From: an uncultured Bacteroidia bacterium
Lineage (GTDB): Bacteria > Bacteroidota > Bacteroidia > Bacteroidales > ML635J-15
Direction of reading: 5' to 3'
NCBI GenBank assembly: GCA_902800045.1
Contig: CADCCZ010000002.1
Location: forward strand, 332,131 to 396,130
DNA: 64,000 nt
The notes under the pieces: model-generated
What the model was told of the DNA's origin: nothing
What the model saw: only the letters and a program-made list of their open reading frames with translations
Database searches by the model: none
Translations under genes and position numbers: made by a program
Part shown: one piece after another, positions 1-64,000 of the stretch
Position numbering within the stretch: the stretch's first letter is position 1
How the letters are laid out: each line of letters opens with the position of its first letter

Positions 1-372
1 TTAACAATAACTTAAATGCATTTTGATTAATTTTTAATTCAAGTTGATAACTATACGATTTTGATAATGTCCCCTTTGAAAAAAAGCTGCAAAAAAGGCA
101 AAAAAATCGCAGAAAATGTTTGGTCGGAGAGAAAGATTTGAGTACTTTTATGGGCTGCAAAAATGATGCAGGAGATTGAGTTTTGAATTTTGGGATTTGT
201 TCCCGTAAATAAAAGAAACACAGAGACTTATCGTTAGTGTTTAGGATGATGTCAATGATGTTTTGGTTTGAAAATTTTTTTGAAAAATTATTTTTTTAAG
301 AAGTTTTCACGATCTCGTGCCGTCTTGCAACAAATTTATATTGTTTAACGAAAAATAAAAGGATACGGTCTA

Positions 373-1800
373 ATGACAACAAGAAACTGCGAAGAGGTTT
401 GGGCAAAATGCTTGAAGATTATTCAAGACAATTTAGCAAAGGTTGCATTTAACACATGGTTTGCTCCTATAGTTCCGGTAGATCTCAAAGGAAGCCAACT
501 CACTATACAGGTACCTAGCACATACTTTTACGAGTATCTCGAAGAACATTATCTGGAACTTATGGCAATGACGTTGCACAGGGTAATCGGTCCCGATGCA
601 AATCTTGAATATAGGATTGTAGTAAGCAACGACCAGAATGCCGGCAGAACCGTAACCGTGGCTATGCCTTCGAACCATGTTCCTAAGTCAATGCCAAACG
701 TATCGACTTTGCCACGCAAGGGTGCCGACGAACCTCTCAACCCGTTTGCAATACCTGGCCTCAAGAAAATACAGATAGATCCGCACCTTAACCCCGAATA
801 CACATTCGAAAACTATGTGGAGGGCGAATGCAACCGTCTGGCACGCGCAGCTGGTTTCGCAGTGGCTGGCAATCCTGCTGGAACGTCATTCAACCCGTTG
901 TTCATTTATGGAGGCTCGGGACTCGGAAAGACTCACCTTGCAAATGCAATAGGCCTCGAGGTTAAGAAGAATTTCCCCGACAAGGTTGTATTGTACGTCG
1001 ATGCAAACAAGTTCCTCACCCAGTACATGCAGGCAACTCGCGACAACAACCGCAACGACTTCATCAACTTCTACCAGATGATCGACGTGCTTATCCTCGA
1101 CGATGTACAGTATTTTGCCGACAAGCAGGGAACTCAGGAAGTATTCTTCCAGATATTCAACTACTTGCACCAGCATCAGAAACAGCTTATCCTTACTTCC
1201 GACAAGGCTCCCGTCGATTTGAACGGAATGGAAGAAAGATTGTTGTCGAGATTCAAATGGGGATTGGCTGCCGACCTGCAGGAACCAGACTTCGAAACTA
1301 GAATAAGGATACTAAAACGCAAAACCTACAAGGACGGTATCGAAATCAAGGAAGAAATCCTCGAATACATTGCATCGCACGTAACAAACAACGTTCGCGA
1401 ACTCGAAGGCACTCTTATTTCGTTGCTTGCTCAGGCAACATTGAACAAAAAGGAAATCACCCTCGAACTCGCAAAGGGCATGATCGACAAACTTGTCAAG
1501 AACACCCAGCGCGAAATTTCAATCGATTACATACAGAAGGTCGTTTGCAACTACTTCTCGATGTCAGTCGATGTGCTTAGCAGCAAGACTCGCAAGCGCG
1601 AAATCGTTCAGGCCCGCCAAATTGCAATGTACTTCGCAAAGAACATGACAAAGTGCTCGTTGGCAATGATTGGAAACGCCATCGGCAACAAGGACCATGC
1701 TACAGTACTTCACGCATGCAAGACCGTGAACAACCTTATCGAAACCGACAAGGCATTCAAGCAGGACCTCGACGAAATAGAAAAGAGATTGAAGATGTAA
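373..1800 (+). CDS. dnaA: Chromosomal replication initiator protein DnaA
   Basis: 475 aa. Walker A GGSGLGKTHL, AAA+ sensor region VRELEGTL, and C-terminal DNA-binding helix DHATVLHA. Typical DnaA length and layout. Confidence 0.97.
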   Translation: MTTRNCEEVWAKCLKIIQDNLAKVAFNTWFAPIVPVDLKGSQLTIQVPSTYFYEYLEEHYLELMAMTLHRVIGPDANLEYRIVVSNDQNAGRTVTVAMPSNHVPKSMPNVSTLPRKGADEPLNPFAIPGLKKIQIDPHLNPEYTFENYVEGECNRLARAAGFAVAGNPAGTSFNPLFIYGGSGLGKTHLANAIGLEVKKNFPDKVVLYVDANKFLTQYMQATRDNNRNDFINFYQMIDVLILDDVQYFADKQGTQEVFFQIFNYLHQHQKQLILTSDKAPVDLNGMEERLLSRFKWGLAADLQEPDFETRIRILKRKTYKDGIEIKEEILEYIASHVTNNVRELEGTLISLLAQATLNKKEITLELAKGMIDKLVKNTQREISIDYIQKVVCNYFSMSVDVLSSKTRKREIVQARQIAMYFAKNMTKCSLAMIGNAIGNKDHATVLHACKTVNNLIETDKAFKQDLDEIEKRLKM

Positions 1801-1821
1801 ATCTAAGTTAATAACAAAAAC

Positions 1822-1842
1822 GGGGGCTTGCCCCCTTTTTTT
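1822..1842 (+). terminator. Rho-independent terminator after dnaA
   Basis: GGGGGcttgCCCCC hairpin followed by TTTTTTT, directly before the ATG at 1843. Confidence 0.7.
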
Positions 1843-2715
1843 ATGGTCTGGATAATCCTCTGTGCAATATCATACATAGGCATTTTCGTAATTTTCAAGC
1901 TTATCGACACGTTTAAAGCTCCGCTGTTAAACGCTGTGGTTGTCAACTATCTTACAGCCACGATACTTGGATTTGCAATATTCGGCTCTTTCCCGGCAGG
2001 ACAAATAGTATCGGCAGGATGGTTTCCTCTTGGCTTATTGCTAGGATTCCTATTCATTGTTACATTCCTGCTGATGGGCATTTCGTCGCGAGAAACAGGC
2101 ATAGTGATTACCACCGTAGCAAGCAAGATGTCGCTGGTGCTGCCAATGACCTTTTCTATAATTGCATACGGTGAAAGCATTTCGTTCACAAAGATTGCAG
2201 CCATAATACTCGCAATTGTTTCGGTTTTTTTGTGTACCTACCGCCCTGCCGAACAAAAGTCCAAGTCGAATATTTGGAAATTACTGTTGCCAGCAATCAT
2301 ATTTTTGTTCATGGGAACCAACGACTCGCTGGTCATATATTCGCGTGAAGAATTCGGCATTACAGACGATGCAGCATTATTTACTGCCACATTGTTCGGA
2401 ATATCAATGATTTGTGGGCTTGTGTATTCTATTGTCAAAAGAAACGTCTTGAAAGATTTTCTCAATGCAAAAGCCTGGTGGCTGGGAATTCTGCTCGGCT
2501 CGTTCAATTTCGGTTCGGTTTACTTTGTAATCAAGTCGATGAATACAGGAATTATTTCAACCTCATCGCTTTACGGCATTTGCAATACCTCTACGATTTT
2601 ACTCTCAATAGTCATCGGAGTCGTATTTTTCAAAGAAAAACTTAACAAACTTAATATTGCAGGAGGTGTACTTGCCTTGCTGACAATTGTCCTTATGGCC
2701 TTTGCTGACAAATAA
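1843..2715 (+). CDS. Polytopic inner-membrane protein, DMT/EamA-like permease
   Basis: About 290 aa and almost entirely hydrophobic, with about 10 predicted TM helices. The ATG at 1843 is preferred over the TTG at 1828, which lies inside the dnaA terminator. Confidence 0.5.
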   Translation: MVWIILCAISYIGIFVIFKLIDTFKAPLLNAVVVNYLTATILGFAIFGSFPAGQIVSAGWFPLGLLLGFLFIVTFLLMGISSRETGIVITTVASKMSLVLPMTFSIIAYGESISFTKIAAIILAIVSVFLCTYRPAEQKSKSNIWKLLLPAIIFLFMGTNDSLVIYSREEFGITDDAALFTATLFGISMICGLVYSIVKRNVLKDFLNAKAWWLGILLGSFNFGSVYFVIKSMNTGIISTSSLYGICNTSTILLSIVIGVVFFKEKLNKLNIAGGVLALLTIVLMAFADK

Positions 2716-2775
2716 GCAGCGAGTTACACCTTTTTTTTCACCGCCCTACATGCTTTTAGCATGCAAATGTGAATG

Positions 2776-3264
2776 TTATTTCATCCGCAAATAGCAGTCC
2801 TTGAAATCCTTGAACCGCTCCATCCAGTGGCGTTCTCGTTCTCGTGTAAACTCGTCGCGCTCGATGGTGGAGTAGTCGTCGAACTGATGCAGAATCTGGA
2901 AATTGCCGTCGTCGTGATGCTGTGCGGCAGTGAGTTCGGCAAGCGGTGAATCGGGCTGCTGACCTATGTGGTGTAGTTCGTACGGGTCGCCATTCTCGTC
3001 GTGAGGTGGGTAGCCTTCGCCCATAAGGTCGGCATTGCACCAGTCCCAGTATTCGGGATGCTTGTGTCCGTACCAGTTGCGGCAGTTGTAGGCCTCGCCG
3101 ACGATTGTCGGATTAAGCAAGGCGGCCTTGCCGTTGACGCGACCTTCCTTAAGTCCTGCCGAAATATAAACATTTGCTTCGTCCATGTCGCGGATGTAGT
3201 CAACTATTGCCGACGACCAGCTGGTTCGAAGCTTTAGTGTCATTTTTTCTAAGGTTGATAACAT
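2776..3264 (-). CDS. Stand-alone HNH/EndoVII-fold nuclease, LHH-type toxin-like domain
   Basis: The C-terminal half contains PYELHHIGQ...LAELTAAQHH...GNFQILH, resembling the LHH clade of HNH/EndoVII nucleases from polymorphic toxin systems. Possible ATG starts are 3264 or 3243. The TTG-extended ORF to 3378 runs through a tandem repeat and is unlikely to be coding. Confidence 0.5.
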   Translation of the reverse strand: MLSTLEKMTLKLRTSWSSAIVDYIRDMDEANVYISAGLKEGRVNGKAALLNPTIVGEAYNCRNWYGHKHPEYWDWCNADLMGEGYPPHDENGDPYELHHIGQQPDSPLAELTAAQHHDDGNFQILHQFDDYSTIERDEFTRERERHWMERFKDFKDCYLRMK

Positions 3265-3290
3265 ATCTAAGTGTGATTTAATATTATTTG

Positions 3291-3350
3291 TGGTTGTTTG
3301 AAGTTGTTTGAAGTTGTTTGAGGTTGTTTCGGATTGTTTGAGGTTGTTAG
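3291..3350. repeat. About six tandem copies of a 10-bp unit GTTGTTTGAR, plus one inverted copy at 3371-3385
   Basis: Read directly: ggttgtttga agttgtttga agttgtttga ggttgtttcg gattgtttga ggttgttaga. The inverted copy cacctcaaacaacc lies 20 bp further on. The array sits between the DUF1232 stop (3421) and the nuclease start. Confidence 0.85.
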
Positions 3351-3420
3351 ACCATTTCAAACTTATAAACCACCTCAAACAACCATAAACTTTGAATTAT
3401 TGAAATTATAACCAATAGAT

Positions 3421-3729
3421 TTATGCAAACAAATTTGCAATTCCGACCACCACAAGTGCAATAATTGCGATAATTAAAATTCCAAGCACTATCAGAACCC
3501 ATTTGATGCCCTTGACAATCTTTGCAAGGTGCTCGTTGGACTCTTTGAGGTACGACTGGATAAGATTTAAGCCGCCCGTTACTGTAATCAGTATATCGTC
3601 AACCCATCCTGCAACGGGAATGACATCGGGCAAAATATCAACAGGCGATATGGCATACAATACAGCGATTACGCCCCAAATCCACGCACCAACGTGCGAT
3701 ACTTCTCTTTTTTCTAAATCTTCTGACAT
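3421..3729 (-). CDS. DUF1232 (YkvA-like) small membrane protein, copy 1
   Basis: DUF1232 signature YAISPVDILPDVIPVAGWVDDILI plus a C-terminal TM helix. The ATG at 3729 lies 2 bp after the stop of the upstream zinc-ribbon ORF. Confidence 0.8.
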   Translation of the reverse strand: MSEDLEKREVSHVGAWIWGVIAVLYAISPVDILPDVIPVAGWVDDILITVTGGLNLIQSYLKESNEHLAKIVKGIKWVLIVLGILIIAIIALVVVGIANLFA

Positions 3730-3731
3730 AT

Positions 3732-3938
3732 CTATTTCCTTTCTTCCATTTGTTTCCAAATATCTTCGTAAGTTGACTTGCTCAGGAACGACATTAATCC
3801 CCACGGCATAGTCCTTATGCTCTGGCAGTGTGGACAAGGCTGTGGAACCGAAAGCACAGTGGCGTTCAGTTCAATATCGTCTGCGCGAAATTTTTCGCCG
3901 CATTCGGTACATTTGAATATTCTTTTTCCTCTAATCAT
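3732..3938 (-). CDS. Small zinc-ribbon protein (CxxC...CxxC)
   Basis: 68 aa with KCTECGEKF and PCPHCQS cysteine pairs. Tightly coupled to the downstream DUF1232 gene. Confidence 0.55.
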   Translation of the reverse strand: MIRGKRIFKCTECGEKFRADDIELNATVLSVPQPCPHCQSIRTMPWGLMSFLSKSTYEDIWKQMEERK

Positions 3939-3963
3939 AATTCGTGCGTTTTTAAATTCATTA

Positions 3964-3998
3964 CAAAAATATCACTTCAAATTGCCAAAACTTGGCAA
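3964..3998 (-). promoter_or_regulatory. Bacteroides-type promoter with palindromic operator TTGCCA-N5-TGGCAA
   Basis: On the minus strand, TAttTTTG (-7 box, 3964-3971) lies 10 nt downstream of the palindrome ttgccaaaacttggcaa (3982-3998). The same layout is seen at 5881-5915. Confidence 0.5.
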
Positions 3999-4090
3999 TG
4001 GAGAAAATAGTTTCAGCAAATTTCCAAGACTATATGATAGCGTGGCAACAACTCTGTTTTATATTTGCAACCGCCATTACAGTAACGACA

Positions 4091-5395
4091 TTACATATCC
4101 TCAAGCGAAAGTCCCACGAACTCAATATTCCAATTGCGGTGCTTGGCGACTATGTCAATAGCCTTGTCTTTCAGTGTATTAAGGTTTATTCGTTTTGCTT
4201 GTCGCTTACATTCGGCCACGACCAAATGCTTGTCAACTTCGTTAACTGCAATCATATCTATTTCATTTCCGCCACCCTTCCAATAGTTGATAATTATGTT
4301 ATAGCAGCCCTTTTCGGCATATAGCTGATGAAAATAACGTTCAAGCACAAATCCCGAAAATGTATCATAGTCGGCAAACACCTTGTCCTGCACATATTCA
4401 AGATTACCAATCTCAATGGCGCTACGATACTTATGGACAAATCTAAACCAAAATGTCAGAAAGTTATCGCGAATAAAATATTTCACACTGTGGGTGTTTG
4501 GCGACTGCATATAGGCTCTGTGCCGATTCAACAGGTTGTAGTTCTTTTCTAGTTTGTCAAGGTAACCGCCTGGCTCAATTCCCGTAACATTCTTGATGTT
4601 GCCACGTTCCGTATTTCCATCTGCAATAGCCTGAAGTATTGAAAAATAATTGGAATACTCCTTGCCAAATTCATCGCGAAGCATTTCGTAACCTTCGGTG
4701 ATGAAATACGACCCGAACGAAAAAACCGAACGAATCATATCGTCTTTTGTAAAAGCATTGTCCATAACCAATTGCTCAACATACTTTGCAACACCACCTG
4801 TGAGCATATAAAGCGTAAGAAGGTCATCGGAATTATAGTTTGGGTTTCCATCGGCAAGTATCTCTTTCAAGGTAGATATCTTGAAAGGCTTCAAATTGAT
4901 TCGACTGGTTGCCCTGCCATATAGAGGTTCCTTGGAATCGTCGAAAATCTTTGTCATCATCGAGTAAACCGAACCGCAAAGCACAAGATTCAGCTTGCTG
5001 TCGTCCTTATTGGCATCCCAAATATTCTGGATGTCGGAAAAAAGGGCAGGATTGGCATAGTTTAGATTCTGAAATTCGTCGAGCACCAATGTGAAGTTAA
5101 TGCGCTTGGATAGGTTCATTATCGCATTGAAAAGTCGCGAAAACGATGAAAAATCTCCAATATCCTCATTCAGTACATAGCGTACATTCTCGCAAAGTTC
5201 GGCACAAAGCATGGCTTCGCTCTTGCGTGTTACAAAGAAGTAAACGAAAGGAATCTCGGCAAACGAATGCCTAATCAAAGATGTCTTTCCAATCCGCCGT
5301 CTTCCAGTTACTACTGTCATCTGTGCGTATTTTGCCGACTTCTTTTCAACACCTTTCAGAGTCTCAGTCTCTATCTCTCTGTCATAAAACTTCAT
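4091..5395 (-). CDS. AAA ATPase of the archaeal-ATPase/DUF234 family
   Basis: FYDRE start, Walker A GRRRIGKTSL, Walker B LVLDEFQ, LYGR, and DNFLTFWFRF. The C-terminal nuclease-like DUF234 region has EIDMIAV...AECK. Confidence 0.85.
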   Translation of the reverse strand: MKFYDREIETETLKGVEKKSAKYAQMTVVTGRRRIGKTSLIRHSFAEIPFVYFFVTRKSEAMLCAELCENVRYVLNEDIGDFSSFSRLFNAIMNLSKRINFTLVLDEFQNLNYANPALFSDIQNIWDANKDDSKLNLVLCGSVYSMMTKIFDDSKEPLYGRATSRINLKPFKISTLKEILADGNPNYNSDDLLTLYMLTGGVAKYVEQLVMDNAFTKDDMIRSVFSFGSYFITEGYEMLRDEFGKEYSNYFSILQAIADGNTERGNIKNVTGIEPGGYLDKLEKNYNLLNRHRAYMQSPNTHSVKYFIRDNFLTFWFRFVHKYRSAIEIGNLEYVQDKVFADYDTFSGFVLERYFHQLYAEKGCYNIIINYWKGGGNEIDMIAVNEVDKHLVVAECKRQAKRINLNTLKDKAIDIVAKHRNWNIEFVGLSLEDM

Positions 5396-5535
5396 AATTT
5401 ACAATATTTTACAATTGCAACCGTTGTTACTGTAACAGCTGTTGCAATTTGATTGACAATGCAAAAATATTATTTATTATTGAAATGTGGTATAGAAAAA
5501 ATCAAAAAATGAAAGTGAAGGATATGCAACTATTT

Positions 5536-5853
5536 TTAAAATAACTTTTCACACACTACCACAACAGCAAGCGCAATGACAACCAATGGTGCAAATCCTA
5601 TCACTATCCACTTGATGCGCTTAACCATCTTTGCAAGTGCTTCGTTTTTCGGCATCAGGTACGACTGGACAAGGTTGATGATGCTTATTGCCACTACAAG
5701 TATATCGTCCACCCAGCCGTATGGGGTAATGACATCTGGAATGAAATCCAGCGGTGCAATTGAGTACAATACGGCTATCGCAATCCAAAGCCACGCGCCT
5801 GCGTGTGGCGAAACGCTCTTTCCTCTCGATAAAATTTCTGTTTTGTTGGTCAT
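5536..5853 (-). CDS. DUF1232 (YkvA-like) small membrane protein, copy 2
   Basis: YSIAPLDFIPDVITPYGWVDDILV plus a C-terminal TM helix. By eye about half the residues are identical to copy 1. ATG at 5853. Confidence 0.8.
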   Translation of the reverse strand: MTNKTEILSRGKSVSPHAGAWLWIAIAVLYSIAPLDFIPDVITPYGWVDDILVVAISIINLVQSYLMPKNEALAKMVKRIKWIVIGFAPLVVIALAVVVVCEKLF

Positions 5854-5880
5854 ATCTTTGTTGTTTTTAGTTTGAGAGGA

Positions 5881-5915
5881 CAAAGGTATGGGGGAAGGTT
5901 GCCAAAAGGTGGCAA
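5881..5915 (-). promoter_or_regulatory. Bacteroides-type promoter with palindromic operator TTGCCA-N5-TGGCAA
   Basis: On the minus strand, TAccTTTG (5881-5888) lies 10 nt downstream of the palindrome ttgccaaaaggtggcaa (5899-5915). Spacing and sequence parallel 3964-3998. Confidence 0.5.
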
Positions 5916-5933
5916 TGCTTGGGTGAGATTTAG

Positions 5934-5964
5934 AAAAAAGCCACCGCAAATAATATGCGATGGC
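5934..5964 (-). terminator. Rho-independent terminator after the dynamin operon
   Basis: Minus strand reads GCCATCGC-tattattt-GCGGTGGC followed by TTTTTT, 9 bp after the stop at 5973. Confidence 0.6.
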
Positions 5965-5972
5965 TATAGAAA

Positions 5973-8003
5973 TTACAATAGAATCTTATTGATTTCGGTA
6001 GTTTGCGTTTCTATTGTTTCAATATTAGATTTTAACGAAACAAGTTTCTGATTAATCTCTCCGATTCTCTTTTCCTTGTCAGTTTTCTTACCCTTACATT
6101 CTTTTATTTGTTCTTTCAAAGGATTGATAAGACCATCAATGAATTCTTCTTTAACAAAGTTAATAATCTTGTCTTTTTTGTCTAATATCCTGTCAAGTAA
6201 TGGATCTGGATCAAAAGATGTACTAATATCAGATATGTTGCGTTTCACATCATTTACAATAGAACCATGAGAGAGAGCATTAATTATTGGTCTGAATTCC
6301 CAGAAAACACTTTTAAATATAATTTTAATTATTCCATCATCATCTAAAGCAGTTATGTCTTCGTCAAAAAGATTCTTGCTGTCAATATCCATGTCTAGTT
6401 TTGTTGTAACATTCTTAATGAATGATTCCGAATCGAAGTCTTCAATATTATTGTCAAAAATAATCTGAACATCATCAAAGAATGCTGATATTGTTGATTT
6501 CAGCTTTCGTTCGGTATTTTGACTAAGGTCCAATAAGGTTCTTGGTAATCGCCTTTTTTTCAGGTAGTCTAGTTCATTGTCCAATTTAGTGCTTAGATTT
6601 TCTGATCTTTCAAACCTACCCCAAGCGTCCACAATACTATTCATTTTTTGGCATGAAGCATCTACAATATCTTCTAAATCGTTTTTACCTTTTCTGATAG
6701 TTGCCTTAAAGTCAGATTCCAAATCATCACCAAGACTATTTATCTTTCTGTTCAGACGCCTCTCCGCCTTTTCAAGTTTTTCTTCTCTTTCTTCTAGTTC
6801 GGAATCAGGCAGATTCAAAAGTTTCAATTCGTTTTCAAGCAAATCCTTTTCCTTTATAAATTCCGTTTTTTTGCTTTGACCCGCAGCTTTTATTGCATTT
6901 AATGGTTTTGCTATCAATATCGCATTTTTCTCCTTATCAATCATATCCTGTATTGCACGAATAAGGTTGTCAATGTGGCTTCTTTGCCTCATTTCCGATT
7001 GCGATGATATTTCAAAATTACCGCAATGTCTTTTCCAGATGTCACTATAAATGATGTCGGAAGAAATTTTACTCATTGGTATTTCGGAAAGAAGTGCCAT
7101 CTCTGCCGACAATGTGATTGGAGTGGTTTCCTTAAGTATGCTATTGATAGTATCGTCACCCAATTCTTGACTGGCCTTTCTGATTTCTCGCGAAACATAG
7201 TTTATAATATCGTCTTCCGTATCTCCATTATTATATGGAATGTCGTATTTATTAATACCTATGAGAACTTTTCCTATTCCGCATGATTTTACATTCTTGA
7301 ATAGAATATCCCTGTCCGTAGAATCAAATGGACGTCCTGCATACAACATAAGCAGAACGACATCCGCCTTCTTCAAAAAATCCTTCGTGCGCTCTTCACG
7401 AGAGACAATAGGGTCGTTAAACCCTGGAGTATCAACAATCTCTACGCCCTTGAGATATTCCTTCGGATAATATATTGTAACGGATTTTGTTATCGAAACA
7501 TACTTTCCTTCTGCACCAACATATTCTACAAGATTTTCAAAGTTATCTTCTTGTGTTTTGCCAAGATATTTTTCAACATTCAGTCCCGATGATTTCTCAA
7601 CAAGTTCTTTAGCTGCTTTTATCTTTGATTTTTCCGAATCGCTTAAATTTTCCTCATTAGGATTACGGCTGGCTGTCATTTTCTGCTCGTTCCACTCATT
7701 GCTGTTGTAAAACTCGGCAACTATTCTCTTGCGTTCCCCGTATGTGATTACCGACAACGCCGCTGTCATTGGCGTTGTTGCTGCAGGAAGAACATCATCC
7801 TCGAACACAAATGAATTCAAGAAAGTTGATTTTCCACATTTCATCTGACCAATAACTCCGATACATAAAGTGTCGTTGTCAAGTTTTTCTATTATCTCAT
7901 TTTTGCGTTTTTCGTCAATCCATCCATATTTGTTCGCTTTTTCTGCAAGCGACTTCAGATTTTCTTTTTTTTGCCTTATTTCTTCAAAAAAATTCTGTGC
8001 CAT
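5973..8003 (-). CDS. Bacterial dynamin-like GTPase (DLP-3), soluble with a long helical stalk
   Basis: G1 GQMKCGKST, G3 DTPGFND and G4 NKYD, followed by about 400 aa of helical, charged sequence. Confidence 0.85.
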   Translation of the reverse strand: MAQNFFEEIRQKKENLKSLAEKANKYGWIDEKRKNEIIEKLDNDTLCIGVIGQMKCGKSTFLNSFVFEDDVLPAATTPMTAALSVITYGERKRIVAEFYNSNEWNEQKMTASRNPNEENLSDSEKSKIKAAKELVEKSSGLNVEKYLGKTQEDNFENLVEYVGAEGKYVSITKSVTIYYPKEYLKGVEIVDTPGFNDPIVSREERTKDFLKKADVVLLMLYAGRPFDSTDRDILFKNVKSCGIGKVLIGINKYDIPYNNGDTEDDIINYVSREIRKASQELGDDTINSILKETTPITLSAEMALLSEIPMSKISSDIIYSDIWKRHCGNFEISSQSEMRQRSHIDNLIRAIQDMIDKEKNAILIAKPLNAIKAAGQSKKTEFIKEKDLLENELKLLNLPDSELEEREEKLEKAERRLNRKINSLGDDLESDFKATIRKGKNDLEDIVDASCQKMNSIVDAWGRFERSENLSTKLDNELDYLKKRRLPRTLLDLSQNTERKLKSTISAFFDDVQIIFDNNIEDFDSESFIKNVTTKLDMDIDSKNLFDEDITALDDDGIIKIIFKSVFWEFRPIINALSHGSIVNDVKRNISDISTSFDPDPLLDRILDKKDKIINFVKEEFIDGLINPLKEQIKECKGKKTDKEKRIGEINQKLVSLKSNIETIETQTTEINKILL

Positions 8004-8024
8004 AATATTTGTGTGTTGCTTAAA

Positions 8025-9854
8025 TTACTTATTTAATTTGTTGATTAGTCCTATCAGTTTGCTCTGATGCAATTCCATCTCCCTTAATATTGCCTTGCAA
8101 TCCGACAAATCTTCATGCGTTTTTTGCAACCTTTTAGCAGCTTCAACATTCTCACTGAATATTTTTTCGACTTGCGGAACGTCATCATTTGATATTGATT
8201 CTAGAACGTTTACTAATCTATCACCTTCAGATTTAGACATTTTATATTTATCTTCTACAAACCAACGTGTTTTCAAATGGGAACAAAACTCTCTTATTGT
8301 ATCTTGGCATTTGTTAGACATTGACTTAAGCCCCGCATAGAAAGAATTTTCTTTCCATTCACAATTCTTTCGTGCGTTTGAATGTTCAGAATTTTTCCTA
8401 TTAACATTTTCCCTTAAAATAGACAGACAATTAGGAATAAGATTATTCACAAGACTATTTACATAGTTTTCAGAATCAGCACTTCTCCTAATAGACTTTA
8501 CAACATTCATTATTGTGTCAATCTGTGCTGTTTTTGAGAATCGAATGTACTGCTTCGGCACAACACCCTCCCTTGCAAATGTCTGCTTTATTAGTTGTTC
8601 AACCCTTTCTACCTCTTTTTCTGCTTTGGTGTCGGTCTTGTTTATTACAACATACAGAGGTTTTTTTAGTTTTTCCTTTATCAAGGCAAGTGAACTTCTG
8701 TTTATCGTACCTGTGTTTACATCGACAACCCAGAATAAGGCATCACACTCGTTTATTACACCAAGAGTCCTTTCACTGTCCTCCTTGTCGTTGGAGTTAA
8801 ATCCAGGGGTATCAAGAATGCTCATACCGTTCAAATTAGGATTCTTGTAGGTCATTACAAAATACTGTATAAGCGAAGATATTCCTTTTACTTGATTTAG
8901 AACTTCCTTGTTCACCCTACTGAAAGTTTCCTTTGAAATTGTCTTTAGGATATTATCCGGTGAATACAAGCAATAAGTTGTTGTTATTCCACCTGATATA
9001 TAGGTAGGAATAGCGGTTGTCGCCTCTGTGCTCACAGGTAGCAACTGGGCACTTGCATCATTCTGCGAAAGAATTCTATTCACTATTGATGTTTTTCCTG
9101 CCGAAAATTCACCGACAAAGGCAATCTTTACTTTGCCCTGTACCCAATGCTTGCTGGCAATTTCTGCCCATTCGTTAAGCTGTGGACCAAAATAATCGTT
9201 CCATTTTGCCGAACCTTCTCTTATATCATTGAAGTTCTTGGAAACGAATGGCTCAAGGTCTTCTTCGATGTAGTCCTTTATTTCCCTAATAGCCTTTATG
9301 CGTTCGGAATAAGACTTATCATCGGCACGTTTTGCAGTCATAACTTCCTGAACAAATGAAAGAGATTGTTTCTTTAGTGATATTTCCTCTCTTGCCTCAT
9401 TTAATGTGTCCTTTGTTTCTTGAAGTTCCGATGAAATCTGCTTGTTCTTATTCTCCAGTTGCCCTATTATTTCATCTTTTTCGGCTTCAATTTTCTTTGT
9501 TTTTTTCTTCTGGTCGTCACATTCATCCTCAAGGTCTTCAATTTCATTTTCAAGTTTCTTGATTTTTTCCTTCGCCTTGGAGATTTCGTCTTTAAGCCTA
9601 TCTTCCTCATCGGATGTAATTGTTACATTACCGCCCTTTTCTACTGTTTTCAGTTTTTCCTTCAACTCGGAATATGCCTTTTCTTTTTCGGATAATGCTT
9701 GTTTTAACGATTCGATCTCATTCTTGTGACTTGATTTGTCAATATTGTTTTGCTGCGTATTTTTCCTTGACATTAGTTTTACCACAACAAATACAATTAT
9801 TCCGCCAAGGATGGCAGCCCCTATTGTCAATAAAATTATGTTAGTGATATTCAT
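8025..9854 (-). CDS. Membrane-anchored coiled-coil / dynamin-like GTPase (DLP-2)
   Basis: N-terminal TM helix (ILLTIGAAILGGIIVFVVV), about 150 aa of E/K-rich heptad coiled coil, then G1 GEFSAGKTS, G3 DTPGFNS and G4 NKTD. Confidence 0.85.
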   Translation of the reverse strand: MNITNIILLTIGAAILGGIIVFVVVKLMSRKNTQQNNIDKSSHKNEIESLKQALSEKEKAYSELKEKLKTVEKGGNVTITSDEEDRLKDEISKAKEKIKKLENEIEDLEDECDDQKKKTKKIEAEKDEIIGQLENKNKQISSELQETKDTLNEAREEISLKKQSLSFVQEVMTAKRADDKSYSERIKAIREIKDYIEEDLEPFVSKNFNDIREGSAKWNDYFGPQLNEWAEIASKHWVQGKVKIAFVGEFSAGKTSIVNRILSQNDASAQLLPVSTEATTAIPTYISGGITTTYCLYSPDNILKTISKETFSRVNKEVLNQVKGISSLIQYFVMTYKNPNLNGMSILDTPGFNSNDKEDSERTLGVINECDALFWVVDVNTGTINRSSLALIKEKLKKPLYVVINKTDTKAEKEVERVEQLIKQTFAREGVVPKQYIRFSKTAQIDTIMNVVKSIRRSADSENYVNSLVNNLIPNCLSILRENVNRKNSEHSNARKNCEWKENSFYAGLKSMSNKCQDTIREFCSHLKTRWFVEDKYKMSKSEGDRLVNVLESISNDDVPQVEKIFSENVEAAKRLQKTHEDLSDCKAILREMELHQSKLIGLINKLNK

Positions 9855-9858
9855 TTAC

Positions 9859-10230
9859 TTACTTTTTTAATGATTCAACTTCATTTTCCAACGATTTTAC
9901 AGCGAGACTATATTCTTCTACTTTGAGTTTCAACTCAGAGTTTTCTGCAGACAGAGCCTTTATCTTCCTTTTTGCCGCATCCATTTCATCTTCAAAGGAA
10001 TCATTGTCTTCATCCCTTTCTTTTAACTGGCGGTAAAGTTTTTTGTTCTCGGCAAGCAAATCTTCAACCTGTCGTTCAAAATCTCTATTTCTGTTGCGAA
10101 ACTTTTCGTTTTCCCTATAAAGTTCGTCGATTTCTGTTCTTTTTTCGTTAGACGGCTGCTGTCCAGTAAATTTACCGATTAAATACCCAACCGACAATCC
10201 TAATATTGCAGTTATTATAATTCCTACCAT
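9859..10230 (-). CDS. Single-pass membrane coiled-coil protein
   Basis: 123 aa. N-terminal TM helix (IIITAILGLSVGYLIG) followed by a charged heptad-rich sequence. Resembles the N-terminal module of DLP-2. Confidence 0.7.
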   Translation of the reverse strand: MVGIIITAILGLSVGYLIGKFTGQQPSNEKRTEIDELYRENEKFRNRNRDFERQVEDLLAENKKLYRQLKERDEDNDSFEDEMDAAKRKIKALSAENSELKLKVEEYSLAVKSLENEVESLKK

Positions 10231-10245
10231 AATTTTTCTCCTTAT

Positions 10246-12003
10246 TTATAACATATTCCTATAGTTACGTAATTGTGTCATCCTACGTTCAAACTCATCC
10301 TGATTTGCTTTGCGTTGCTCGGCAAGTTTCTGTAGAATCTGATTTTTTTCTGTAATTGTTGTTTCCGCTTCTGCATACAAAACTGTACTTATTCCATTCA
10401 CAATCTCATTTCCAATACGGTCTATTTCGGCTTTAAATGCAGGCATCAATGTCGAATCAACATAATTGTTAATTGCTCTTATTCTTTGCGGTTTACCCAT
10501 TGTGGCATCTGTAATCTTTCCAATAAGATTTCCGAGAACACCGCCATTTTTCTTTTCTATGGATTCTGCTTTTTGTTGCACTTGAGATGCCTTAGACAAT
10601 GCTCTTCCTGCCAATGTAAGTTCTGTACCTTCGATAAGCAGAGTTGAAGTGCTGATACCACTTGCTGCTCCAGAACCTGCCGCTCCTGCTGCCGCAGTTC
10701 CCGATGCTCCTAAAACTGCGGGGGCAGCCGCAACTGCAGCAACTGCAGCTATACCAATTACGCCAATCTTGATTGCATTATCATATTCGTGTCCTGCTTC
10801 ATTTAAATTCATTCCGTAACCTATGCCAGACATATCAAAATCAGGCAAGGAAATGTTATTTAGCGACTGGATATTTACGCTATCATTACCCGAAAGCGAA
10901 GTGGCTTTTGTCTTTATTGCTTGACGTACATTGTTCTTGAACTCGTTTTGCAATAATGTTGCAGTGTTGTTTATCGCACTTATTGCTTCCGCATCATAGT
11001 TAATTCCTTTGGCTGTTGCAATTGAATTTAAACGAGAAACAATGGAATCCTGAAAATGGCGAGAAACATTTCTTCCTATTTCTTCTATGTCGCCTGTTGA
11101 ATCGGATATAAGCCTGTTTATGCTTCTGTTGAAATTGTTTAGTTCTGCTTTGTGCTTCTTGATGCTTTCTTCCAATTCATCATCAGAAGAAGAAGATACC
11201 TTCAACATTTCATCTATGCAACTTTTCAATTTCTCCGAAGCAAGATTCATTCTTTGTTCATTTACTTTTTTTAAGATATTGTTTTTCTCTGCCATAATCG
11301 ACTGGAACAAATCGTACAATTGCTGTACATCGTTGTTTTTGGCTGAGACACAAGCCGTCTGTTTTATATCAATTTCGCAATTTTCAGATATGTATTTCTT
11401 TTGAGCCTCAACTTCTTTTTGTGTCTTAGTATCGCATTTTGTTATAACTAAAAACAAAGGTCTGTCAGACAATTTCATAGTTTTAACGAACTCTGTCAAC
11501 GAGCGAGTTATTGGCTGGTTTACATCAATTACCAATATTATGCCATCAGCTTGTGGCAAAAAGTTTACAAGTGCCTGCTTGTGTCGTATATCAGGAGAAG
11601 AAAGTCCTGGAGTATCAACAATTACTGTTGTTGATGGAACTCTTTTTGATGTATCGTGTACAAGAACGAAAGGATTATTGCCTAATTTGTCATTCTTTAA
11701 GTCGGCAATATTGTCGTAGTGCGTAGATTTGCCCTCCTTATCGAAAACTTCAGCGCAACAAGAATCACAGCCAAAATGAACTTCAAAAATTGTTGCCGTG
11801 GTAGGGTCAAAATTTGTTTCAAGTTGCTTGCTATCTGTTAAGGCATTTATCAATGTTGTCTTTCCAGAACTAAATTCACCCACAAATGGTAAAATCAAGT
11901 CGCAATCTGTTTTCGACATTTTTACCTTTAATTGTTCCAATTCTTTTGTAATTGTTTCTGCATTAATCTCCTTTGAGATTTCGATTAATTTGTTTATTTC
12001 CAT
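10246..12003 (-). CDS. Bacterial dynamin-like GTPase (DLP-1) with a Gly/Ala-rich hydrophobic paddle
   Basis: G1 GEFSSGKTT, G3 DTPGLSS and G4 TKCD. The hydrophobic segment IGVIGIAAVAAVAAAPAVLGASGTAAAGAAGSGAASG sits within the helical C-terminal half. Confidence 0.85.
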   Translation of the reverse strand: MEINKLIEISKEINAETITKELEQLKVKMSKTDCDLILPFVGEFSSGKTTLINALTDSKQLETNFDPTTATIFEVHFGCDSCCAEVFDKEGKSTHYDNIADLKNDKLGNNPFVLVHDTSKRVPSTTVIVDTPGLSSPDIRHKQALVNFLPQADGIILVIDVNQPITRSLTEFVKTMKLSDRPLFLVITKCDTKTQKEVEAQKKYISENCEIDIKQTACVSAKNNDVQQLYDLFQSIMAEKNNILKKVNEQRMNLASEKLKSCIDEMLKVSSSSDDELEESIKKHKAELNNFNRSINRLISDSTGDIEEIGRNVSRHFQDSIVSRLNSIATAKGINYDAEAISAINNTATLLQNEFKNNVRQAIKTKATSLSGNDSVNIQSLNNISLPDFDMSGIGYGMNLNEAGHEYDNAIKIGVIGIAAVAAVAAAPAVLGASGTAAAGAAGSGAASGISTSTLLIEGTELTLAGRALSKASQVQQKAESIEKKNGGVLGNLIGKITDATMGKPQRIRAINNYVDSTLMPAFKAEIDRIGNEIVNGISTVLYAEAETTITEKNQILQKLAEQRKANQDEFERRMTQLRNYRNML

Positions 12004-12012
12004 GATATTATT

Positions 12013-12450
12013 TTAATTGTATTTTATCGTTTTAAGAAACTCTTTTAGATTATTGAGTACATCATTCCTATTAAGTATTTTTATCAAATCCATATTATCT
12101 ATTTCCAAAGAATCTTCCATGTCATATAGTAAAGTATTTATCCATTTAACAAAATAATTTATTTTTCTCCTTTTATTACATTTGGTATATGGTATTAGAG
12201 AGTTGCATAAAAATATTAGGGATTTTAATTGATTTTTTATTTTCAAAGTACGTTTACTTCCAAAACTAATAGCACATGATTTATCGTACTCTTCTATGCA
12301 TTGAATAATTGTTTCAGTAATGTTGCCTATTTTAGATATAATAATATGCTTATTTGCTGCTTTGAAATTAATTAGACCAGAAATTCCAATGATAGCACAT
12401 ATTGACGCAATAATTGAAATTATAGAACTAATAATGTTTAATGATTCCAT
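12013..12450 (-). CDS. Hypothetical small membrane protein, first gene of the dynamin operon
   Basis: ATG at 12450 and an N-terminal TM helix (IISSIISIIASICAIIGISGL). Very AT-rich. Its stop lies 9 bp from the DLP-1 start. Confidence 0.5.
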   Translation of the reverse strand: MESLNIISSIISIIASICAIIGISGLINFKAANKHIIISKIGNITETIIQCIEEYDKSCAISFGSKRTLKIKNQLKSLIFLCNSLIPYTKCNKRRKINYFVKWINTLLYDMEDSLEIDNMDLIKILNRNDVLNNLKEFLKTIKYN

Positions 12451-12524
12451 GATATTAAATTTTTTGTCATTATTTCTTTTATTCCTTAAAAAAAATTGAG
12501 CGTGTTCCAACTATCCTTCATTTC

Positions 12525-12809
12525 GGTTGGAAAGGCTCTGGAAAACCCGTAATCGCAAAAAGAAGAAAGCAGTCCACGCCCATGATGGGTGCGTACGGTT
12601 TTCGAACTACCTGCGCGATTACTTGTAAAAAGCTTCCAGACTTCTTCCAATCGCTAAGCATAACGAAACGTACTCCTAACGTTGCTACAAAGATATAGAA
12701 ATATTTACGATTTACGAAGTACGATTTATGATTTTTTTTGAGACCAATCCAGATGTCAAACAGTCTAACAGAAGACTTGTCGGGCTGCAAGCCTGTTAGC
12801 CTGTTAGCC
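12525..12809. repeat. Mosaic intergenic repeat block, left of the AbiE cassette
   Basis: ggttggaaaggctctggaaa (12525-12544) is the exact reverse complement of 14389-14408. cctgttagcctgttagcc (12792-12809) is a near reverse complement of 14498-14514. cgctaagcataacg also has an inverted partner near 14426. Confidence 0.8.
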
Positions 12810-12835
12810 ACTCAAAAAAACTTGTCAATTCAAAA

Positions 12836-12843
12836 TATATTTG
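12836..12843 (+). promoter_or_regulatory. Candidate -7 box TAtaTTTG upstream of abiEi
   Basis: Matches the Bacteroides TAnnTTTG consensus, 50 bp before the ATG at 12893. Confidence 0.35.
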
Positions 12844-12892
12844 TAATTTTGTGAGCCTATAATAAAAATAAATTTTATTTCTAGCTTTAAAA

Positions 12893-13453
12893 ATGACTGT
12901 AATAAATTCCATAATGGCAAGCCCACGCACTGTTTTTACGATGCAGTCGCTGCTTATGCTGCTAGATGGTTCGCAAACAGCCGACCTGCCGGCAAAGATG
13001 CACTATTATGTCAAGCAAGGTGTTTTGCTAAATCCTCGGCGTGGAATCTATGCAAAATCGGGATACGACCTTCGCGAAATGGCATGCGCGGTATTCCAAC
13101 CATCATACATATCAATGGAATATGTATTGAGCCGTAGCGGTGTAACATTCCAGTATGTTGACGAAGTAACTTCCATTAGCTACCAGAACCGTAGCATCGA
13201 AATAGACGGGAAAGACTATTCGTATCGGCGCATTAACCCTATGCTGTGGACAAATATGGCAGGAATAATCCAAAACGACAATATTGCAATCGCTACTCCA
13301 GAACGAGCATTCCTCGATATGGTTTATCTGAGCGCCGGCAACTGTTTTTTCGACAATCTTCGTGTGCTCGACAGAAAACTAATCAAGGAAATATTGCCCA
13401 CATATAATTCTGCAACATTGAACAAACGAGTAAAACAATTGATAAATATTTGA
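12893..13453 (+). CDS. AbiEi-like antitoxin (type IV TA / abortive infection)
   Basis: 186 aa. Its stop overlaps the start of an AbiEii-family gene, and size and position are typical of AbiEi/DUF6088 partners. The call rests mainly on context. Confidence 0.55.
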   Translation: MTVINSIMASPRTVFTMQSLLMLLDGSQTADLPAKMHYYVKQGVLLNPRRGIYAKSGYDLREMACAVFQPSYISMEYVLSRSGVTFQYVDEVTSISYQNRSIEIDGKDYSYRRINPMLWTNMAGIIQNDNIAIATPERAFLDMVYLSAGNCFFDNLRVLDRKLIKEILPTYNSATLNKRVKQLINI

Positions 13454-14334
13454 AAGTCATGGATATTAATAAACATAGGTACTATATGACGCAGATTCTG
13501 CTTGCAGTTTTTCAGGAAAGTGAATTGTGCAAGCTACTTGCCTTCAAGGGCGGAACATCGCTATTGCTGTTCCACAACTTGACACGTTTCTCTACCGACT
13601 TGGATTTCAACCTGCTGGACAAATCGCAGATGGAAAATGTGTATCGTCGGATGCGAAATTTGCTACTTAGGTTTGGAAGTATCGAAGATGAAGCCGTAAA
13701 GTTTTATGGTGCCATACTTGTGCTAAGTTACGGTAAAGGCGAACGGATGCTAAAGATAGAAATAAGCACTCGCCAATACGACGACCATTATGAGATAAAA
13801 AACCTTATGGGTACAGATATCCGCTTAATGACAATAAATGATATGTTTGCACATAAACTTTGTGCGCTTGGCGAACGTATCACGCCACGCGACGTTTACG
13901 ACACTTGGTTTTTCCTTCACAACAGAACAGAAATAAATCCCAATATCGTGCAGTTGCGTACAGAAATGCCCATCAGTGAATATGCAAAACTTTGTGCTGC
14001 AAAAGTTTCAGAAACCAGTCCCAAGGCATTGATGCAAGGTCTTGGCGAAGTTTTGCTGGATGGTTCTTCAAAGAAATTTGTAAAATCTCAACTAATAACA
14101 GAAACCGCCTCGTTGCTTGAGCTGTTTTCGCAATATCCGCTTGTTGCAAACCAGACGAATACCCCAAGGATGCAACTGTTAATTGACAATCCTAACTTAA
14201 CACAACTATTCGAGAATAACAATGTGGATTTGAGCACCATATCAGAACAACAACTGCAAAATCTCATAAATCAAGGTGCATCGCTAAAAGTTTATTCTCG
14301 CAATGGAGAAGAGGTGGATATATCATTGGGATAA
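13450..14334 (+). CDS. Nucleotidyltransferase AbiEii/AbiGii toxin family protein
   Basis: Signature FKGGTSLLLFHNLTRFSTDLDFNL (GGT...RxSxDxDF) and about 290 aa. The start is TTG 13450 (overlapping the upstream stop) or ATG 13459. Confidence 0.8.
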   Translation: MKVMDINKHRYYMTQILLAVFQESELCKLLAFKGGTSLLLFHNLTRFSTDLDFNLLDKSQMENVYRRMRNLLLRFGSIEDEAVKFYGAILVLSYGKGERMLKIEISTRQYDDHYEIKNLMGTDIRLMTINDMFAHKLCALGERITPRDVYDTWFFLHNRTEINPNIVQLRTEMPISEYAKLCAAKVSETSPKALMQGLGEVLLDGSSKKFVKSQLITETASLLELFSQYPLVANQTNTPRMQLLIDNPNLTQLFENNNVDLSTISEQQLQNLINQGASLKVYSRNGEEVDISLG

Positions 14335-14388
14335 TAGTTTTCAAAAACAGCCCACGCCCATACCTTACATACTGCAACCACTGGCAAA

Positions 14389-14790
14389 TTTCCAGAGCCT
14401 TTCCAACCAGCAGATATTTCAAACGGTATGCTTAGCGCGGACTGCCGTTGCCACTGTGGCAACTGAGAAAAACAAATGTCCGAACAGCAGTCTCACAGGC
14501 TGACAGGCTAACAGTCGAACAGCCAAGCCTACCTAGACAGGTCTTCTTTAGCCATCAAATCAGCGTAGCCATTGTAAAGACGTGCCATGGCGCGTCTCAA
14601 CAGAACGGCAAAGCCCTCAACGAAGTTAAACGGCTTTAGCCATTGAAACGGGCATAGCCCATCAAACGTGAAACTTGAAACGGCGCAGCCATTGAAATCC
14701 AGAAACAGCGTTAGCCATCAAACTTTCAAACGCCGTAGGCATTGAAACAGCGCAGCGAGAACGGCGAAGCCCCTACGCTGTTACCTTTTT
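14389..14790. repeat. Mosaic intergenic repeat block, including about 7 degenerate TAGCCATYRAA units
   Basis: Inverted partners of 12525-12809. Motifs tagccatcaaa / tagccattgaaa recur every 18-30 bp across 14541-14760. The 28-mer aacggcaaagccctcaacgaagttaaac is the reverse complement (27/28) of 55199-55226. Confidence 0.8.
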
Positions 14791-14931
14791 CGTCTTTTTG
14801 CTACTGCTTTCTTGCAATTCCTTGCCTCGCTTGTAATCTTCGTGGGCTTTCTTGGCAAGCGTTCCGCCTGCAACCACCGCTGCTATTGCTGCCAGTGCCT
14901 TTAGACCGGCTTTAATGAAATCAGAACTCAT
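14773..14931 (-). CDS. Possible 52-aa small membrane protein
   Basis: Hand translation gives MSSDFIKAGLKALAAIAAVVAGGTLAKKAHEDYKRGKELQESSSKKTKKVTA. It is below the ORF-track cutoff, its 3' end runs into the repeat block, and it lies 19 bp downstream of the 14951 gene. Confidence 0.25.
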   Translation of the reverse strand: MSSDFIKAGLKALAAIAAVVAGGTLAKKAHEDYKRGKELQESSSKKTKKVTA

Positions 14932-14950
14932 ATTCAAATGTTTTTAATCG

Positions 14951-15307
14951 TTATTGTTTTATTTTCTCTCCCTTGCTGTTGTAAACAGTAGTATATCCGT
15001 TCTTCTTCACGACGAAGGTGTCGCCCGAAACGGAAACAATATCGCCCACCGTAGTGGAAATCGATTTATATTTGTGCCCTTGCATATCATACAGGTCGTA
15101 GAATCCGTTCTTTACCACGATGAAGAACTTGCTGCCATGTCCTACCAAAGTTCCAACATAGTCGCCAACGGCTTTAACTTCCACATTTTTTTCGTTGTAG
15201 ATGCGGTAGAAGTGGTTTTTATTCTCAATGTGTGAGATACTTTGCGAGAATGCTGTGGCACATATTGCCACGAACATCAGTAATACTAATAACTTTTTCA
15301 TTTTCAA
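14951..15307 (-). CDS. Secreted hypothetical protein with short beta-type repeats
   Basis: Signal peptide MKMKKLLVLLMFVAICATAFSQ, and repeated VKNGFYDLYDMQGHK / KKNGYTTVYNSKGEK segments. Confidence 0.6.
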   Translation of the reverse strand: MKMKKLLVLLMFVAICATAFSQSISHIENKNHFYRIYNEKNVEVKAVGDYVGTLVGHGSKFFIVVKNGFYDLYDMQGHKYKSISTTVGDIVSVSGDTFVVKKNGYTTVYNSKGEKIKQ

Positions 15308-15336
15308 TTAAGTTTAAATGTTTATACTCTTGTTAT

Positions 15337-15975
15337 TCAATAATTTATCTTTACGGTAATTTCGTGATAAAAGTCACGGCAATAGATGAAATCGGTTATG
15401 GCAAAATTGCTTTTCAGGAATAATTGACTAAACTGGAGGGTCAAGTGCAAATTCTTGGTAAGTTCTTCATCGAGACCTGCGTTCCAATTCTTCGTCCAAA
15501 TATCCGAGTCATGTTTACAACGACTACGCTTGCCTATGATAACGTCGAAACTATCGTATGGACTTACCACCAAACCAGCCACGCAACTATCCCAACCAGC
15601 ATATTGAGAATTCCACAATGCCCACCAAAGTTCATCGCGGTCGCTATCTTGCAGCGGATGCAGTTTAGGGTAGTCTTTACCTAAAAGGCACTTACCGTCG
15701 ACTTCTATGTCTTCGCCAAGGGCTTTGTTGGCTTCGTAAACAATGTGATATTTTTCGTAAGTTATCCGCAATGCCTCAATCAGTGCGTCGTTGTAGGCAA
15801 TTATGTCGGGCAGAATCTCCTCCTGATGCTGAAGCACATAATGGTTGATTATGTTCTTTCGCATTTGCAGCAGGTAGCTAATGTTTTCGGTATCGAAAGA
15901 GGATTCGTGGAATCTGATTATTTCTTTCTCGATTTGTTGCACCGAATAGTCCTGCAAAATTTTTCTTATATTCAT
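15337..15975 (-). CDS. Hypothetical protein (212 aa), no recognisable motif
   Basis: Clean ORF with an ATG start, in a same-strand series with neighbouring small genes. Confidence 0.55.
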   Translation of the reverse strand: MNIRKILQDYSVQQIEKEIIRFHESSFDTENISYLLQMRKNIINHYVLQHQEEILPDIIAYNDALIEALRITYEKYHIVYEANKALGEDIEVDGKCLLGKDYPKLHPLQDSDRDELWWALWNSQYAGWDSCVAGLVVSPYDSFDVIIGKRSRCKHDSDIWTKNWNAGLDEELTKNLHLTLQFSQLFLKSNFAITDFIYCRDFYHEITVKINY

Positions 15976-16010
15976 AACTAATTGTTTTACAAATTTAATA
16001 TTCTCCTACA

Positions 16011-16175
16011 TTGTCATTCCGTAAAGCAGAACGAACCGACTAAGTATCGTGTCGTGTGAGTTCGCTTGTACGGAATCTCCCATTGAAACATTTTCCATTG
16101 GAGATTCCGCATAGTTGAACAATATTATGCTCCACGTTCCGTATCGCATTATTGTTCTAACTTGCGGAATGACAA
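16011..16175. mobile_element. MITE-like 165-bp element with 11-bp terminal inverted repeats
   Basis: ttgtcattccg (16011-16021) pairs with cggaatgacaa (16165-16175). An internal hairpin is formed by cggaatctcc (16071-16080) and ggagattccg (16100-16109). A related gaatgtcattc motif occurs at about 55150. Confidence 0.45.
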
Positions 16176-16363
16176 TCCTTTTTTTCTTTGTCATCGTCGC
16201 AAAACAGGTCAACTATGCCGTCGATAAGGTCCGACACAAAATTGCCTGCTGCCTTGCCAACGGCAACCGCTGGACCTACTCCTTTCTCAAAAGGCTTCAA
16301 TTCTTCGGGAAACTTTCCTTTCGTCAGGTCGTGATTCTCTCTTTTTTCTAAATCCTTTTCCAT
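16157..16363 (-). CDS. Possible small protein (68 aa)
   Basis: ATG ORF whose 3' part overlaps the MITE-like element, so its coding status is uncertain. Confidence 0.3.
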   Translation of the reverse strand: MEKDLEKRENHDLTKGKFPEELKPFEKGVGPAVAVGKAAGNFVSDLIDGIVDLFCDDDKEKKDCHSAS

Positions 16364-16375
16364 AGTAGTCTGTTT

Positions 16376-16504
16376 TTAATCGTCATAGTCAATTCCATCT
16401 TCGTCATATTCTGCTCTAGCGTCCTCGTCCGGAAACATCCAGTCGAGAATTTCATCAGTTGACGGGTCATCGTCGTATGGACCATACTCAAAATCTTTAA
16501 TCAT
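16376..16504 (-). CDS. Possible very acidic 42-aa protein
   Basis: Hand translation gives MIKDFEYGPYDDDPSTDEILDWMFPDEDARAEYDEDGIDYDD. It lies 12 bp upstream of the next ORF. Confidence 0.3.
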   Translation of the reverse strand: MIKDFEYGPYDDDPSTDEILDWMFPDEDARAEYDEDGIDYDD

Positions 16505-16541
16505 AGCATTAGATTTTAAATGGTTATTAATAAGTTAACTA

Positions 16542-17084
16542 TCACCTTGCTATCTTGAATCCTATTCTTTCGTTATCAACCGTCAATGGAAACTCTGCCA
16601 AAAGTGCTGGCATCGACAGTTTCACATAATCTTCTGCTGAATTGTGCATCTCCAAAAAACGCTTGGTTTCCGCCATAAAGTCATTGATATTGCGTACTCG
16701 CGTCTCGTAAGCCATGCTTATCGAGTTAGGCTCGTCGAAGTCAATGAAGAACGACATGCCATATTCCAAGTTAAGGTTATTTGCAATGACGCACATCCCT
16801 TCGCGGTTCACATCGTCGAGGCCTTCAAATTCTTCGACAAGATAAAATCGTAGCCTCAACAGGTTGAGGTCATCCACCGGGTCGATACTATAAATTATAG
16901 GGTTGGTGCCAATCCACATATAGTTGAGTCCCTCCACTTTTTCGGTGCGGTAACCTTCGTCTGCCAATGCCTTGCGTGACTGGCGGTAAATTTTGCCGGT
17001 AGAGACGATTCTTCCCTTCAACGCCATTGCAATCAGGCTTGCAAGCGCACCAATTATCAATATTGCAAATACTATCCGTATCAT
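16542..17084 (-). CDS. Membrane-anchored hypothetical protein (possibly a YbjN-like fold)
   Basis: ATG at 17084 and an N-terminal TM helix (IRIVFAILIIGALASLIAMAL). The soluble domain has no strong motif. Divergent from the WYL regulator gene. Confidence 0.55.
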   Translation of the reverse strand: MIRIVFAILIIGALASLIAMALKGRIVSTGKIYRQSRKALADEGYRTEKVEGLNYMWIGTNPIIYSIDPVDDLNLLRLRFYLVEEFEGLDDVNREGMCVIANNLNLEYGMSFFIDFDEPNSISMAYETRVRNINDFMAETKRFLEMHNSAEDYVKLSMPALLAEFPLTVDNERIGFKIAR

Positions 17085-17259
17085 TGTCCTTTGTTTTTCT
17101 CGAAGCAAAGGTAGGTGGCCAAATTGCCAAAGTTCGGCAGTATAGGATTTTTTTTGTATTTTCGCAGTGCATTAGCGAAAATACCGATTTTACATTATCC
17201 ATTGTTAAATGTCAATTAAAAATCTTTTTACACTGCTTGCTTTTGGCAATGCAGTATTT

Positions 17260-17267
17260 TACCTTTG
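17260..17267 (+). promoter_or_regulatory. Candidate -7 box TAccTTTG for the WYL regulator gene
   Basis: TAnnTTTG consensus, 25 bp before the ATG at 17292. Confidence 0.45.
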
Positions 17268-17291
17268 CGCTGAATTTAAAGAAGAAACGAT

Positions 17292-18203
17292 ATGGCAAGA
17301 AACTTTTTCAATAGATATGTGTGGCTGATTGACACTATACAGCGTTACAAATATATTCAGTTCGACGATTTACAGCGCGAGTGGAACAGAAGCGTATTGA
17401 ACGAAAATGGACAAGAACTGGCACAGCGCACATTCTTCAACCACAAGGATGCGATTGCCGATATGTTTGGCATCGAAATTAAGTACGACAAGGCTCGTGG
17501 CTACTACATTGCCGAAGAAGAACTCAACTTCGAAGGTTTCCGCAACTGGCTGCTCAGTTCGCTGTCTATCAACAACTTATTGCTCGAATGTTCGGATATG
17601 CGCGATAGAATTCTGTTCGATGAAGTGCCTGGCGGACAGCAATATGTAAAGACTGTTGTCGATGCAATGCGAGCAAGCACCGAACTCGAAGTTACCTACC
17701 AGAGATTCCTCGATGATGAGCCGAGGACATTCAACTTGCAGCCATATTGCATAAAATGTTTCAAGCAGAGGTGGTATGTGTTTGGCAAGAATACCTACGA
17801 CAAAAAACTGAAATGCTATGCCTTCGACCGCGTGATGTCGATGCACAGTACCGACAAGAAATTCAAGTTGCCCAAAAGTTTCGATGCAAAGGAATACTTT
17901 GAACCGCTGTATGGCATTGTCGGTGGCGGAGAGAAACCGGAACTAGTAAAAATCAAGGTTATCGACGAGCAACGCGGACACATTCGCACACTTCCTCTGC
18001 ATTCGTCGCAGAAGGAAACCGAAACAAAGGAAGAGTACTCTATTTTCTCGTACTACATGGTTCCCTCCTTCGATTTTTTAATGGAATTGCTCTCGATGGA
18101 AGATATGGTGGAGGTGCTTGCCCCCGAAAAGTTCCGCAAGGAAATAAAACGGCAGATAGATGGGATGTACAGGCTGTATAAACAAGAGAAAAGACGCCCC
18201 TAA
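17292..18203 (+). CDS. WYL domain-containing transcriptional regulator
   Basis: N-terminal wHTH-like region (RYVWLIDTIQRY...), and a WYL core with EVTYQRF...PRTFNLQPYCIKCFKQRWYVFGKN...YAFDRV. Confidence 0.75.
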   Translation: MARNFFNRYVWLIDTIQRYKYIQFDDLQREWNRSVLNENGQELAQRTFFNHKDAIADMFGIEIKYDKARGYYIAEEELNFEGFRNWLLSSLSINNLLLECSDMRDRILFDEVPGGQQYVKTVVDAMRASTELEVTYQRFLDDEPRTFNLQPYCIKCFKQRWYVFGKNTYDKKLKCYAFDRVMSMHSTDKKFKLPKSFDAKEYFEPLYGIVGGGEKPELVKIKVIDEQRGHIRTLPLHSSQKETETKEEYSIFSYYMVPSFDFLMELLSMEDMVEVLAPEKFRKEIKRQIDGMYRLYKQEKRRP

Positions 18204-21115
18204 TTTCTCACCGCCCTGTTCAATATCTCCAGCGGATGCAGCGCCTCTACCCCCGTTCCGTCCTTGATTTGGCAACGGCAACTTGTGCCGACGGCTGAAA
18301 TTATAGTGTTAGGCTCGGCATTGCGTACAGCGGGGAACAACACCAGCTCGCCAATTTTCATCGAAAGTTCGTAGTGCTCCTTCTCGTAGCCGAACGAACC
18401 GGCCATACCACAGCAACCGCTAGGAATTTCCTTAACCGTAAAATTCTTCGGCAACGACAAAGCCTTCAAGGTGAATTTCGTCCCGATTAGCGACTTCTGC
18501 TGGCAATGTCCGTGGAACATAATGCTTGCAGCCTCATCGGTAAACATTTCGGAACTTATATTGCCACAGTCGATTTCACGGCAGATAAACTCGTCGAACA
18601 GAAGCGCATTTTTGGCAAGGTTTTCGGCTTTGGAGCGGTTTTCATTTGTGACAAGGTCGGGATATTCGTCGCGGAAAGCAAAGATTGCCGACGGTTCGAT
18701 GCCGACAAGCGGAGTTTCGTCGCTTATGATGTCGCCGAGCATTTCGATATTGGCGTTTGCAATCTTCTTCGCCTTGCGCACAAGCCCCTTGCTGAGCCAG
18801 GTGCGCGCGCTTTCCTTCGACTTGGCAAGCCTTACCTCGTAGCCAAGCTTTGTAAACAGCGAAACCGCATCTACGGCAATATGTGTGTCCAAGTAGCGCG
18901 AAAATTCATCAACGAAAAGGTAAATTGTCTTTTTCGGTTTTTCGGTTCGCGTCTCCCCTATTTTGCGCACCTGTTTCCTAAGATTTACCGTACTCATCAG
19001 CGGAATGCTCCTTTCGGTGCTGAAACTGATGGTTTTCTGGATTATTTTCGCGAAAAACTTGTTCTTGAAGAAGAAATTCGAGATATGCGGAACCATTGCC
19101 GCCAGCCTGTACAATCGCGGTTGCATAGCCACAGCACGACTGCGCAACGGAACTCCATAATGGTCGTAGTAATGCTGAAGAAATTCCATTTTCAGCTTGG
19201 CAACATCCACACCCGACGGACATTCCGACTTGCAGGCCTTGCACAGCAGGCACTGGTCGAGCACTTCGTAGGCTTCCTTCTCCATAAAGGGGTCTGGCTT
19301 GGTGGAATTTGTAATCAGTTCGCGGAGAATGTTGGCACGGGCGCGTGTGGAGTTCTGCTCGTTGCGCGTAGCCTGAAAACTCGGGCAGAGCGTTCCGCCA
19401 ATGATGTGCGACTTGCGGCAGTCGCCAGCACCGTTGCACTTTTCGGCAGTGCGCAGATAACCGCCAGTACGCGAAAAGTCAAAGTAGGTTTCAATCTCGC
19501 GGGTCTGCTGTCCGGGCTTGTAGCGCAGATGGGTGTTCATCTTCGGTGTACCGATTATCTTGTTGGCGTTGAACACATTGTCCTTGTCCCAGACCTTTTT
19601 CAACTCGACAAACATTTCGTATATTTTGTCGCCAAGCATCAACGGAATGAACTCACCGCGCAAGCGACCGTCGCCATGTTCGCCACTGAGCGAACCGTGA
19701 TATTTTTTCACCAGTTTTGCAGTCTCCAACGCAACAGTATGAAAAAGTTCCACATCGTGGGCATCCTTTAGGTTCAGAATCGGACGCAGATGCAGTTCGC
19801 CAGTGCTGATGTGGGCATAGAAAACACATTCGAGCCCCAACCTTTCGAGCATAGCGCGGAAATCCTTCATATACGCTGGCAAATCCTTGGGATTCACTGC
19901 TGTATCTTCAATCACAGGTGCAGGTTTGCGGTCGCCGGGCATATTGCCAAGCACGCCAAGTCCAGCCTTGCGCAACGCCCACACCTTTGGAATATCGGCA
20001 CCACGGACAATGGGATAGCAATAGCCGTAGTTGTGACTGCGCAAGTCGGCTTCGAGAGCCTCAATCTGCTGCTGAATCCAGTTTTCGTCGTCGTTCACCC
20101 ACTCCACAATCAGCACGCCTTCGGGGTCGCCTTCCACAAAGAAGCGGTTTTGCCGCTGGGCGATGTTCTCCTTGGTAAGGTCGAGTACCTTCTTGTCCAT
20201 CAGTTCAATAGACGACGGCGAGTATTTCAGCGCAACAAGGTTAGCCTCGAAAACTTCGTCCAAGGTTGCCGTGTGAACGCACATCAGGGCCTTGTTTGCC
20301 GAAGGCTTATCGACAAGGTTCAACTTTATCTCGGTGATGAACGCCAAAGTGCCTTCCGAACCGGCAATGAGCTTGCAGAAGTTGAATTTCTTGTCGGAAT
20401 TGCCAAAAATCTCGTTGTCGAGAAGGCAATCGAGGGCATAGCCGGTGTTACGGCGGCGGATTTCGGGGTCGGGATAGTTGGCTTTTATTTCATCGACCAC
20501 ATTTTTGTTTGAAAGCAAGTCGCGGATATGGCGGTAAATGTCGCCTTCGAGCGACTGAAGTTCGCACTTGGCATTAAACTCCTCGCGGGTAAGTTCGCCG
20601 AAAGTAACATCGGAACCATCTGACAATATGCATCTTACCTCCAACAAATGGTCGCGAGTACTGCCGTAGATTAGCGAGTGCGAACCGCAGGAGTTGTTGC
20701 CAACCATTCCCGAAATCATACAGCGGTTTGATGTGGAAGTTTCAGGACCGAAGAAAAGATTATGCGGAGCAAGGTATTTGTTCAGTTCGTCGAGCACAAT
20801 GCAGGGCTGAATGCGAATCCATTTCTCTTCCTTGTTGAGTTCCAGCACCTTGCCAAAGTTTTTCGACACATCCACCACGATTCCGTTTCCCACCACCTGA
20901 CCGGCAATTGAAGTTCCCGAAGCGCGAGGAATGATGCTAAGACCATTTTCGCGGGCAAAGCGGATTACGGCGCGAATGTCGTCGTTGTCCTCGGGCACGC
21001 AGACCGCCATCGGCATTTCGCGGTATGCCGAAGCGTCGGTGGCATAGATTATCCTGTGTATGTTGTCGGTGCAGACAGCACCCTTGAAGTTTGCTTTTAA
21101 CTTATTGAAATCCAT
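18200..21115 (-). CDS. FAD-binding and Fe-S-binding oxidoreductase (GlcD/GlcF-like fusion, D-lactate dehydrogenase family)
   Basis: 971 aa. N-terminal FAD-binding PCMH-type region (IIPRASGTSIAGQ), a 4Fe-4S motif CLLCKACKSECPSG, and C-terminal CCG-type cysteine motifs (SGCCGMAGSFG). Confidence 0.85.
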   Translation of the reverse strand: MDFNKLKANFKGAVCTDNIHRIIYATDASAYREMPMAVCVPEDNDDIRAVIRFARENGLSIIPRASGTSIAGQVVGNGIVVDVSKNFGKVLELNKEEKWIRIQPCIVLDELNKYLAPHNLFFGPETSTSNRCMISGMVGNNSCGSHSLIYGSTRDHLLEVRCILSDGSDVTFGELTREEFNAKCELQSLEGDIYRHIRDLLSNKNVVDEIKANYPDPEIRRRNTGYALDCLLDNEIFGNSDKKFNFCKLIAGSEGTLAFITEIKLNLVDKPSANKALMCVHTATLDEVFEANLVALKYSPSSIELMDKKVLDLTKENIAQRQNRFFVEGDPEGVLIVEWVNDDENWIQQQIEALEADLRSHNYGYCYPIVRGADIPKVWALRKAGLGVLGNMPGDRKPAPVIEDTAVNPKDLPAYMKDFRAMLERLGLECVFYAHISTGELHLRPILNLKDAHDVELFHTVALETAKLVKKYHGSLSGEHGDGRLRGEFIPLMLGDKIYEMFVELKKVWDKDNVFNANKIIGTPKMNTHLRYKPGQQTREIETYFDFSRTGGYLRTAEKCNGAGDCRKSHIIGGTLCPSFQATRNEQNSTRARANILRELITNSTKPDPFMEKEAYEVLDQCLLCKACKSECPSGVDVAKLKMEFLQHYYDHYGVPLRSRAVAMQPRLYRLAAMVPHISNFFFKNKFFAKIIQKTISFSTERSIPLMSTVNLRKQVRKIGETRTEKPKKTIYLFVDEFSRYLDTHIAVDAVSLFTKLGYEVRLAKSKESARTWLSKGLVRKAKKIANANIEMLGDIISDETPLVGIEPSAIFAFRDEYPDLVTNENRSKAENLAKNALLFDEFICREIDCGNISSEMFTDEAASIMFHGHCQQKSLIGTKFTLKALSLPKNFTVKEIPSGCCGMAGSFGYEKEHYELSMKIGELVLFPAVRNAEPNTIISAVGTSCRCQIKDGTGVEALHPLEILNRAVRN

Positions 21116-21358
21116 TCGTTATGCCTTTTTGTAAAGAGACTTGGCAAAGGTATAAAAACTTTTTGTAAAGGACATTGGAGAAGGGAAAACAAGCGAATTT
21201 TCTTCTTATTCTTAATAAAAATGAAAAATATATCCATTTTAAACAGCATATAAACATTTTTATGCAACACAATACCATTTTTGTCTAATAACTACCATGT
21301 AAACATTTTCTCTTTTAATTTTTCATTATATTTGAATTCAATTAATATCATATCAAAT

Positions 21359-24300
21359 ATGAAAAAAATATTATTTGTAATTGTCTTACTATTAATAGTA
21401 TCGGTTACATGGGGACAGACGGAATCCGACCTCCAATTCATAGAGCAAACTCTTGAAAATCGTGGCGAAGTGGTGCTAAGATTCCCACACAACGGAAATC
21501 GTGAGCTTGTACGCGAACTCAACCGCATAATGTCAATCGACAGGGTAAATGACACATACGCGGAAGCCTACGCAAACCGCACAGAATACGAACAGTTCAA
21601 GACATACGGCATTGAATATGAGCCTGTTTACGAATATTACCGTCAGACTCGTGCATTGAATATGGCTACAAGTGTTGCTCAGATGGCAAACTGGGATAGA
21701 TACCCAACCTACGCTGTATATCTGGAGATGATGCAGAACTACGCACAGAACTATCCTACTTTGTGCAAGATGGATACTATCGGTCATTCGGTTTACGGTC
21801 GCCCGATTATAAATATGACAATTTCGGACAATGTGGGCGTTGACGAGGACGAACCCGAATTCTGGTGGAGCAGTACAATGCACGGCGACGAAACTTCGGG
21901 ATGGTACTTCCTTATCCGCCTTGTCGATGACCTGCTGACAAAATACGGCACCGACCCGCAGATTACAAACCTCGTGAACAATGTGGAGATATACATTTCG
22001 CCCAACACCAACCCCGACGGCACTTTCTACCGCTCCAACGACGGCACAAGCATTGCCAATGCACGCAGATACAACTACAACAGCGTTGACCTTAACAGAA
22101 ACTTCCCGTTCGTAACCAATACGGCAAGCCACACGGCACAATATCCAAACGAACCAGAAATCACTATGATGACAGCCTACGCCGATGCACACAACTTTGT
22201 GATGTCGGCAAATTGCCACGGCGGCGACGAATGTATGAACTACCCGTGGGACGAAGACGGCTGGACACACGCAGCACACCCGAATCCCGACGACAGTTGG
22301 TGGGAATACATCTCGTGGATGTTCGTAGATACCGTACACGCAATAAACGCCAACAGATTTACTGGACCATCGGATGTTAGCGGCTCGAACGGTGTAACAA
22401 AAGGTAGTGAATGGTACTCTATTGACGGTGGCCGTCAGGACTATATGAACTACTACAAGCATATCAAGGAGACTACGGTTGAATTTACATCTGATAAGAA
22501 ACTGGGATCAGAAAATCTGGTTGCTTTCTGGGGATACTACCGCAAGTCGATTCTTAACTATACCGAGCAAGTCCTCTACGGTTTCCGTGGAATAGTGACC
22601 GACGGCTGTACAAACCAGCCACTTAGCGATGTAAAAGTCTTCATCAACAACCACGATGCCGACGGAACCGAAGTCTATACCGCAGCACCTGTGGGCGACT
22701 ACCACCGCCCGATATATGCAGGCACCTACAGCGTTACATTCTCGAAGGAAGGCTACACATCGCAGACTTTAGAAATTACCACGCAGAATATGGCAAGCAC
22801 ACGTCTAGATGTAACATTATACCCCGAAGGCACAATAGTTCCGACATTTACAGCAAACCCAACGACATTGTACGAAGGTAGCAGCGTCCAGTTTACCAAC
22901 ACTACTTCCGGCAACTATGTTTCTTCGTCGTGGACTTTCGATGGCGGTTCGCCAGCAACAAGCACCGCAACCAATCCAAGCGTAACATACAACACTCACG
23001 GGACTTACGATGCAACACTCACCATAGTTAACACAAATGGTTGCTCGGCATCAACGACCGGACAAATCACCGTATATGAAGCCGTTCCGCCAGTTGCCGA
23101 CTTCGCAGCATCGGAGACCAGCATATCGACAGGCAGTTCAGTAACATTTACCGACCTTTCTACGAACATGCCAAATTCATGGTCATGGACTTTCGAAGGT
23201 GGCAATCCAGCGACATCAACAGAACAGAATCCAAGTGTAACCTATAGCGAACCCGGCGAATACACGGTAACGCTTGTTGCAACGAACGCTTTCGGTTCTG
23301 ATACGGAAACAAAGACTGAATACATCAATGTCGTATCAATAATAGACATGAGCAGCGAGCCAATATATGTATGCAGCGGTACATATCGCGATCCAAGTGG
23401 CGATGGCAACTATGCAAACAGTATCAATAATCTTACTCAGACAATATATCCAGCAACCAGCGGAGCGTATGTCAGACTTACATTCAGCGAGTTTTCGCTT
23501 GAAGCAGCAGGAAATACAGGATGCTACGACAAGTTATACATATACGATGGAACATCTACTTCGGCACCTGTACTGGTCGATGGTGTATGCGGCACCAACA
23601 ATCCGGGAACCGTAACAGCAACCAACGCGGATGGAGCATTAACGATAATGTTCTACTCCGACCAATACGAAGTTTCTTCGGGTTGGGTTGCCGAAATAAG
23701 CTGCTATGTCCAGGAACCGGAAGCTGCATTCACTGCAACTGCTGACGGATGCTCTCACGACATAACATTAAACAACGGATCAGCATTCGCTACTTCATAC
23801 CTCTGGAACTTTGGTGACGGTACTACTTCAACCGAAGCAAATCCTACACATACTTACGCAGCCAACGGCACTTATACAATAGTACTTACCGCTACAAATT
23901 CTTTGGGCAGCAGCACAATTTCTCACCAAGTTGAAATTTCTGCTCCCGAAATCACTTCGGTAACCAATGCAAGCGGATGCGGAAGCTCAACGCTTACACT
24001 TTCGGCACAGGGAACCGGCACATTGCACTGGTTCGACGCTCAGACCGGAGGCACTGAACTAGAAACAGGCGATTCCTACACCAACACATTCGCAGCAACA
24101 ACTACCGTTTATGTAGAATCGCAAGTAGGTACCGAGGAGACCTACAACGTAGGTATTGCAAACAACTCTTCGGCAACCACGTATACGCAAAGCCAGAACA
24201 GGGGACTCGCCTTTACTGTTTCGCAGGCACTTACACTGGTTTCGGTTGATATATATTGCTCACAGGCTAACCAGAACAAGACAATAACAATAACCAACAG

Positions 24301-26845
24301 CTCGAACCAGACAGTACACACAAGCACACACACGCTTGCATCGGGACTTAACACATTGACATTAAACGCAGAACTTGAACCTGGAACATACAATATCACT
24401 ACAAATGTTCGTTACACCTACAGACAGGCCACAAGTTTCCCATATACCATTGACAATGTAATCAGTATAACAGGACAATATAACTACCAATACGGCACGC
24501 AATACTACTATACCTTCTACAACTGGGTTGTAAAAACCGGCAGCACCTGCACAAGCGAGCGCACACCTGTAACCGCCACTATCTCCGAATCGGGCAGCAT
24601 AGACCTTGGCGAACCTATTACACAATGCGGTGGTACTGCTACAATTGATGCAGGAAACGGATTCAACAGCTACACTTGGAGCAACGGACAAACAACACAA
24701 AGCATTACGGTAAGCCAAAGCGGCACATACTCAGTAACTGCAAGCAACGGACAATGCGAAGTGACAGCTACAAGAGTTGTTACAATAAATCCTGTTCCAT
24801 CGGTTTCGATAACAGAAAGCAACGACGTGCTTACCGCAAATGCAACATCAGGCTCTGGCGACTACAGCTATTTGTGGTCGGAGGGCAATGCGACAACACA
24901 AAGCATCGACATGACGCACAATGGTAACTACTGCGTAACCGTAAGCGATTCAAACGGCTGTCAGGCTTCGGATTGTATCGACGCAACAATGGACGACATC
25001 GAAATAAGCATCGCCGACACCGAACACGGAAGCATATCGGGCGAAACATCGGTTGAATACGACGGTAACTACACATTTACTGTTACCCCCGACAACTGCT
25101 ACGAAATAGCTTCGGTTACTATTAACGGCACTGAAGTCGCTCTCGACGCCAACAACTCGTACACCATCAACAATGTAACAGCACCACAGAGCATATCGGC
25201 AACATTCAGCCCGATTACTTACACAATAACTGCAACAGCAGGCAACGGAGGAAATATCACTCCTGGAACAAGCAATGTCAACTGCGGCGACAATATCACT
25301 TTTGCTATTAGTGCAAACAATGGCTACCGCATAGTTGACGTAACCGTCGACGGACAAAGCATGGGCTCTATAGAAAGTTATACGTTCTCGAACGTTACTG
25401 ACAACCACTCAATTGCTGCAACATTCATCACAGTTCTCAACATCGACATCAATGCCGATGCAGAGGGCGGTTCGGTAACTCCAAACGGAACACAGACTCT
25501 CGACGCTGGCGAAAGTTTCACTTTCACCGTTACCCCCGACAATTGCTACGAAATCGGCAACGTTACTGTAAACGGAGTTGCTGTAACTCTTGATGCAAAC
25601 AATTCGTACACAATCAATAATGTAACTGCAGACCAAAACATCAATGTTACGTTTAACCAATTGTCGTACACTATCACAGCATCGGCTGGCAATGGAGGCA
25701 ATATCACTCCAAGAACAAGCAACGTCAACTGTGGCGACGACATTACATTTACAATCACTCCCGACGACGGATACATGATTGCCGACCTGCTTGTTGACGG
25801 ACAAAGTACAGGTTCGGAAAGTTCATATACTTTCTCTGATGTAACTGCAAACCACACTATTTCGGCAACTTTCGAGCCGATACCTGCAGGTGAAATTGTA
25901 ATTGTCGTAAATTCCGACGATGAAGGCGGCACGGTAACTCCTAACGGAACTCAGACAATCACCGAAGGCAACGACTTCACATTCACAGTTACTCCCGATG
26001 CTTGCTACGAAATCGGAATTGTAACCGTAAACGGAAATGAAGTTTCGCTTGACGAAAACAACTCGTATACAATCGAGAATGTAACCGAAGAACAGACTGT
26101 TAATGTAACATTCAACCAGATTACATACATAATTACGTCAAGTGCAAGCAATGGAGGCACAATAACTCCTGCTGGCAATACTGAAGTCAACTGCGGTGAA
26201 AGCATGACTTTCGTAATCGCAGCCAACGAAAGCTACGAAATTGCCGATGTTACAGTTGACGGACAAAGCATTGGTGCCGTTGAAAGCTATACATTCGACA
26301 ATGTAACAAGCGCACATACGATCAATGCAATATTCAGCGAAATAATTGTAATTCCCGACTGCTACGCTGTTACCGACCTTACTGCAAGAACAGAAACATA
26401 CGGAAACGTATTGTCGTGGAATGCAGCAGAAAATGCAGTATCGTACGACATCTATCGCAATGATGTTAGAATTGCAACAGAAGCCGGCACAGCATTCATC
26501 GACTTGCAAGGACACGATGGCGATACCTACTACATCATTACTAACTGTACAAACGGTGGCACATCGGATGCGTCAGAAACCGCAACTGCTACAATTACTG
26601 GCATAGATGAAATTGCAAGCAGCATAAGCGTATATCCTAACCCTGCATCGGATATTGTAACAATAAGTGCCGACGAAGCCATAACACACATTGAAATTGT
26701 TTCTATTACAGGACAGACATTGCGCACCGAAGAGGTCAACAGCGACAGAATCGAATGCAACATAGAATCGATTCCTGCTGGAACTTATCTGATAAGGATA
26801 TTCGGCAATACAAATGTTTATGTGAAGAAGTTGGTAATCAAATAA
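21359..26845 (+). CDS. Large T9SS-secreted multidomain protein with an N-terminal M14 zinc carboxypeptidase
   Basis: Signal peptide MKKILFVIVLLLIVSV. M14 motifs HGDETSG, NPDG and DLNRNF. Several PKD-like modules (WTFDGGSPATST..., WNFGDGTTST). Three tandem InlB-B-repeat-like double modules. C-terminal sorting domain SVYPNPASDIVTIS...YVKKLVIK. Confidence 0.85.
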   Translation: MKKILFVIVLLLIVSVTWGQTESDLQFIEQTLENRGEVVLRFPHNGNRELVRELNRIMSIDRVNDTYAEAYANRTEYEQFKTYGIEYEPVYEYYRQTRALNMATSVAQMANWDRYPTYAVYLEMMQNYAQNYPTLCKMDTIGHSVYGRPIINMTISDNVGVDEDEPEFWWSSTMHGDETSGWYFLIRLVDDLLTKYGTDPQITNLVNNVEIYISPNTNPDGTFYRSNDGTSIANARRYNYNSVDLNRNFPFVTNTASHTAQYPNEPEITMMTAYADAHNFVMSANCHGGDECMNYPWDEDGWTHAAHPNPDDSWWEYISWMFVDTVHAINANRFTGPSDVSGSNGVTKGSEWYSIDGGRQDYMNYYKHIKETTVEFTSDKKLGSENLVAFWGYYRKSILNYTEQVLYGFRGIVTDGCTNQPLSDVKVFINNHDADGTEVYTAAPVGDYHRPIYAGTYSVTFSKEGYTSQTLEITTQNMASTRLDVTLYPEGTIVPTFTANPTTLYEGSSVQFTNTTSGNYVSSSWTFDGGSPATSTATNPSVTYNTHGTYDATLTIVNTNGCSASTTGQITVYEAVPPVADFAASETSISTGSSVTFTDLSTNMPNSWSWTFEGGNPATSTEQNPSVTYSEPGEYTVTLVATNAFGSDTETKTEYINVVSIIDMSSEPIYVCSGTYRDPSGDGNYANSINNLTQTIYPATSGAYVRLTFSEFSLEAAGNTGCYDKLYIYDGTSTSAPVLVDGVCGTNNPGTVTATNADGALTIMFYSDQYEVSSGWVAEISCYVQEPEAAFTATADGCSHDITLNNGSAFATSYLWNFGDGTTSTEANPTHTYAANGTYTIVLTATNSLGSSTISHQVEISAPEITSVTNASGCGSSTLTLSAQGTGTLHWFDAQTGGTELETGDSYTNTFAATTTVYVESQVGTEETYNVGIANNSSATTYTQSQNRGLAFTVSQALTLVSVDIYCSQANQNKTITITNSSNQTVHTSTHTLASGLNTLTLNAELEPGTYNITTNVRYTYRQATSFPYTIDNVISITGQYNYQYGTQYYYTFYNWVVKTGSTCTSERTPVTATISESGSIDLGEPITQCGGTATIDAGNGFNSYTWSNGQTTQSITVSQSGTYSVTASNGQCEVTATRVVTINPVPSVSITESNDVLTANATSGSGDYSYLWSEGNATTQSIDMTHNGNYCVTVSDSNGCQASDCIDATMDDIEISIADTEHGSISGETSVEYDGNYTFTVTPDNCYEIASVTINGTEVALDANNSYTINNVTAPQSISATFSPITYTITATAGNGGNITPGTSNVNCGDNITFAISANNGYRIVDVTVDGQSMGSIESYTFSNVTDNHSIAATFITVLNIDINADAEGGSVTPNGTQTLDAGESFTFTVTPDNCYEIGNVTVNGVAVTLDANNSYTINNVTADQNINVTFNQLSYTITASAGNGGNITPRTSNVNCGDDITFTITPDDGYMIADLLVDGQSTGSESSYTFSDVTANHTISATFEPIPAGEIVIVVNSDDEGGTVTPNGTQTITEGNDFTFTVTPDACYEIGIVTVNGNEVSLDENNSYTIENVTEEQTVNVTFNQITYIITSSASNGGTITPAGNTEVNCGESMTFVIAANESYEIADVTVDGQSIGAVESYTFDNVTSAHTINAIFSEIIVIPDCYAVTDLTARTETYGNVLSWNAAENAVSYDIYRNDVRIATEAGTAFIDLQGHDGDTYYIITNCTNGGTSDASETATATITGIDEIASSISVYPNPASDIVTISADEAITHIEIVSITGQTLRTEEVNSDRIECNIESIPAGTYLIRIFGNTNVYVKKLVIK
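24992..26337 (+). repeat. Three tandem in-frame repeats of about 450 bp inside the T9SS protein gene
   Basis: Units of about 24992-25425, 25426-25872 and 25873-26337 each encode FTFTVTPDxCYEI...VTVNG...NNSYTI.NVT...YTITA.AGNGGNITP...VDGQS. DNA-level similarity is clear, for example gttacccccgacaa(c/t)tgctacgaaat. Confidence 0.85.
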
Positions 26846-26868
26846 TCAAACCGATTGATAAAATAAAA

Positions 26869-26896
26869 ACGCCAAGAAATTCTTGGCGTTTTTATT
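26869..26896. terminator. Bidirectional rho-independent terminator between convergent genes
   Basis: ACGCCAAGAaatTCTTGGCGT flanked by A-rich and T-rich runs. Confidence 0.75.
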
Positions 26897-29800
26897 TTAT
26901 ATCAATTCTTTAAGCTCTTTCAGTACCTGCTGCTTTCCGGGTTCACCGCTGCGTTTTGCCGTTTCGGTAAAGTAGTGGTGCTCGGTGATGAACTTGTACT
27001 GCATCTTGTTCCACTGCTCGATAGAGTCGATCTTGCCACGCTCGAAAAGCTCGCGGAACAAGTTCTGCGAAATAGGTATAAAGTCGGGACGGCCGAGATA
27101 GTCGAGGTCGGCATCGCACATGATTTCCTCGAGCAAGTTGTGAGGATTCTGTGGCACCTTTGTGGCATTTATTATGCCCTTGATTATTTCTATCTGCTCG
27201 CGTGAGAACTTGTACTTTGCAAGCGTCTGATGAGCCAAACGGGCACCGATTTCCTCGTTGTTGTCGTAGCTTGCCATAAAACCGCTGTCGTGGAAAAGTG
27301 CAGCGCAACGCAGAAGCAACAAATCCTCTTCCGAAACATTCTCCTTGGTACCAATGTCGGTAACCCGATAAATGGCATCGGTAGTGTGTTTGAGATTGTG
27401 ATAGTATAAGTTCTTCGGCAAGTCGCGTTGCATCTGTTCGAGAATTTCTTCCTGGATAAGCGAGAAATTAAGACTCTGCTTACGCACATTGAACAGATGG
27501 TTTGGCGTAATACCATCACCATTCTCGGAAAGTTCCTCGAGGATTCCGTTTACGTAGAACATTTCCATTTCACCCTTGTTCTTTACATCCATCAAACCAC
27601 GGTTTTCACAATTGAAGAATTCCTTCACATGGCGATATGTCTCTTCCGAAATATTTACACGTCCAACCTCACCATGCGACTCCATGCGGCTTGCAATGTT
27701 AACCGTATCGCCCCAGATGTCGTACTCAATCTTTTGTGCGCCCACAATACCAGCTACAACAGGACCTGTATGTATTCCCACGCGCATTTTCATCTTTAGG
27801 TCGTGAGTCTTGTTGAGGTCGTCCAAAGCCTTCTGCATTTCGATTCCGGCAAGCACAACCTCGACCGGATTTGTAGCATCGCGGTTTGGCATACCTCCAG
27901 CGCACATGTAAGCATCACCTATAGTCTTTATCTTTTCGATGTTATACTTCGAAATAATGTTATCGAACGACACAAACAGCTCGTTAAGGTACTTTATAAG
28001 TTCCTCGGGATTGGTTGTCGCAGCTATCTTTGTAAAGCCTTGAATATCAGAAAACAGCACTGTAACCATTTCGTACTTTTGCGACTTTGCATTTCCTGTG
28101 CGCTGCAATTCATCCACTGCATTCTGCGGCAAAAGTTTCTTGACAAGGTTTTCGGTCTGCTCCTTTTGCATCACAAGTTCGTTTGTTCGCATCTCGACAA
28201 GTTTCTCGAGGCGATATTTTTCCTTCGAATGCACAATGTTTCGCCATGCCAGCACAAGTATAAATATCACGACAAAACTAAGCACATACAGAATATAAGC
28301 CAAAGCTGTACGATAATATGGAGGCGACACCTCGAAGCCGAATTCGGCGACATTGCTCATATACCCGTAGCCGTTGCGCGAACGTACCATAAACTTGTAC
28401 GAGCCTTCCGACAGGCTTATGTATTCCTTGTACGAATCGGTTGTCCAGTCGGACCAGTCGTCGTCGAAGCCTTCGAGTCGATACTGGTAATAGGTATCAC
28501 CGAATGTGTTGTACGACAATCCAGCCACCTCGAACCTGATATTACGGTCCTGATAACGTATTTTGTGAACAATATCCCTACTTTCTGAATAATTGAGGTC
28601 GAATGCGTATATAATTGAGTCGCCAGCAACAGTTACTTTTCGTATCATGCACACAAAAGCGCTATCGCCAGTAAAACTGGCATATTTGTCTTTGCTATAC
28701 TTGATTAGCGCATCGGAAGTTCCGAACCATACCACGCTGTCGCCTTCGGGGTATATTGTTTCCACCACAGCCTCCTCCATCTGGGCGAACGATGATATCT
28801 CGCGGCTGTATCCGCCCTTTCCGTCGAACTTTATGACACCGACTTCACGCTCGTATGCATCAGAAAACGAACAACTGTACCAGATATTTTCGTTCATGTC
28901 CTCGCTGATGATGCCATATACCGTAGAACAGCGCGAGCCACTGCAGAAACACGACGAATCCTTGTAGAACTTCATTCGGCTATTGTCGTAGCGATAAAGG
29001 CCTTCGGATGTGGAAAATACCGTTCCTAACTGATGAGTCGGGAACACATCGATCCAGTCGAAACCATGAGGCAGACTGTCTTTTTCTCCATATTCAACAA
29101 CCTTGGCCGACAAGTCCAACGAGTCGCCCATAGCAACACGGAACAAACCATCACGGTTTGTACCAATCCAGATGCCGTCCGAATCGGAAACCACAGTACG
29201 TGCAATATACCGCATATTGCTCAATGTTCCTATCTTCTCGACCTTTTCGCCCGATATTCTTGCAAAAGTAATTCCCTGTCTTCCGCCAAGCATTATATAG
29301 TCGTCGCCAGCAATCGTTATGCTCCGCATAGAAATAAACGAACCATCGAGCAATTTCTTGAGCGACATGTCCTCGACAAGGAACAAGCCTTCGTTTGCCA
29401 CAGCATAGAGTTTTTCGTTATAGATATTCAGATTCCAGCAATTGTCGTGCATACCACGTATATACCTGAAACCATTTATGGCTCCTCCGGGACCTGTATG
29501 ATTTACATATCCGAAAAGTCCAACAGTTGTACCCACATATAGTTGACCATGGTAACGAATAATGGCAAGCACTGCGCCTCTCAGTCCGCTGCTCGAAGCA
29601 TTGAAAAACGACAATTCCGAATTTGTTTCCAGAAGGCTTATACCGTTTTCGGTAGCTAGCCAAACCTTGCCCTGATTATCAACGCATAGGTCGTTTATCT
29701 CGTTTGTTTTCAGTCCATTCGACGAATTCAGCACATAGCGGTACTTACCTTCGCTATCGAACGACACAACGCCTCCACCATGAGTTCCAACGACAAAATT

Positions 29801-30565
29801 CCCATCGTGCAACATCCCTATGCACGAAAAATCATTATTCCTGATGTACCTGTCGAAATCGGTTGGGAAATGGGTTAGAATTCCGTCGTTGGAATACAAC
29901 CAGAAGCATGAATTTCTGTTATCACGCAACAATATCTTGTTTTCTTTTGTCCTGATCATGTCGTTGATTCTGATGGAATCGGCAATTGCAGCACACAAGT
30001 CATCATCTTCGAAAACACCATGCACAAGGCGTTTCAGTGGAGCCTTTTTTTTCTGAACATATACAGAATCGCCAAGACTCATAATACGGAAAGGCTCTTC
30101 TTCGATCAGCTTTGTAATCGACGAGTCGGCATACATGTATAGATTTGTTTCGGTGCAGAAATAAACATCGTGTCCAGAAGTAACAACTTTTTTTACCTGT
30201 CCGAAATTTTCTTCAGAATCCTTGGCGAACAGCACGAGCCCCATGTGACCGTTCTGGTACAACAAGCGTCCAAACGTATTATATCCACCGAAATAAATTT
30301 CGTTATTGTCGCTGACTGCCATTTCCGGACGACCAGGAACCTTTACAATATCCCACTTTTCGTTGTCGAACTCCATTATACCATTGGTATTTCCGAAATA
30401 CATGAGCGAATTCTTGTCCTGCACTACGCAAAAATTTTGGCTTTCCTGCCTATAGTCGGCCGGACCGAAATTCTTTATCTGCGGTATACCACATTCGTTA
30501 TATTGGGCAAAAGCCGACAAAACGGCCAGCAATGCAAACGAAAGCAACAATATTATCTGTTTCAT
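26897..30565 (-). CDS. Beta-propeller sensor / class III adenylate-guanylate cyclase / HD-domain fusion protein
   Basis: Signal peptide MKQIILLLSFALLAVLSAFA, an N-terminal region of about 700 aa of two-component-regulator-propeller/Y_Y_Y type, and a TM helix (LAYILYVLSFVVIFILVLAW). Cyclase motifs are LFSDIQGFT, KTIGDAYM, GIHTGPVVAGIVG and YDIWGDTVNIASRMES. The C-terminal HD domain has HNLKHT...ALFHDSGF...DADLDY. Confidence 0.85.
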   Translation of the reverse strand: MKQIILLLSFALLAVLSAFAQYNECGIPQIKNFGPADYRQESQNFCVVQDKNSLMYFGNTNGIMEFDNEKWDIVKVPGRPEMAVSDNNEIYFGGYNTFGRLLYQNGHMGLVLFAKDSEENFGQVKKVVTSGHDVYFCTETNLYMYADSSITKLIEEEPFRIMSLGDSVYVQKKKAPLKRLVHGVFEDDDLCAAIADSIRINDMIRTKENKILLRDNRNSCFWLYSNDGILTHFPTDFDRYIRNNDFSCIGMLHDGNFVVGTHGGGVVSFDSEGKYRYVLNSSNGLKTNEINDLCVDNQGKVWLATENGISLLETNSELSFFNASSSGLRGAVLAIIRYHGQLYVGTTVGLFGYVNHTGPGGAINGFRYIRGMHDNCWNLNIYNEKLYAVANEGLFLVEDMSLKKLLDGSFISMRSITIAGDDYIMLGGRQGITFARISGEKVEKIGTLSNMRYIARTVVSDSDGIWIGTNRDGLFRVAMGDSLDLSAKVVEYGEKDSLPHGFDWIDVFPTHQLGTVFSTSEGLYRYDNSRMKFYKDSSCFCSGSRCSTVYGIISEDMNENIWYSCSFSDAYEREVGVIKFDGKGGYSREISSFAQMEEAVVETIYPEGDSVVWFGTSDALIKYSKDKYASFTGDSAFVCMIRKVTVAGDSIIYAFDLNYSESRDIVHKIRYQDRNIRFEVAGLSYNTFGDTYYQYRLEGFDDDWSDWTTDSYKEYISLSEGSYKFMVRSRNGYGYMSNVAEFGFEVSPPYYRTALAYILYVLSFVVIFILVLAWRNIVHSKEKYRLEKLVEMRTNELVMQKEQTENLVKKLLPQNAVDELQRTGNAKSQKYEMVTVLFSDIQGFTKIAATTNPEELIKYLNELFVSFDNIISKYNIEKIKTIGDAYMCAGGMPNRDATNPVEVVLAGIEMQKALDDLNKTHDLKMKMRVGIHTGPVVAGIVGAQKIEYDIWGDTVNIASRMESHGEVGRVNISEETYRHVKEFFNCENRGLMDVKNKGEMEMFYVNGILEELSENGDGITPNHLFNVRKQSLNFSLIQEEILEQMQRDLPKNLYYHNLKHTTDAIYRVTDIGTKENVSEEDLLLLRCAALFHDSGFMASYDNNEEIGARLAHQTLAKYKFSREQIEIIKGIINATKVPQNPHNLLEEIMCDADLDYLGRPDFIPISQNLFRELFERGKIDSIEQWNKMQYKFITEHHYFTETAKRSGEPGKQQVLKELKELI

Positions 30566-30566
30566 A

Positions 30567-33551
30567 TCAATAACGACTTTGCAATTCCACATAGAAGCAA
30601 GAACCCTTTCCTACTTCCGACTCAACACTAATATTTCCATGCAGCATATCGACATACGACTTTACAATAGCTAAGCCCAAACCTGTGCCCTTAGTTGCGA
30701 GTTCCACATTTTTTGTCTGGTAGAACCTATCGAAAATATTCGGCAAATCTTCCTTCGAAATTCCAATGCCATTGTCGCGCACATATATGCATACGCTTCC
30801 ATCGCCGACATTGTAACCCACCTCAACATTTCCATTTTTCGAAAATTTCAGGGCATTGCTTATCAGGTTTGTAATTATTTGTCGCAGTTTTACATTGTCG
30901 GAGACAATCAGCACATCGTCTTTTTCCTGCGCTGCATTTACAAGTTTCAAATTGTTTTCCTCAATTAACCGTTGACCACGCATCGAAGCACATATATCGC
31001 TGATGACCTTCTTTACGCTAACAATTTCCGACTTCACTTTCATCACACCGGCCTCGAGTTTCGACATTTCTATGAGGTCCGAAAGCACACCGAGCAACTG
31101 ATGCGACGAGTCGAGTATAGTCCTCAAATAATCCTGTTTTTCGGCATTTTCCTCGTCTTCGAGCAACAGGTCGGCAAAACCTATAATTGCATTCATAGGA
31201 GTGCGTAATTCGTGCGAGAGGTTGCCAAGGATAGCAGTCTGCAGTTTTTCGTTCTCTTCCGATTGCTTCCTTATAGTATTGAGCTGCTCTATTACTTGCT
31301 CCCTCTCGGTAACATCGGAAACGACCATAACCACCTCCGACTCCATTGGCAAGAAACTGGCTTCAACTATATAGCTGACACCCCCCACATTAACATTTTT
31401 CCTTACGACATAACTTGAATTCTGGGACATAGCCCTTGCTATACTCTGCCTTATAAGCATGTCGTTTTCCCTGCGCGAAATATACTTTACAAAATAAGCA
31501 ACAAATTCATCATCACTCTTATAATAAGTATAGAAAGGGGAATTTTCGCCGATGAAAACATCTTTTATCTCTGCATTGGCACTAAAAATAACGCTTACAT
31601 CCTTTGATGCCCTAAGGAAATGCTGTTTCTCGACTTCCATCTTCTGCACCATGCCGCGGAAGTTCATCATCTGGTTTTCGTATATTTTTCGGTCGGTAAT
31701 GTCGAGTACAACAGCCTGATACATATCGGTTGATATTGCACCCGAATACATTTCGATAATCTTTACCGTTCCGTCGCCACATTTCAATTCGCGTTCGGCG
31801 CTTATAACTTCGCCGGCATCAACATGCGTATAGTCCAAAGGCTTCGAGGAAAGGCTCGACGGAGTAAACAAATCGGAAATATTCTTACCCAGTATCTCGC
31901 TTGGCGGCAACTTTATCATTTCGCAGAAATGGTCGCTCACATCGATAATATCGCCATGGGTATCGCCAATAAGCACGCCACAAGGCGACTGTTCGACAAT
32001 AAGCTTATATCGCGATGCCGCATTGAGCGACTTTGAAGGGCCTTTTTTCCGCAACGAACGATCGATAAAGTAACAAATGGTGTTGTCCTTGTCGATATAG
32101 TGCAAATGCACCTCGAGCTGCGTTGGTCTGCCCTCCGAAAGTATTTCATATAAAAACACCTCTTCCTTGCGGTTCGATGCTGTAACCTCTATACGGCGAT
32201 TTTTACGCTTGGTATCCTTCAGCACATCCGAGAGCGATTCGCCACGGATGTCGTATTTAATCTTGAGCAACGAATAGGCCTTAGCATTCACCCGTTCTAT
32301 TTTATTTCCTCTGATTACCATCAAACCGCAGATTGAATTGTCGAACATAGCCAGGTTGTAGGTGTACTGCAGAGTAAGATTGTCTTTTACCTGCTGCAAT
32401 TCGCGACGGCTCTCCATTACCACGGCAATGTATCTCTGACCCATTTTCCCTACCGGCAGCAGACGACAAGCCATCTCCAAGTCGCCCCAAATGGTATTTC
32501 TTGCCATAAACTTGTGCTCGGTAGATGTCTGGCTATCGTACAACAAGGCCATATTTCGCTTAATGCCAGTCGAAGCAAAGTTTCCAAGATCGAATATCGA
32601 CTTTGTAAGATACGACTTATAGTCCCAACCCCACATCTTAACAGCGGAGGCATTCAGGTCGCAGATATCTCCATTTTCTGATATCAGGATATAAAGTTCG
32701 GACATTACATCGAATGTATCGCGATATGTGAGAAATGTTCCCGAGCTTGCCGCGCCACTATCGGTATGCTGTGATACCAGCGATACGCAGAACTTCTGCT
32801 CGCCGAAGGTAAAAACATACGAATATACGCCTACTTCGATAATTTCACCGCCATTCTTTACAACAGAATATGTTATTACGGGGTTCTTCTGGTTTGTGGA
32901 GAATATTACCTCGAGCGAGCTCTTGCATTTAGGCAGACATTCTTCGGCTACGTAATTTTCGATACTATCGTAAGGCAGGTCGTCCTGAGTGCCGAATCCC
33001 ATTATCTGGCGCATCATTGAATTTTCGTACACAATCATGCCGTTCCTGTCGCATATTACCACACCTGTCTTCAATTCGCCGAAGAGCTGGCTTATCAGGC
33101 TCCATGCCATAGCGTCTTCCTGCTTGACCCTATTGCTTGGTTCCTTATATCTAACCAAGGCATAATATCTTACGTTACCATCTTCGGTACGTTTAAGAAT
33201 AGACTCCGAAAGACTTACGAATGCTCCAGTACGTGTACGTAGATATAGTGGCTTGTCGATAACGCAGTCGGTCTTGGCAAACATGGAAGTAAGATCCGAC
33301 CTCAGAACCACATATTTGCCCTCGTTTATGGCATCCATGAGCTCCTGCTCGGAAGAATAGCCTAGCATCTGGGCAAACTTGATATTTACACTCAGAAATT
33401 TTCCATTCGAATTGAGCTTATAACCAGGAACCATCAGATCGACACCAATATTTGACTCGCTGATAATCCTATTGCGCTCAATATAACTAGACATTATAAT
33501 CTTGTTCTGATCTTCGATTTGCCGTTCTACTTTGCTAAGACTACTACTCAT
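30567..33551 (-). CDS. Multi-PAS sensor histidine kinase (no receiver domain)
   Basis: 994 aa with several PAS-like segments. HisKA H-box LSHELRTPMNAIIGF and HATPase motifs NALKFS, DNGIGI and GTGLGLAIVK. Its stop lies 1 bp from the downstream ATG at 30565. Confidence 0.9.
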   Translation of the reverse strand: MSSSLSKVERQIEDQNKIIMSSYIERNRIISESNIGVDLMVPGYKLNSNGKFLSVNIKFAQMLGYSSEQELMDAINEGKYVVLRSDLTSMFAKTDCVIDKPLYLRTRTGAFVSLSESILKRTEDGNVRYYALVRYKEPSNRVKQEDAMAWSLISQLFGELKTGVVICDRNGMIVYENSMMRQIMGFGTQDDLPYDSIENYVAEECLPKCKSSLEVIFSTNQKNPVITYSVVKNGGEIIEVGVYSYVFTFGEQKFCVSLVSQHTDSGAASSGTFLTYRDTFDVMSELYILISENGDICDLNASAVKMWGWDYKSYLTKSIFDLGNFASTGIKRNMALLYDSQTSTEHKFMARNTIWGDLEMACRLLPVGKMGQRYIAVVMESRRELQQVKDNLTLQYTYNLAMFDNSICGLMVIRGNKIERVNAKAYSLLKIKYDIRGESLSDVLKDTKRKNRRIEVTASNRKEEVFLYEILSEGRPTQLEVHLHYIDKDNTICYFIDRSLRKKGPSKSLNAASRYKLIVEQSPCGVLIGDTHGDIIDVSDHFCEMIKLPPSEILGKNISDLFTPSSLSSKPLDYTHVDAGEVISAERELKCGDGTVKIIEMYSGAISTDMYQAVVLDITDRKIYENQMMNFRGMVQKMEVEKQHFLRASKDVSVIFSANAEIKDVFIGENSPFYTYYKSDDEFVAYFVKYISRRENDMLIRQSIARAMSQNSSYVVRKNVNVGGVSYIVEASFLPMESEVVMVVSDVTEREQVIEQLNTIRKQSEENEKLQTAILGNLSHELRTPMNAIIGFADLLLEDEENAEKQDYLRTILDSSHQLLGVLSDLIEMSKLEAGVMKVKSEIVSVKKVISDICASMRGQRLIEENNLKLVNAAQEKDDVLIVSDNVKLRQIITNLISNALKFSKNGNVEVGYNVGDGSVCIYVRDNGIGISKEDLPNIFDRFYQTKNVELATKGTGLGLAIVKSYVDMLHGNISVESEVGKGSCFYVELQSRY

Positions 33552-33636
33552 GACTGAAATTATATTCAGTGCAAATTTAAAATATTATTAGACATGATTA
33601 CAAAAAAAAGCGGACTTGCTTTACAAATCCGCTTTG

Positions 33637-33709
33637 TCGGGGTGAGAAGACTCGAACTTCCGGCCTCTACGTCCCGAACGTAGCGCGCTACCAACTGCGC
33701 CACACCCCG
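33637..33709 (-). tRNA. tRNA-Pro (anticodon CGG)
   Basis: Manual fold gives acceptor CGGGGTG/CACCCCG, D arm GCGC-AGTTGGTA-GCGC, anticodon arm CTACG-TTCGGGA-CGTAG, and T arm GGAAG-TTCGAGT-CTTCT. No encoded CCA. Confidence 0.9.
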
Positions 33710-33726
33710 TCTGCCAAAAGGCGGTG

Positions 33727-33734
33727 CAAAAATA
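33727..33734 (-). promoter_or_regulatory. Candidate -7 box TAttTTTG for tRNA-Pro
   Basis: TAnnTTTG on the minus strand, 18-25 nt upstream of the tRNA 5' end. Confidence 0.5.
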
Positions 33735-33800
33735 AGATTTATTTTTCACATCGCATTATTTTTTTGCATTTTTATTTTTCAGTGAAGGTTCAAACAAAAA

Positions 33801-33821
33801 AGTCCGCCTTGCGAGCGGACT
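33801..33821 (-). terminator. Rho-independent terminator after atpG
   Basis: Minus strand reads AGTCCGC-tcgcaag-GCGGACT followed by TTTTTTG. Confidence 0.7.
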
Positions 33822-33846
33822 TTCTTTATTTTCGAATACAAGTTCC

Positions 33847-34722
33847 TTATCCCTTGAGTGCCTCGGCACCGCTGGTGATTTCGGAAAGTTCGTTTGTAAT
33901 GGCAGCCTGACGAGCCTTGTTGTACATGAGCGTGAGAGTCTTGATAAGCTCGGTTGCATTGTCGGTTGCCTGATGCATTGCTGTCATACGGGCTCCCTGC
34001 TCTGCTGCAAAGCTGTCGAGTACCGACTTGAAGAACTGAATCTTCATCGACTTCGGTATCATGTCGTCAACAATCTTATCGACAGTAGGCTCAAAGATAT
34101 AGTCGGATTTCTTTGCTCCTTCGCCTGCTTCGATGGAGAACGGAAGGAAAGGTTCGACTTTCTGTTCCTGCGAAGCTGCGTTCTTGAAGCTGTTGTAGAT
34201 AAGGTCAACTCTGTCGTACTTACCATCAACAAAATCCTTCATTATCGGTTCTGCGATTTCGGCGGCAGTTGCGAAATTGAGCTTGTCGAAAATTTCTTCG
34301 CTGTGAGCAACAATTTCGAACTTCTGCTTAAGTATGAAGTCGTAAGCCTTCTTTCCAAGGCAAATAAACTTCACATTGCCCTTTTCGAGCTGAGCGGGAT
34401 AGTTCTCCTTCACGTGAGCCATAGCCTTCTTGCAGATGTTGGAGTTGAAACCTCCGCACAATCCTCTGTTCGATGCCATCAGCACCACAAGAACCTTCTC
34501 CACCTTGCGAACCTCGCCGTAGCAACTTGCATGGTTCTTGTCGAGGCTTGAACTAACCTCAGACAAAACGTCACGCATCTTGTCGGCATACGGTCTAATC
34601 TGCAAGACTCTGTCCTGAGCCTTCTTCAGTTTAGCCGCAGCAACCATCTTCATTGCAGATGTTATCTGCTTGGTTGACTTTACAGAACTGATTCTATTTC
34701 GTATATCTTTAAGTCCTGCCAT
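33847..34722 (-). CDS. atpG: F0F1 ATP synthase subunit gamma
   Basis: 291 aa. MAGLKDIRNRISSVKSTKQITSAMKMVAAAKL start and C-terminal ITNELSEI..GAEAL. Confidence 0.95.
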   Translation of the reverse strand: MAGLKDIRNRISSVKSTKQITSAMKMVAAAKLKKAQDRVLQIRPYADKMRDVLSEVSSSLDKNHASCYGEVRKVEKVLVVLMASNRGLCGGFNSNICKKAMAHVKENYPAQLEKGNVKFICLGKKAYDFILKQKFEIVAHSEEIFDKLNFATAAEIAEPIMKDFVDGKYDRVDLIYNSFKNAASQEQKVEPFLPFSIEAGEGAKKSDYIFEPTVDKIVDDMIPKSMKIQFFKSVLDSFAAEQGARMTAMHQATDNATELIKTLTLMYNKARQAAITNELSEITSGAEALKG

Positions 34723-34730
34723 AATTTACA

Positions 34731-36311
34731 TTATTTCTTGTACTTCTTTGTTAAATCCTTTGCGACTTCGGTAAGCACATTGGTGATTTCGTCGGAATAT
34801 TCGCCCTTTGCAAGACGGTCCATGATGTCCTTGCGGCTTGTGTTCATGAACTCGATGTATTCCTTTTCGAATTCGCGTACCTTGTCAATCGGAACATCCT
34901 TCATCAAGCCCTTTGTTCCGCAGAAGATGATAGCTGCCTGCTCCTGAACCTTAACTGGTGCATGCTCCGGCTGCTTCAGGATTTCGACGTTCTTGCGGCC
35001 CTTGTCGATAACCGAAAGGGTAACTGCATCGAGGTCGGAACCGAACTTAGCAAAAGCTTCCAGTTCACGGAACTGAGCCTGGTCGGTACGAAGGGTACCA
35101 GCAATCTTCTTCATACACTTTATCTGAGCCTTACCACCTACACGCGATACTGAAATACCGGCGTTGATAGCGGGACGGATACCAGCGTTGAACAAGTTTG
35201 ACTCGAGGAATATCTGTCCGTCGGTGATAGAAATCACGTTGGTCGGGATGTATGCCGAAACGTCGCCTGCCTGGGTTTCGATGATAGGAAGAGCGGTCAA
35301 CGAACCACCACCTCTTACCTTACCCTTGAGGCATTCTGGCAAGTCGTTCATCTTAGCTGCAATCTCGTCGGACTGGATAATCTTAGCAGCTCTTTCGAGC
35401 AGACGTGAGTGCAGATAGAAAACGTCACCCGGATAAGCTTCACGTCCTGGTGGACGACGGAGCAACAACGAAACTTCACGGTACGAAACTGCCTGCTTCG
35501 ACAAGTCGTCGTAGATGATGAGGGCGTGACGTCCAGTATCTCTGAAGTATTCGCCGATTGCAGCGCCTGCGAACGGAGCGTAGTACTGCATAGCTGCCGA
35601 GTCGGAAGCCGTTGAAGTAACGATGATGGTATAGTCCATAGCACCGTAGCGTTCCAAGGTCTTTGCAACGTTAGCAACGGTAGAACCCTTCTGACCGATT
35701 GCAACGTAGATACAATAAACCGGGTCGCCCTTCTCGAAGTTTTCCTTCTGGTTAATTATAGTATCGATTGCGATAGCCGTCTTACCTGTCTGACGGTCAC
35801 CGATAATCAATTCACGCTGTCCTCTTCCGATTGGAATCATGGAGTCGATAGCCTTGATACCAGTCTGCAACGGCTGGTCAACTGGCTGACGGAAAATAAC
35901 ACCGGGAGCAACTCTTTCCAGAGGCATTTCAAACAATTCGCCCTGAATAGGTCCCTTGCCGTCGAGCGGGTCGCCGATTGTGTTTACAACACGGCCCAAC
36001 ATCTGCTCGCCAACCATAATGGAAGCAATACGGCGCATTCTCTTCACCACGTTGCCTTCCTTGATTTCGTCGCAAGGTCCTAATACTACGGCTCCTACAT
36101 TATCTTCCTCTAGATTTAAAACTATCCCCTTGGTGCCGTTCTCGAATTCGACAAGTTCGTTCGACTGAACATTGTCCAATCCGTAGATTCTAGCGATGCC
36201 ATCTCCTACCTCAATAACAGTGCCGACCTCTTCCAAGTTGTTCTTGGTTGCGATGCCGTCCAACTGCTGCTTCAGTATCTGAGACACTTCGGATGGTTTA
36301 ATATCTGCCAT
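34731..36311 (-). CDS. atpA: F0F1 ATP synthase subunit alpha
   Basis: 526 aa. Walker [12 protein letters not shown] and typical alpha motifs ([21 protein letters not shown]). Confidence 0.97.
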
Positions 36312-36342
36312 AAGTCGTATGTTTAATTAAATGTTATACCTA

Positions 36343-36888
36343 TTAATATATTGATCTCTGAAGTGACTGTTTAATTTCCTGCAACTGTGTCCTGACGCTC
36401 AGGTCGAGCTGCTGGTTTTCGATACGTACTATCACGCCGCCAATCATCTGCTCGTCAACCTTGTTCTTCAAATCGACATTTGCCTTGTAAACCTCCTTGA
36501 TGCGGTTTTCGATGTCGGCACGAAGAGCGTCGTTAATCGGCTGGGCTGTGGTTATCACAACTTCCTTGCAGTTGTTCTTGCGGCGATACGAAGTCTCGAA
36601 GTTGCGAAGTATGTCAACCACATATATTTCGCGGTTCTTCTCGACAAGGAACTTGAGGAAGTTGAGCGACAATTCGTCAATCTTTCCAGCGAAAGTTCCA
36701 TCGAAAAGGCTTATCTTGTCGGACTTCTTGACGATAGGGCTAGCCATTACCTCCTTGAATTCGGGGAGGTCGGCCAATGCTTCGCGCACGAGACGGAAAT
36801 CGGCATACACTTTTTCAAGCAGTCCTTTTTCCTCTGCAAGCTCGAATATTGCCCTTGCGTATCTAACAGAAATCTTGCTCTGATTCAT
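36343..36888 (-). CDS. atpH: F0F1 ATP synthase subunit delta
   Basis: 181 aa with VRYARAIFELA at the N terminus. Sits between atpF and atpA. Confidence 0.9.
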   Translation of the reverse strand: MNQSKISVRYARAIFELAEEKGLLEKVYADFRLVREALADLPEFKEVMASPIVKKSDKISLFDGTFAGKIDELSLNFLKFLVEKNREIYVVDILRNFETSYRRKNNCKEVVITTAQPINDALRADIENRIKEVYKANVDLKNKVDEQMIGGVIVRIENQQLDLSVRTQLQEIKQSLQRSIY

Positions 36889-36890
36889 AA

Positions 36891-37385
36891 CTAGTTGAAT
36901 TTAATTTCTTTTACCAAATCGTTCACGAGCATTTCCTGGTCGGGTGTAGTGCTGATTTGCTTGCGTACAACCTTTTCGGCAACGGCAATCGAGAGGTCGA
37001 GAACCTGATTCTTGATGTCGGCCATAGCAGTCACCATCATAGCATCACGTTTCTGTTCAGCCTCGGCCATAACCTTTGCGGCAGCCTTTTCTGCTTCCGA
37101 CTTAGCCTGTGCTACGATTTGTTCCTTTATTTCACGCGCCTCCTTAAGCATCTTGTCTCTTTCTGCACGAGCCTCGTCCATAATCTTCTCGTTGTCGGCC
37201 TGAAGTTTCTTCATTTCCTCGCGAGCGATTTCGGCCTGATTCAATGCATCCTCGATGCTCTGGCTTCTTTTCTTAATAGCATTGTTGATGGGCTTCCAAG
37301 CAACCTTGCCCAATACGATGAGCAATGTCAGGAAAATAATGGTGGTCCAAAAAACTAATCCTATTCCGGGCGTTACTAAATCCAT
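36891..37385 (-). CDS. atpF: F0F1 ATP synthase subunit b
   Basis: 164 aa. N-terminal TM helix followed by a long charged helix (REEMKKLQADNEKIMDEARAERDKMLKEA). Confidence 0.9.
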   Translation of the reverse strand: MDLVTPGIGLVFWTTIIFLTLLIVLGKVAWKPINNAIKKRSQSIEDALNQAEIAREEMKKLQADNEKIMDEARAERDKMLKEAREIKEQIVAQAKSEAEKAAAKVMAEAEQKRDAMMVTAMADIKNQVLDLSIAVAEKVVRKQISTTPDQEMLVNDLVKEIKFN

Positions 37386-37473
37386 AACCTATATATTTTA
37401 ATTTAACGTTTCTTCTGTTTTTAACGGGTAGCTCCAGCCAATCGCTGGAGAACCCGTTTGCTTTTGCACTGAA

Positions 37474-37680
37474 TTAAGCGATCAAAGCAACTACAACACC
37501 GAACAAAGCAACACCTTCTACAAGAGCTGCTGCGATGATCATTGCAGTCTGAACTTTACCTGCTGCTTCAGGCTGTCTTGCGATAGCGTCCATTGCTGCG
37601 CTACCAATCTTTCCGATGCCTAAACCTGCACCCAATACTGCCAAACCGGCGCCAAGTGATGCGATTGTTGTAATTCCCAT
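37474..37680 (-). CDS. atpE: F0F1 ATP synthase subunit c
   Basis: 68 aa hairpin proteolipid with a RQPE loop and the conserved carboxylate in AALVEGVALF. Confidence 0.9.
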   Translation of the reverse strand: MGITTIASLGAGLAVLGAGLGIGKIGSAAMDAIARQPEAAGKVQTAMIIAAALVEGVALFGVVVALIA

Positions 37681-37727
37681 AGTAACAAATATTAAAAATT
37701 AAACATAAAAAATTCTAAATCAACATT

Positions 37728-38966
37728 CTACTCGTGCTTATGCTCTGCAACTGCCAGACTGATGAACACTGCCGACAGCATCGTGAATATGTATGCCTGC
37801 AGGAATGCGACAAGCATTTCGAGGCAGTCCATGAACAATACGAATATTACCGACACTGGAGCGACTGCTATTGTCTGGAAGATGAATATCAGCGATACCA
37901 AGCTCAGGATGATGATATGTCCTGCCGAAATGTTGGCGAAAAGACGAATCATAAGAGCAACAGGCTTAACGATGATACCCATGAGTTCAACAACTGCGAG
38001 TATAGGCTTTACGAAAACCGGAACGCCGGGCATCCAGAAAGTGTGGTGCCAGTAGTCCTTGTTTCCGTTCAAGTTAATCATAAGGAAGGTGAAGATGGCG
38101 AGAACCATAGTCACTGCGATGTTACCCGTTACGTTGGCATTGCCGGGGAAGAACGGGATGAGACCTAATATATTATTAAAAAGTATGAAGAAGAACACTG
38201 TCATAAGGTATGGCAGGAACTTGTCTGTCTTTTCGCCAAGGTTGGGGTAGATAACATCGTCCCTTACATATAGGAAAACTGGTTCGAGGAAAGCCTGCAT
38301 GCCTTTCGGGCGACCGGGGTTCTTCTTGTATGCCTTTGCGAAGCTGATGAATACTATTAATAATATAATGGAAACGAGCATCATAGATGCCACGTTCTTT
38401 GTAATCGAGAAGTCGAGAGGTTTTTCGTTAGCGATTTCGGCGTTGGCGTTTGCCTCAAGGTATTCGAGGCTCTCGTGGAATTCCATTGCTTCGGTTGCTT
38501 CGCCGTTCTGGAAGGTAAGGCCGCCCTTGTCGTTGGCAAGATAAATCTTGTCGTTGGCGAGGATGTAGGTGTTGTCGCCCTTGGTTACGGCTTCGTGTCC
38601 GTGGTGGAATGCGCCCGACATGAAGAAGTCGAGATGACCGTTAGCAAACACGATTACTGGCAGAGGAACAGCAACTGGGACTTCAACTTCCACACCGTTT
38701 TCTTCCTTGGTGTAGTCGAGGATGTGCCATACATGCGAGTCCTTGATATGTCCCATAATCAAGCTGGTGACATCAAACTTTTCTTCCTTTGCAGCTTCGG
38801 GTTGTGCATCATCTGTCGGTTCAGCAATATTTTGCGCAATTTCGTCCGATTCCTCAATCTGTTTTGCTGTGTCCTGCGGTTGTGCTTCCGCCTCTTGAGC
38901 GCATACTGGCATTGCGAAAGTCAGCAATACACAAAGACTTAACAAAAACCAAACATATTTCTTCAT
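37728..38966 (-). CDS. atpB: F0F1 ATP synthase subunit a with a long N-terminal extension
   Basis: The C-terminal about 230 aa is typical of subunit a (RLFANISAGHII with the essential Arg). The N-terminal about 180 aa has a signal-like start MKKYVWFLLSLCVLL and an acidic region. ATG 38966 is preferred. Confidence 0.9.
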   Translation of the reverse strand: MKKYVWFLLSLCVLLTFAMPVCAQEAEAQPQDTAKQIEESDEIAQNIAEPTDDAQPEAAKEEKFDVTSLIMGHIKDSHVWHILDYTKEENGVEVEVPVAVPLPVIVFANGHLDFFMSGAFHHGHEAVTKGDNTYILANDKIYLANDKGGLTFQNGEATEAMEFHESLEYLEANANAEIANEKPLDFSITKNVASMMLVSIILLIVFISFAKAYKKNPGRPKGMQAFLEPVFLYVRDDVIYPNLGEKTDKFLPYLMTVFFFILFNNILGLIPFFPGNANVTGNIAVTMVLAIFTFLMINLNGNKDYWHHTFWMPGVPVFVKPILAVVELMGIIVKPVALMIRLFANISAGHIIILSLVSLIFIFQTIAVAPVSVIFVLFMDCLEMLVAFLQAYIFTMLSAVFISLAVAEHKHE

Positions 38967-39090
38967 ATTCCAATTATGAATTTTATTGTAAGACCACAAA
39001 TTTACATTTTCTTTTTTGAAAACTGCAACTTTTTTTAAAGTTTTTGAAAAGATTTTTTTAAGGCTTTAAAATACAATGTGTTACGCAATA

Positions 39091-39448
39091 AAAGAGTCGG
39101 AACTTTCGCCCCGACTTTCGGATTATAAATTTATAACCTTAGGTTCGTTGCCATTCAATGTTGTCTGGATTTGCAATCCAGACAATGTGAATATAAGGAT
39201 TTATAATCCGCACTCATAAGGTTGTTTTGTCCGCGCATTACAAATGATGATATTACATATTTACCACAAAGTTATTTTTTTTCGCAATATATATAAAATT
39301 GTGTCAAAATTTATTTTGCTATGAACTATAACATTTTTATATCCCGCATTTTATCTCAATTCCACTTTTGGTGCTGCACCAAAAGTGCTGTAAACACACA
39401 ACAAAAAAAAGTCGGAACTTTCGCCCCGACTTTCCTATTATAAATTTT
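39091..39448. repeat. Direct repeat pair of about 43 bp (terminator-like hairpin module) with a 315-bp period, enclosing two long palindromes
   Basis: 39091-39133 and 39406-39448 share aaaa.agtcggaactttcgccccgactttc..attataaattt with about 3 mismatches. Inside lie ttgtctggatt-tgc-aatccagacaa (39161-39185) and cacttttggtgc-t-gcaccaaaagtg (39363-39387). Confidence 0.85.
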
Positions 39449-39455
39449 GTCGTTT

Positions 39456-40646
39456 TTACTTGATAACGCCGAGTTCCTTGCCGACCTTGGTGAATGCTGC
39501 GATGCACTTGTCGAGGTGGGCAATTTCGTGTGCTGCCGAAATCTGAACGCGGATACGAGCCTGTCCCTTCGGAACTACAGGATAGTAGAAGCCAGTTACA
39601 TAGATGCCTTCTTCCTGAAGTTTTGCAGCCATATCCTGCGAAAGCTTTGCGTCGTAGAGCATTACTGCGCAGATTGCCGATTCGGTTGGCTTGATGTCGA
39701 AGCCTGCAGCCTTCATCTTTGCGATGAAGTAGTCGGTGTTGCTGTGGAGCTTGTCCTGCAACTCGTTGGTGCTCGACATGATGTCAATCATCTTGCAGCC
39801 TGCAGCGGCAACCATCGGAGGAATAGAGTTGGAGAACAAATATGGACGCGAACGCTGGCGAAGCATTTCGATGATTTCGCGCTTACCAGTTGTGAATCCG
39901 CCAACTGCACCGCCGAAAGCCTTTCCGAGAGTACCTGTAAGGATTTCAATCTTTCCACGGAGGTTGTAGCGTTCGGTAACACCGCGGCCAGTCTTTCCGA
40001 CAACACCTGCCGAGTGCGATTCGTCAACCATTACCATTGCGTTGTACTTGTTTGCGAGTTCGTAAATCTTGTCGAGCGGGCAAACGTTACCGTCCATCGA
40101 GAATACACCGTCGGTAGCAATGAGGCGGAAACGGCACTTCTGGGCTTCCTTGAGTTTTTCCTCGAGATCGGCCATGTCGGCGTTTGCATAGCGGAAACGC
40201 TGAGCCTTGCACAGACGAACACCGTCGATAATTGAAGCGTGGTTGAGCGAGTCGGAGATGATAGCATCGTCTTCGCCTAGCAATGGTTCGAAAACACCGC
40301 CGTTAGCGTCGAAGCAAGCTGCATAGAGGATAGTGTCCTCGGTACCGAAAAATTCTGCAATCTTCTTTTCGAGAGCCTTGTGGAGGTCGGAGCAACCGCA
40401 GATGAACCTTACCGATGCCATACCGTAGCCGTGAGTGTCCATGGCTTCCTTTGCAGCAGCGATGAGCTGTGGATTGTTGGCGAGGCCGAGGTAGTTGTTT
40501 GCGCAGAAATTGAGAACCTTGGTTCCGTCCTGCAATGTGATTTCACCACCCTGCGGCGATGCTATTATTCGTTCGTTCTTGTACAAGCCGGCTTCTCTGA
40601 TACCAGCTATTTCCTTCTGTAGATAAGCTTGAAAATCGTTATACAT
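39456..40646 (-). CDS. kbl: Glycine C-acetyltransferase (2-amino-3-ketobutyrate CoA ligase)
   Basis: 396 aa. FCANNYLGL, SVRFICG, and the PLP-lysine region FSMDG. Kbl-type N terminus (LYKNERIIASPQGGEI). Confidence 0.85.
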   Translation of the reverse strand: MYNDFQAYLQKEIAGIREAGLYKNERIIASPQGGEITLQDGTKVLNFCANNYLGLANNPQLIAAAKEAMDTHGYGMASVRFICGCSDLHKALEKKIAEFFGTEDTILYAACFDANGGVFEPLLGEDDAIISDSLNHASIIDGVRLCKAQRFRYANADMADLEEKLKEAQKCRFRLIATDGVFSMDGNVCPLDKIYELANKYNAMVMVDESHSAGVVGKTGRGVTERYNLRGKIEILTGTLGKAFGGAVGGFTTGKREIIEMLRQRSRPYLFSNSIPPMVAAAGCKMIDIMSSTNELQDKLHSNTDYFIAKMKAAGFDIKPTESAICAVMLYDAKLSQDMAAKLQEEGIYVTGFYYPVVPKGQARIRVQISAAHEIAHLDKCIAAFTKVGKELGVIK

Positions 40647-40715
40647 GATATTTTGTTTTTAAATTATTTTCGATTGGCAAATGTAAGAAATAATGTTTTT
40701 CGTTGAACAAAAAAA

Positions 40716-40746
40716 TTGACCCCGTTTTCGAGGTCAATTTTTTTTA
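40716..40746 (-). terminator. Rho-independent (bidirectional-looking) terminator after the dksA-like gene
   Basis: TTGACC-ccgttttcga-GGTCAA flanked by A and T runs. Confidence 0.65.
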
Positions 40747-41133
40747 TCTGTTTTGCTTTGCTTCTACGCAAAGGGTTGCATGAGGTACTGCGCGAAGTCT
40801 CTCCTTTGGAATCAACTTGCCAGTCTTGCGGCAGATACCGTAGGTACCAATCTCAATTCTGAAAAGTGCAGCCTGAAGGTTCTGTATGAACTTAAGCTGA
40901 CGTTGTGCAATACGTCCAATCTCCTCTTTCGACAATACATTCTGCCCTTCTTCCAAAACCTTGAAAGTTGGTGATGTATCATCAATGTCATTCATGTCTT
41001 CCTTGGTGAGCATACTCTTGTACAAGTCGAAATCAGCTTGTGCACGTTCCAACTTCTTGAGAATTATTTCTTTGAATTCTTCAAGTTCTTCCTTTGAATA
41101 TCTAGTCTTTTCTTCTTCCATGACTATTTCCAT
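40744..41133 (-). CDS. TraR/DksA family transcriptional regulator
   Basis: Coiled-coil N-terminal part and a C-terminal YGICRKTGKLIPKERLRAVPHATLC motif. Start is ATG 41133 or 41121. Confidence 0.7.
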   Translation of the reverse strand: MEIVMEEEKTRYSKEELEEFKEIILKKLERAQADFDLYKSMLTKEDMNDIDDTSPTFKVLEEGQNVLSKEEIGRIAQRQLKFIQNLQAALFRIEIGTYGICRKTGKLIPKERLRAVPHATLCVEAKQNR

Positions 41134-41203
41134 TAATTATAAACTCTAAATATTATACGACAATTATTATATTTTGTTTTAAAAAAGTTCAAAGTTCAAA
41201 GAT

Positions 41204-41605
41204 TTAGGATTCCTGCGATGCCTTCAGCAACTTGGCGACCAGCACGACTTCCATAACGAGGTATGCGAAATACAGCACAAAAAACTGCACGACGTATGCA
41301 ATGCGATAGTCGGCGTCGCTTCTTATTATAGGGATGAGGAACACCACGCACAGCGCCATTTTTACAAGGCTCGACGCCATGAAGGCATAACCGAAAAGTC
41401 CTTGCTTCTGCGTCATCTTCCTAAAAATGAATTTCAGCACCAGAACTACTGCCACCGTCAGCACGAAAAGGAAAAGATGTGCCTCGTATATTCCCTCGGC
41501 GGCACAAACAGGAAAGGCGCGAGCAAGCAGAAAATGCACAGCAAACAGACCGATGCCAAAAATTGCAAGTTTTGTCAAAACTCCGACTAATGAATCATTT
41601 TTCAT
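41204..41605 (-). CDS. Hypothetical 4-TM membrane protein
   Basis: Hydrophobic 133 aa. Its ATG at 41605 overlaps the atpZ-like stop by 11 nt. Confidence 0.55.
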   Translation of the reverse strand: MKNDSLVGVLTKLAIFGIGLFAVHFLLARAFPVCAAEGIYEAHLFLFVLTVAVVLVLKFIFRKMTQKQGLFGYAFMASSLVKMALCVVFLIPIIRSDADYRIAYVVQFFVLYFAYLVMEVVLVAKLLKASQES

Positions 41606-41825
41606 TCTTAACACCTTTTACTACTATATATATAGATGCGAAAACTGCAAAAAGCGACAATGCCACCGTGAACCACGGCTTTTCGGTACCGAAATACTCG
41701 TCGAGCTTCAGTCCGCCGAAAGCACCGGCAAATATCACAATCCCCATCTCGAAGGCCAGTGACGTGTATCGCGCCCACTTGCCAAGACCGGAATTGAACT
41801 TGTCGCCCTTTTCCTTGCTATCCAT
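41595..41825 (-). CDS. AtpZ/AtpI family protein (putative F0F1-ATPase accessory subunit)
   Basis: 76 aa. KWARYTSLAFEMGIVIFAGAFGGLKLDEYF...FTVALSLFAVFASIYIVVK matches the two-TM AtpZ pattern. Confidence 0.65.
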   Translation of the reverse strand: MDSKEKGDKFNSGLGKWARYTSLAFEMGIVIFAGAFGGLKLDEYFGTEKPWFTVALSLFAVFASIYIVVKGVKNEK

Positions 41826-42189
41826 TATACTGTTCTTCGACCTGAGGTTCGGCGGTACTCATGCTGCATGTGCCTGAGAATACAGCATTAGGCTCGATGG
41901 CCAACTTCGAGGTTTTTATCTCCCCTTCGACCACTGCGGTAGCTTTGAGCATCAGCAGGTTTTCCACTTTTATCTTGCCTCGTACTGTACCGGCAACCTC
42001 ACAATCCCTACATTTTATTTCCCCAGTAATCCTACCGGTAGTGCCTATTACCAGTTTTGACTGAGTTGTAAGATTTCCTTCTAATGTTCCATCGAACCTC
42101 ACATCGCCTTGCGAAACAATATTACCCACGATAGTGGTTTCACTACCGATAATATTAAGGTTGTTGCTTATTTCTTCGCTTCGTGCCAT
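41818..42189 (-). CDS. Bactofilin family polymer-forming cytoskeletal protein
   Basis: Repetitive beta-helix pattern IVGNIVSQGDVRFDGTLEGNL...GRITGEIKCRDCEVAGTVRGKIKV...VVEGEIKTSKLAIEPNAVFSG. Confidence 0.75.
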   Translation of the reverse strand: MARSEEISNNLNIIGSETTIVGNIVSQGDVRFDGTLEGNLTTQSKLVIGTTGRITGEIKCRDCEVAGTVRGKIKVENLLMLKATAVVEGEIKTSKLAIEPNAVFSGTCSMSTAEPQVEEQYNG

Positions 42190-42317
42190 AACTTATATTT
42201 TTTTTCGACCTCAAAGGTAATAAAAAATTGATAATTGACAATTAACAATTGACAATTATACAAAAATGTGGTTTAATTTTTGAATATTCAAATTATCAAA
42301 TCATCGAATCTTTTCCT

Positions 42318-42325
42318 TACATTTG
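42318..42325 (+). promoter_or_regulatory. Candidate -7 box TAcaTTTG
   Basis: TAnnTTTG, 16 bp before the ATG at 42341. Confidence 0.45.
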
Positions 42326-42340
42326 CAAAAAATTGTAACG

Positions 42341-42811
42341 ATGAAAACTAGAATAACAATATTACTGCTGGCCCTTTCGGTGGCAATAGTCGGAATGAAC
42401 TCGTGTGCAATCCAGGAGGTAAGCGTCGGCACGCCTAAAGACATAAAAGTAAACAACTTAAGTTTAAGCGGAATAAGCATAAGCGGAAAAATTCCAGTTG
42501 ACAATCCCAACTCGTTCGGGTTCAACATAAAGGGCATAAAACTCGATGTCAGCGTAAACGACATTCCTATCGGCTGCCTCAACAAAAGGGAGCGAATCCA
42601 CATCAACCCGAAGTCGAACAACGCCTACCAGATAAACTACGATGCTTCGTTCAAGGACATCGTAAAGGACCCCATAGCACTGAAAAACGCATTTACAAAA
42701 GGCAGCACAACCCTGAAGCTTTCGGGATATGTGAAGGTTTCGAAGTTTATCGTGTCGAAAAAAATAAAAGTGGAACATCAGGAGAATTTAAGCAGATTCA
42801 AGTTTTTTTAA
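42341..42811 (+). CDS. Lipoprotein, LEA_2/NDR1-HIN1-like domain
   Basis: Lipobox LSVAIVGMNSC. The pattern of VNNLSLSGISISGKIPVDNPNSFGFNIKGIKLDVSVNDIPIG is typical of LEA type 2 beta-sandwich proteins. Confidence 0.45.
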   Translation: MKTRITILLLALSVAIVGMNSCAIQEVSVGTPKDIKVNNLSLSGISISGKIPVDNPNSFGFNIKGIKLDVSVNDIPIGCLNKRERIHINPKSNNAYQINYDASFKDIVKDPIALKNAFTKGSTTLKLSGYVKVSKFIVSKKIKVEHQENLSRFKFF

Positions 42812-42819
42812 TACCTTTG
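42812..42819 (+). promoter_or_regulatory. Candidate -7 box TAccTTTG
   Basis: TAnnTTTG, 17 bp before the ATG at 42836. Confidence 0.45.
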
Positions 42820-42835
42820 CAAAAATTTGTCTTCG

Positions 42836-43273
42836 ATGAAAAAGTTCGTGATAATATTCATAATAGCCTTCTGCTCATTGCAAATGATGGGACAGAACAT
42901 AACCCCTTCACGCATAAAATACTTCAGCGACTCATGCTACAACGGAAAGGTAAAAGTTGAACAGGACGCCGCACTGAAGAACTTCATGGAAACCTGCGTA
43001 GGCCTCAACAAGAAGCGCGACGGATTCCCCGGCTACCGCGTGAAAGTTTTTGCACAGAACACACAGGACGCACGTGGACGGGCCAATGCCATTCGCTCTG
43101 CATGCAGCAACGACGACCACGAAGCATACGTAACTTTCGTCGAACCGAACTTCGAAGTGCACGTCGGCGACTTTATGACACGTTTCGAGGCTTTGGTGCT
43201 GATGAAAGACCTATTGCCAAAATATCCGGAGGCATACATCATAAAGACCAACATAAAATACCCTATCCACTGA
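42836..43273 (+). CDS. SPOR domain-containing protein
   Basis: Signal peptide MKKFVIIFIIAFCSLQMMGQ. C-terminal GYRVKVFAQNTQDARGRANAIRSA...FEVHVGDFMTRFEA resembles a SPOR fold. Confidence 0.5.
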   Translation: MKKFVIIFIIAFCSLQMMGQNITPSRIKYFSDSCYNGKVKVEQDAALKNFMETCVGLNKKRDGFPGYRVKVFAQNTQDARGRANAIRSACSNDDHEAYVTFVEPNFEVHVGDFMTRFEALVLMKDLLPKYPEAYIIKTNIKYPIH

Positions 43274-44085
43274 TGGACACCAATGAACTGAAGCGACTCG
43301 AAGGCATAGCCGCCACGATACGTCGCGACATCATAGACTCGCTGTGCGAAGCTGGCTCGGGACACATCGGCGGTTCGCTCGACCTTACCGACATTTTCAC
43401 CGTCCTCTACTTCCACACCATGAAGCACGATCCTAAAAATCCGCAGATGCCCGACCGCGACAAGCTTATACTCTCGATAGGTCACACTGCTCCAGTGCTT
43501 TACGCGACACTTGCCAATGCAGGATACTTCCCGAAAGAGGAACTTCTGACTCTGCGCAAGATTGGCGGTCGTCTGCAGGGACACCCATCATTGGCTTCGG
43601 GGCTGCCAGGAGTAGAATCGGCTTCGGGTTCACTCGGTCAAGGTTTGTCGGTATGCGTAGGAATGGCTCTTTCCGACAAGGTTGACGGTTGCTCGCGCAA
43701 GATTTTCTGCGTATGTGGCGACGGCGAAATCCAGGAAGGCGAAGTGTGGGAAGCTGCAATGAGCGCCGCACATCACAAGCTAAACAACATTATAGCCATA
43801 GTCGACCGCAACCGCCTGCAAATCGACGGACCAAACGAATCGGTAATGGGACTAGAACCGCTGCGCGAAAAATGGGCATCGTTCGGCTGGGACGTTTACG
43901 AATGCAACGGCAACAGCATCGAGGAACTTGTCAGCACTTTCGACAGCATGGCCGGCGACAAGCCGAAAGTCCTCATCGCCAACACAACCATGGGCAAGGG
44001 CGTTCCCGAAATCGAAGGCGACTACAAGTGGCACGGCAAAGCGCCCAGCAGAGAAGAAAGGGAGAAATGGACAAATAACAATTGA
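43273..44085 (+). CDS. Transketolase, N-terminal (TPP-binding) subunit
   Basis: GSGHIGGSL, the thiamine-diphosphate motif GDGEIQEGEVWEA, and about 270 aa. The ATG overlaps the upstream stop (TGATG). The ORF-track start at 43102 is an out-of-context extension. Confidence 0.85.
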   Translation: MDTNELKRLEGIAATIRRDIIDSLCEAGSGHIGGSLDLTDIFTVLYFHTMKHDPKNPQMPDRDKLILSIGHTAPVLYATLANAGYFPKEELLTLRKIGGRLQGHPSLASGLPGVESASGSLGQGLSVCVGMALSDKVDGCSRKIFCVCGDGEIQEGEVWEAAMSAAHHKLNNIIAIVDRNRLQIDGPNESVMGLEPLREKWASFGWDVYECNGNSIEELVSTFDSMAGDKPKVLIANTTMGKGVPEIEGDYKWHGKAPSREEREKWTNNN

Positions 44086-44130
44086 TAATGTACAATTGAC
44101 AATGTACAATTGATAATTGACAACAAAAAA

Positions 44131-44157
44131 AGTTCCGCCATTCGACGGAACTTTTTT
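44131..44157. terminator. Bidirectional terminator between the transketolase subunit gene and pckA
   Basis: AGTTCCG-ccattcga-CGGAACT with flanking A and T runs. Confidence 0.75.
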
Positions 44158-44183
44158 ATTCTGTAAAATGTAGAAATCCTTAA

Positions 44184-45797
44184 TTATAGCTTTGGACCTG
44201 CATCAACCAACTTCTTGCCTGCTGGGTTGCTTGTAAACTTAACAAAGTTCTTGATGAAGCGTTCTGCAAGGTCGCGAGCCTTAACTTCCCATTCGTTGGC
44301 GGTTGCGTAGGTGTCGCGCGGGTCGAGAATCTTCGGGTCAACGCCTGGCAATGCAGTCGGAACTTCGAAATCGAAGTACGGAATTTTCTTTGTCGGTGCG
44401 GTCAAGATTGAGCCATCGAGGATTGCATCGATGATTCCACGGGTATCCTTAATCGAGATACGCTTGCCAGTACCGTTCCAACCAGTGTTAACCAAATAAG
44501 CCTTTGCATTGCTCTTTTCCATGCGCTTTACCAATTCTTCAGCATACTTTGTCGGATGCAATTCGAGAAATGCCTGTCCGAAGCATGCGCTGAAAGTTGG
44601 AGTAGGTTCGGTGATACCACGCTCTGTTCCTGCCAACTTAGCTGTGAAACCGCTAAGGAAGTAGTACTTGCACTGTTCGGGTGTAAGAATTGATACAGGA
44701 GGAAGAACACCGAATGCATCAGCCGAAAGGAAAATAACGTTTTCTGCTGCTGGTGCTGCGCTTACCGGACGAACGATCTTCTCGATATGGTCGATTGGGT
44801 AGCTTACGCGGGTATTTTCGGTAACGCTCTTGTCTGCAAAATTAATCTTGCCCTTTTCGTCAACAGTAACGTTCTCGAGAAGTGCATTGCGACGGATTGC
44901 ATTGTAGATGTCGGGTTCGCTGTCCTTGTCGAGGTTGATAACCTTTGCGTAGCAGCCGCCTTCGAAGTTGAAAACGCCGTCGTCGTCCCAGCCATGTTCG
45001 TCGTCACCAATGAGCAGACGCTTCGGGTCGGTCGAAAGGGTGGTCTTGCCTGTTCCGCTAAGTCCGAAGAAGATAGCGGTGTGCTTGCCCTGCATGTCGG
45101 TGTTTGCCGAGCAGTGCATAGCTGCAATACCCTGCAATGGAAGGTAGTAGTTCATCATCGAGAACATACCTTTCTTCATTTCGCCACCGTACCAAGTGTT
45201 GAGGATAACCTGCTCACGGCTTGTGATGTTGAATACAACAGCTGTTTCGCTGTTGAGACCGAGTTCCTTGTAGTTTTCAACTTTTGCCTTCGAAGCGGTG
45301 TAAACGGTGAAGTTCGGTTCGAAAGTCTTGAGTTCTTCCTCTGTCGGCTTGATGAACATGTTGCGTACAAAGTGAGCCTGCCATGCAACTTCCATGATGA
45401 AGCGCACGTTCATGCGGGTGTCCTTGTTGGCACCGCAGAAAGCATCTACTACGAACAGTTCCTTGTCGCAAAGCTGCTTCTTAGCAAGATCCTTTACAAC
45501 ATTCCAAGTCTCCTGCGAGCAAACGTGGTTGTCGTTCTTGTACTCGTCGGTTGTCCACCAAACGGTGTTCTTCGAGTTTTCGTCCATAACTATGAACTTA
45601 TCCTTAGGCGAACGGCCGGTATAGATACCAGTCATTACGTTTACTGCGTCGAGTTCGGTAAGCTGGCCTTTGTCGAAGCCTTCGAGAGAAGGATCCATCT
45701 CGAATTTGAACAATTCCTCGTACGAGGGATTATAATGAAGTTTCTTTACACCTGTTATGCCTATCTTGGCAAGGTCTTTCAATATCTTTTCGTTCAT
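44184..45797 (-). CDS. pckA: Phosphoenolpyruvate carboxykinase (ATP)
   Basis: 537 aa. Kinase-1a [13 protein letters not shown], and LIGDDEHGW. Confidence 0.97.
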
Positions 45798-45829
45798 GTG
45801 AAAATGTTTTATGTTATTTTTTATTATGA

Positions 45830-46711
45830 TTATTCAATTACTGTCAAATCCGTATATTTAATATCGAACGAGCCGTCGGTAATCGACTGCACCTCGTTAT
45901 TGTTGTTCAGGTAATTAAAGAAAAATGTTCCCTTTATAACCTTTGTATTTGTATTGTATTCTGAAATTGTAACAGCTCCCTCGGTTGCGGGGAAGTTATA
46001 GAATCCCGACTGAAAAGTAGCTGATATACCGTTGCCGAAATCGTGTCGACCTGTAGTTATGTTTGTAGGCAACTGCAATGTTATGCTCTGCCACGACACC
46101 GAACGGTCGCAAGCGCCATACAGTACCATTGCGGTATCGGTTTTGTTGGCATATATGTCGACAGCGCTCCATATTGTGCCGCCTGCTCCATATTTGAAAA
46201 CATTGGTATAGACATCTTCGCCGAAATCGTAGTATGTATAGGGCACATTTACAAACTTGCCTTCTGTCAGATTCTTAACGCTGCCATCGGAACGATACGC
46301 AGAAAAAGCAAATTCGCCGCCAAGAGTCTTAAGTTCGGTATTAAGCGACGAAACCCTTACGAATCCGCTTCCAGATTCGCTGTTGAGAGTAGAAAACCTT
46401 TCGGTTCCTGCCGCCATATTGGGAATAAATTCGGCATAGTGTCCATTGGTCGGGCTAAACGTATATTCACCAACCTGCTTTGCATTTAGGGTTATGATTA
46501 TGGCTTGACCGTTGCCCGAGATGCCAGTCATCTTTATCCTGCTGTCGCTTATTATTGCAGTGGGGTCGGCACTTCTCCAATTGGAGCCATTGACAAGTCC
46601 GTACATCGACACCAGTTCGCGTTTGCCCGAACTATTAGCATTGCACGACGCCAGAAAGGACAATATCGCCAACGACAGAGATATTAATATTGTAAACTTT
46701 CTACACTCCAT
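45830..46711 (-). CDS. Hypothetical lipoprotein
   Basis: Lipobox LSFLASC. 293 aa with no recognised domain. Confidence 0.6.
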
Positions 46712-46821
46712 ATTCTACATTCTTTTTACAAGACTGCAAATATAGTCATTTTTAATTCCTGACGAACTTTTACATATAAAAATATTTTCAGAAATAATTT
46801 TTGTGTTATTCAAAAAACATA

Positions 46822-46829
46822 TATCTTTG
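46822..46829 (+). promoter_or_regulatory. Candidate -7 box TAtcTTTG for tRNA-Ser
   Basis: TAnnTTTG, 43 nt upstream of the tRNA 5' end. Confidence 0.4.
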
Positions 46830-46871
46830 CACCCGCATTTCCGCTTTTAGGAGATGTTCAGATTTTAGCAC

Positions 46872-46961
<90 letters not shown>

Positions 46962-47021
46962 AAAAAATAGCGAAGCAAAAGCTTCGCTATTTTTGTTTTC
47001 TGCAAATCCTTGAATGCTCGC

Positions 47022-47257
47022 ATTCAAAAGGAATTGCAGAAAACAAAAATGAAAACGCAGTGAAACAAGTTTTCTATTTTTTTTGCAAGGACGCCCGCGG
47101 CAGCGCCAGGGATATGCAATCCCCCTCACAACGTTTTTTATTCAAAAGGAATTGCAGAAAACAAAAATGAAAACGTAGCGGAGCAAGTTTTCTATTTTTT
47201 TTGCAAGGACGCCCGCGGCAGCACTAGGGATATGCAATCCCCAACTCTCTCCGCAAC
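47022..47257. repeat. Two tandem copies of a 118-bp unit ending in degenerate tRNA-Ser 3' end copies
   Basis: Units 47022-47139 and 47140-47257 are near-identical. Unit 2 ends aatccccaactctctccgcaa, compared with the tRNA 3' end aatccccctctctccgcaa (46945-46963). Confidence 0.85.
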
Positions 47258-47268
47258 AACAAAAAAAA

Positions 47269-47292
47269 CGCTGCGATATACAGCGTTTTTTC
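47269..47292. terminator. Bidirectional-looking terminator
   Basis: ACGCTG-cgatata-CAGCGT flanked by A8 and T6, 20 bp after the stop of the minus-strand gene at 47312. Confidence 0.65.
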
Positions 47293-47311
47293 ATTTTAAT
47301 GTATTTCTCAA

Positions 47312-48583
47312 CTAATCGTCAAAGAAATAATCCGGATGTGTCCCTCTTACAACAAGCATTTCACAATAAATATCATACTGCATTCCACTGCCTACGCCAA
47401 ACACCCTAGGTATCATTTTCTTGGCAATGTCCTCGGTACTATAAACGATATCTTTTGTTATGAGACCATCCTCTACCAGCATAAGGCGCGGATTAGCTTG
47501 TCCGGCATCGGTCTTTGCTATACCTTCGGTGTCGAACACAATCTTGTCGATGCAATCGAGTCCATTGTCTTTTATGTACGATGCTGCAAGCTCTTCATTT
47601 TCGGCTGAAACTACAATGTATATCGGCGCCAAATTGACAATCTCCTTTCTAGCAATCAACGAATCAATTACCATTCTGTCGGCATCTGACACTTCATTCT
47701 TGCAATAAAACGTAATTATCTTATACATAGCACCATCAATCTCGTTCTTCGACTTTACCAAAGCTACAACAGGACTGTTTTCTTCAGCAAACTTGACTTT
47801 GTATTCTTCCCAGTCTTTATGCCTCTTCTCAAGGTCGGCACGGCACGAATCAATGTACTGCTTATAGTCGCGGTCGGTCTTTGTGAGCCTCAGATAGTTC
47901 AGCTTTATGATAGAATCGTTGACAATGTCATAGTTAATCGCAATTCTGTCATTAGAACACCATATACCACGTTCGTTGTAAATCTCACCTATATAATTGA
48001 AATCCTTATCCGCAAGAACACATGTGTGAACATGCTTTCCATAGTATTCAGAATCATAAGCTATAATATGATAATATACATCATTAGTTTTATCATATAT
48101 AAAAGTACGACGCATATCATTTTTCTCTCTGAAGACTGTATCAACATATAATTTCTCGTTGCTAGTAGCCAATTGAACTTCTGTTGGCATTATGGTATCA
48201 AAATACAACGTGTTTAAATCTATTGCTTTTACATGAAACACATTATCCGCAACTTCTTTGCGTTCCTCTCTCACCAACTCTACATCTTCTGCTTTATCCA
48301 ATTCATACATTTTTTTGCCTGTTGCCAAGTCATAATATGAATTGGTTTCGCCATAAGCGCTATAAGAAAAGACCAGAACATCCTTGCCGTCAATGTCCAA
48401 AAGTGTTAGAGGACGCGTTCTGCTGGCATACCGAGTGCCCCTGTCTTCTGGATTTACCAGGATTTCCTGTGTCTTATACACTTCCCACTCATAAACTGCA
48501 GGTTCTGGCTTTGCATTGCGATTGCACGAAACCAACGTCGCCATTAATGCGGCAATTCCTAATAACCAAAATGGTTTTCTCAT
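47312..48583 (-). CDS. Hypothetical lipoprotein (423 aa)
   Basis: Lipobox MATLVSC. No recognised catalytic motif. Confidence 0.6.
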   Translation of the reverse strand: MRKPFWLLGIAALMATLVSCNRNAKPEPAVYEWEVYKTQEILVNPEDRGTRYASRTRPLTLLDIDGKDVLVFSYSAYGETNSYYDLATGKKMYELDKAEDVELVREERKEVADNVFHVKAIDLNTLYFDTIMPTEVQLATSNEKLYVDTVFREKNDMRRTFIYDKTNDVYYHIIAYDSEYYGKHVHTCVLADKDFNYIGEIYNERGIWCSNDRIAINYDIVNDSIIKLNYLRLTKTDRDYKQYIDSCRADLEKRHKDWEEYKVKFAEENSPVVALVKSKNEIDGAMYKIITFYCKNEVSDADRMVIDSLIARKEIVNLAPIYIVVSAENEELAASYIKDNGLDCIDKIVFDTEGIAKTDAGQANPRLMLVEDGLITKDIVYSTEDIAKKMIPRVFGVGSGMQYDIYCEMLVVRGTHPDYFFDD

Positions 48584-48810
48584 AAAACTAATCTCCTAAA
48601 ATTTAATGTTATACGAATAAAAATCAAACTTGTCTGCCTTTCCTTTTTTCTCCAAAGCGCAGAACCTTCTCCGGAATGATTAAACATATTATATCAACAA
48701 CTCTATTCCATCATCATATCGGCTACAAAAATAAAAAATTATTCTTAATAAATATTCAAAGGTTAAAAAATTAAATTTAGTATGTTTTGTATATAACAAT
48801 AATGCACAAA

Positions 48811-48835
48811 AGGCGGATTTATTGCACATCCGCCT
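48811..48835 (-). terminator. Rho-independent terminator after gltX
   Basis: AGGCGGA-N11-TCCGCCT, with TTTT on the minus-strand side. Confidence 0.55.
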
Positions 48836-48890
48836 TTTGTATATTGAAAATTTCTGCCTTTCGGCAAATAAATTGCTTATATATAAATAA

Positions 48891-50396
48891 TTAAGCCTTC
48901 AGTTCCTTGACTAAATTTTCTATTCTTTTCAAGGTTTCGGCCTTACCGATGACTTCAATCATATCGAAAACGCTCGGGCCTTTGCCTTCGCCAACGATAG
49001 CCAGACGGAAAGGCGACATAACCTTGCCAAATCCCCATTCGTTGCCTTCTATCCAAGCCTTTACAGCACCTTCGGTAGTTTCTGGCTTGAAGTCGGGGCA
49101 CTTGTCCAGAATGGTAATCAACGTTTCGAGAACCTCGGCAGTATCTTCCTTGCAGGCTTTCTTCTTGAACTTTTCGTCGAACTGAGTAGGCGTCTCGAAG
49201 AAGAAGCGGGTTTCGTCCCACATTTCGTGGATAAACGAAATACGTTCCTTCATAAGTTCACAGATGCGTACTATGTCGAACTTCGAGTAGTCGATGCCAC
49301 GTGCGTCCAAATCCTTGCGGAAAAGTTCGGCGACTTCCTCTGCCGACTTCTTCATTATGTACTGGTGGTTGAACCATTTGGTCTTGTCGGGGTCGAAACG
49401 GCTTCCGCTCTTGCCGACGCGCTCGATTGTGAATTCCTTAATGAGTTCGTCCATCGAGAAGATTTCCTGCTCGGTGCCTGGATTCCAGCCCAAAAGTGCC
49501 AGCATATTGATGAAAGCCTCTGGGAAATATCCATCTTCGCGGTAACCCTTGCACATTTCGCCGTTGTTGTTGAACTGCATCGGGAAAACAGGGAAACCAA
49601 GCTGGTCGCCGTCGCGCTTGCTGAGCTTGCCCTTTCCGCTTGGCTTGAGGATAAGCGGCAAGTGTGCGAACTTAGGATGTTCCCAGCCAAATGCTTCGTA
49701 CAACAATATATGCAACGGCAACGATGGCAGCCATTCCTCACCACGGATGACGTGGGTGATTTCCATCAGGTGGTCATCTACTATGTTTGCAAGGTGATAG
49801 GTTGGCAAGCCGTCGGTCTTCATCAGCACCTTGTCGTCCATTTCCTTGGTGTTGAAAGTGATGTCGCCACGGATTTCGTCGTGGGTTTCAAGCACGCGGT
49901 TTTCCGGCACCTTGAAGCGCAAAACGTATGGAGTGCCGTTTTTCAGCAGTTCGTCAACTTCTTCCTTGCTCATCGAAAGGCTGTTGCGCAGGCTCATGCG
50001 AGTGGAAAAGTTGTAGATGAAGGTTTTGCCTTCCTTTTCGGCTGCAGCACGGAGCTCGTTCAGTTCCTCTGGCGTATCGAAAGCCATATATACGCTACCG
50101 TTGTCGATGAGTATCTGTGCATACTTTGCATAAATGTCCTTGCGGTCGCTCTGGCGGTACGGACCGTATTTTCCGCCTTCGCGGATACCTTCGTCGAATT
50201 TTATGCCGCACCATTCGAGCGAATTCATAATGTATTCCTCGGCACCCTCGACGTAGCGGGTCTGGTCGGTGTCTTCGATTCGGAGAATCATCTGTCCGCC
50301 GTTGTGACGAGCAAACAAATAGTTGTACAATGCGGTTCTAACTCCGCCTATGTGAAGCGGTCCCGTAGGACTAGGTGCAAATCTTACCCTTACCAT
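48891..50396 (-). CDS. gltX: Glutamate--tRNA ligase
   Basis: RFAPSPTGPLHIGGVRTALYNYLFAR (HIGH) and KLSKR (KMSKS). 501 aa. Confidence 0.95.
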   Translation of the reverse strand: MVRVRFAPSPTGPLHIGGVRTALYNYLFARHNGGQMILRIEDTDQTRYVEGAEEYIMNSLEWCGIKFDEGIREGGKYGPYRQSDRKDIYAKYAQILIDNGSVYMAFDTPEELNELRAAAEKEGKTFIYNFSTRMSLRNSLSMSKEEVDELLKNGTPYVLRFKVPENRVLETHDEIRGDITFNTKEMDDKVLMKTDGLPTYHLANIVDDHLMEITHVIRGEEWLPSLPLHILLYEAFGWEHPKFAHLPLILKPSGKGKLSKRDGDQLGFPVFPMQFNNNGEMCKGYREDGYFPEAFINMLALLGWNPGTEQEIFSMDELIKEFTIERVGKSGSRFDPDKTKWFNHQYIMKKSAEEVAELFRKDLDARGIDYSKFDIVRICELMKERISFIHEMWDETRFFFETPTQFDEKFKKKACKEDTAEVLETLITILDKCPDFKPETTEGAVKAWIEGNEWGFGKVMSPFRLAIVGEGKGPSVFDMIEVIGKAETLKRIENLVKELKA

Positions 50397-50487
50397 AATG
50401 TTTTAATTTTTTGTGGTGCAAAAATACAATATTATTTACGAATTACGAAGGATGATTTTAGATTGATTTGTGGGGAATGTTATTGGG

Positions 50488-51021
50488 TTAAATATCAGAT
50501 TCCCATTTTGAAACATTATTTTCAATGTATTCGGAAATGCGATTCATTTCGTTCTGGTCGCGAATAATGTGGTCATAAAAACGGGGTTGCCATTGGAATG
50601 GAATGTCATTTTGACGGGCAAATCGTGTAACGGATTGTTTGAAACCGCCAATCATGGTTGATAATCGGCCCTGATGATTGGCAATTTTTTGCATGGGTTC
50701 GTTTTTGTTTTCTGTAGAAACGCGCCATGGCACGGTTCTACAATCGTTATCGGAAATTATTGCAATTAAATGAATATGATCGGGCATAATTACATATTCG
50801 GGAATTTGTGCGTATGGGTTGTGTTCCGAAATTTTTTGCACACATTCATCCATGTATTTCCCCACCGCCGACATTTGCATTTCGCCGTCAACGATTTCCC
50901 CGAAATAATGTTTCCTATCCTTTGTACATATCGTAATGAAATATTCACCGCCATTATAATCGTGCCACGATGCGCGTTTAGAACCAATACGGTATTTATT
51001 TTGAAATTTCTCTGCTGGCAT
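50488..51021 (-). CDS. IS200/IS605-like Y1 (HUH) transposase, RayT-like, solitary
   Basis: 177 aa. HUH motif in VIMPDHIHLI. Size and layout fit REP-associated tyrosine transposases. There is no adjacent tnpB and no obvious IS ends. Confidence 0.65.
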   Translation of the reverse strand: MPAEKFQNKYRIGSKRASWHDYNGGEYFITICTKDRKHYFGEIVDGEMQMSAVGKYMDECVQKISEHNPYAQIPEYVIMPDHIHLIAIISDNDCRTVPWRVSTENKNEPMQKIANHQGRLSTMIGGFKQSVTRFARQNDIPFQWQPRFYDHIIRDQNEMNRISEYIENNVSKWESDI

Positions 51022-51070
51022 AAATTGACATTAATCAAAATGCAAATATACACCTATTTGTCATTTTTTG

Positions 51071-51100
51071 AAAAAAGGTCGCCTTGTTTCAGACGACCTT
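51071..51100 (-). terminator. Rho-independent terminator after the anti-sigma-like gene
   Basis: Minus strand reads AAGGTCG-tctgaaacaagg-CGACCTT followed by TTTTTT. Confidence 0.65.
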
Positions 51101-51117
51101 TGAAAAATCATAATACT

Positions 51118-52362
51118 CTACCTCATTACGTTTACGGTTCCTTTCCGCGTCTGGCTGTTGCCGTAATTGTCCACCGTCTTTATTATCCAGTAGTACACGC
51201 CAGCCTCGACGGCAGTTCCCACATTGTTTACCTTACCGTTCCACTGTACCGACGGGTCGGTCGAAGTAAACACAACATCTCCCCTCGAATTGGTTATACC
51301 AAAACTATATGTCTTGAAATTTAGATCTTCGCCTATTGGTCCGAATGTTGAATTTACGCCTTCGGAATCGGGGGTAAACGCATTCGGGACATAAAATACA
51401 TGTGTAATAACAACTTTTACTGTCTTGATGGTTTCTGCCGAACATTCGCCATCGGCAAGAACCAACTTTATCGGATAGTCGCCACTGCGGACAAACTCGT
51501 ATTCAACCGACTTGTCTGTAAACGACTTACCGTCGATTTCCCACTTGTACGACAAATTAACCGTTCTGCCTGTATAAAATGTATAAGTATTGTCGGTTGA
51601 ACGCCACGAAAAATCAGCGACAGGTGTTTCTCCAATAGTAATTGCATCAAGAGTAACTTTTTTCTGCAACTTACCATTGCGGTACACCGATGCCGATGGC
51701 GTGTAGGTTCCCTTCTTGCGGTATTCGCAGGTTGCATTGTTGCCGTTGCCCTGCTTTCCGTTGCCGAAATCCCACACAACTTCGCAGTCGGCCTCGACAC
51801 CAACAGCCACAAACTTTGCTATTGCTGGCGTACAATGCCTGTCGCACGAAACCGAGAACGACGGTTCGCTAAGGACTTTCGGCGTCGGCTTAGGCTGATT
51901 GTCCTGCGCATTGGTGGCGACTTCCTGTTTTTCGTTGCTAGCTGAAGTTTCGGTTTGAATTGCAGGTTCGGCCTTTGTTTCTGTTATATCAGTATTATTT
52001 GTTTCAGCAACTTCGGTCGTAGTAGTTTTGTTCGCCTCCGAAATTCTATCATTAGGCATTGTAGAAGGTTGTTCGGTTGTGTAAGTAGCATTTTCGTTAG
52101 TTTCGGTGGTCTGCATAGGATTCGAAATTTCGGACTTTGCCAAAGGCTCTTCGGTCAAAGGCTTTTCGTCGTTGTGCCACAGCACAGCCACAAGCACACC
52201 GGCAACAACCAATGCACCCGCAGCTCCGCCGACAATAAACTTGCCGAACCGCTGCATAAAGGTCCGCTTTGGCAGACGCTTTTCGAGCTGTGCCCAGCCG
52301 TTGGGGTAGAATTCCCCCTCGTATTCGGATAATATTTTCTTTAAATCATTCATCTTCGCCAT
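51118..52362 (-). CDS. Anti-sigma-like membrane protein with PKD domains and a T9SS type B (CHU_C) C-terminal domain
   Basis: An N-terminal cytoplasmic segment of about 40 aa plus a TM helix (IVGGAAGALVVAGVLVAVLW), a T/E-rich linker, and a PKD-like region (VVWDFGNGKQGNGNNATCEYRKKGTYT). C-terminal VPNAFTPDSEGVNSTFGPIG...GVYYWIIK. It overlaps the upstream ECF sigma gene. Confidence 0.65.
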   Translation of the reverse strand: MAKMNDLKKILSEYEGEFYPNGWAQLEKRLPKRTFMQRFGKFIVGGAAGALVVAGVLVAVLWHNDEKPLTEEPLAKSEISNPMQTTETNENATYTTEQPSTMPNDRISEANKTTTTEVAETNNTDITETKAEPAIQTETSASNEKQEVATNAQDNQPKPTPKVLSEPSFSVSCDRHCTPAIAKFVAVGVEADCEVVWDFGNGKQGNGNNATCEYRKKGTYTPSASVYRNGKLQKKVTLDAITIGETPVADFSWRSTDNTYTFYTGRTVNLSYKWEIDGKSFTDKSVEYEFVRSGDYPIKLVLADGECSAETIKTVKVVITHVFYVPNAFTPDSEGVNSTFGPIGEDLNFKTYSFGITNSRGDVVFTSTDPSVQWNGKVNNVGTAVEAGVYYWIIKTVDNYGNSQTRKGTVNVMR

Positions 52363-52933
52363 ATTTATTTATATACATCTGTCTAAGTCTCTGTTTTGCC
52401 TTTGCTAGGTTCGACTTCGATGTGCCAACCGAAATCCCAAGCCTCTCGGCAATTTCATTGTGCGGAAGTTCGTCGACAACGTACATGTTAAACACTGCCC
52501 TATACACTGGCGACAACTCCTGCAGAAGTTCCACAATGCGGTCGGCACTTCGCTCCTTCCGCGCAATCCTGTCAAGTTCTTCGTCGGCATCGTAGGATTC
52601 ATCTATTTTTTCCTCGTCAATGTCGGAAAAATGAAACTTCGACGTCTTACGTAGCGAATCAACAAGATTGTTCACAATTATTCGCTTTATCCACAAAACC
52701 AAAGAACCTGACATCTGATAGCTATCGATTCTTTCGAACACCTTAACATAGCCATCCTGCACGAAATCCATCGCCTCCTCGGAGTTGGACGAATAACGCA
52801 GACAGACACCCATCATCTGTTTAAATGTCTGACTATAAAGAATATGCTGATAATACCTATCGTTCTTTGCACATCCCTTTGCGATTTTCTTCGCATCGTC
52901 GGCATTATTTATGTCCAACTCATCCTTCCGCAT
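52346..52933 (-). CDS. ECF-type RNA polymerase sigma-70 family factor
   Basis: Region 2 (DFVQDGYVKVF, WIKRIIVN) and region 4 HTH (LPHNEIAERLGISVGTSKSNLAKAKQRL). ATG at 52933. Confidence 0.85.
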   Translation of the reverse strand: MRKDELDINNADDAKKIAKGCAKNDRYYQHILYSQTFKQMMGVCLRYSSNSEEAMDFVQDGYVKVFERIDSYQMSGSLVLWIKRIIVNNLVDSLRKTSKFHFSDIDEEKIDESYDADEELDRIARKERSADRIVELLQELSPVYRAVFNMYVVDELPHNEIAERLGISVGTSKSNLAKAKQRLRQMYINKYGEDE

Positions 52934-53305
52934 ACACCATATAGACGTAATTTTTATTATTTGGTTGCCTGCTTGAAGCAATTTTTTTTCTGCATGTTAC
53001 AAAAAAAAGAGCCTTGTCAATTTTTTCCTCATTAAATTGATATCAGACAATAGAACAAAAATAATACAATCATTTGAACCCAATGGAATATTTTTCAAAA
53101 TTCTTTCAAAATTTTACCTATAACATTTGATGTCCCAAAACTGCAAACGTTTTTTCAAATATGGCAACAAGTTCAGGATGACAAAAGTGTCTGCAGATTA
53201 AATTTACACAACGATATGGCTACTATATATAATTACAATGGGGAGAAAATCATAAATTGCACTTCGTAACCTTTAGCTCGGCTTTGCAAAATCGTAAATA
53301 AACTT

Positions 53306-53313
53306 TATTTTTG
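53306..53313 (+). promoter_or_regulatory. Candidate -7 box TAttTTTG
   Basis: TAnnTTTG, 18 bp before the ATG at 53331. Confidence 0.45.
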
Positions 53314-53330
53314 CAAAAATTTTTGAACCT

Positions 53331-54986
53331 ATGACCGAAAATAAATCACAGACCAACTACGGGGCCCTGTCGATACTTATAATAGTATTCTTCTTCTGGG
53401 GCTTCATGGCAGCAGGAAACAGCATTTTCATTCCTTTCTGCAAGCATTATTTCAACTTGGACCAGTTCCAGAGCCAGCTTATCGACTTTGCGTTCTACCT
53501 TGCATATTATGTAGGTGCATTGATTCTTTTTGCCTACTCGGTGGCAAAGCGAAGCGACTTCATTGCAAAATCGGGCTACAAGAAATCAATCGTGTACGGA
53601 CTGCTCCTGTCGGCAGTGGGTGCGGCAGCGATGATTGTTGCTGTTGGTGCCGACAACTTCACAGGAATGCTTATCGGACTGTTTGTAGTGGGGCTCGGCT
53701 TCTCGTTGCAACAGACAGCAGGAAATCCTTTTGCAATAACACTAGGTCCGCCAGCCACAGGCGCTTCGCGTATTAACCTCTGCGGAGGCCTCAACTCGTT
53801 TGGTACGGCCATAGGCCCGATTATCGTGGCATTGCTTCTTTTCGGAACCACCGCAGCCGTTAGCGACGAGGAAATCGCAAACCTCGAAATCAGCAAGGCT
53901 CAAATACTTTATGCCGGCGTTGGCGTTCTGTTCCTTATTGCCGCAGCAATATTCTTCTTCTCGAAGAAACTGCCAAACGACACCTCAGACGAAAAGACCG
54001 AAAAGTCGAGCAAGGCACTTGTCGCCCTCACTATAATGACAGTATTGCTAGTTGCAATGTTCATACCTGTATTCATGAGCTACCGCGAAAGTTTTACCGC
54101 AATGGAAAATGTTGAGATTTTCCGCGTGATATTCCTTTTGGCAACGCTTCTGATTGTTTTCGTAACATTGCTTTCTGTCAATGGCCTGGCAAAAAAGAAA
54201 TCGGAAGGCTGGGGTGCAATGAAGTATCCGCAGCTTGTGTTCGGTATGCTTGCAATCTTCGTCTATGTAGGCGTTGAAGTTTCGACAGTAAGCAACTTTG
54301 GCGAACTTCTGCAGAAACCCGACTTCGGCGGATTCGCAGCCAACGAGGTCGCTCCGTTTATCTCGATGTACTGGGGCAGCCTTATGATAGGTCGCTGGAC
54401 AGGTGCTGTTGCCGCCTTCGACTTCAAATCTACGACAAAGAAGATTCTTACAATAGTCGTTCCGCTGGTAGCATTCGGAGTAGTGCTGGGCGTAAATGCA
54501 ATTTCGCAATACAGCATCGTGGTTCTGCTTCCATACATCGCACTTATAGCAATACAGATAGCAGCATTCTTCTTCACCAAGAACAAACCGGCACGCACCT
54601 TGTTCATCTTCGCAGTACTTGCAGTATGTATGATGCTCGTAGGCATTTGCACCGAAGGCATGGTTTCGGTTTATGCAATTATGGCTGGAGGTTTGTTCTG
54701 CTCCATCATGTGGTCGTCGATTTTCAACCTTGCACTGGCAGGACTCGGCAAATACACAACCCAGGGTTCGGCATTCCTCGTGATGATGATTCTTGGCGGT
54801 GCTGTAATTCCTCCAATCCAGGGCAAACTGGCCGACTATATGCAGACGCTTTCGCCGACCGAAGGGTTCGGAATACATTATTCGTACGTAATACCTGTCC
54901 TATGCTTTGCATTCCTTGCATTCTTTGCAATGTATGTAAAGAGGATTCTGAAGAAACAGGGAATCGACTACGACAGCGAAGTGTAG
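53331..54986 (+). CDS. Sugar MFS transporter (FucP/GluP-like), unusually long
   Basis: 551 aa with 12 or more TM helices. The N-terminal region ([39 protein letters not shown]) is typical of fucose/glucose-galactose permeases. Confidence 0.6.
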
Positions 54987-54989
54987 GGA

Positions 54990-55450
54990 ATTGTTTCTAT
55001 GCCTACGGCGTTTCAATAGCTACGCTGTTTCTAGGTTTCATGTGCTTCGCACGTTTAACTTCGTTGAGGACTACTTGTGCTGAGCGCAGTCGAAGTACGC
55101 CGTTCAAGTTTTAGGTTTAAAGTTCAACGGTTCAATGTTCAAAAAAGGAATGTCATTCTGAACTTGTTTCAGAATCTAATTCCTTTTTTTGTTTCAAGTT
55201 TAACTTCGTTGAGGGCTTCGCCGTTCAAGGGCTAAAGCCCGTTTCTGGGTTTGGGGCTTGCAAGCTCAAAGGCTCACAGGCTTGAAGGTTTGCCCCCCAT
55301 CTTTAAGGCCATTAAGGCCTTTAATGACCTTAAGGCATGTGGGGGGCAACTGCATTCTGCTAGACTGCAAGCCTGCAAGACTGCTAGACTGTCAGCCTGT
55401 TAGACAGCTAGACTGCCAGCCTGTTAGACTTTTAGCCCCTTTTTGTTGCC
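54990..55450. repeat. Mosaic intergenic repeat block related (inverted) to 14389-14790, with a 24-25-bp x3 tandem array at 55357-55430
   Basis: gtttaacttcgttgagggcttcgccgtt (55199-55226) is the reverse complement of 14603-14630 (27/28). gcctacggcgttt and acgctgtttct modules are shared. The tandem array reads ctgctagactgcaagcctgcaaga / ctgctagactgtcagcctgttagaca / gctagactgccagcctgttagact. Confidence 0.8.
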
Positions 55451-55581
55451 AATTCTAAACGCTTTTTATTTCCCCAAAACACCAAAAGAGTCACTTTGTG
55501 CTTAAAATTTCGACATATATCTAAATTTAAAATATTTACGTATGTTTTTTTTTACACATATTTCACTTACAAATTAATCTA

Positions 55582-55589
55582 TATATTTG
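55582..55589 (+). promoter_or_regulatory. Candidate -7 box TAtaTTTG
   Basis: TAnnTTTG, 31 bp before the ATG at 55620. Confidence 0.4.
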
Positions 55590-55619
55590 CAATGTGAATC
55601 AACTTAAAATTATTGAGTT

Positions 55620-56078
55620 ATGAAAAGAGCACTGATCATATCACTTCTCGTTGCAGCAATGGGAATGATAGCATTTGTAGGTTGTGAAAAAGAAGACACA
55701 ATGGAAATTCCTGTTGTAACCAAACCGCAAACAACTCCTGTAACTCACAATACAACGTTGTCATATACAGGATGTCATTCAAGCCAAAGTAAAGGCTATT
55801 ATGATCCTATAGTAACAACGGAGTATGAAAATGGAGTGTTACTATTAAATATTGATAATTTCCATATTGATTGTGGTAAGGATAGTGTTTCTTCAGAAAT
55901 AGAGTTCGACAATCAAACCATTAATGTGAATTTGTTTGAAATAGGTCCTAATAGTACAAATTGCACTTGTCCAATAGATGTCGACTATTCAATTGATAAT
56001 ATAAAGCCTAACTCATACGAACTAATAATATCACAGCGTGGTTGGATTTTTTATCAGGAAGAAATAACCTGCGAATAG
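55620..56078 (+). CDS. Hypothetical lipoprotein
   Basis: Lipobox MIAFVGC. 152 aa. Confidence 0.6.
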   Translation: MKRALIISLLVAAMGMIAFVGCEKEDTMEIPVVTKPQTTPVTHNTTLSYTGCHSSQSKGYYDPIVTTEYENGVLLLNIDNFHIDCGKDSVSSEIEFDNQTINVNLFEIGPNSTNCTCPIDVDYSIDNIKPNSYELIISQRGWIFYQEEITCE

Positions 56079-56215
56079 TTCGTATATCCACAAAAAGTCT
56101 CCACAAATATAATTGTTTGAAAAAATTCTAATCCCCGTGCAACGAAATCGATGTTTTCGTTGTCATAGGGATACAATAGTATTTTCATCATAGATTTTTC
56201 ATCATTATGAAAAAA

Positions 56216-56246
56216 GGCAGAGGTTCCCCGCCTCTGCCAATTTTTT
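56216..56246 (+). terminator. Rho-independent terminator
   Basis: GGCAGAGG-ttccccg-CCTCTGCC followed by aaTTTTTT. Confidence 0.6.
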
Positions 56247-56327
56247 ACATAAAAAACAGAAATACCTTTGTCCATATTGTAATTTGTCTTAAATTTGCCG
56301 TGTTATTAACTTTAAAGTTTTGTATAT

Positions 56328-57386
56328 ATGAGAACTATATTGTTGAGCATTTTAATGCTTTCGCTAGGATTCTTCAGTATTTCTTTGCAATCTTGCTCGA
56401 AAAACAAGGGCTTGCGTGTAATTGAAACAGAAGATGCTGTCATACAGTACCCTAGCAATTTGTCGCTTATTAACGACAGTATGCTTTTGATTGACGACCA
56501 GTCAATTTCATTTTCGCTTAATACGAATACAGGAGAACTGAAAAAGTTGGACGAGGATGAAAAATACATCGAAAAGTGCTATGCTGCAATCGCCAGCTAC
56601 AACTATTTTGGAGGCAAAATACTTCAGCGTGAACAAGATTTTTCAATTGTATATCCTCGTTTTTCTTGTATTGACAAGAATTGTGCAAATGTAAGACTAG
56701 TTAGCGTTTCTGTGTGCATAAAAGAGGATTCCTTTTCATCAGCAGTGCGACAAGCAGTTTTTGTTACTGGTCCAAAGGGAGACAAACTTCTTGTTGAGAA
56801 AAATGATTCAACAGTAATGCCATATCTTAAACTTGCATTTGGAAATGCCTACATTTCCGACACACTGGTCATTATGCCTAGAGTTGCATACTTCACAAAA
56901 AACACCACCCCCGACACTTTACCGCTATTGTCGGTATTTTCAATCGACAACGACGGAGACTTGAGCTACAAAAAGGATTTGTATTTTAAGAATGTGCCAG
57001 CCTACAATACATGCACCTGCGACGATAAAAGTGACGAATGCCACAGCGTGTCTTCGTTCTCATTCCATACTGCCAACGGGAAGATATACCTATCCAATGG
57101 AGTGGACATTTACGAATATCGTAATGGAGAAGTGTCAAAGTTGGCAAGCCCGGCACAAAACAGCATAACCGCGTTCAGATTTGATGGCGACACAATATAT
57201 ACCATAGAGGAAGACACCGCCAAAGTTTACACAGCCAATGCATATTCGCTAAATACGCAGAAGCCTATAGATTGCAGATACAGCATTCCTGCAGGGCTGG
57301 ACATCCGCACAATCGATTTTATTGGCGAAAACCTGCATGTCCTGCATTTCGAGGGAGAGAATTTTTATTTACTGACAATCAAATAG
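56328..57386 (+). CDS. Hypothetical lipoprotein (352 aa)
   Basis: Lipobox SISLQSC. No recognised domain. Confidence 0.6.
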   Translation: MRTILLSILMLSLGFFSISLQSCSKNKGLRVIETEDAVIQYPSNLSLINDSMLLIDDQSISFSLNTNTGELKKLDEDEKYIEKCYAAIASYNYFGGKILQREQDFSIVYPRFSCIDKNCANVRLVSVSVCIKEDSFSSAVRQAVFVTGPKGDKLLVEKNDSTVMPYLKLAFGNAYISDTLVIMPRVAYFTKNTTPDTLPLLSVFSIDNDGDLSYKKDLYFKNVPAYNTCTCDDKSDECHSVSSFSFHTANGKIYLSNGVDIYEYRNGEVSKLASPAQNSITAFRFDGDTIYTIEEDTAKVYTANAYSLNTQKPIDCRYSIPAGLDIRTIDFIGENLHVLHFEGENFYLLTIK

Positions 57387-57393
57387 TTTTAAT

Positions 57394-57804
57394 ATGAGAT
57401 TTTTAAGATTTTTAGTATTTTTCATTGGTGCAGCCTGCATGCTTGCATCATGCAAGACAAAAGTTGAGAATGGTTATGTTGCGTATATAAATGCTAGGGA
57501 ATATATCAATTTGACCGACGGTAATACATATATGTTATCGAATCCCGAGTTCAACAAAAAACTACGCGACAACAATGTGACCATTGTTTTTCCAGACATG
57601 CGCGAAGTTGAAAAAAAGAAGACAATCAAAGATTATTCCGTCGAAGGCATGAATGTCATATTCAGCGACGAGGAAATGGAATACTACAAGAAACTCTCGG
57701 GCACAGATTATTCTGCAATGCTGAAGATTAAATCAGGAGAAGTAAAAGAAGTCATCAATTTATTCGATTTGAAATACTGGGAATATGAATTCAATCTCGA
57801 ATAA
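57394..57804 (+). CDS. Hypothetical lipoprotein (136 aa)
   Basis: Lipobox CMLASC. Starts 7 bp after the preceding gene. Confidence 0.55.
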   Translation: MRFLRFLVFFIGAACMLASCKTKVENGYVAYINAREYINLTDGNTYMLSNPEFNKKLRDNNVTIVFPDMREVEKKKTIKDYSVEGMNVIFSDEEMEYYKKLSGTDYSAMLKIKSGEVKEVINLFDLKYWEYEFNLE

Positions 57805-57851
57805 TATTCCTATCGAATAACAAAAACGGCAGATGCGTAGGTAATATACAA

Positions 57852-57905
57852 TTTTATCGAATATGTTCGACAAAAACTAATAATTTTTATCGAATATATT
57901 CGACA
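57852..57905. promoter_or_regulatory. Two 21-bp direct repeats, each containing the palindrome TCGAATAT(R)TTCGA, spaced 33 bp apart
   Basis: ttttatcgaatatgttcgaca (57852-57872) and ttttatcgaatatattcgaca (57885-57905), plus a third half-site tatcgaata at about 57811. They lie 150-200 bp upstream of glnS. Confidence 0.4.
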
Positions 57906-58057
57906 CTTCCATGATTATCCATAGGCTCTGCCTTGAATAAAAATTTCACAACAAGACAACCGATGCTCTCAAATCAAAAAAAATCAGAAAACTCTCCGTC
58001 CCAATCGTAATTTGCATTATTTTTGTGCGTTTTTCTAACTAATACAAATTTCGCAAG

Positions 58058-59737
58058 ATGGAAGAAAAAAAGGATTCACTGAACTTTATCGAACAAATCA
58101 TCGAGAACGATTTGTCATCAGGAAAAGTAACTAGCACATACACTCGTTTTCCCCCCGAACCAAACGGCTACCTGCACATCGGACACGCAAAGTCCATCTG
58201 CCTCAACTTCGGCATCAAAAACCAGTATCACGGCAAGTGCAACCTGCGTTTCGACGACACAAACCCGTCGAAGGAAGACGTTGAATATGTAAACTCGATA
58301 ATCGCCGACATCAAGTGGCTCGGCTTCGAGTACGACAAGTTGCTCTACACATCCGACTATTTCGACCAGCTTTACGAATGGGCCAAGATGCTTATCCGCG
58401 AAGGCAAGGCATACGTCGATGAGCAGCCCCCCGACCAGATTGCCGAACAGCGCACCAACCCGACCGTTCCCGGTATCGAAAGCCCCTTCCGCAACCGTCC
58501 CGCCGAGGAAAGCCTCAAGCGCCTCGAGGAAATGAACGCCGGAATGCACGAGGAAGGCTCGATGGTACTGCGCGCCAAAGTTGATATGAATTCGCCAAAC
58601 ATGCACATGCGCGACCCGATTATGTACCGCATCATCCGCCGTCCGCACGACCGCACAGGCGACAAGTGGAACATATACCCGATGTACGACTACGCACACG
58701 GACAGAGCGACTACATCGAGGGCATCACCCACTCCATCTGTACCTTGGAATTCGAGGTTCACCGTCCGCTCTACGACTGGTTCCTTGACCAGATTGACAA
58801 GACCGGCAAGCGTCCTCAGCAGATTGAATTTGCACGACTGAACCTTTCATACACGGTAATGAGCAAGCGCAAGCTCCTCGAACTCGTAAACAACAAGTAT
58901 GTAAGCGGCTGGGACGACCCGCGAATGCCTACCGTCAGCGGTTTACGCCGTCGTGGTTATACGCCCGAATCAATCCGCACCTTCGCCGAAAAAATCGGCG
59001 TTGCAAAGCGCGAAAATATGATTGATGTGAGCCTTCTCGAATACTGCATCCGCGAAGACCTCAACAAGCGCGACTACAGAATATTGGCAGTCCTCGACCC
59101 GCTGAAGGTCGTGATTACCAACTACCCCGAAGGTCAGACCGAAAAACTTGAGGCACAGAATAATCCCGAAGACGAAAACGCAGGAACACGCCAGCTCACC
59201 TTCGGACGCGAAATCTACATCGAACGCGAAGACTTCATGGAAGATGCTCCCAACAAGTTTTTCCGTCTGAAACCGGGTGGCGAAGTGCGCCTGAGATATG
59301 CATATTTCATCAAGTGCAACGAAGTGATAAAGGATGCCGACGGCAACATCACCGAACTGCACTGCACCTACGACCCCGAAAGCCGTGGCGGAAAGTCGCC
59401 TGATGGCCGCAAGGTAAAGGGCACCATCCACTGGGTAAACTGCGACACCTGCGTCGATGCCGAAGTGCGTCTGTACGACCGTCTGTTCACCAAGGAAAAC
59501 CCCGACGACCTTGCCGAAGGCGAAACCTACCTCACCTATCTGAATCCGGATTCGTTGAAGGTCGTTACCGCAAAGGTCGAGGAATACATAAAGGAAACCA
59601 AGGAGACAAGCTTCCAGTTCGAGCGCAAGGGCTACTTCTGTTTCGACAAGGACTCGACTCCCGAAAAGCCTGTATTCAATCGCACCGTCACACTTAAGGA
59701 CTCGTGGGCTAAAATTGCAGAAAATGACAAGAAGTAG
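58058..59737 (+). CDS. glnS: Glutamine--tRNA ligase
   Basis: RFPPEPNGYLHIGHAKS (HIGH) and VMSKRKL (KMSKS). 559 aa. Confidence 0.95.
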   Translation: MEEKKDSLNFIEQIIENDLSSGKVTSTYTRFPPEPNGYLHIGHAKSICLNFGIKNQYHGKCNLRFDDTNPSKEDVEYVNSIIADIKWLGFEYDKLLYTSDYFDQLYEWAKMLIREGKAYVDEQPPDQIAEQRTNPTVPGIESPFRNRPAEESLKRLEEMNAGMHEEGSMVLRAKVDMNSPNMHMRDPIMYRIIRRPHDRTGDKWNIYPMYDYAHGQSDYIEGITHSICTLEFEVHRPLYDWFLDQIDKTGKRPQQIEFARLNLSYTVMSKRKLLELVNNKYVSGWDDPRMPTVSGLRRRGYTPESIRTFAEKIGVAKRENMIDVSLLEYCIREDLNKRDYRILAVLDPLKVVITNYPEGQTEKLEAQNNPEDENAGTRQLTFGREIYIEREDFMEDAPNKFFRLKPGGEVRLRYAYFIKCNEVIKDADGNITELHCTYDPESRGGKSPDGRKVKGTIHWVNCDTCVDAEVRLYDRLFTKENPDDLAEGETYLTYLNPDSLKVVTAKVEEYIKETKETSFQFERKGYFCFDKDSTPEKPVFNRTVTLKDSWAKIAENDKK

Positions 59738-60197
59738 AATAGCACTCTTCCCAGGCTCGTTCGACCCGATAACCGTCGGGCACGAGTCTGTTATTCGCCG
59801 CGCACTGCCGATGTTCGACAAGATAATTGTCGGCGTAGGAGTCAATTCCGAGAAATCGGCAATGCTGCCAAGCGAAAAGCGCGTAGAACTGATAAAAAAA
59901 GTGTTCGTCGACGAGCCAAAAGTGGAAGTCGTAACCTATTCGGGACTTACGGTTGATTTTTGCAAGGCAAACAATATCAGTTTCATACTGCGCGGACTGC
60001 GTACCTCTGCCGACTTCGAGTTCGAGCGTTCCATTGGACATGCCAACCAGTTGCTTGACAAGAACATCGAAACCGTATTTATGCTAACCTTGCCCGAACA
60101 CACTTGCATATCGTCGAGCATAGTGCGCGACATCGCAAAGAACAACGGCGACATTTCCGCATTTCTGCCTAAGGCGATAACAAGGGACGACTTTTAA
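59724..60197 (+). CDS. coaD: Pantetheine-phosphate adenylyltransferase
   Basis: IALFPGSFDPITVGHESVIRRA (T/HxGH nucleotidyltransferase motif) and ISSSIVRDI. The ATG at 59724 overlaps the glnS end by 14 nt. Confidence 0.9.
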   Translation: MTRSRIALFPGSFDPITVGHESVIRRALPMFDKIIVGVGVNSEKSAMLPSEKRVELIKKVFVDEPKVEVVTYSGLTVDFCKANNISFILRGLRTSADFEFERSIGHANQLLDKNIETVFMLTLPEHTCISSSIVRDIAKNNGDISAFLPKAITRDDF

Positions 60198-60340
60198 TAG
60201 ACATGCATTGTGCAACATAACATTCGGTAACAATGTTGCCGAGTGTTACTTTTTTAAACATCTACGAATCAACAAAGTAGGTCAATAATTCAACACAAAT
60301 AAAAAAAACTTATTTTTTTCGCCAATTCAAATTAAAGCGT

Positions 60341-60348
60341 TAAATTTG
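60341..60348 (+). promoter_or_regulatory. Candidate -7 box TAaaTTTG
   Basis: TAnnTTTG, 39 bp before the ATG at 60387. Confidence 0.4.
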
Positions 60349-60386
60349 CACTCTCAAAATTGTAACGTTATTTTTAAGAACAGATT

Positions 60387-61091
60387 ATGTCAAACAAAGA
60401 GAAAACTACACAGGATGAAGGTTTGCAGAATGTAGAATCTGCATTGAATCGCACCGAAAATTGGTTCGAAAAACATCAGAAACTCATTATTATAATTTTC
60501 GCTGCTATCGTAGTTATAGCATTGGGAATAATAGCATACATAAAGTTCGTACAGCAACCCAAGAATCGCGAAGCAATGACCGAACTCTATATGGCCGAAT
60601 TCGCATTTGCTGAAGACAACTTCGAATTGGCTCTCAACGGAATCGAAGGAGAATACAGCGGTTTCGCAGCAATAGTTGAAGACTACGGCAGAACACCTTC
60701 GGGCAATGCTGCTCGCTACTATGCAGGCGTTTGCTGCATGCGTCTAGGTCAGTACGAAGATGCTATCACCTACCTCGAAGGCTTCGACAGCGACGACCCG
60801 ATGATTGGTCCTATGGCAATCGCACTTATCGGTGATGCTCACATGGAACTTGGCGACAACGAAAAAGCCGCTAAGCACTATGTTAACGCAGCCGAAAAAG
60901 CTGGAAACGACTACTTGTCGCCCCTCTTCCTCATTAAGGCTGGTAACACCTACGAACTTATGGGCGAATACCAGAAGGCTCTCGACACTTACAAGAGAGT
61001 ACAGAACGACTACTACACAGTGCTCGAAAGAAACGACAAGACTAACATCGAAAAGTATATCAAGCGTGCCGAAATGCACTTAGGTAAGTAA
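60387..61091 (+). CDS. Membrane-anchored tetratricopeptide repeat protein (YfgM-like)
   Basis: N-terminal TM helix (LIIIIFAAIVVIALGIIAYI) and TPR-like helices (AARYYAGVCCMRLGQYEDAITYLE, GNTYELMGEYQKALDTYKRV). Confidence 0.6.
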   Translation: MSNKEKTTQDEGLQNVESALNRTENWFEKHQKLIIIIFAAIVVIALGIIAYIKFVQQPKNREAMTELYMAEFAFAEDNFELALNGIEGEYSGFAAIVEDYGRTPSGNAARYYAGVCCMRLGQYEDAITYLEGFDSDDPMIGPMAIALIGDAHMELGDNEKAAKHYVNAAEKAGNDYLSPLFLIKAGNTYELMGEYQKALDTYKRVQNDYYTVLERNDKTNIEKYIKRAEMHLGK

Positions 61092-61115
61092 CACACATTA
61101 TCTTTCATAATCTCT

Positions 61116-61139
61116 GGGGGACTTGTCCCCCATTTTTTT
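61116..61139 (+). terminator. Rho-independent terminator
   Basis: GGGGGA-cttg-TCCCCC followed by aTTTTTTT. Confidence 0.7.
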
Positions 61140-61151
61140 AATATTACGACT

Positions 61152-61652
61152 ATGGCAAGCGAACTCAAAAACCTATCAATCTACTCCGAAACAGGAATCG
61201 CAAGACAAAATCCAGAACATCCATATAGAATTGGTATCGCCGTTTCCGAATGGAACCAGGAAATAACCGCCAACCTCGCCGACGGCGCAATCGAAACGCT
61301 CAAGAAATACGGCTACAGCGACGACGACATTGTGCTCAGAAGCGTTCCTGGAAGTTTCGAGCTGCCTCTCGGAGCTATATATCTGATAGAAAACCACCAG
61401 TGCGATGCAGTCGTTTGTCTCGGCTGTGTAATACAAGGCGACACCAAGCACTTCGACTATGTTTGCTCGGGCGTAACACAAGGTATCATGGATGTGAACA
61501 CCAGATATGCAACACCTGTCGCATTCGGTTTGCTCACAACCAACAACCAGCAGCAGGCAATCGACCGTGCAGGCGGACGACTCGGCAACAAGGGTACAGA
61601 AGCAGCTGCAGCAGCATTGAAAATGCTTACCTTGAAAAATGAAGTCAGGTAA
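61152..61652 (+). CDS. ribH: 6,7-dimethyl-8-ribityllumazine synthase
   Basis: VPGSFELPL, CLGCVIQGDTKHFDYV, and G.LGNKG.EAA. 166 aa. Confidence 0.93.
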   Translation: MASELKNLSIYSETGIARQNPEHPYRIGIAVSEWNQEITANLADGAIETLKKYGYSDDDIVLRSVPGSFELPLGAIYLIENHQCDAVVCLGCVIQGDTKHFDYVCSGVTQGIMDVNTRYATPVAFGLLTTNNQQQAIDRAGGRLGNKGTEAAAAALKMLTLKNEVR

Positions 61653-62214
61653 AATAAAAATAGCTTTGCTGATATTGCTGTCGGCAACAACATTACTCTC
61701 TTGCATCCCGCAAAAAAAGTGGGAGAAAGCTACAATAACATTCAATGATAATACCCCAAAGGAAGCCTACGTTTACGTTTCCCCAGTGTCGTACTACAAC
61801 TTTTTCAGGGCGAAATACTCTCTCGACGAGTACCGGACTATATATCCACCCGACTCAGTAAAGTCGGTATGCAACGATAATTTTACCTATCAGTCGCTAT
61901 TCTTCGACGAAGAGCGTTTCGGAATGGAGTCGTATGGATTCATAAAACGGCTTGCCGGCAAGGAATTATTCATTGGCGTAACAAAGTTCAAAATGAAGAC
62001 ATGTGCCTGCAAGACTTCTGGAGGCTATTTTAAGGGATATTTTGTCGTGCACGGAGACAATTACATCAAAGTGTCGTTAGACGTCAAAAACCACATAAAA
62101 AACATCAACGAACTTAATTCATTCATCGAAAGCGAAGGCGTAGATTTTGAGATACCACAAAGTGTCAGCAATCTCGACGAACTCATTTCAATCATTGATA
62201 AAGTGGGTATATAA
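61639..62214 (+). CDS. Hypothetical lipoprotein
   Basis: Lipobox TTLLSC. 191 aa. Its start overlaps the ribH end. Confidence 0.55.
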   Translation: MKSGKIKIALLILLSATTLLSCIPQKKWEKATITFNDNTPKEAYVYVSPVSYYNFFRAKYSLDEYRTIYPPDSVKSVCNDNFTYQSLFFDEERFGMESYGFIKRLAGKELFIGVTKFKMKTCACKTSGGYFKGYFVVHGDNYIKVSLDVKNHIKNINELNSFIESEGVDFEIPQSVSNLDELISIIDKVGI

Positions 62215-62219
62215 AAAAA

Positions 62220-62236
62220 GGCGGAACAAGTCCGCC
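62220..62236 (-). terminator. Rho-independent terminator after the HIT gene
   Basis: Minus strand reads GGCGGA-cttgt-TCCGCC followed by TTTTTTT. Confidence 0.6.
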
Positions 62237-62256
62237 TCCAATAACTTCTAAAAACT

Positions 62257-62649
62257 TTACATGTTCTTCTTAATATCCTCGACAAGTTTCTTATACTCGT
62301 CGTCGGTTAGTTTTACTCGCGAGTTCGACAGAAGCATATCACCTTCCTTGCTAATAGGAATCAGGTGGATATGAGTGTGCGGAACTTCGAGTCCGAGGAC
62401 CATAAGGCCTATGCGTTCGCATTCGATGGTCTTTTCCAACGCAGCAGCCACTTTCTTTGCGAACAACAATATTTCGGACAATACCTCGTCGGAATTGCGG
62501 AAAATATAGTCCTTTTCTTCCTTAGGAACTACCAAAGTGTGACCTTTCTTCAGAGGATTGATGTCGAGGAAAGCGATAAACTTATCATTTTCAGCCACCT
62601 TGTAGCAGGGGATTTCGCCATTTATAATCTTTGTGAATATAGTTGCCAT
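62257..62649 (-). CDS. HIT family (histidine triad) protein
   Basis: HTHIHLIP histidine triad. 130 aa. Confidence 0.9.
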   Translation of the reverse strand: MATIFTKIINGEIPCYKVAENDKFIAFLDINPLKKGHTLVVPKEEKDYIFRNSDEVLSEILLFAKKVAAALEKTIECERIGLMVLGLEVPHTHIHLIPISKEGDMLLSNSRVKLTDDEYKKLVEDIKKNM

Positions 62650-62654
62650 AACCT

Positions 62655-63128
62655 TTAGATTGAAATGTTTATAATTTCGAAGGAAACGATTCCGCTTGGA
62701 ACCTGAATATCAACCACGTCGCCAACCTTCTTGCCGAGCAAGCCCTTTGCAATAGGAGTTGAAACCGATATTTTCTTAGCCTTAAGGTCAGCTTCCGACT
62801 CAGAAACAATGGTATATTCCATTTCCTGATTTGTTTTTGTATTTCTCAGCTTCACTTTGTTAAGGATCTGTACAGCGTTAGTGTTTATCTGTGACGGGTC
62901 GATTATACGTGCGTTACGAATAGTTTCCTGGAGCTTGCTAATCTTCATTTCGAGCAAACCCTGAGCCTCTTTGGCAGCATCGTATTCGGCGTTTTCGGAC
63001 AAATCGCCCTTGTCGCGAGCCTCAGCAATCTGCTTTGAGATATTTGGTCTCTCGATGTTTACCATCCTATCCAATTCATCTTTCAGTTTCTTAAGACCTT
63101 CTTCGGTCAAATATGAAATACCAGACAT
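62655..63128 (-). CDS. greA: Transcription elongation factor GreA
   Basis: YLTEEGLKKLKDEL...GDLSENAEYDAAKEAQ. 157 aa. Confidence 0.93.
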   Translation of the reverse strand: MSGISYLTEEGLKKLKDELDRMVNIERPNISKQIAEARDKGDLSENAEYDAAKEAQGLLEMKISKLQETIRNARIIDPSQINTNAVQILNKVKLRNTKTNQEMEYTIVSESEADLKAKKISVSTPIAKGLLGKKVGDVVDIQVPSGIVSFEIINISI

Positions 63129-63289
63129 AATTATTTAATTTTATTGTTATACAAATAAAAAGAAATCCCTTTTTCTACTTGGGATTTCCACTGCAAAGGT
63201 AACACTTTTTTGCTTTGGAAATAAAAAATTTTAATCGGAAAGCTCATCATGATGAACTTTCCGATTAATAGTCAAATAAAAATCTAATT

Positions 63290-64000
63290 CTACATAGTTA
63301 CACGCAGACCGAATGTATGAACGCCACCCATAATGTTTGTGAACCTATATGAGTAATCGATAGCCAATACTGGTCTTGTGCTTACAGAAGTCGTATTCAA
63401 ACCATAAATAGCTTTCTTAGGCGAGCTTCCGTCTGATAATCTCGAAGAGCTCTTGCCACCTTCTCTCTTCTTAAGAGGAGCCTGAAGCGTGATACCTGCC
63501 GATGGTCCATTAAACCAAGTTGTGCAATCGCTTACAGAATACAATCCCTTTTCGTAGGTATAACCTGCACGCAAGAACAAGTATTCCATGAACGAATACT
63601 CGATACCTACATGGAACTGGTCCTTAGTAAAGGAGTTCGAAGTGAAATTCAAGGCGATTGCAAGGTTATGATTTGAATAGACAACATCTTCTTCCTCGTC
63701 AACCTTCGGAGCGAGTCTTATATGGTATGAAAGACCAATCTTAATCAAAGAAGGAAGTTCATACTCCTGACTTCTGTTTTCAACACTCATCAATGTACCT
63801 GTCGGAGAGAAACCTACGAAAGTCATACCGTCGCCAGTGTACTTCATAGTTGTTCCAACATTCTTCATGGTGATACCGAAGTGGATGTTATCGCGGTTTC
63901 TGATATCCTTGTACTTTCCGAAACCGGTGATATACTGGATACCAGCATCAATTGCAAAACCAGAAGACTTAATGTTGTCTGTATGTTCGTTTAACATCTT
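63290..64000 (-). CDS. Outer-membrane beta-barrel protein (PorV/PorQ-like), 5' end outside the window
   Basis: Alternating beta-strand pattern and a C-terminal aromatic-rich strand (HTFGLRVTM). The reading frame stays open to the window edge. Confidence 0.4.
   Translation of the reverse strand, partial: KMLNEHTDNIKSSGFAIDAGIQYITGFGKYKDIRNRDNIHFGITMKNVGTTMKYTGDGMTFVGFSPTGTLMSVENRSQEYELPSLIKIGLSYHIRLAPKVDEEEDVVYSNHNLAIALNFTSNSFTKDQFHVGIEYSFMEYLFLRAGYTYEKGLYSVSDCTTWFNGPSAGITLQAPLKKREGGKSSSRLSDGSSPKKAIYGLNTTSVSTRPVLAIDYSYRFTNIMGGVHTFGLRVTM

Follow-up and report, generated by a model that had tools for sequence, protein, structure and literature searches.

A putative modular defence island at the 3′ end of an oxidoreductase gene beside dnaA in a rumen Bacteroidales bacterium

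Overview

The window analyzed is a stretch of 64,000 nt from a rumen Bacteroidales bacterium (genome G000). Positions ~2723–18217, a segment of ~15.5 kb beside dnaA, quite probably represent a horizontally acquired, modular anti-phage defence island that is inserted at the 3′ end of an FAD/Fe-S oxidoreductase gene (FADox). The segment is acquired and not core: there is an empty site, the distribution is patchy, and the similarity of the island between species is far above that of the core. The island lies between direct repeats that stem from a displaced 3′ terminus of FADox. A function in defence and a mode of mobility are proposed below. The predicted defence content comprises both genes of an AbiE pair, a DUF234 ATPase of the PDC-S27 type and an operon in which three dynamins are combined with a transmembrane (TM) coiled-coil protein.

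The modular build is new here. One end consists of a WYL regulator and six orphan open reading frames, the other of Zn-ribbon, DUF1232 and LHH genes; these end modules are conserved in other genomes and the genes between them differ. The original prediction had listed the genes of a defence-island-like accessory segment, and every one was recovered in place with Pfam and PADLOC profiles (Table 1); the PADLOC matches to AbiE, PDC-S27 and, weakly, Eleos components support its reading of the segment. That reading is refined in two respects: the segment is not an unstructured pile but two conserved end modules with exchangeable cargo, and it has bounding FADox 3′-end direct repeats, which were missed at first.

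Table 1. Features of the island and its flanks (positions in the window)
Feature	Position	Strand	Evidence or remark
dnaA	373–1800	+	Pfam
EamA/DMT permease	1828–2715	+	Pfam
Left direct repeat, displaced copy of FADox 3′ terminus	2723–2747		minus-strand reading ..RAVKKKV*
LHH nuclease	2776–3264/3378	-	Pfam LHH 4e-17
DUF1232 membrane protein, copy a	3421–3729/3837	-	Pfam
zr68, Zn-ribbon ORF	3732–3938	-	weak Zn-ribbon matches
Operator-like palindrome ATTGCCAAAACTTGGCAAT, 19 bp	3981–3999		upstream of zr68
DUF234 ATPase (ATPase_2 + DUF234)	4091–5395	-	Pfam; PADLOC PDC-S27
DUF1232 membrane protein, copy b (DUF1232b)	5536–5853/5949	-	Pfam
Palindrome, copy 2	5898–5916		upstream of DUF1232b
Dynamin operon, three Dynamin_N proteins and a TM/coiled-coil protein	5973–12003	-	Pfam
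DynC, 676 aa, soluble	5973–8003	-	Dynamin_N
DynB, 609 aa	8025–9854	-	Dynamin_N
cc123, 123 aa	9859–10230	-	N-terminal TM segment and coiled coil
DynA, 585 aa	10246–12003	-	Dynamin_N
o165, 165 aa, TM-anchored	12013–12510	-	directly upstream of DynA
AbiEi	12893–13453	+	PADLOC 3e-73
AbiEii	13450–14334	+	PADLOC 4e-93; Pfam AbiEii
Orphan operon	14773–17084	-	divergent from WYL
o54	14773–14937	-	TM peptide
o118	14951–15307	-	signal peptide
o212	15337–15975	-	hypervariable
o68b	16157–16363	-
o42	16376–16504	-	acidic, 40% D/E
o188	16542–17084	-	TM segment and YbjN-like domain
Palindrome, copy 3	17123–17141		o188/WYL divergent intergenic region
WYL+WCX transcription regulator	17292–18203	+	Pfam WYL 4e-10, WCX 2e-6; PADLOC WYL 2.5e-25
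FAD/Fe-S oxidoreductase (FADox)	18200–21115	-	Pfam
Right direct repeat core TCACCGCCCT	18208–18217		inside functional FADox 3′ end (..LEILNRAVRN*)

Boundaries and insertion site

An exact 10-bp core, TCACCGCCCT, occupies positions 2738–2747 of the left repeat. The empty site of the congener G002 (G002:C44) has a single copy of the core, and G000 has two, one exactly at each junction. At the empty site the stop codons of the DMT permease and FADox are 8 bp apart. The left end in the congener G021 displays, at the corresponding position, a longer FADox copy of ~30–33 bp that comprises the last 10 codons and the stop, and at locus L042 the FADox 3′ copy at the left end has decayed. The terminal genes of the island are LHH, which is transcribed outward, and WYL, whose stop codon overlaps that of FADox.

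As the original prediction had it, mobility genes and tRNAs are lacking: a domain scan of the open reading frames found no integrase, transposase or relaxase, and a tRNA search found no tRNA within positions 1–24000 of the window. Because all four are missing, a mechanism of insertion can only be proposed: the island may have entered by recombination within the ~10–30-bp FADox 3′ sequence, carried out by a recombinase that acted in trans or has since been lost, or by RecA on the short repeat. The arrangement resembles that of att-flanked, target-restoring islands that insert at 3′ ends, e.g. the bimodular defence platforms known as pipolins (PMC11551731): the direct repeats originate from the 3′ end of the target, a displaced terminus is found at the far end, the empty site is precise and the cargo consists of defence genes. 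However, the island beside dnaA has no integrase, PolB or other mobility gene, and its modules are also found elsewhere without such repeats.

It is possible, although doubtful, that no site-specific step took place, that the modules spread only by homologous or homology-facilitated recombination with FADox as the anchor, together with rearrangements at MITE-like repeats, and that a single old unequal crossover left the short FADox-derived repeats behind. Per alignment column, FADox shows ~95% identity among five species and would therefore be a good anchor. The lack of an integrase fits this account, as do the same modules at three other loci (tyrS/rplT, prfB and fumC) whose islands have no FADox remnant, the MITE copies that lie at the left junction in both G021 and G011, and a breakpoint at 14332–14343 that is common to G021, G011 and L039. 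Against it, the left copies retain the reading frame and the stop codon of the displaced 3′ terminus, the signature of target-restoring integrative elements; the repeats are unequal in length (~25 bp in G000, ~33 bp in G021) and the empty site is precise.

The mosaic repeats and MITE-like element noted in the original prediction are real. The element is 160 bp long (16013–16174), lies within the orphan operon and has 23-nt terminal inverted repeats; there are ~15 near-full copies in this genome and further copies across the genus, and it is missing from a contig of another metagenome. The repeats at 14600–14770 have dozens of partial copies in this genome. With insertion at the FADox 3′ end as the preferred reading, the cargo cassettes (AbiE, dynamins and DUF234 here; radical-SAM/STAND, FRG or PIN elsewhere) would have been exchanged through recombination at a junction near 14.33 kb that is rich in repeats.

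Distribution and composition

Gene content and order are not common to related genomes. The closest relative sampled, G008 (95% core nt identity to G000), has no island, and G002, with the empty site, shows 88% core identity. G011 and G021 are distant congeners with a core identity of 69–78%, yet their island modules are 95% (G011) and 93% (G021) identical in nt sequence to those of G000. Content varies: the G021 island has no AbiE, and G011 displays the same island ends with other cargo at another locus. No fewer than eight further genomes or contigs have both end modules at 80–98% aa identity; their cargo differs, and the modules occupy at least four chromosomal loci. The frame with variable cargo is seen in G021, G011, L034, L035, L039, L042, L044, L045 and L046. 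Most comparison loci are from closely related rumen Bacteroidales, thus the recurrence of the end modules is partly due to shared descent.

The GC content of the island is 0.390 versus 0.437 for the genome. The compositional deviation looked for in the original prediction holds for the dynamin operon, the sole outlier (GC 0.353, and within the top 2–2.5% of 5-kb windows in tetranucleotide distance), but not for the rest of the island, which is ordinary. Such mostly ordinary composition would suit a conserved core segment next to the origin that looks odd only through poor gene annotation. The probability of this is close to nil: the empty site in G002, the lack of the island in the closest relative, the discordant identity patterns of island and core, and the patchiness of DynC, with an ortholog in only 2 of 57 family genomes, refute it.

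Defence hotspots in the E. coli pan-genome (PMC10121019) and the P. aeruginosa core genome (PMC10250203) are alike in clustered defence systems, horizontal acquisition, variable occupancy between fixed flanks and relatives with an empty site. They differ in that the flanking frame genes here are accessory genes too and are spread over four or more chromosomal loci, and in the host, a rumen Bacteroidales bacterium. Even where the mobility of an E. coli island is unclear, an integrase or recombinase is typically present, unlike in the island beside dnaA.

Cargo genes

The AbiE cassette (12815–14331, plus strand) is a clean 1.5-kb insertion relative to G021, as judged from the indel boundaries. 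Inverted repeats flank it at 12525–12544/14389–14408 and 12783–12809/14498–14524. As in AbiE type IV toxin-antitoxin/abortive infection systems, AbiEi and AbiEii are adjacent, both are nearly full-length profile matches and the GGTS...DLD nucleotidyltransferase motif is present; here, however, AbiEii extends ~60 aa C-terminally past the profile and the pair is nested as a cassette in a larger island. AbiEii would be a nucleotidyltransferase effector that leads to growth arrest, as expected of the family.

The DUF234 ATPase matches PADLOC profile PDLC04985 (PDC-S27) near full length (5e-46) and is 98–99% identical in aa sequence in G021 and L045. A contig from another metagenome (run X2) joins position 3999 to 5536 and therefore has no DUF234 ATPase gene. 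PDC-S27 is a candidate defence system only, and by naming convention PADLOC lists it as a single-gene candidate; here DUF1232 membrane proteins repeatedly accompany the gene as partners (in the window, G021, G011 and twice in L045). The ATPase may be a further effector, as expected of its family.

In the dynamin operon the G1, G3 and G4 motifs are intact in all three GTPases, and DynA displays a hydrophobic paddle at aa positions 408–470. The operon shows similarity to LeoA/LeoBC of Eleos (formerly "Dynamins"), although the PADLOC matches are weak and partial (LeoA 6e-18, LeoBC 4e-12; 1e-11 to 1e-18 overall), and also to the paired dynamin-like proteins Cj-DLP1 and BDLP. Shared with Eleos and with such pairs (Cj-DLP1/2, BDLP) are consecutive dynamin-family GTPases with intact P-loops, one soluble LeoA-like partner with the others membrane-binding, and an operon within a defence island. 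Eleos consists of two genes, whereas here there are three full dynamins and a separate TM coiled-coil protein, and DynB begins with a TM segment and is extended by ~200 aa of coiled coil. Two-gene dynamin systems protect against jumbo phages (10.1101/2022.05.11.491447); by analogy with Eleos, the dynamins may carry out GTP-driven membrane remodelling. The four-gene core is found at 40–55% aa identity in many Bacteroidales contigs. Among the loci examined o165 is present only in G000 and G021, and its DED-like Pfam match is weak and not significant (E 0.004).

Genes of the end modules

LHH is a free-standing HNH/EndoVII-type nuclease of 162 aa from its ATG with an intact ELHH...ILH motif. It is 78–91% identical in aa sequence in G021, L034, L042 and L045, and the order zr68-DUF1232-LHH is kept in the last three. 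L035 has a DUF1232b ortholog after DynC. LHH and the DUF1232 membrane proteins might possibly cleave DNA.

The orphan operon is colinear in L035, L039, L042, L044, L045 and L046 at 80–98% aa identity (o212 only 54–62%). The AF2 model of o212 is confident (pLDDT 89) and has no fold match in PDB or BFVD. The o212 family recurs in WYL-containing defence islands; in unrelated contigs it adjoins WYL, GmrSD, PLD, Zeta toxin, Fic and PIN genes. The model of o188 (pLDDT 72) best matches YbjN (6vu7, probability 0.99, E 0.035).

An improbable alternative is that the island, or its backbone, has a role in competition between bacteria or in envelope stress instead of phage defence. LHH would then act as a toxin; its export (e.g. 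in vesicles, an earlier proposal for LeoA), or else membrane repair, would be the task of the dynamins with their membrane anchors, of DUF1232 and of the small envelope proteins. Over its whole length LHH aligns with the C-terminal ~150 aa of other proteins, most of them longer (937 hits), as in polymorphic toxins, and several island proteins are membrane-anchored or secreted. Membrane repair and vesiculation are further roles of bacterial dynamins (PMC6104087), and in four of six distinct dynamin-operon contexts sampled the neighbouring genes have no recognisable defence domain. However, neither a signal peptide, a trafficking domain nor a downstream immunity gene was found for LHH, and AbiE, PDC-S27, WYL and the GmrSD, PLD, Zeta and PIN neighbours of o212 all point to defence.

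WYL regulator and palindrome

The WYL regulator is 90–99% identical in aa sequence at four different chromosomal loci. Pfam did not detect a wHTH at the N-terminus, and no PDB entry matches in sequence. Regulators of the WYL type are found together with defence islands, which they repress (PMC9122601, PMC9122588, PMC11662680). The gene resembles the wHTH-WYL-WCX regulators BrxR and CapW described there in its WYL and WCX domains, the defence-island setting, the orientation divergent from a presumed target operon and an intergenic palindromic site; it differs in that two distant units, 11–13 kb away, have this palindrome in front of them as well. The palindrome thus precedes three transcription units across both end modules, and three of its five genome-wide hits are in the island, against 1.3 expected.

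The two frame modules could instead be independent accessory genes, not one functional unit, that appear together only through close kinship of the genomes, which is rather unlikely. With only 23 members, none of them less than 72% identical, the o188 family makes for a phylogenetically narrow sample. In addition, o212 homologs are found without the other orphans, and L035, L039 and L044 have the orphan module with no nearby LHH within the available sequence. On the other hand, the modules are found together at four different chromosomal loci and in rearranged orders, have in common a palindrome with few copies elsewhere in the genome, and stay 80–98% identical with the cargo between them replaced.

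With the two modules taken as one frame, the WYL protein would bind the palindrome and repress the promoters that carry it, and a phage or DNA-damage signal would release them, as with BrxR and CapW. The copy upstream of o188 is kept at seven other loci (L035, L039, L042–L044, L046 and L047), and L045 displays a variant copy at the same position.

Gene content and mobility genes

All genes named in the original prediction are present (ORF listing, Pfam, PADLOC, NCBIfam, PHROGs). The lack of an integrase, transposase or tRNA at the island, which had also been noted, is borne out by domain scans of the open reading frames and a tRNA search of positions 1–24000, where no tRNA is found. No recombinase or transposase domain is displayed by open reading frames of at least 90 aa (Pfam, NCBIfam, PHROGs, PADLOC), thus the integrase of its own that characterizes an IME is not seen. 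A prophage or ICE remnant was considered and rejected; PHROGs matches are confined to a generic AAA+ match and a DUF1232-like family whose function is unknown. The former, between the DUF234 ATPase and a MuB-like family (E 5e-6), was discarded as evidence of transposition.

Table. Positions of genes and repeat elements at the island
Feature	Position	Strand	Evidence or location
dnaA	373-1800	+	ORF listing, Pfam
EamA/DMT permease	1828-2715	+	ORF listing, Pfam
In-frame copy of FADox terminus	2723-2747	-	left junction
TCACCGCCCT, left copy	2738-2747		left junction
LHH nuclease	2776-3264	-	Pfam LHH
Tandem array	3286-3390		LHH leader
DUF1232a	3421-3729	-	Pfam
zr68, Zn-ribbon ORF	3732-3938	-	
Palindrome	3981		before zr68
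ATPase_2+DUF234 ATPase	4091-5395	-	Pfam, PADLOC
DUF1232b	5536-5853	-	Pfam
Palindrome	5898		before DUF1232b
DynC	5973-8003	-	Pfam Dynamin_N
DynB	8025-9854	-	Pfam Dynamin_N
cc123, TM/coiled-coil protein	9859-10230	-	
DynA	10246-12003	-	Pfam Dynamin_N
o165, TM protein	12013-12510	-	
AbiEi	12893-13453	+	PADLOC
AbiEii	13450-14334	+	PADLOC, Pfam
Shared breakpoint	14332-14343		G021, G011, L039
Repeat-rich stretch	14335-14790		
o54	14773-14937	-	
o118	14951-15307	-	
o212	15337-15975	-	
MITE (160 bp)	16013-16174		
o68b	16157-16363	-	
o42	16376-16504	-	
o188	16542-17084	-	
Palindrome	17123		WYL/o188 divergent region
WYL-WCX regulator	17292-18203	+	Pfam, PADLOC
FADox, FAD/Fe-S oxidoreductase	18200-21115	-	
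TCACCGCCCT, right copy	18208-18217		right junction

Boundaries and insertion site

A DNA search of 40 relatives detects an empty site in the congener G002, where the DMT and FADox ends are 8 bp apart. The boundaries were fixed by alignment of both island junctions with this site. The 10-mer TCACCGCCCT is present once in the empty site and twice in the window, these being the only exact copies in 64 kb, and both are situated exactly where homology to the empty site ends and restarts. TCACCGCCCT codes for the FADox C-terminus (..RAV..). On the minus strand the left copy forms an in-frame terminus with its own stop codon, i.e. ..RAVKKKV and stop. The left end of the island in the congener G021 has the last ten FADox codons and the stop, and a decayed copy of the terminus is found at the same left position in the related contig L042. 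The in-frame copies are longer than the core, 25 bp in the genome holding the window (G000) and 33 bp in G021. Together these three left-end copies display the pattern of elements whose insertion into the 3′ end of a gene replaces the terminus of that gene. The island is thus inserted at the 3′ end of FADox with duplication of the terminus, and has the flanking direct repeats (att) and precise empty site of an integrative genomic island or IME.

One main rival explanation is spread by recombination only. A five-species alignment of FADox was examined for a recombination tract pointing to co-transfer with the island; conservation is uniform along the gene, at about 95%, and gives no such signal. 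Apart from the right junction, the genome has no copy of the 26-nt FADox 3′ sequence, which is also absent from five of the compared loci (L034, L035, L040, L041, L044). Insertion may be due to RecA acting on the short repeat, or to a recombinase that was supplied in trans or has since been lost.

Acquisition, distribution and composition

The island was acquired by horizontal transfer, as the identity patterns of core genome and island are discordant. G008, the closest of the sampled relatives with about 95% core nt identity to G000, lacks the island and its DMT and FADox genes have other neighbors; G002, with the empty site, has about 88%. The congeners G021 and G011 have a core identity of 69–78%, and here the modules are present at 93% and 95% nt identity, respectively. 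At the protein level a DynC ortholog is found in two of 57 genomes of the family, and a scan of genome contigs with DynC matched the G021 contig alone.

The sequence comes from the metagenome of a bovine gut, and many gut metagenomes of bovines and sheep contain the island in incomplete form. In run X2, from a different metagenome, contigs connect position 3999 directly to 5536, which removes the DUF234 gene, and also do not have the MITE; present-day populations are therefore polymorphic for the island.

The original prediction of a defence-island-like accessory segment is upheld by the absence of the island from G008, the empty site in G002 and the differing cargo in G021, G011 and the loci L039, L042 and L045. 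The clustering of defence genes it described is confirmed by PADLOC, which finds AbiEi/AbiEii, PDC-S27, weak LeoA/LeoBC matches on three dynamins, and WYL. At least two recognized systems are thus located within a few kb, with presence and content variable among relatives, as in defence islands. The expected compositional deviation is seen in part. The dynamin operon has a GC content of 0.353 (genome 0.437, island 0.390) and, when 1258 genome windows are ranked by tetranucleotide distance, its 5-kb windows are in the top 2–2.5%; nothing stands out in the other modules, and the deviation of the island comes almost wholly from this operon.

AbiE and PDC-S27

Profile matches show that AbiE and the candidate system PDC-S27 are present. 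AbiEi matches PDLC02255 (3e-73) at residues 2–185 of 186, and AbiEii matches PDLC02324 (4e-93) at residues 4–232 as well as Pfam AbiEii (6e-21). The two genes abut at 13450–13453 and form the adjacent pair typical of AbiE (type IV TA/Abi). AbiEii would cause growth arrest. The DUF234 ATPase displays Pfam ATPase_2 and DUF234 domains and matches the PDC-S27 profile PDLC04985 (5.2e-46) over nearly its length, i.e. positions 2–425 against profile positions 5–450 of 484.

End modules and exchanged cargo

The island was compared with relatives' genomes and metagenome contigs fetched via DynC, o212 and o188 homologs. The two end modules are the same across the compared loci and the contents between them differ. 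At one end the WYL gene is divergent from o188-o42-o68b-o212-o118-o54, and at the other is zr68-DUF1232-LHH; both terminal genes, WYL and LHH, are transcribed outward. Homology between loci breaks off at the stop codon of WYL on one side and about 25 bp beyond that of LHH on the other. Cargo is exchanged in modular fashion, and a breakpoint common to G021, G011 and L039 is located inside a repeat-rich stretch.

Table. Cargo and location of the modules in compared loci
Genome or locus	Cargo	Location or remarks
G000 (window)	AbiE, o165, dynamins, DUF1232b-DUF234	
G021	as G000 without AbiE	window 12815-14331 a clean insertion
G011	radical-SAM/SPASM, 1458-aa TPR-STAND protein, ATPase_2 protein replace dynamins	between tyrS and rplT
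L042/L043	131-aa protein, FRG-domain protein, 553/661-aa protein	FADox and threonine-aldolase flanks as in G021
L039	PIN toxin-antitoxin pair, DUF234 ATPase 48% identical	FADox locus
L035, L044	WYL and orphans; L035 adds dynamins and DUF1232b	prfB/ATPase_2 locus
L034	zr68-DUF1232-LHH-DynA-DynB-DynC, second dynamin pair	beside rplT
L045	all modules rearranged; two DUF234-DUF1232 pairs	between fumC and pfkB

The WYL/orphan operon and the Zn-ribbon-DUF1232-LHH genes could together constitute a WYL-controlled "docking frame", a new integrase-less platform for defence cargo in Bacteroidales, but this is considered rather unlikely. Such a frame would capture defence cassettes and exchange them between its halves, and would move among chromosomal sites, perhaps via a homing-like action of the terminal LHH/HNH nuclease; the hypervariable o212 and the acidic o42 would serve as specificity or immunity determinants. 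Another main rival explanation for the island is that the end modules are linked merely by descent. The end-module proteins are 80–98% identical across the compared loci.

Several alternative cargoes were observed. The cargo at L014 7091–17137 (G011:C16) combines a 1458-aa TPR-STAND NTPase with a radical-SAM/SPASM enzyme and two further proteins, one of 296 aa and an ATPase_2 protein of 532 aa, and looks like a candidate multi-gene defence system. L042 has at 13843–16761 a 131-aa protein, a 283-aa FRG-domain protein and a 553/661-aa protein without a Pfam domain. In G021, an MNT-HEPN (nucleotidyltransferase/HEPN) toxin-antitoxin pair closely adjoins the island on the outer side of its left end (L012 4088–4815, G021:C13).

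WYL regulator and repeat elements

The WYL-WCX protein displays both domains (Pfam WYL 4e-10, WCX 2e-6; PADLOC WYL 2.5e-25). No HTH profile match was found by Pfam in residues 1–115, and the PDB has no sequence relative of the protein. A repeat search shows the 19-bp palindrome ATTGCCAA-N3-TTGGCAAT at three island sites. With up to two mismatches the genome has five matches vs. 1.3 expected from shuffles, and three of the five are those in the island. The copy upstream of o188 is kept in seven related loci (L035, L039, L042–L044, L046, L047), with a variant copy at the same position in L045, and G021 retains both DUF1232 copies.

BrxR and CapW are WYL repressors found beside defence systems; inverted repeats are their binding sites, and they react to DNA damage or ssDNA (PMC9122601, PMC9122588, PMC11662680). 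By analogy, the WYL protein may control both end modules via the palindromes as putative operators. Repression would act through the palindromes, and infection signals would relieve it.

The MITE-like element mentioned in the original prediction is indeed of this type. The 23-nt arms of its terminal inverted repeats are 83% complementary, about 15 near-full copies are found in G000, and most congeners have copies. It is short, non-coding, dispersed and polymorphic (the X2 contig is without it). A separate tandem array of GTTGTTTGAR (10 bp), with an inverted copy, is present in the LHH leader.

Dynamin operon

All three dynamins match LeoA/LeoBC weakly and partially (PADLOC, E 1e-11 to 1e-18), the best matches being LeoA 6e-18 (positions 94–400 of 559) and LeoBC 4e-12 (11–194 of 601). 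Pfam Dynamin_N values are 2.5e-22, 3.5e-18 and 8e-19. The G1 GxxxxGK[ST], G3 DTPG and G4 [NT]KxD motifs are intact in all three, thus the P-loop characteristic of Eleos is present. A hydrophobic paddle rich in Ala and Gly is present in DynA, and DynB combines an N-terminal TM anchor with a coiled coil of about 200 aa. In cc123 a coiled coil is anchored by a TM segment. DynC, a soluble protein, is closest among solved structures to Cj-DLP1 and Nostoc BDLP. The DynA-cc-DynB-DynC core has thousands of homologs, with 40–55% aa identity in Prevotella-type contigs, where small membrane and Zn-ribbon proteins usually follow.

In B. subtilis, protection against jumbo phages was conferred by Eleos ("Dynamins"), an operon of two genes whose P-loops are both required (10.1101/2022.05.11.491447), and bacterial dynamins usually work as heterotypic pairs (PMC6104087). 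The two-gene definition, with matches along most of each profile, excludes the island operon, which has three dynamin genes and the coiled-coil gene cc123. Because of the weak Eleos matches, the intact GTPase motifs and the conserved four-gene core, the operon is classified as a three-dynamin variant that probably acts like Eleos. The dynamins would act on membranes against phage in a GTP-driven manner.

Five dynamin-family genes are found at L034 222–4074. Besides DynA-DynB-DynC there is a pair encoding 709 and 577 aa, with a DLP_helical domain; DynA is preceded by zr68-DUF1232-LHH, and a gene for a DUF445 membrane protein separates these three genes from the pair. A 72–77-aa DUF6140 protein recurs beside three-dynamin operons of Prevotella-type contigs and is also in an o212-containing defence island (L022 5612–5830, L024 7689–7910, L032 5709–5927, L041 12361–12594). 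The 212-aa and 165-aa proteins beside the dynamin operon in L024 are not homologous to o212 and o165, the equal lengths being coincidental, and the WHH nuclease of L024 is not alignable with LHH. A death-effector-domain match of o165 (E 0.004) is below the Pfam threshold and was not used.

Orphan proteins and LHH nuclease

The o212 family comprises 258 hypothetical proteins with no Pfam domain. In unrelated contigs its neighbors are WYL, RNase T, GmrSD, PLD, Zeta toxin, Fic and PIN genes. Identity of o212 is 54–62% vs. 82–98% for its neighbors, and two o212 types are often in tandem. The AlphaFold2 model (43-sequence alignment) is confident (pLDDT 89, pTM 0.88) and has no match in PDB and BFVD by Foldseek (best E 2.5–3.4, TM <0.2). 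The o188 family has 23 proteins, all at least 72% identical; its model (pLDDT 72) displays a TM helix and a YbjN-like alpha/beta domain (best match 6vu7, probability 0.99, E 0.035). A signal peptide is present in o118, and o54 is a TM peptide. The 42-aa o42 has 17 Asp/Glu residues (40%) and could be a DNA mimic or antitoxin-like protein. As a side observation, a 42–47-aa ORF is kept at the same position in L035, L039, L042, L045 and L046.

LHH displays the Pfam LHH domain (4e-17) with the ELHH and ILH motifs, i.e. the catalytic domain of LHH polymorphic toxins. In 937 matches its whole length aligns to the final ~150 aa of proteins that are for the most part longer, as polymorphic-toxin domains do, and its relatives are mostly 200–450 aa with the domain at the C-terminus. 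A role in competition or at the envelope is the main rival to a defence function. The free-standing 162-aa LHH protein displays no signal peptide, TM segment or trafficking region of a polymorphic toxin, and the ORF listing gives no immunity gene downstream, nothing being encoded between the stop (2776) and the island edge. In a defence function, LHH would be a nuclease effector and DUF1232 a membrane effector. A 200-aa LHH ORF was rejected as an artefact of the tandem array in the leader; G021, L034, L042 and L045 encode 162 aa.

Significance of the island

Defence islands are the chief hunting ground for new immune systems, and to our knowledge gut and rumen Bacteroidales are poorly charted for them. 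The island, with its exact limits and natural polymorphism, is a site of cargo exchange in a phylum that has received little study, and may be used as bait for candidate systems, e.g. the radical-SAM/STAND, FRG and VWA cargo of relatives. Defence islands, AbiE, WYL regulators and dynamin defence are already known. The framed, integrase-less, att-flanked architecture at several loci is new, as are the shared palindrome, the three-dynamin operon type, the DUF234-DUF1232 pairing and the o212 family. Testable subjects are the three-dynamin Eleos variant, widespread in Prevotella-like bacteria, a putative WYL regulon of six small proteins, one without a known fold match, and the DUF234-ATPase/DUF1232 pairing. 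A further question is by what means an island flanked by att repeats can move when no recombinase is recognizable.

Other features of the window

Adjoining FADox, at positions 21281–26845, is a gene for an 1854-aa protein that is internally repetitive and has 72–82% aa identity among relatives; homologs in L042 and L046 display PKD, CUB and Por_Secre_tail (T9SS cargo) domains. Positions 33795–39100 are 94–98% identical in all eight congeners tested, with neighboring genes at about 70%, and are very probably an rRNA operon. GC content dips to 0.35–0.38 vs. 0.44 at 47000–49000 and 55000–58000, which may be additional accessory segments. The repeat family described with the original prediction also maps to 54990–55450.

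Follow-up and report, generated by a model that had tools for sequence, protein, structure and literature searches.

A 64-kb stretch of DNA from a rumen Bacteroidia genome (the window, meaning here the whole stretch that was analysed) contains an operon in which genes for three dynamin-like proteins (DLPs) are accompanied by genes for two small proteins with N-terminal hydrophobic helices. The questions raised by this locus are whether the genes form one conserved system, how such a system relates to the bacterial DLPs already characterised, and what its role might be.

Operon organisation and base composition

The five genes (Table 1) are separated, in transcription order, by 9, 15, 4 and 21 bp, and are closed by a strong intrinsic terminator with a 10-bp stem (6 G-C pairs), a 7-nt loop and the sequence TTTTTTC. 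ORF calls and the terminator scan bear out the co-oriented, tightly spaced arrangement given in a preliminary description of this DNA. The promoter or promoters presumably lie in the interval separating gene 1 from the divergently oriented AbiEi gene, in which no RNA element was found (no Rfam match at E≤1; fold z-score −1.1).

With a GC content of 35.1% the operon block is the lowest 6.5-kb stretch in the window, 8 points under the window mean (43.2%, sd 3.0), and its GC3 is 0.31–0.35 compared with 0.42–0.62 for the flanking genes. The AT-richness had been noticed by eye and attributed to horizontal acquisition; the windowed values agree with the former, and the low GC and GC3, together with the scattered taxonomic spread described below, fit the latter. 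The block does look horizontally acquired.

Table 1. Positions of the operon and its associated features in the window.
Feature	Position	Strand	Basis
Operon, five ORFs	12450-5973	minus	ORF calls
Intergenic region, gene 1 to divergent AbiEi gene, 442 bp	12451..12892	unassigned	sequence
Gene 1, 145 aa from ATG, N-terminal hydrophobic helix	12013..12450	minus	ORF, 9-bp gap
DLP-A, 585 aa	10246..12003	minus	Dynamin_N 68.7 bits
CC123, 123 aa, N-terminal TM helix and roughly 100-aa coiled coil	9859..10230	minus	sequence
DLP-B, 609 aa	8025..9854	minus	Dynamin_N 66.6 bits
DLP-C, 676 aa	5973..8003	minus	Dynamin_N 80.1 bits
Intrinsic terminator closing the operon	5939..5965	minus	terminator scan

Three dynamin-type GTPases

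The DLPs are three distinct paralogues, each keeping the GTP-binding motifs G1–G4; the motif sets first read from the DNA, GEFSSGKT/DTPG/TKCD in DLP-A, GEFSAGKT/DTPG/NKTD in DLP-B and GQMKCGKS/DTPG/NKYD in DLP-C, are all present in the translated sequences. Their proposed dynamin character agrees with the Pfam Dynamin_N search (gathering score 27 bits; Table 1) and with Foldseek matches for DLP-A and DLP-C, the two GTPases for which AF2 models were made. By the same scores and fold matches the proteins are not of the Era/EngA/YeeP type. Against the NCBIfam DynA model, DLP-C aligns to D2, and DLP-A and DLP-B to D1, the membrane-binding half.

DLP-A comprises an N-terminal dynamin GTPase domain (about residues 36–238), a helical stalk, a paddle and a long C-terminal helix. 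The paddle is a Gly/Ala-rich hydrophobic segment at residues 408–439 with a low-complexity tail extending to about 480, in line with the paddle-like segment of the preliminary description; it lies at 60–80% of the protein length in 57 of 75 homologues, and G1, switch I, DTPG and TKCD are kept across the 75. The top Foldseek matches of the model (pLDDT 72.6) are BDLP (2j69), Cj-DLP (5oxf/5owv) and IniA (6j72).

DLP-C has its GTPase domain at about residues 46–300, followed by a long helical stalk, and lacks a hydrophobic segment, as do 56 of 67 homologues. No other member is as well conserved (about 50–58% identity between species); the motifs GQMKCGKST, TPMTA, DTPGFNDP and NKYD are nearly invariant, and the protein is matched by 852 clusters (50% identity clustering) at E≤1e-30. 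Its model (pLDDT 72.7) most closely matches BDLP, SynDLP, IniA and Cj-DLP1/2.

DLP-B begins with a TM helix (residues 1–31) and a coiled coil of ~200 residues, which precede the dynamin GTPase domain (about 240–460) and a short helical tail of low conservation. The N-terminal hydrophobic helix occurs in 63 of 75 homologues and the G motifs are kept across the 75. The GTPase is predicted to be cytoplasmic by the positive-inside rule, because K/R residues come after the TM helix. The closest paralogue of the DLP-B core is DLP-A (hhalign E=1.4e-54). CC123 is arranged like the start of DLP-B, with a hydrophobic helix (residues 1–22) and then an E/K-rich coiled coil, and aligns colinearly with DLP-B residues 1–230 from the TM helix onward (hhalign probability 98.8%, E=8e-17; BLASTP E=7e-5). 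It is likely to be a paralogue of that module, although coiled-coil composition may inflate the similarity. Both proteins had been described as opening with a TM helix and an E/K-rich coiled coil, which is what their sequences contain. Of the two dedicated coiled-coil partners then proposed, however, one is CC123 and the other proves to be the N-terminal module of DLP-B itself.

A conserved four-gene cassette

The order DLP-A, coiled-coil protein, DLP-B, DLP-C is found in 67/67 sufficiently long related loci. The median gaps between the genes are 6, 2 and 3 bp, and divergence is correlated (r = 0.48–0.73). CC123 lies between A and B in 65 of these loci, detected by tblastn in 54 and as divergent TM and coiled-coil ORFs in 11. 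With order and tight spacing kept between phyla, this is a real operon, and we conclude that its conserved unit consists of four genes, DLP-A, CC123, DLP-B and DLP-C. The earlier picture of a five-gene operon holds for orientation and spacing but not for membership. Judged by sequence comparison, gene 1 is not a conserved member despite its co-orientation and 9-bp spacing: it is a lineage-specific ORFan to which tblastn finds no match in 75 loci of other species, only its own cluster matches among 5.8 billion proteins, and it has no family in Pfam, NCBIfam or PADLOC. Its composition (GC 23.7%, GC3 0.19) is distinct from that of the DLP genes, and in most related cassettes its slot is occupied by a DUF6140 protein. 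Gene 1 does not encode a coiled-coil partner, and that it belongs to the system is doubtful.

The 67 loci belong to Bacteroidales, Flavobacteriales, Spirochaetota, Clostridia, Chloroflexota and Melainabacteria. The spread is patchy, taking in Bacteroidota, Spirochaetota, Clostridia, Flexilinea, Gastranaerophilales and Fibrimonadales, and the source genomes are mostly gut or rumen MAGs. Parabacteroides distasonis An897 and Bacteroides heparinolyticus DSM 23917 are among the carriers. In Tannerella forsythia the cassette is disrupted by an IS in strain ATCC 43037 and intact in OH1426. No description of it was found in the searchable literature, within which it appears to be undescribed so far.

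DLP triads on plasmids

A one-to-one A/B/C triad is also present on plasmids of Proteobacteria, for example E. coli (IncF; NZ_CP148279), Pseudomonas aeruginosa (NZ_CP133095) and Photobacterium (NZ_CP071327), and of Deferribacterota, for example Calditerrivibrio (NC_014749), and three-DLP modules are therefore not unique to the present locus. Searches with our own family HMMs identify a paddle-bearing protein of about 565 aa as A-type, a protein of 706–750 aa as C-type over its full length (160–214 bits) and the third as having a B-type core (82–149 bits). The triads differ from the cassette in gene order (A-C-B, or A-B-x-x-C in Photobacterium), in a B-type protein that lacks the N-terminal TM helix, in the absence of CC123 and DUF6140 genes, and in their extra partners (CFI-box-CTERM protein, WYL). 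One lies directly downstream of a WYL regulator, beside an EH-signature protein and a helicase. The only annotation of the triad proteins is 'dynamin family protein', and no paper on the triads was found.

Comparison with known bacterial DLP systems

Among solved structures, the one nearest to DLP-C in sequence is from Campylobacter jejuni Cj-DLP1/Cj-DLP2 (5owv_A, 8e-18), also among the top fold matches of DLP-A and DLP-C. These proteins form a membrane-tethering heterotetramer, and their operon includes an HcpA-like Sel1-type protein; unlike the cassette, they are a pair rather than a triad, have no TM/coiled-coil anchor and are encoded on the chromosome of a single lineage. The DynA protein of Bacillus subtilis, in which D1 and D2 are fused, matches the cassette DLPs at 45–51 bits against a cut-off of 1600, and is a single housekeeping protein, whereas the cassette encodes three separate DLPs and a coiled-coil partner. 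The iniBAC operon of mycobacteria, which has been connected with vesicle formation and with stress on the envelope (PMC6715688, PMC10240201), resembles the cassette in pairing DLPs with a non-GTPase partner, the Gly/Ala-rich IniB, and IniA is one of the top fold matches of DLP-A and DLP-C. It has, however, only two DLPs (IniA/IniC), IniB is unrelated to CC123, and no sequence relationship was detectable outside the GTPase domain.

Gene neighbourhood

The neighbours noted initially, AbiE, a WYL regulator, a nuclease and an ATPase, are confirmed in the window as AbiEi/AbiEii, WYL/WCX, LHH and ATPase_2/DUF234 proteins; the PADLOC candidate PDC-S27 is also present. Conflict-type genes beside other loci include WYL, IetA-like, type I R-M, PtuA/AriA/GajA-like ATPases, mad3/Fic, TIR and colicin-DNase/WHH toxins, and are in the minority among the 296 neighbours surveyed around related cassettes. 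In one abundant lineage nuo, bamD, rpoZ and ribH surround the cassette, and the genes beside it are all unannotated. The association with conflict genes is moderate.

Possible function

By analogy with Eleos and DynA, which protect against phage (10.1101/2022.05.11.491447; PMC12998192), DynA also acting in membrane repair (PMC12998192), the cassette most likely has an accessory role in defence or repair rather than a housekeeping one, and a role in defence is plausible. We give an even chance to its being a mobile module that encodes a heterotypic DLP machine at the inner membrane, on its cytoplasmic side, with protection against phage or membrane attack as its likeliest role. CC123 would make up a membrane-anchored scaffold together with the DLP-B coiled coil, the closest paralogues, DLP-A and DLP-B, would pair through their G domains, and DLP-C would be recruited as a soluble partner, as in the pairs formed by DynA-D2, LeoA or Cj-DLP; GTP-driven tethering, fusion or fission could then seal or reshape damaged membrane. 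All four proteins would interact physically. A protective machine is supported by the dynamin identity, the conserved order and membrane elements, the A/B paralogy, the similarity of CC123 to the DLP-B N-terminus, the alignment of the three DLPs to the two halves of DynA and the conflict-type neighbours in the window and at other loci, and its accessory or mobile character by the patchy spread, low GC, IS disruption and plasmid triads. Against defence stand the minority of conflict-type neighbours and the lineage with the cassette among core genes; the cassette contains no recognisable sensor or toxic effector.

It is possible, if rather unlikely, that the cassette has no immune role and serves envelope stress or membrane maintenance, as an accessory trait with benefits in the gut: membrane repair, outer-membrane vesicle shaping, or bile or antimicrobial-peptide tolerance, along the lines suggested for IniA/IniC, Cj-DLP1/2 and LeoABC vesicle release. 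Membranes are the site of action of all characterised bacterial DLPs, several of which show a response to antibiotic or envelope stress (PMC6715688, PMC6104087, PMC4159319), gut or rumen bacteria make up most of the carriers, and many cassettes adjoin housekeeping genes; the commonest neighbours, Sel1-repeat proteins (10/296), echo the cj-dlp1/2 operon, and DUF1232 membrane proteins recur nearby. Patchy spread, low GC, plasmid-borne relatives and IS inactivation nevertheless suit conflict genes better, and WYL regulators and known defence genes also recur near cassettes. That the cassette is Eleos (formerly 'Dynamins', LeoA + LeoBC; LeoABC of ETEC H10407) with one gene duplicated seems highly improbable. 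Eleos is likewise an accessory, island-borne, heterotypic DLP operon combining a soluble with a membrane-anchored protein, its defence requires the GTPase P-loops (10.1101/2022.05.11.491447; PMC4159319), and PADLOC LeoA and LeoBC profiles match all three DLPs (DLP-C to LeoA, 5.7e-18; DLP-B to LeoBC, 4e-12; DLP-A to LeoA, 1.7e-11). We reject the identity because these matches reach only 24–63 bits, each covering part of the profile, and no curated family cut-off is attained: against NCBIfam LeoA/HP0731, which has a cut-off of 325 bits, DLP-B scores 19 bits, and DLP-A and DLP-C give no match. Nor is the mapping consistent: in the plasmid triads the C-type proteins match LeoBC and not LeoA. LeoA (4aur) is not found by sequence and ranks by fold 28th for DLP-A and outside the top 50 for DLP-C. 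Moreover, Eleos comprises two DLPs, the ORFs numbering three only if LeoBC is split, and lacks a separate coiled-coil protein, whereas the cassette encodes three full DLP paralogues together with a TM coiled-coil protein, and one of its GTPases is preceded by a 200-aa coiled coil.

We also consider it improbable that the triad serves mobile elements, in conjugative-transfer membrane remodelling, entry exclusion or plasmid competition, with the chromosomal Bacteroidales copies as remnants of integrated elements. No plasmid, phage or IMG/VR contig was found to carry the Bacteroidales-type cassette, the 25 commonest neighbour families on each side include no conjugation or integrase family, and the cassette often stands alone between core genes. 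Such a role would nonetheless accord with the Photobacterium triad lying between traU and traN, the E. coli triad beside parM and parA, the P. aeruginosa triad beside an IS30 element and an integrase on a megaplasmid, and the PDDEXK_2 transposase-like genes at four related loci.

A conserved four-gene dynamin cassette

Five closely packed ORFs on the minus strand of the window, separated by 9, 15, 4 and 21 bp and closed by a hairpin terminator, encode a small protein (gene 1), three dynamin-like proteins (DLP-A, DLP-B and DLP-C) and CC123, a small transmembrane (TM) coiled-coil protein that lies between DLP-A and DLP-B. This layout agrees with the preliminary description, as does the AT-richness of the block. 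At 35.1% GC the operon is the lowest 6.5-kb stretch in the window (mean 43.2%, sd 3.0), and its GC3 values are 0.31–0.35, compared with 0.42–0.62 for the flanking genes. Upstream of gene 1, the intergenic region has a TAtcTTTG (TAnnTTTG) box of the Bacteroides type and a spurious 97-codon GTG ORF; the box raised the suspicion of a structured RNA or riboswitch, which was rejected, there being no Rfam match and a fold z-score of -1.1.

Coordinates of the features discussed. Unprefixed positions are those of the window; L-numbers denote loci elsewhere, each with its own coordinates.
Feature	Position	Strand	Remarks
dnaA	373–1800	plus	~1 kb from start of variable island
200-aa protein with C-terminal LHH (HNH/EndoVII) nuclease toxin domain	2776–3378	minus	
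DUF1232 membrane proteins (paralogues)	3421–3837, 5536–5853	minus	~61% identical over domain; flank the ATPase
ATPase_2/DUF234 ATPase	4091–5395	minus	match to PADLOC candidate PDC-S27, 5e-46
Terminator	5965–5939	minus	10-bp hairpin with 6 GC, then T-run
Operon	12450–5973	minus	five ORFs of 145, 585, 123, 609 and 676 aa
Gene 1	12013–12450	minus	first ORF of operon
Intergenic region	12451–12892		442 bp
tRNA gene	33637–33709	minus	elsewhere in window
tRNA gene	46872–46960	plus	elsewhere in window
IS-split DLP-A	L059:9995–12927		Tannerella forsythia ATCC 43037; transposase gene 11259–12227, just before GHEYD/paddle region
DUF6140 gene (example)	L085:9769–9990		
~134-aa protein after DLP-C (examples)	L073:16452–16856, L085:16252–16659		cluster C5
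Sel1-repeat proteins (examples)	L011:16292–16684, L058:18967–19869		
Plasmid DLP operon	L091:4111–11699		E. coli
Plasmid DLP operon	L093:4044–11142		P. aeruginosa
Plasmid DLP operon	L092:1243–8016		Photobacterium
Plasmid DLP operon	L095:5141–10977		Calditerrivibrio
Plasmid DLP operon	L096:1915–10266		Ruegeria

A scan of one genome per species gave 80 loci, against which the window proteins were run by tblastn. DLP-B and DLP-C lie on the same strand as DLP-A, in the order A, B, C, in all 67 loci with enough downstream sequence. CC123 is found by similarity in 54 of these, and in 11 of the remaining 13 the gap between DLP-A and DLP-B is occupied by an ORF of 110–159 aa that has a Gly/Ala-rich hydrophobic helix at its N-terminus as well as a coiled coil; 65 of the 67 loci thus have a TM coiled-coil gene in addition to three full-length DLPs. 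Median intergenic gaps across the related loci are 6, 2 and 3 bp, and divergence from the window is correlated among the three DLPs (r = 0.48–0.73).

The first ORF behaves differently from the other four. Gene 1 has a GC content of 23.7% and a GC3 of 0.19, values far lower than those of the AT-rich DLP genes themselves; tblastn against the related loci finds no match beyond near-identical contigs, and among 5.8 billion proteins the protein is confined to one cluster. On these grounds it was rejected as a conserved component; it is an insertion or replacement of very recent date, or else an ORFan that evolves fast. At other loci, a 73-aa DUF6140 protein (PF19637, 113 bits) is encoded immediately upstream of DLP-A and on the same strand in 27 cases, and a DUF6140 gene is found nearby in 38 of ∼75 loci (between L006 and L088); there is none in the window, where the unrelated gene 1 fills the slot. 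DUF6140 looks like a fifth, facultative component, on which a literature search found nothing relevant. The conserved core thus comprises four genes, DLP-A, CC123, DLP-B and DLP-C, hereafter the cassette; DUF6140 often accompanies it, and in the window gene 1 stands in the place of DUF6140. Of the five genes in the preliminary description, these four belong to the conserved unit and gene 1 does not.

Other genes recur around the cassette. An unannotated protein of ∼134 aa directly follows DLP-C in at least 9 species loci, with an acyl carrier (PP-binding) protein after it in 4 loci, and a 467-aa protein without a family (cluster C1) is found on either side of the cassette in 17 loci.

Gut and rumen Bacteroidales commonly carry the cassette. 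Carriers among the 80 loci include Tannerella forsythia, Parabacteroides distasonis, Prevotella jejuni, Bacteroides heparinolyticus and Alistipes putredinis within the Bacteroidales, and outside this order Flavobacteriales, Treponema and other Spirochaetales, Clostridia, Flexilinea, Gastranaerophilales, Fibrimonadales and one Bacillales MAG. Rumen metagenome contigs carry an identical DLP-A protein, the GTDB representative being the uncultured Bacteroidia MAG RUG13712. Full-length homologues number in the thousands for each of DLP-A and DLP-C (852 clusters at 50% identity for the DLP-C profile at E≤1e-30), and their annotation goes no further than 'dynamin family protein' or 'predicted GTPase'. 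The Bacteroidales-type cassette was absent from the phages, plasmids and IMG/VR contigs searched, which gave matches at the GTPase level only, and a viral fold library returned giant-virus dynamins only. An IS transposase gene interrupts DLP-A in T. forsythia ATCC 43037, whereas strain OH1426 (L009) has DLP-A intact, indicating that the cassette is dispensable.

The three GTPases are dynamins with distinct membrane elements

Dynamin_N is the best Pfam family for all three proteins, with scores of 68.7 (DLP-A), 66.6 (DLP-B) and 80.1 bits (DLP-C) against a gathering cut-off of 27 bits. The G1 (GxxxxGKS/T), switch I Thr, G3 (DxxG) and G4 ((N/T)KxD) elements are complete in each, and in alignments of 67–75 homologues per family the P-loop, switch I Thr, DTPG and (N/T)KxD are kept at 80–95% or more. 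Given this conservation of the G motifs, DLP-A, DLP-B and DLP-C are probably active GTPases.

AlphaFold2 models of DLP-C and DLP-A (pLDDT ∼73, with the paddle region disordered) contain a large GTPase domain followed by a helical neck/trunk bundle. Their best fold matches in the PDB are BDLP (2j69), Cj-DLP1/2, IniA and SynDLP (E 1e-10 to 1e-13), followed by mitofusin, Fzo1, Mx and OPA1. An Era/EngA/YeeP-type identity is ruled out by the Pfam assignments and these fold matches, and the dynamin character claimed for the three GTPases is upheld. Profile–profile alignment (hhalign) shows that the closest paralogue of DLP-A is the core of DLP-B (E=1.4e-54), DLP-C being more distant (∼1e-15).

The three proteins differ in their hydrophobic elements. 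DLP-A has a paddle at residues 408–439, which is located at 60–80% of the length in 57 of 75 homologues, and DLP-B has an N-terminal hydrophobic TM helix that is present in 63 of 75. Basic residues following this helix suggest that the coiled coil and GTPase domain of DLP-B are cytoplasmic. DLP-C has no hydrophobic segment in 56 of 67 homologues, resembling in this respect soluble partners such as LeoA. An N-terminal hydrophobic helix is seen in at least 38 of 62 CC123 homologues, a count that depends on rough start-codon calls. CC123 also aligns colinearly with DLP-B over residues 1–148 of the latter (98.8% probability, E=8e-17; BLASTP 7e-5), a similarity to be read with their shared coiled-coil composition in mind. 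A likeness of the DLP-B coiled coil to PspA/IM30 was rejected; the precomputed match is graded 'weak', concerns one homologue and is absent from the window protein, and is treated as coiled-coil noise.

Relationship to Eleos and DynA

No curated NCBIfam family reaches its cut-off with the window DLPs. On the LeoA/HP0731 model (NF041922, cut-off 325 bits) DLP-B scores 19.3 bits, and DLP-A and DLP-C give no match at E≤0.01. Of the profile searches suggested in the preliminary description, that with Dynamin_N is thus clearly positive, whereas the PADLOC LeoA and LeoBC profiles give partial matches only, of 24–63 bits, these being raw profile scores and not PADLOC system calls. The LeoA structure 4aur is not detected by sequence (phmmer, hmmsearch); in the fold comparison it comes 28th for DLP-A and does not reach the top 50 for DLP-C. 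Eleos, which defends against jumbo phages, consists of two genes, LeoA and LeoBC (the latter sometimes split), in contrast to the three full-length DLPs and TM coiled-coil gene of the cassette. The low LeoA/HP0731 score, the failure to detect 4aur by sequence and the two-gene definition of Eleos argue that the cassette is a relative in kind and probably not a member of this system.

The DynA equivalog model (NF052648) gives 45–51 bits against a cut-off of 1600. DLP-A and DLP-B align to its D1 half and DLP-C to its D2 half; DynA, however, is a fused two-headed protein, whereas the cassette DLPs are separate polypeptides.

DLP triads on plasmids

Plasmid matches to DLP-C lead to operons with three genes annotated as 'dynamin family protein'. 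One such triad is carried by IncF plasmids of E. coli, with a gene for a CFI-box-CTERM protein after it. Another, on a P. aeruginosa megaplasmid, lies directly downstream of a WYL gene and adjoins an EH-signature protein, a DEAD/DEAH helicase, an IS30 element and an integrase. In Photobacterium the triad lies inside the tra region, between traU and traN. A triad is also present on a Calditerrivibrio plasmid, and a set of four 'dynamin family protein' genes on one from Ruegeria.

HMMs built from the Bacteroidales-type A, B and C families, all three of which are represented in the window, make a one-to-one assignment in the E. coli, P. aeruginosa and Photobacterium plasmids; for the paddle-bearing first protein of Calditerrivibrio the A and B models give about the same score. 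The plasmid A-type protein has a paddle and is ∼565 aa long, the C-type protein (706–750 aa) matches over its full length at 160–214 bits, and the B-type protein matches over its core at 82–149 bits. On the PADLOC LeoA/LeoBC profiles the plasmid triads score weakly (27–50 bits), with inconsistent assignment.

The existence of these A/B/C triads shows that three-DLP modules are not unique to the window locus, and the three-GTPase module that the preliminary description did not recognise has counterparts elsewhere. There are three differences, however. The gene order on the plasmids is A-C-B (A-B-x-x-C in Photobacterium) instead of A-CC123-B-C, the plasmid B-type proteins lack the hydrophobic segment that forms the N-terminal TM helix of DLP-B in the window, and no CC123 gene is annotated. 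What is particular to the window-type cassette is its TM coiled-coil elaboration and its gene order. Bacterial DLPs occur, according to the view stated in the field, as 'at least a genetic pair', and literature searches on three-DLP operons and on dynamins in Bacteroidales defence found nothing describing the cassette or the plasmid triad.

Possible function of the cassette

The evidence firmly marks the cassette as a conserved, mobile, heterotypic dynamin module, predicted to act at the cytoplasmic membrane. In the mechanism that we propose, the coiled coils of CC123 and DLP-B would form a scaffold, DLP-A and DLP-B would pair through their G domains, and the soluble DLP-C would be recruited.

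A survey by Pfam and PADLOC of 296 genes within ±4 genes of the cassette in ∼75 loci, in which the 25 commonest families of each batch were listed, found WYL regulators, IetA-like AAA proteins, type I R-M, the PADLOC candidates PDC-S01, PDC-S02 and PDC-S10, ABC ATPases like PtuA, AriA and GajA, mad3/Fic and TIR proteins, and colicin-DNase and WHH toxins, besides many housekeeping genes. The commonest family, at 10 of the 296, is that of Sel1-repeat proteins; the C. jejuni cj-dlp1/2 operon likewise encodes an HcpA-like Sel1 protein (PMC6104087). Conflict-type domains are a minority of the 296, and in one abundant lineage the genes DUF6140-A-CC-B-C and a 135-aa gene lie between nuo/bamD/rpoZ and ribH, with adjoining genes that are all unannotated. 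For Eleos, 60% co-localisation with known defence systems has been reported. We conclude that the association of the cassette with conflict genes is probably real but moderate.

Of the roles considered, protection from phage or from damage to the membrane is the likeliest, and we give it about an even chance. Its main rival, a role in envelope stress unconnected with immunity, we consider rather less likely. A broader proposal, put forward tentatively and with more doubt than belief, is that the A/B/C triad is an ancient, undescribed three-component dynamin machine carried on plasmids and genomic islands in at least six phyla, and that its gut version, anchored by the TM coiled coil, serves as a new defence against phages or invaders, in which an obligate heterotrimeric DLP assembly would drive GTP-dependent remodelling of the inner membrane. 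If the cassette is indeed protective, it would add a membrane-level mechanism of defence or repair in organisms whose phage defences are poorly charted, and would give a partner context to DUF6140, a family of no known function.

The interest of the cassette lies mainly in its being an undescribed and experimentally accessible three-component dynamin system. Bacterial dynamins have been described as singletons, pairs or fusions, and cooperation within pairs is still debated. In the cassette the members of a fixed triad are clearly differentiated: one DLP has a paddle, one is anchored through a TM helix and coiled coil and one is soluble, while a likely coiled-coil paralogue is encoded separately. 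How labour is divided in heterotypic dynamin assemblies, which are relevant to fusion machines of the mitofusin/OPA1 type, could be studied in such a natural system. Its function is testable because cultured carriers exist, among them P. distasonis, T. forsythia, P. jejuni and B. heparinolyticus.

The island in the window

The operon is part of a variable island bounded by dnaA and an EamA transporter on one side and by an FAD-linked oxidase and a T9SS peptidase on the other. Family annotation of the window places AbiEi/AbiEii, a WYL/WCX regulator, the LHH nuclease and the ATPase_2/DUF234 ATPase between these housekeeping flanks, as claimed, together with the two DUF1232 membrane proteins and three unannotated genes. 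The proximity of dnaA puts the island close to a likely replication origin. DUF1232 genes recur beside the DLP cassette in ∼7 other loci. Three other loci have WHH or colicin-DNase toxin domains close to the cassette, a hint of polymorphic-toxin or immunity content in these islands.
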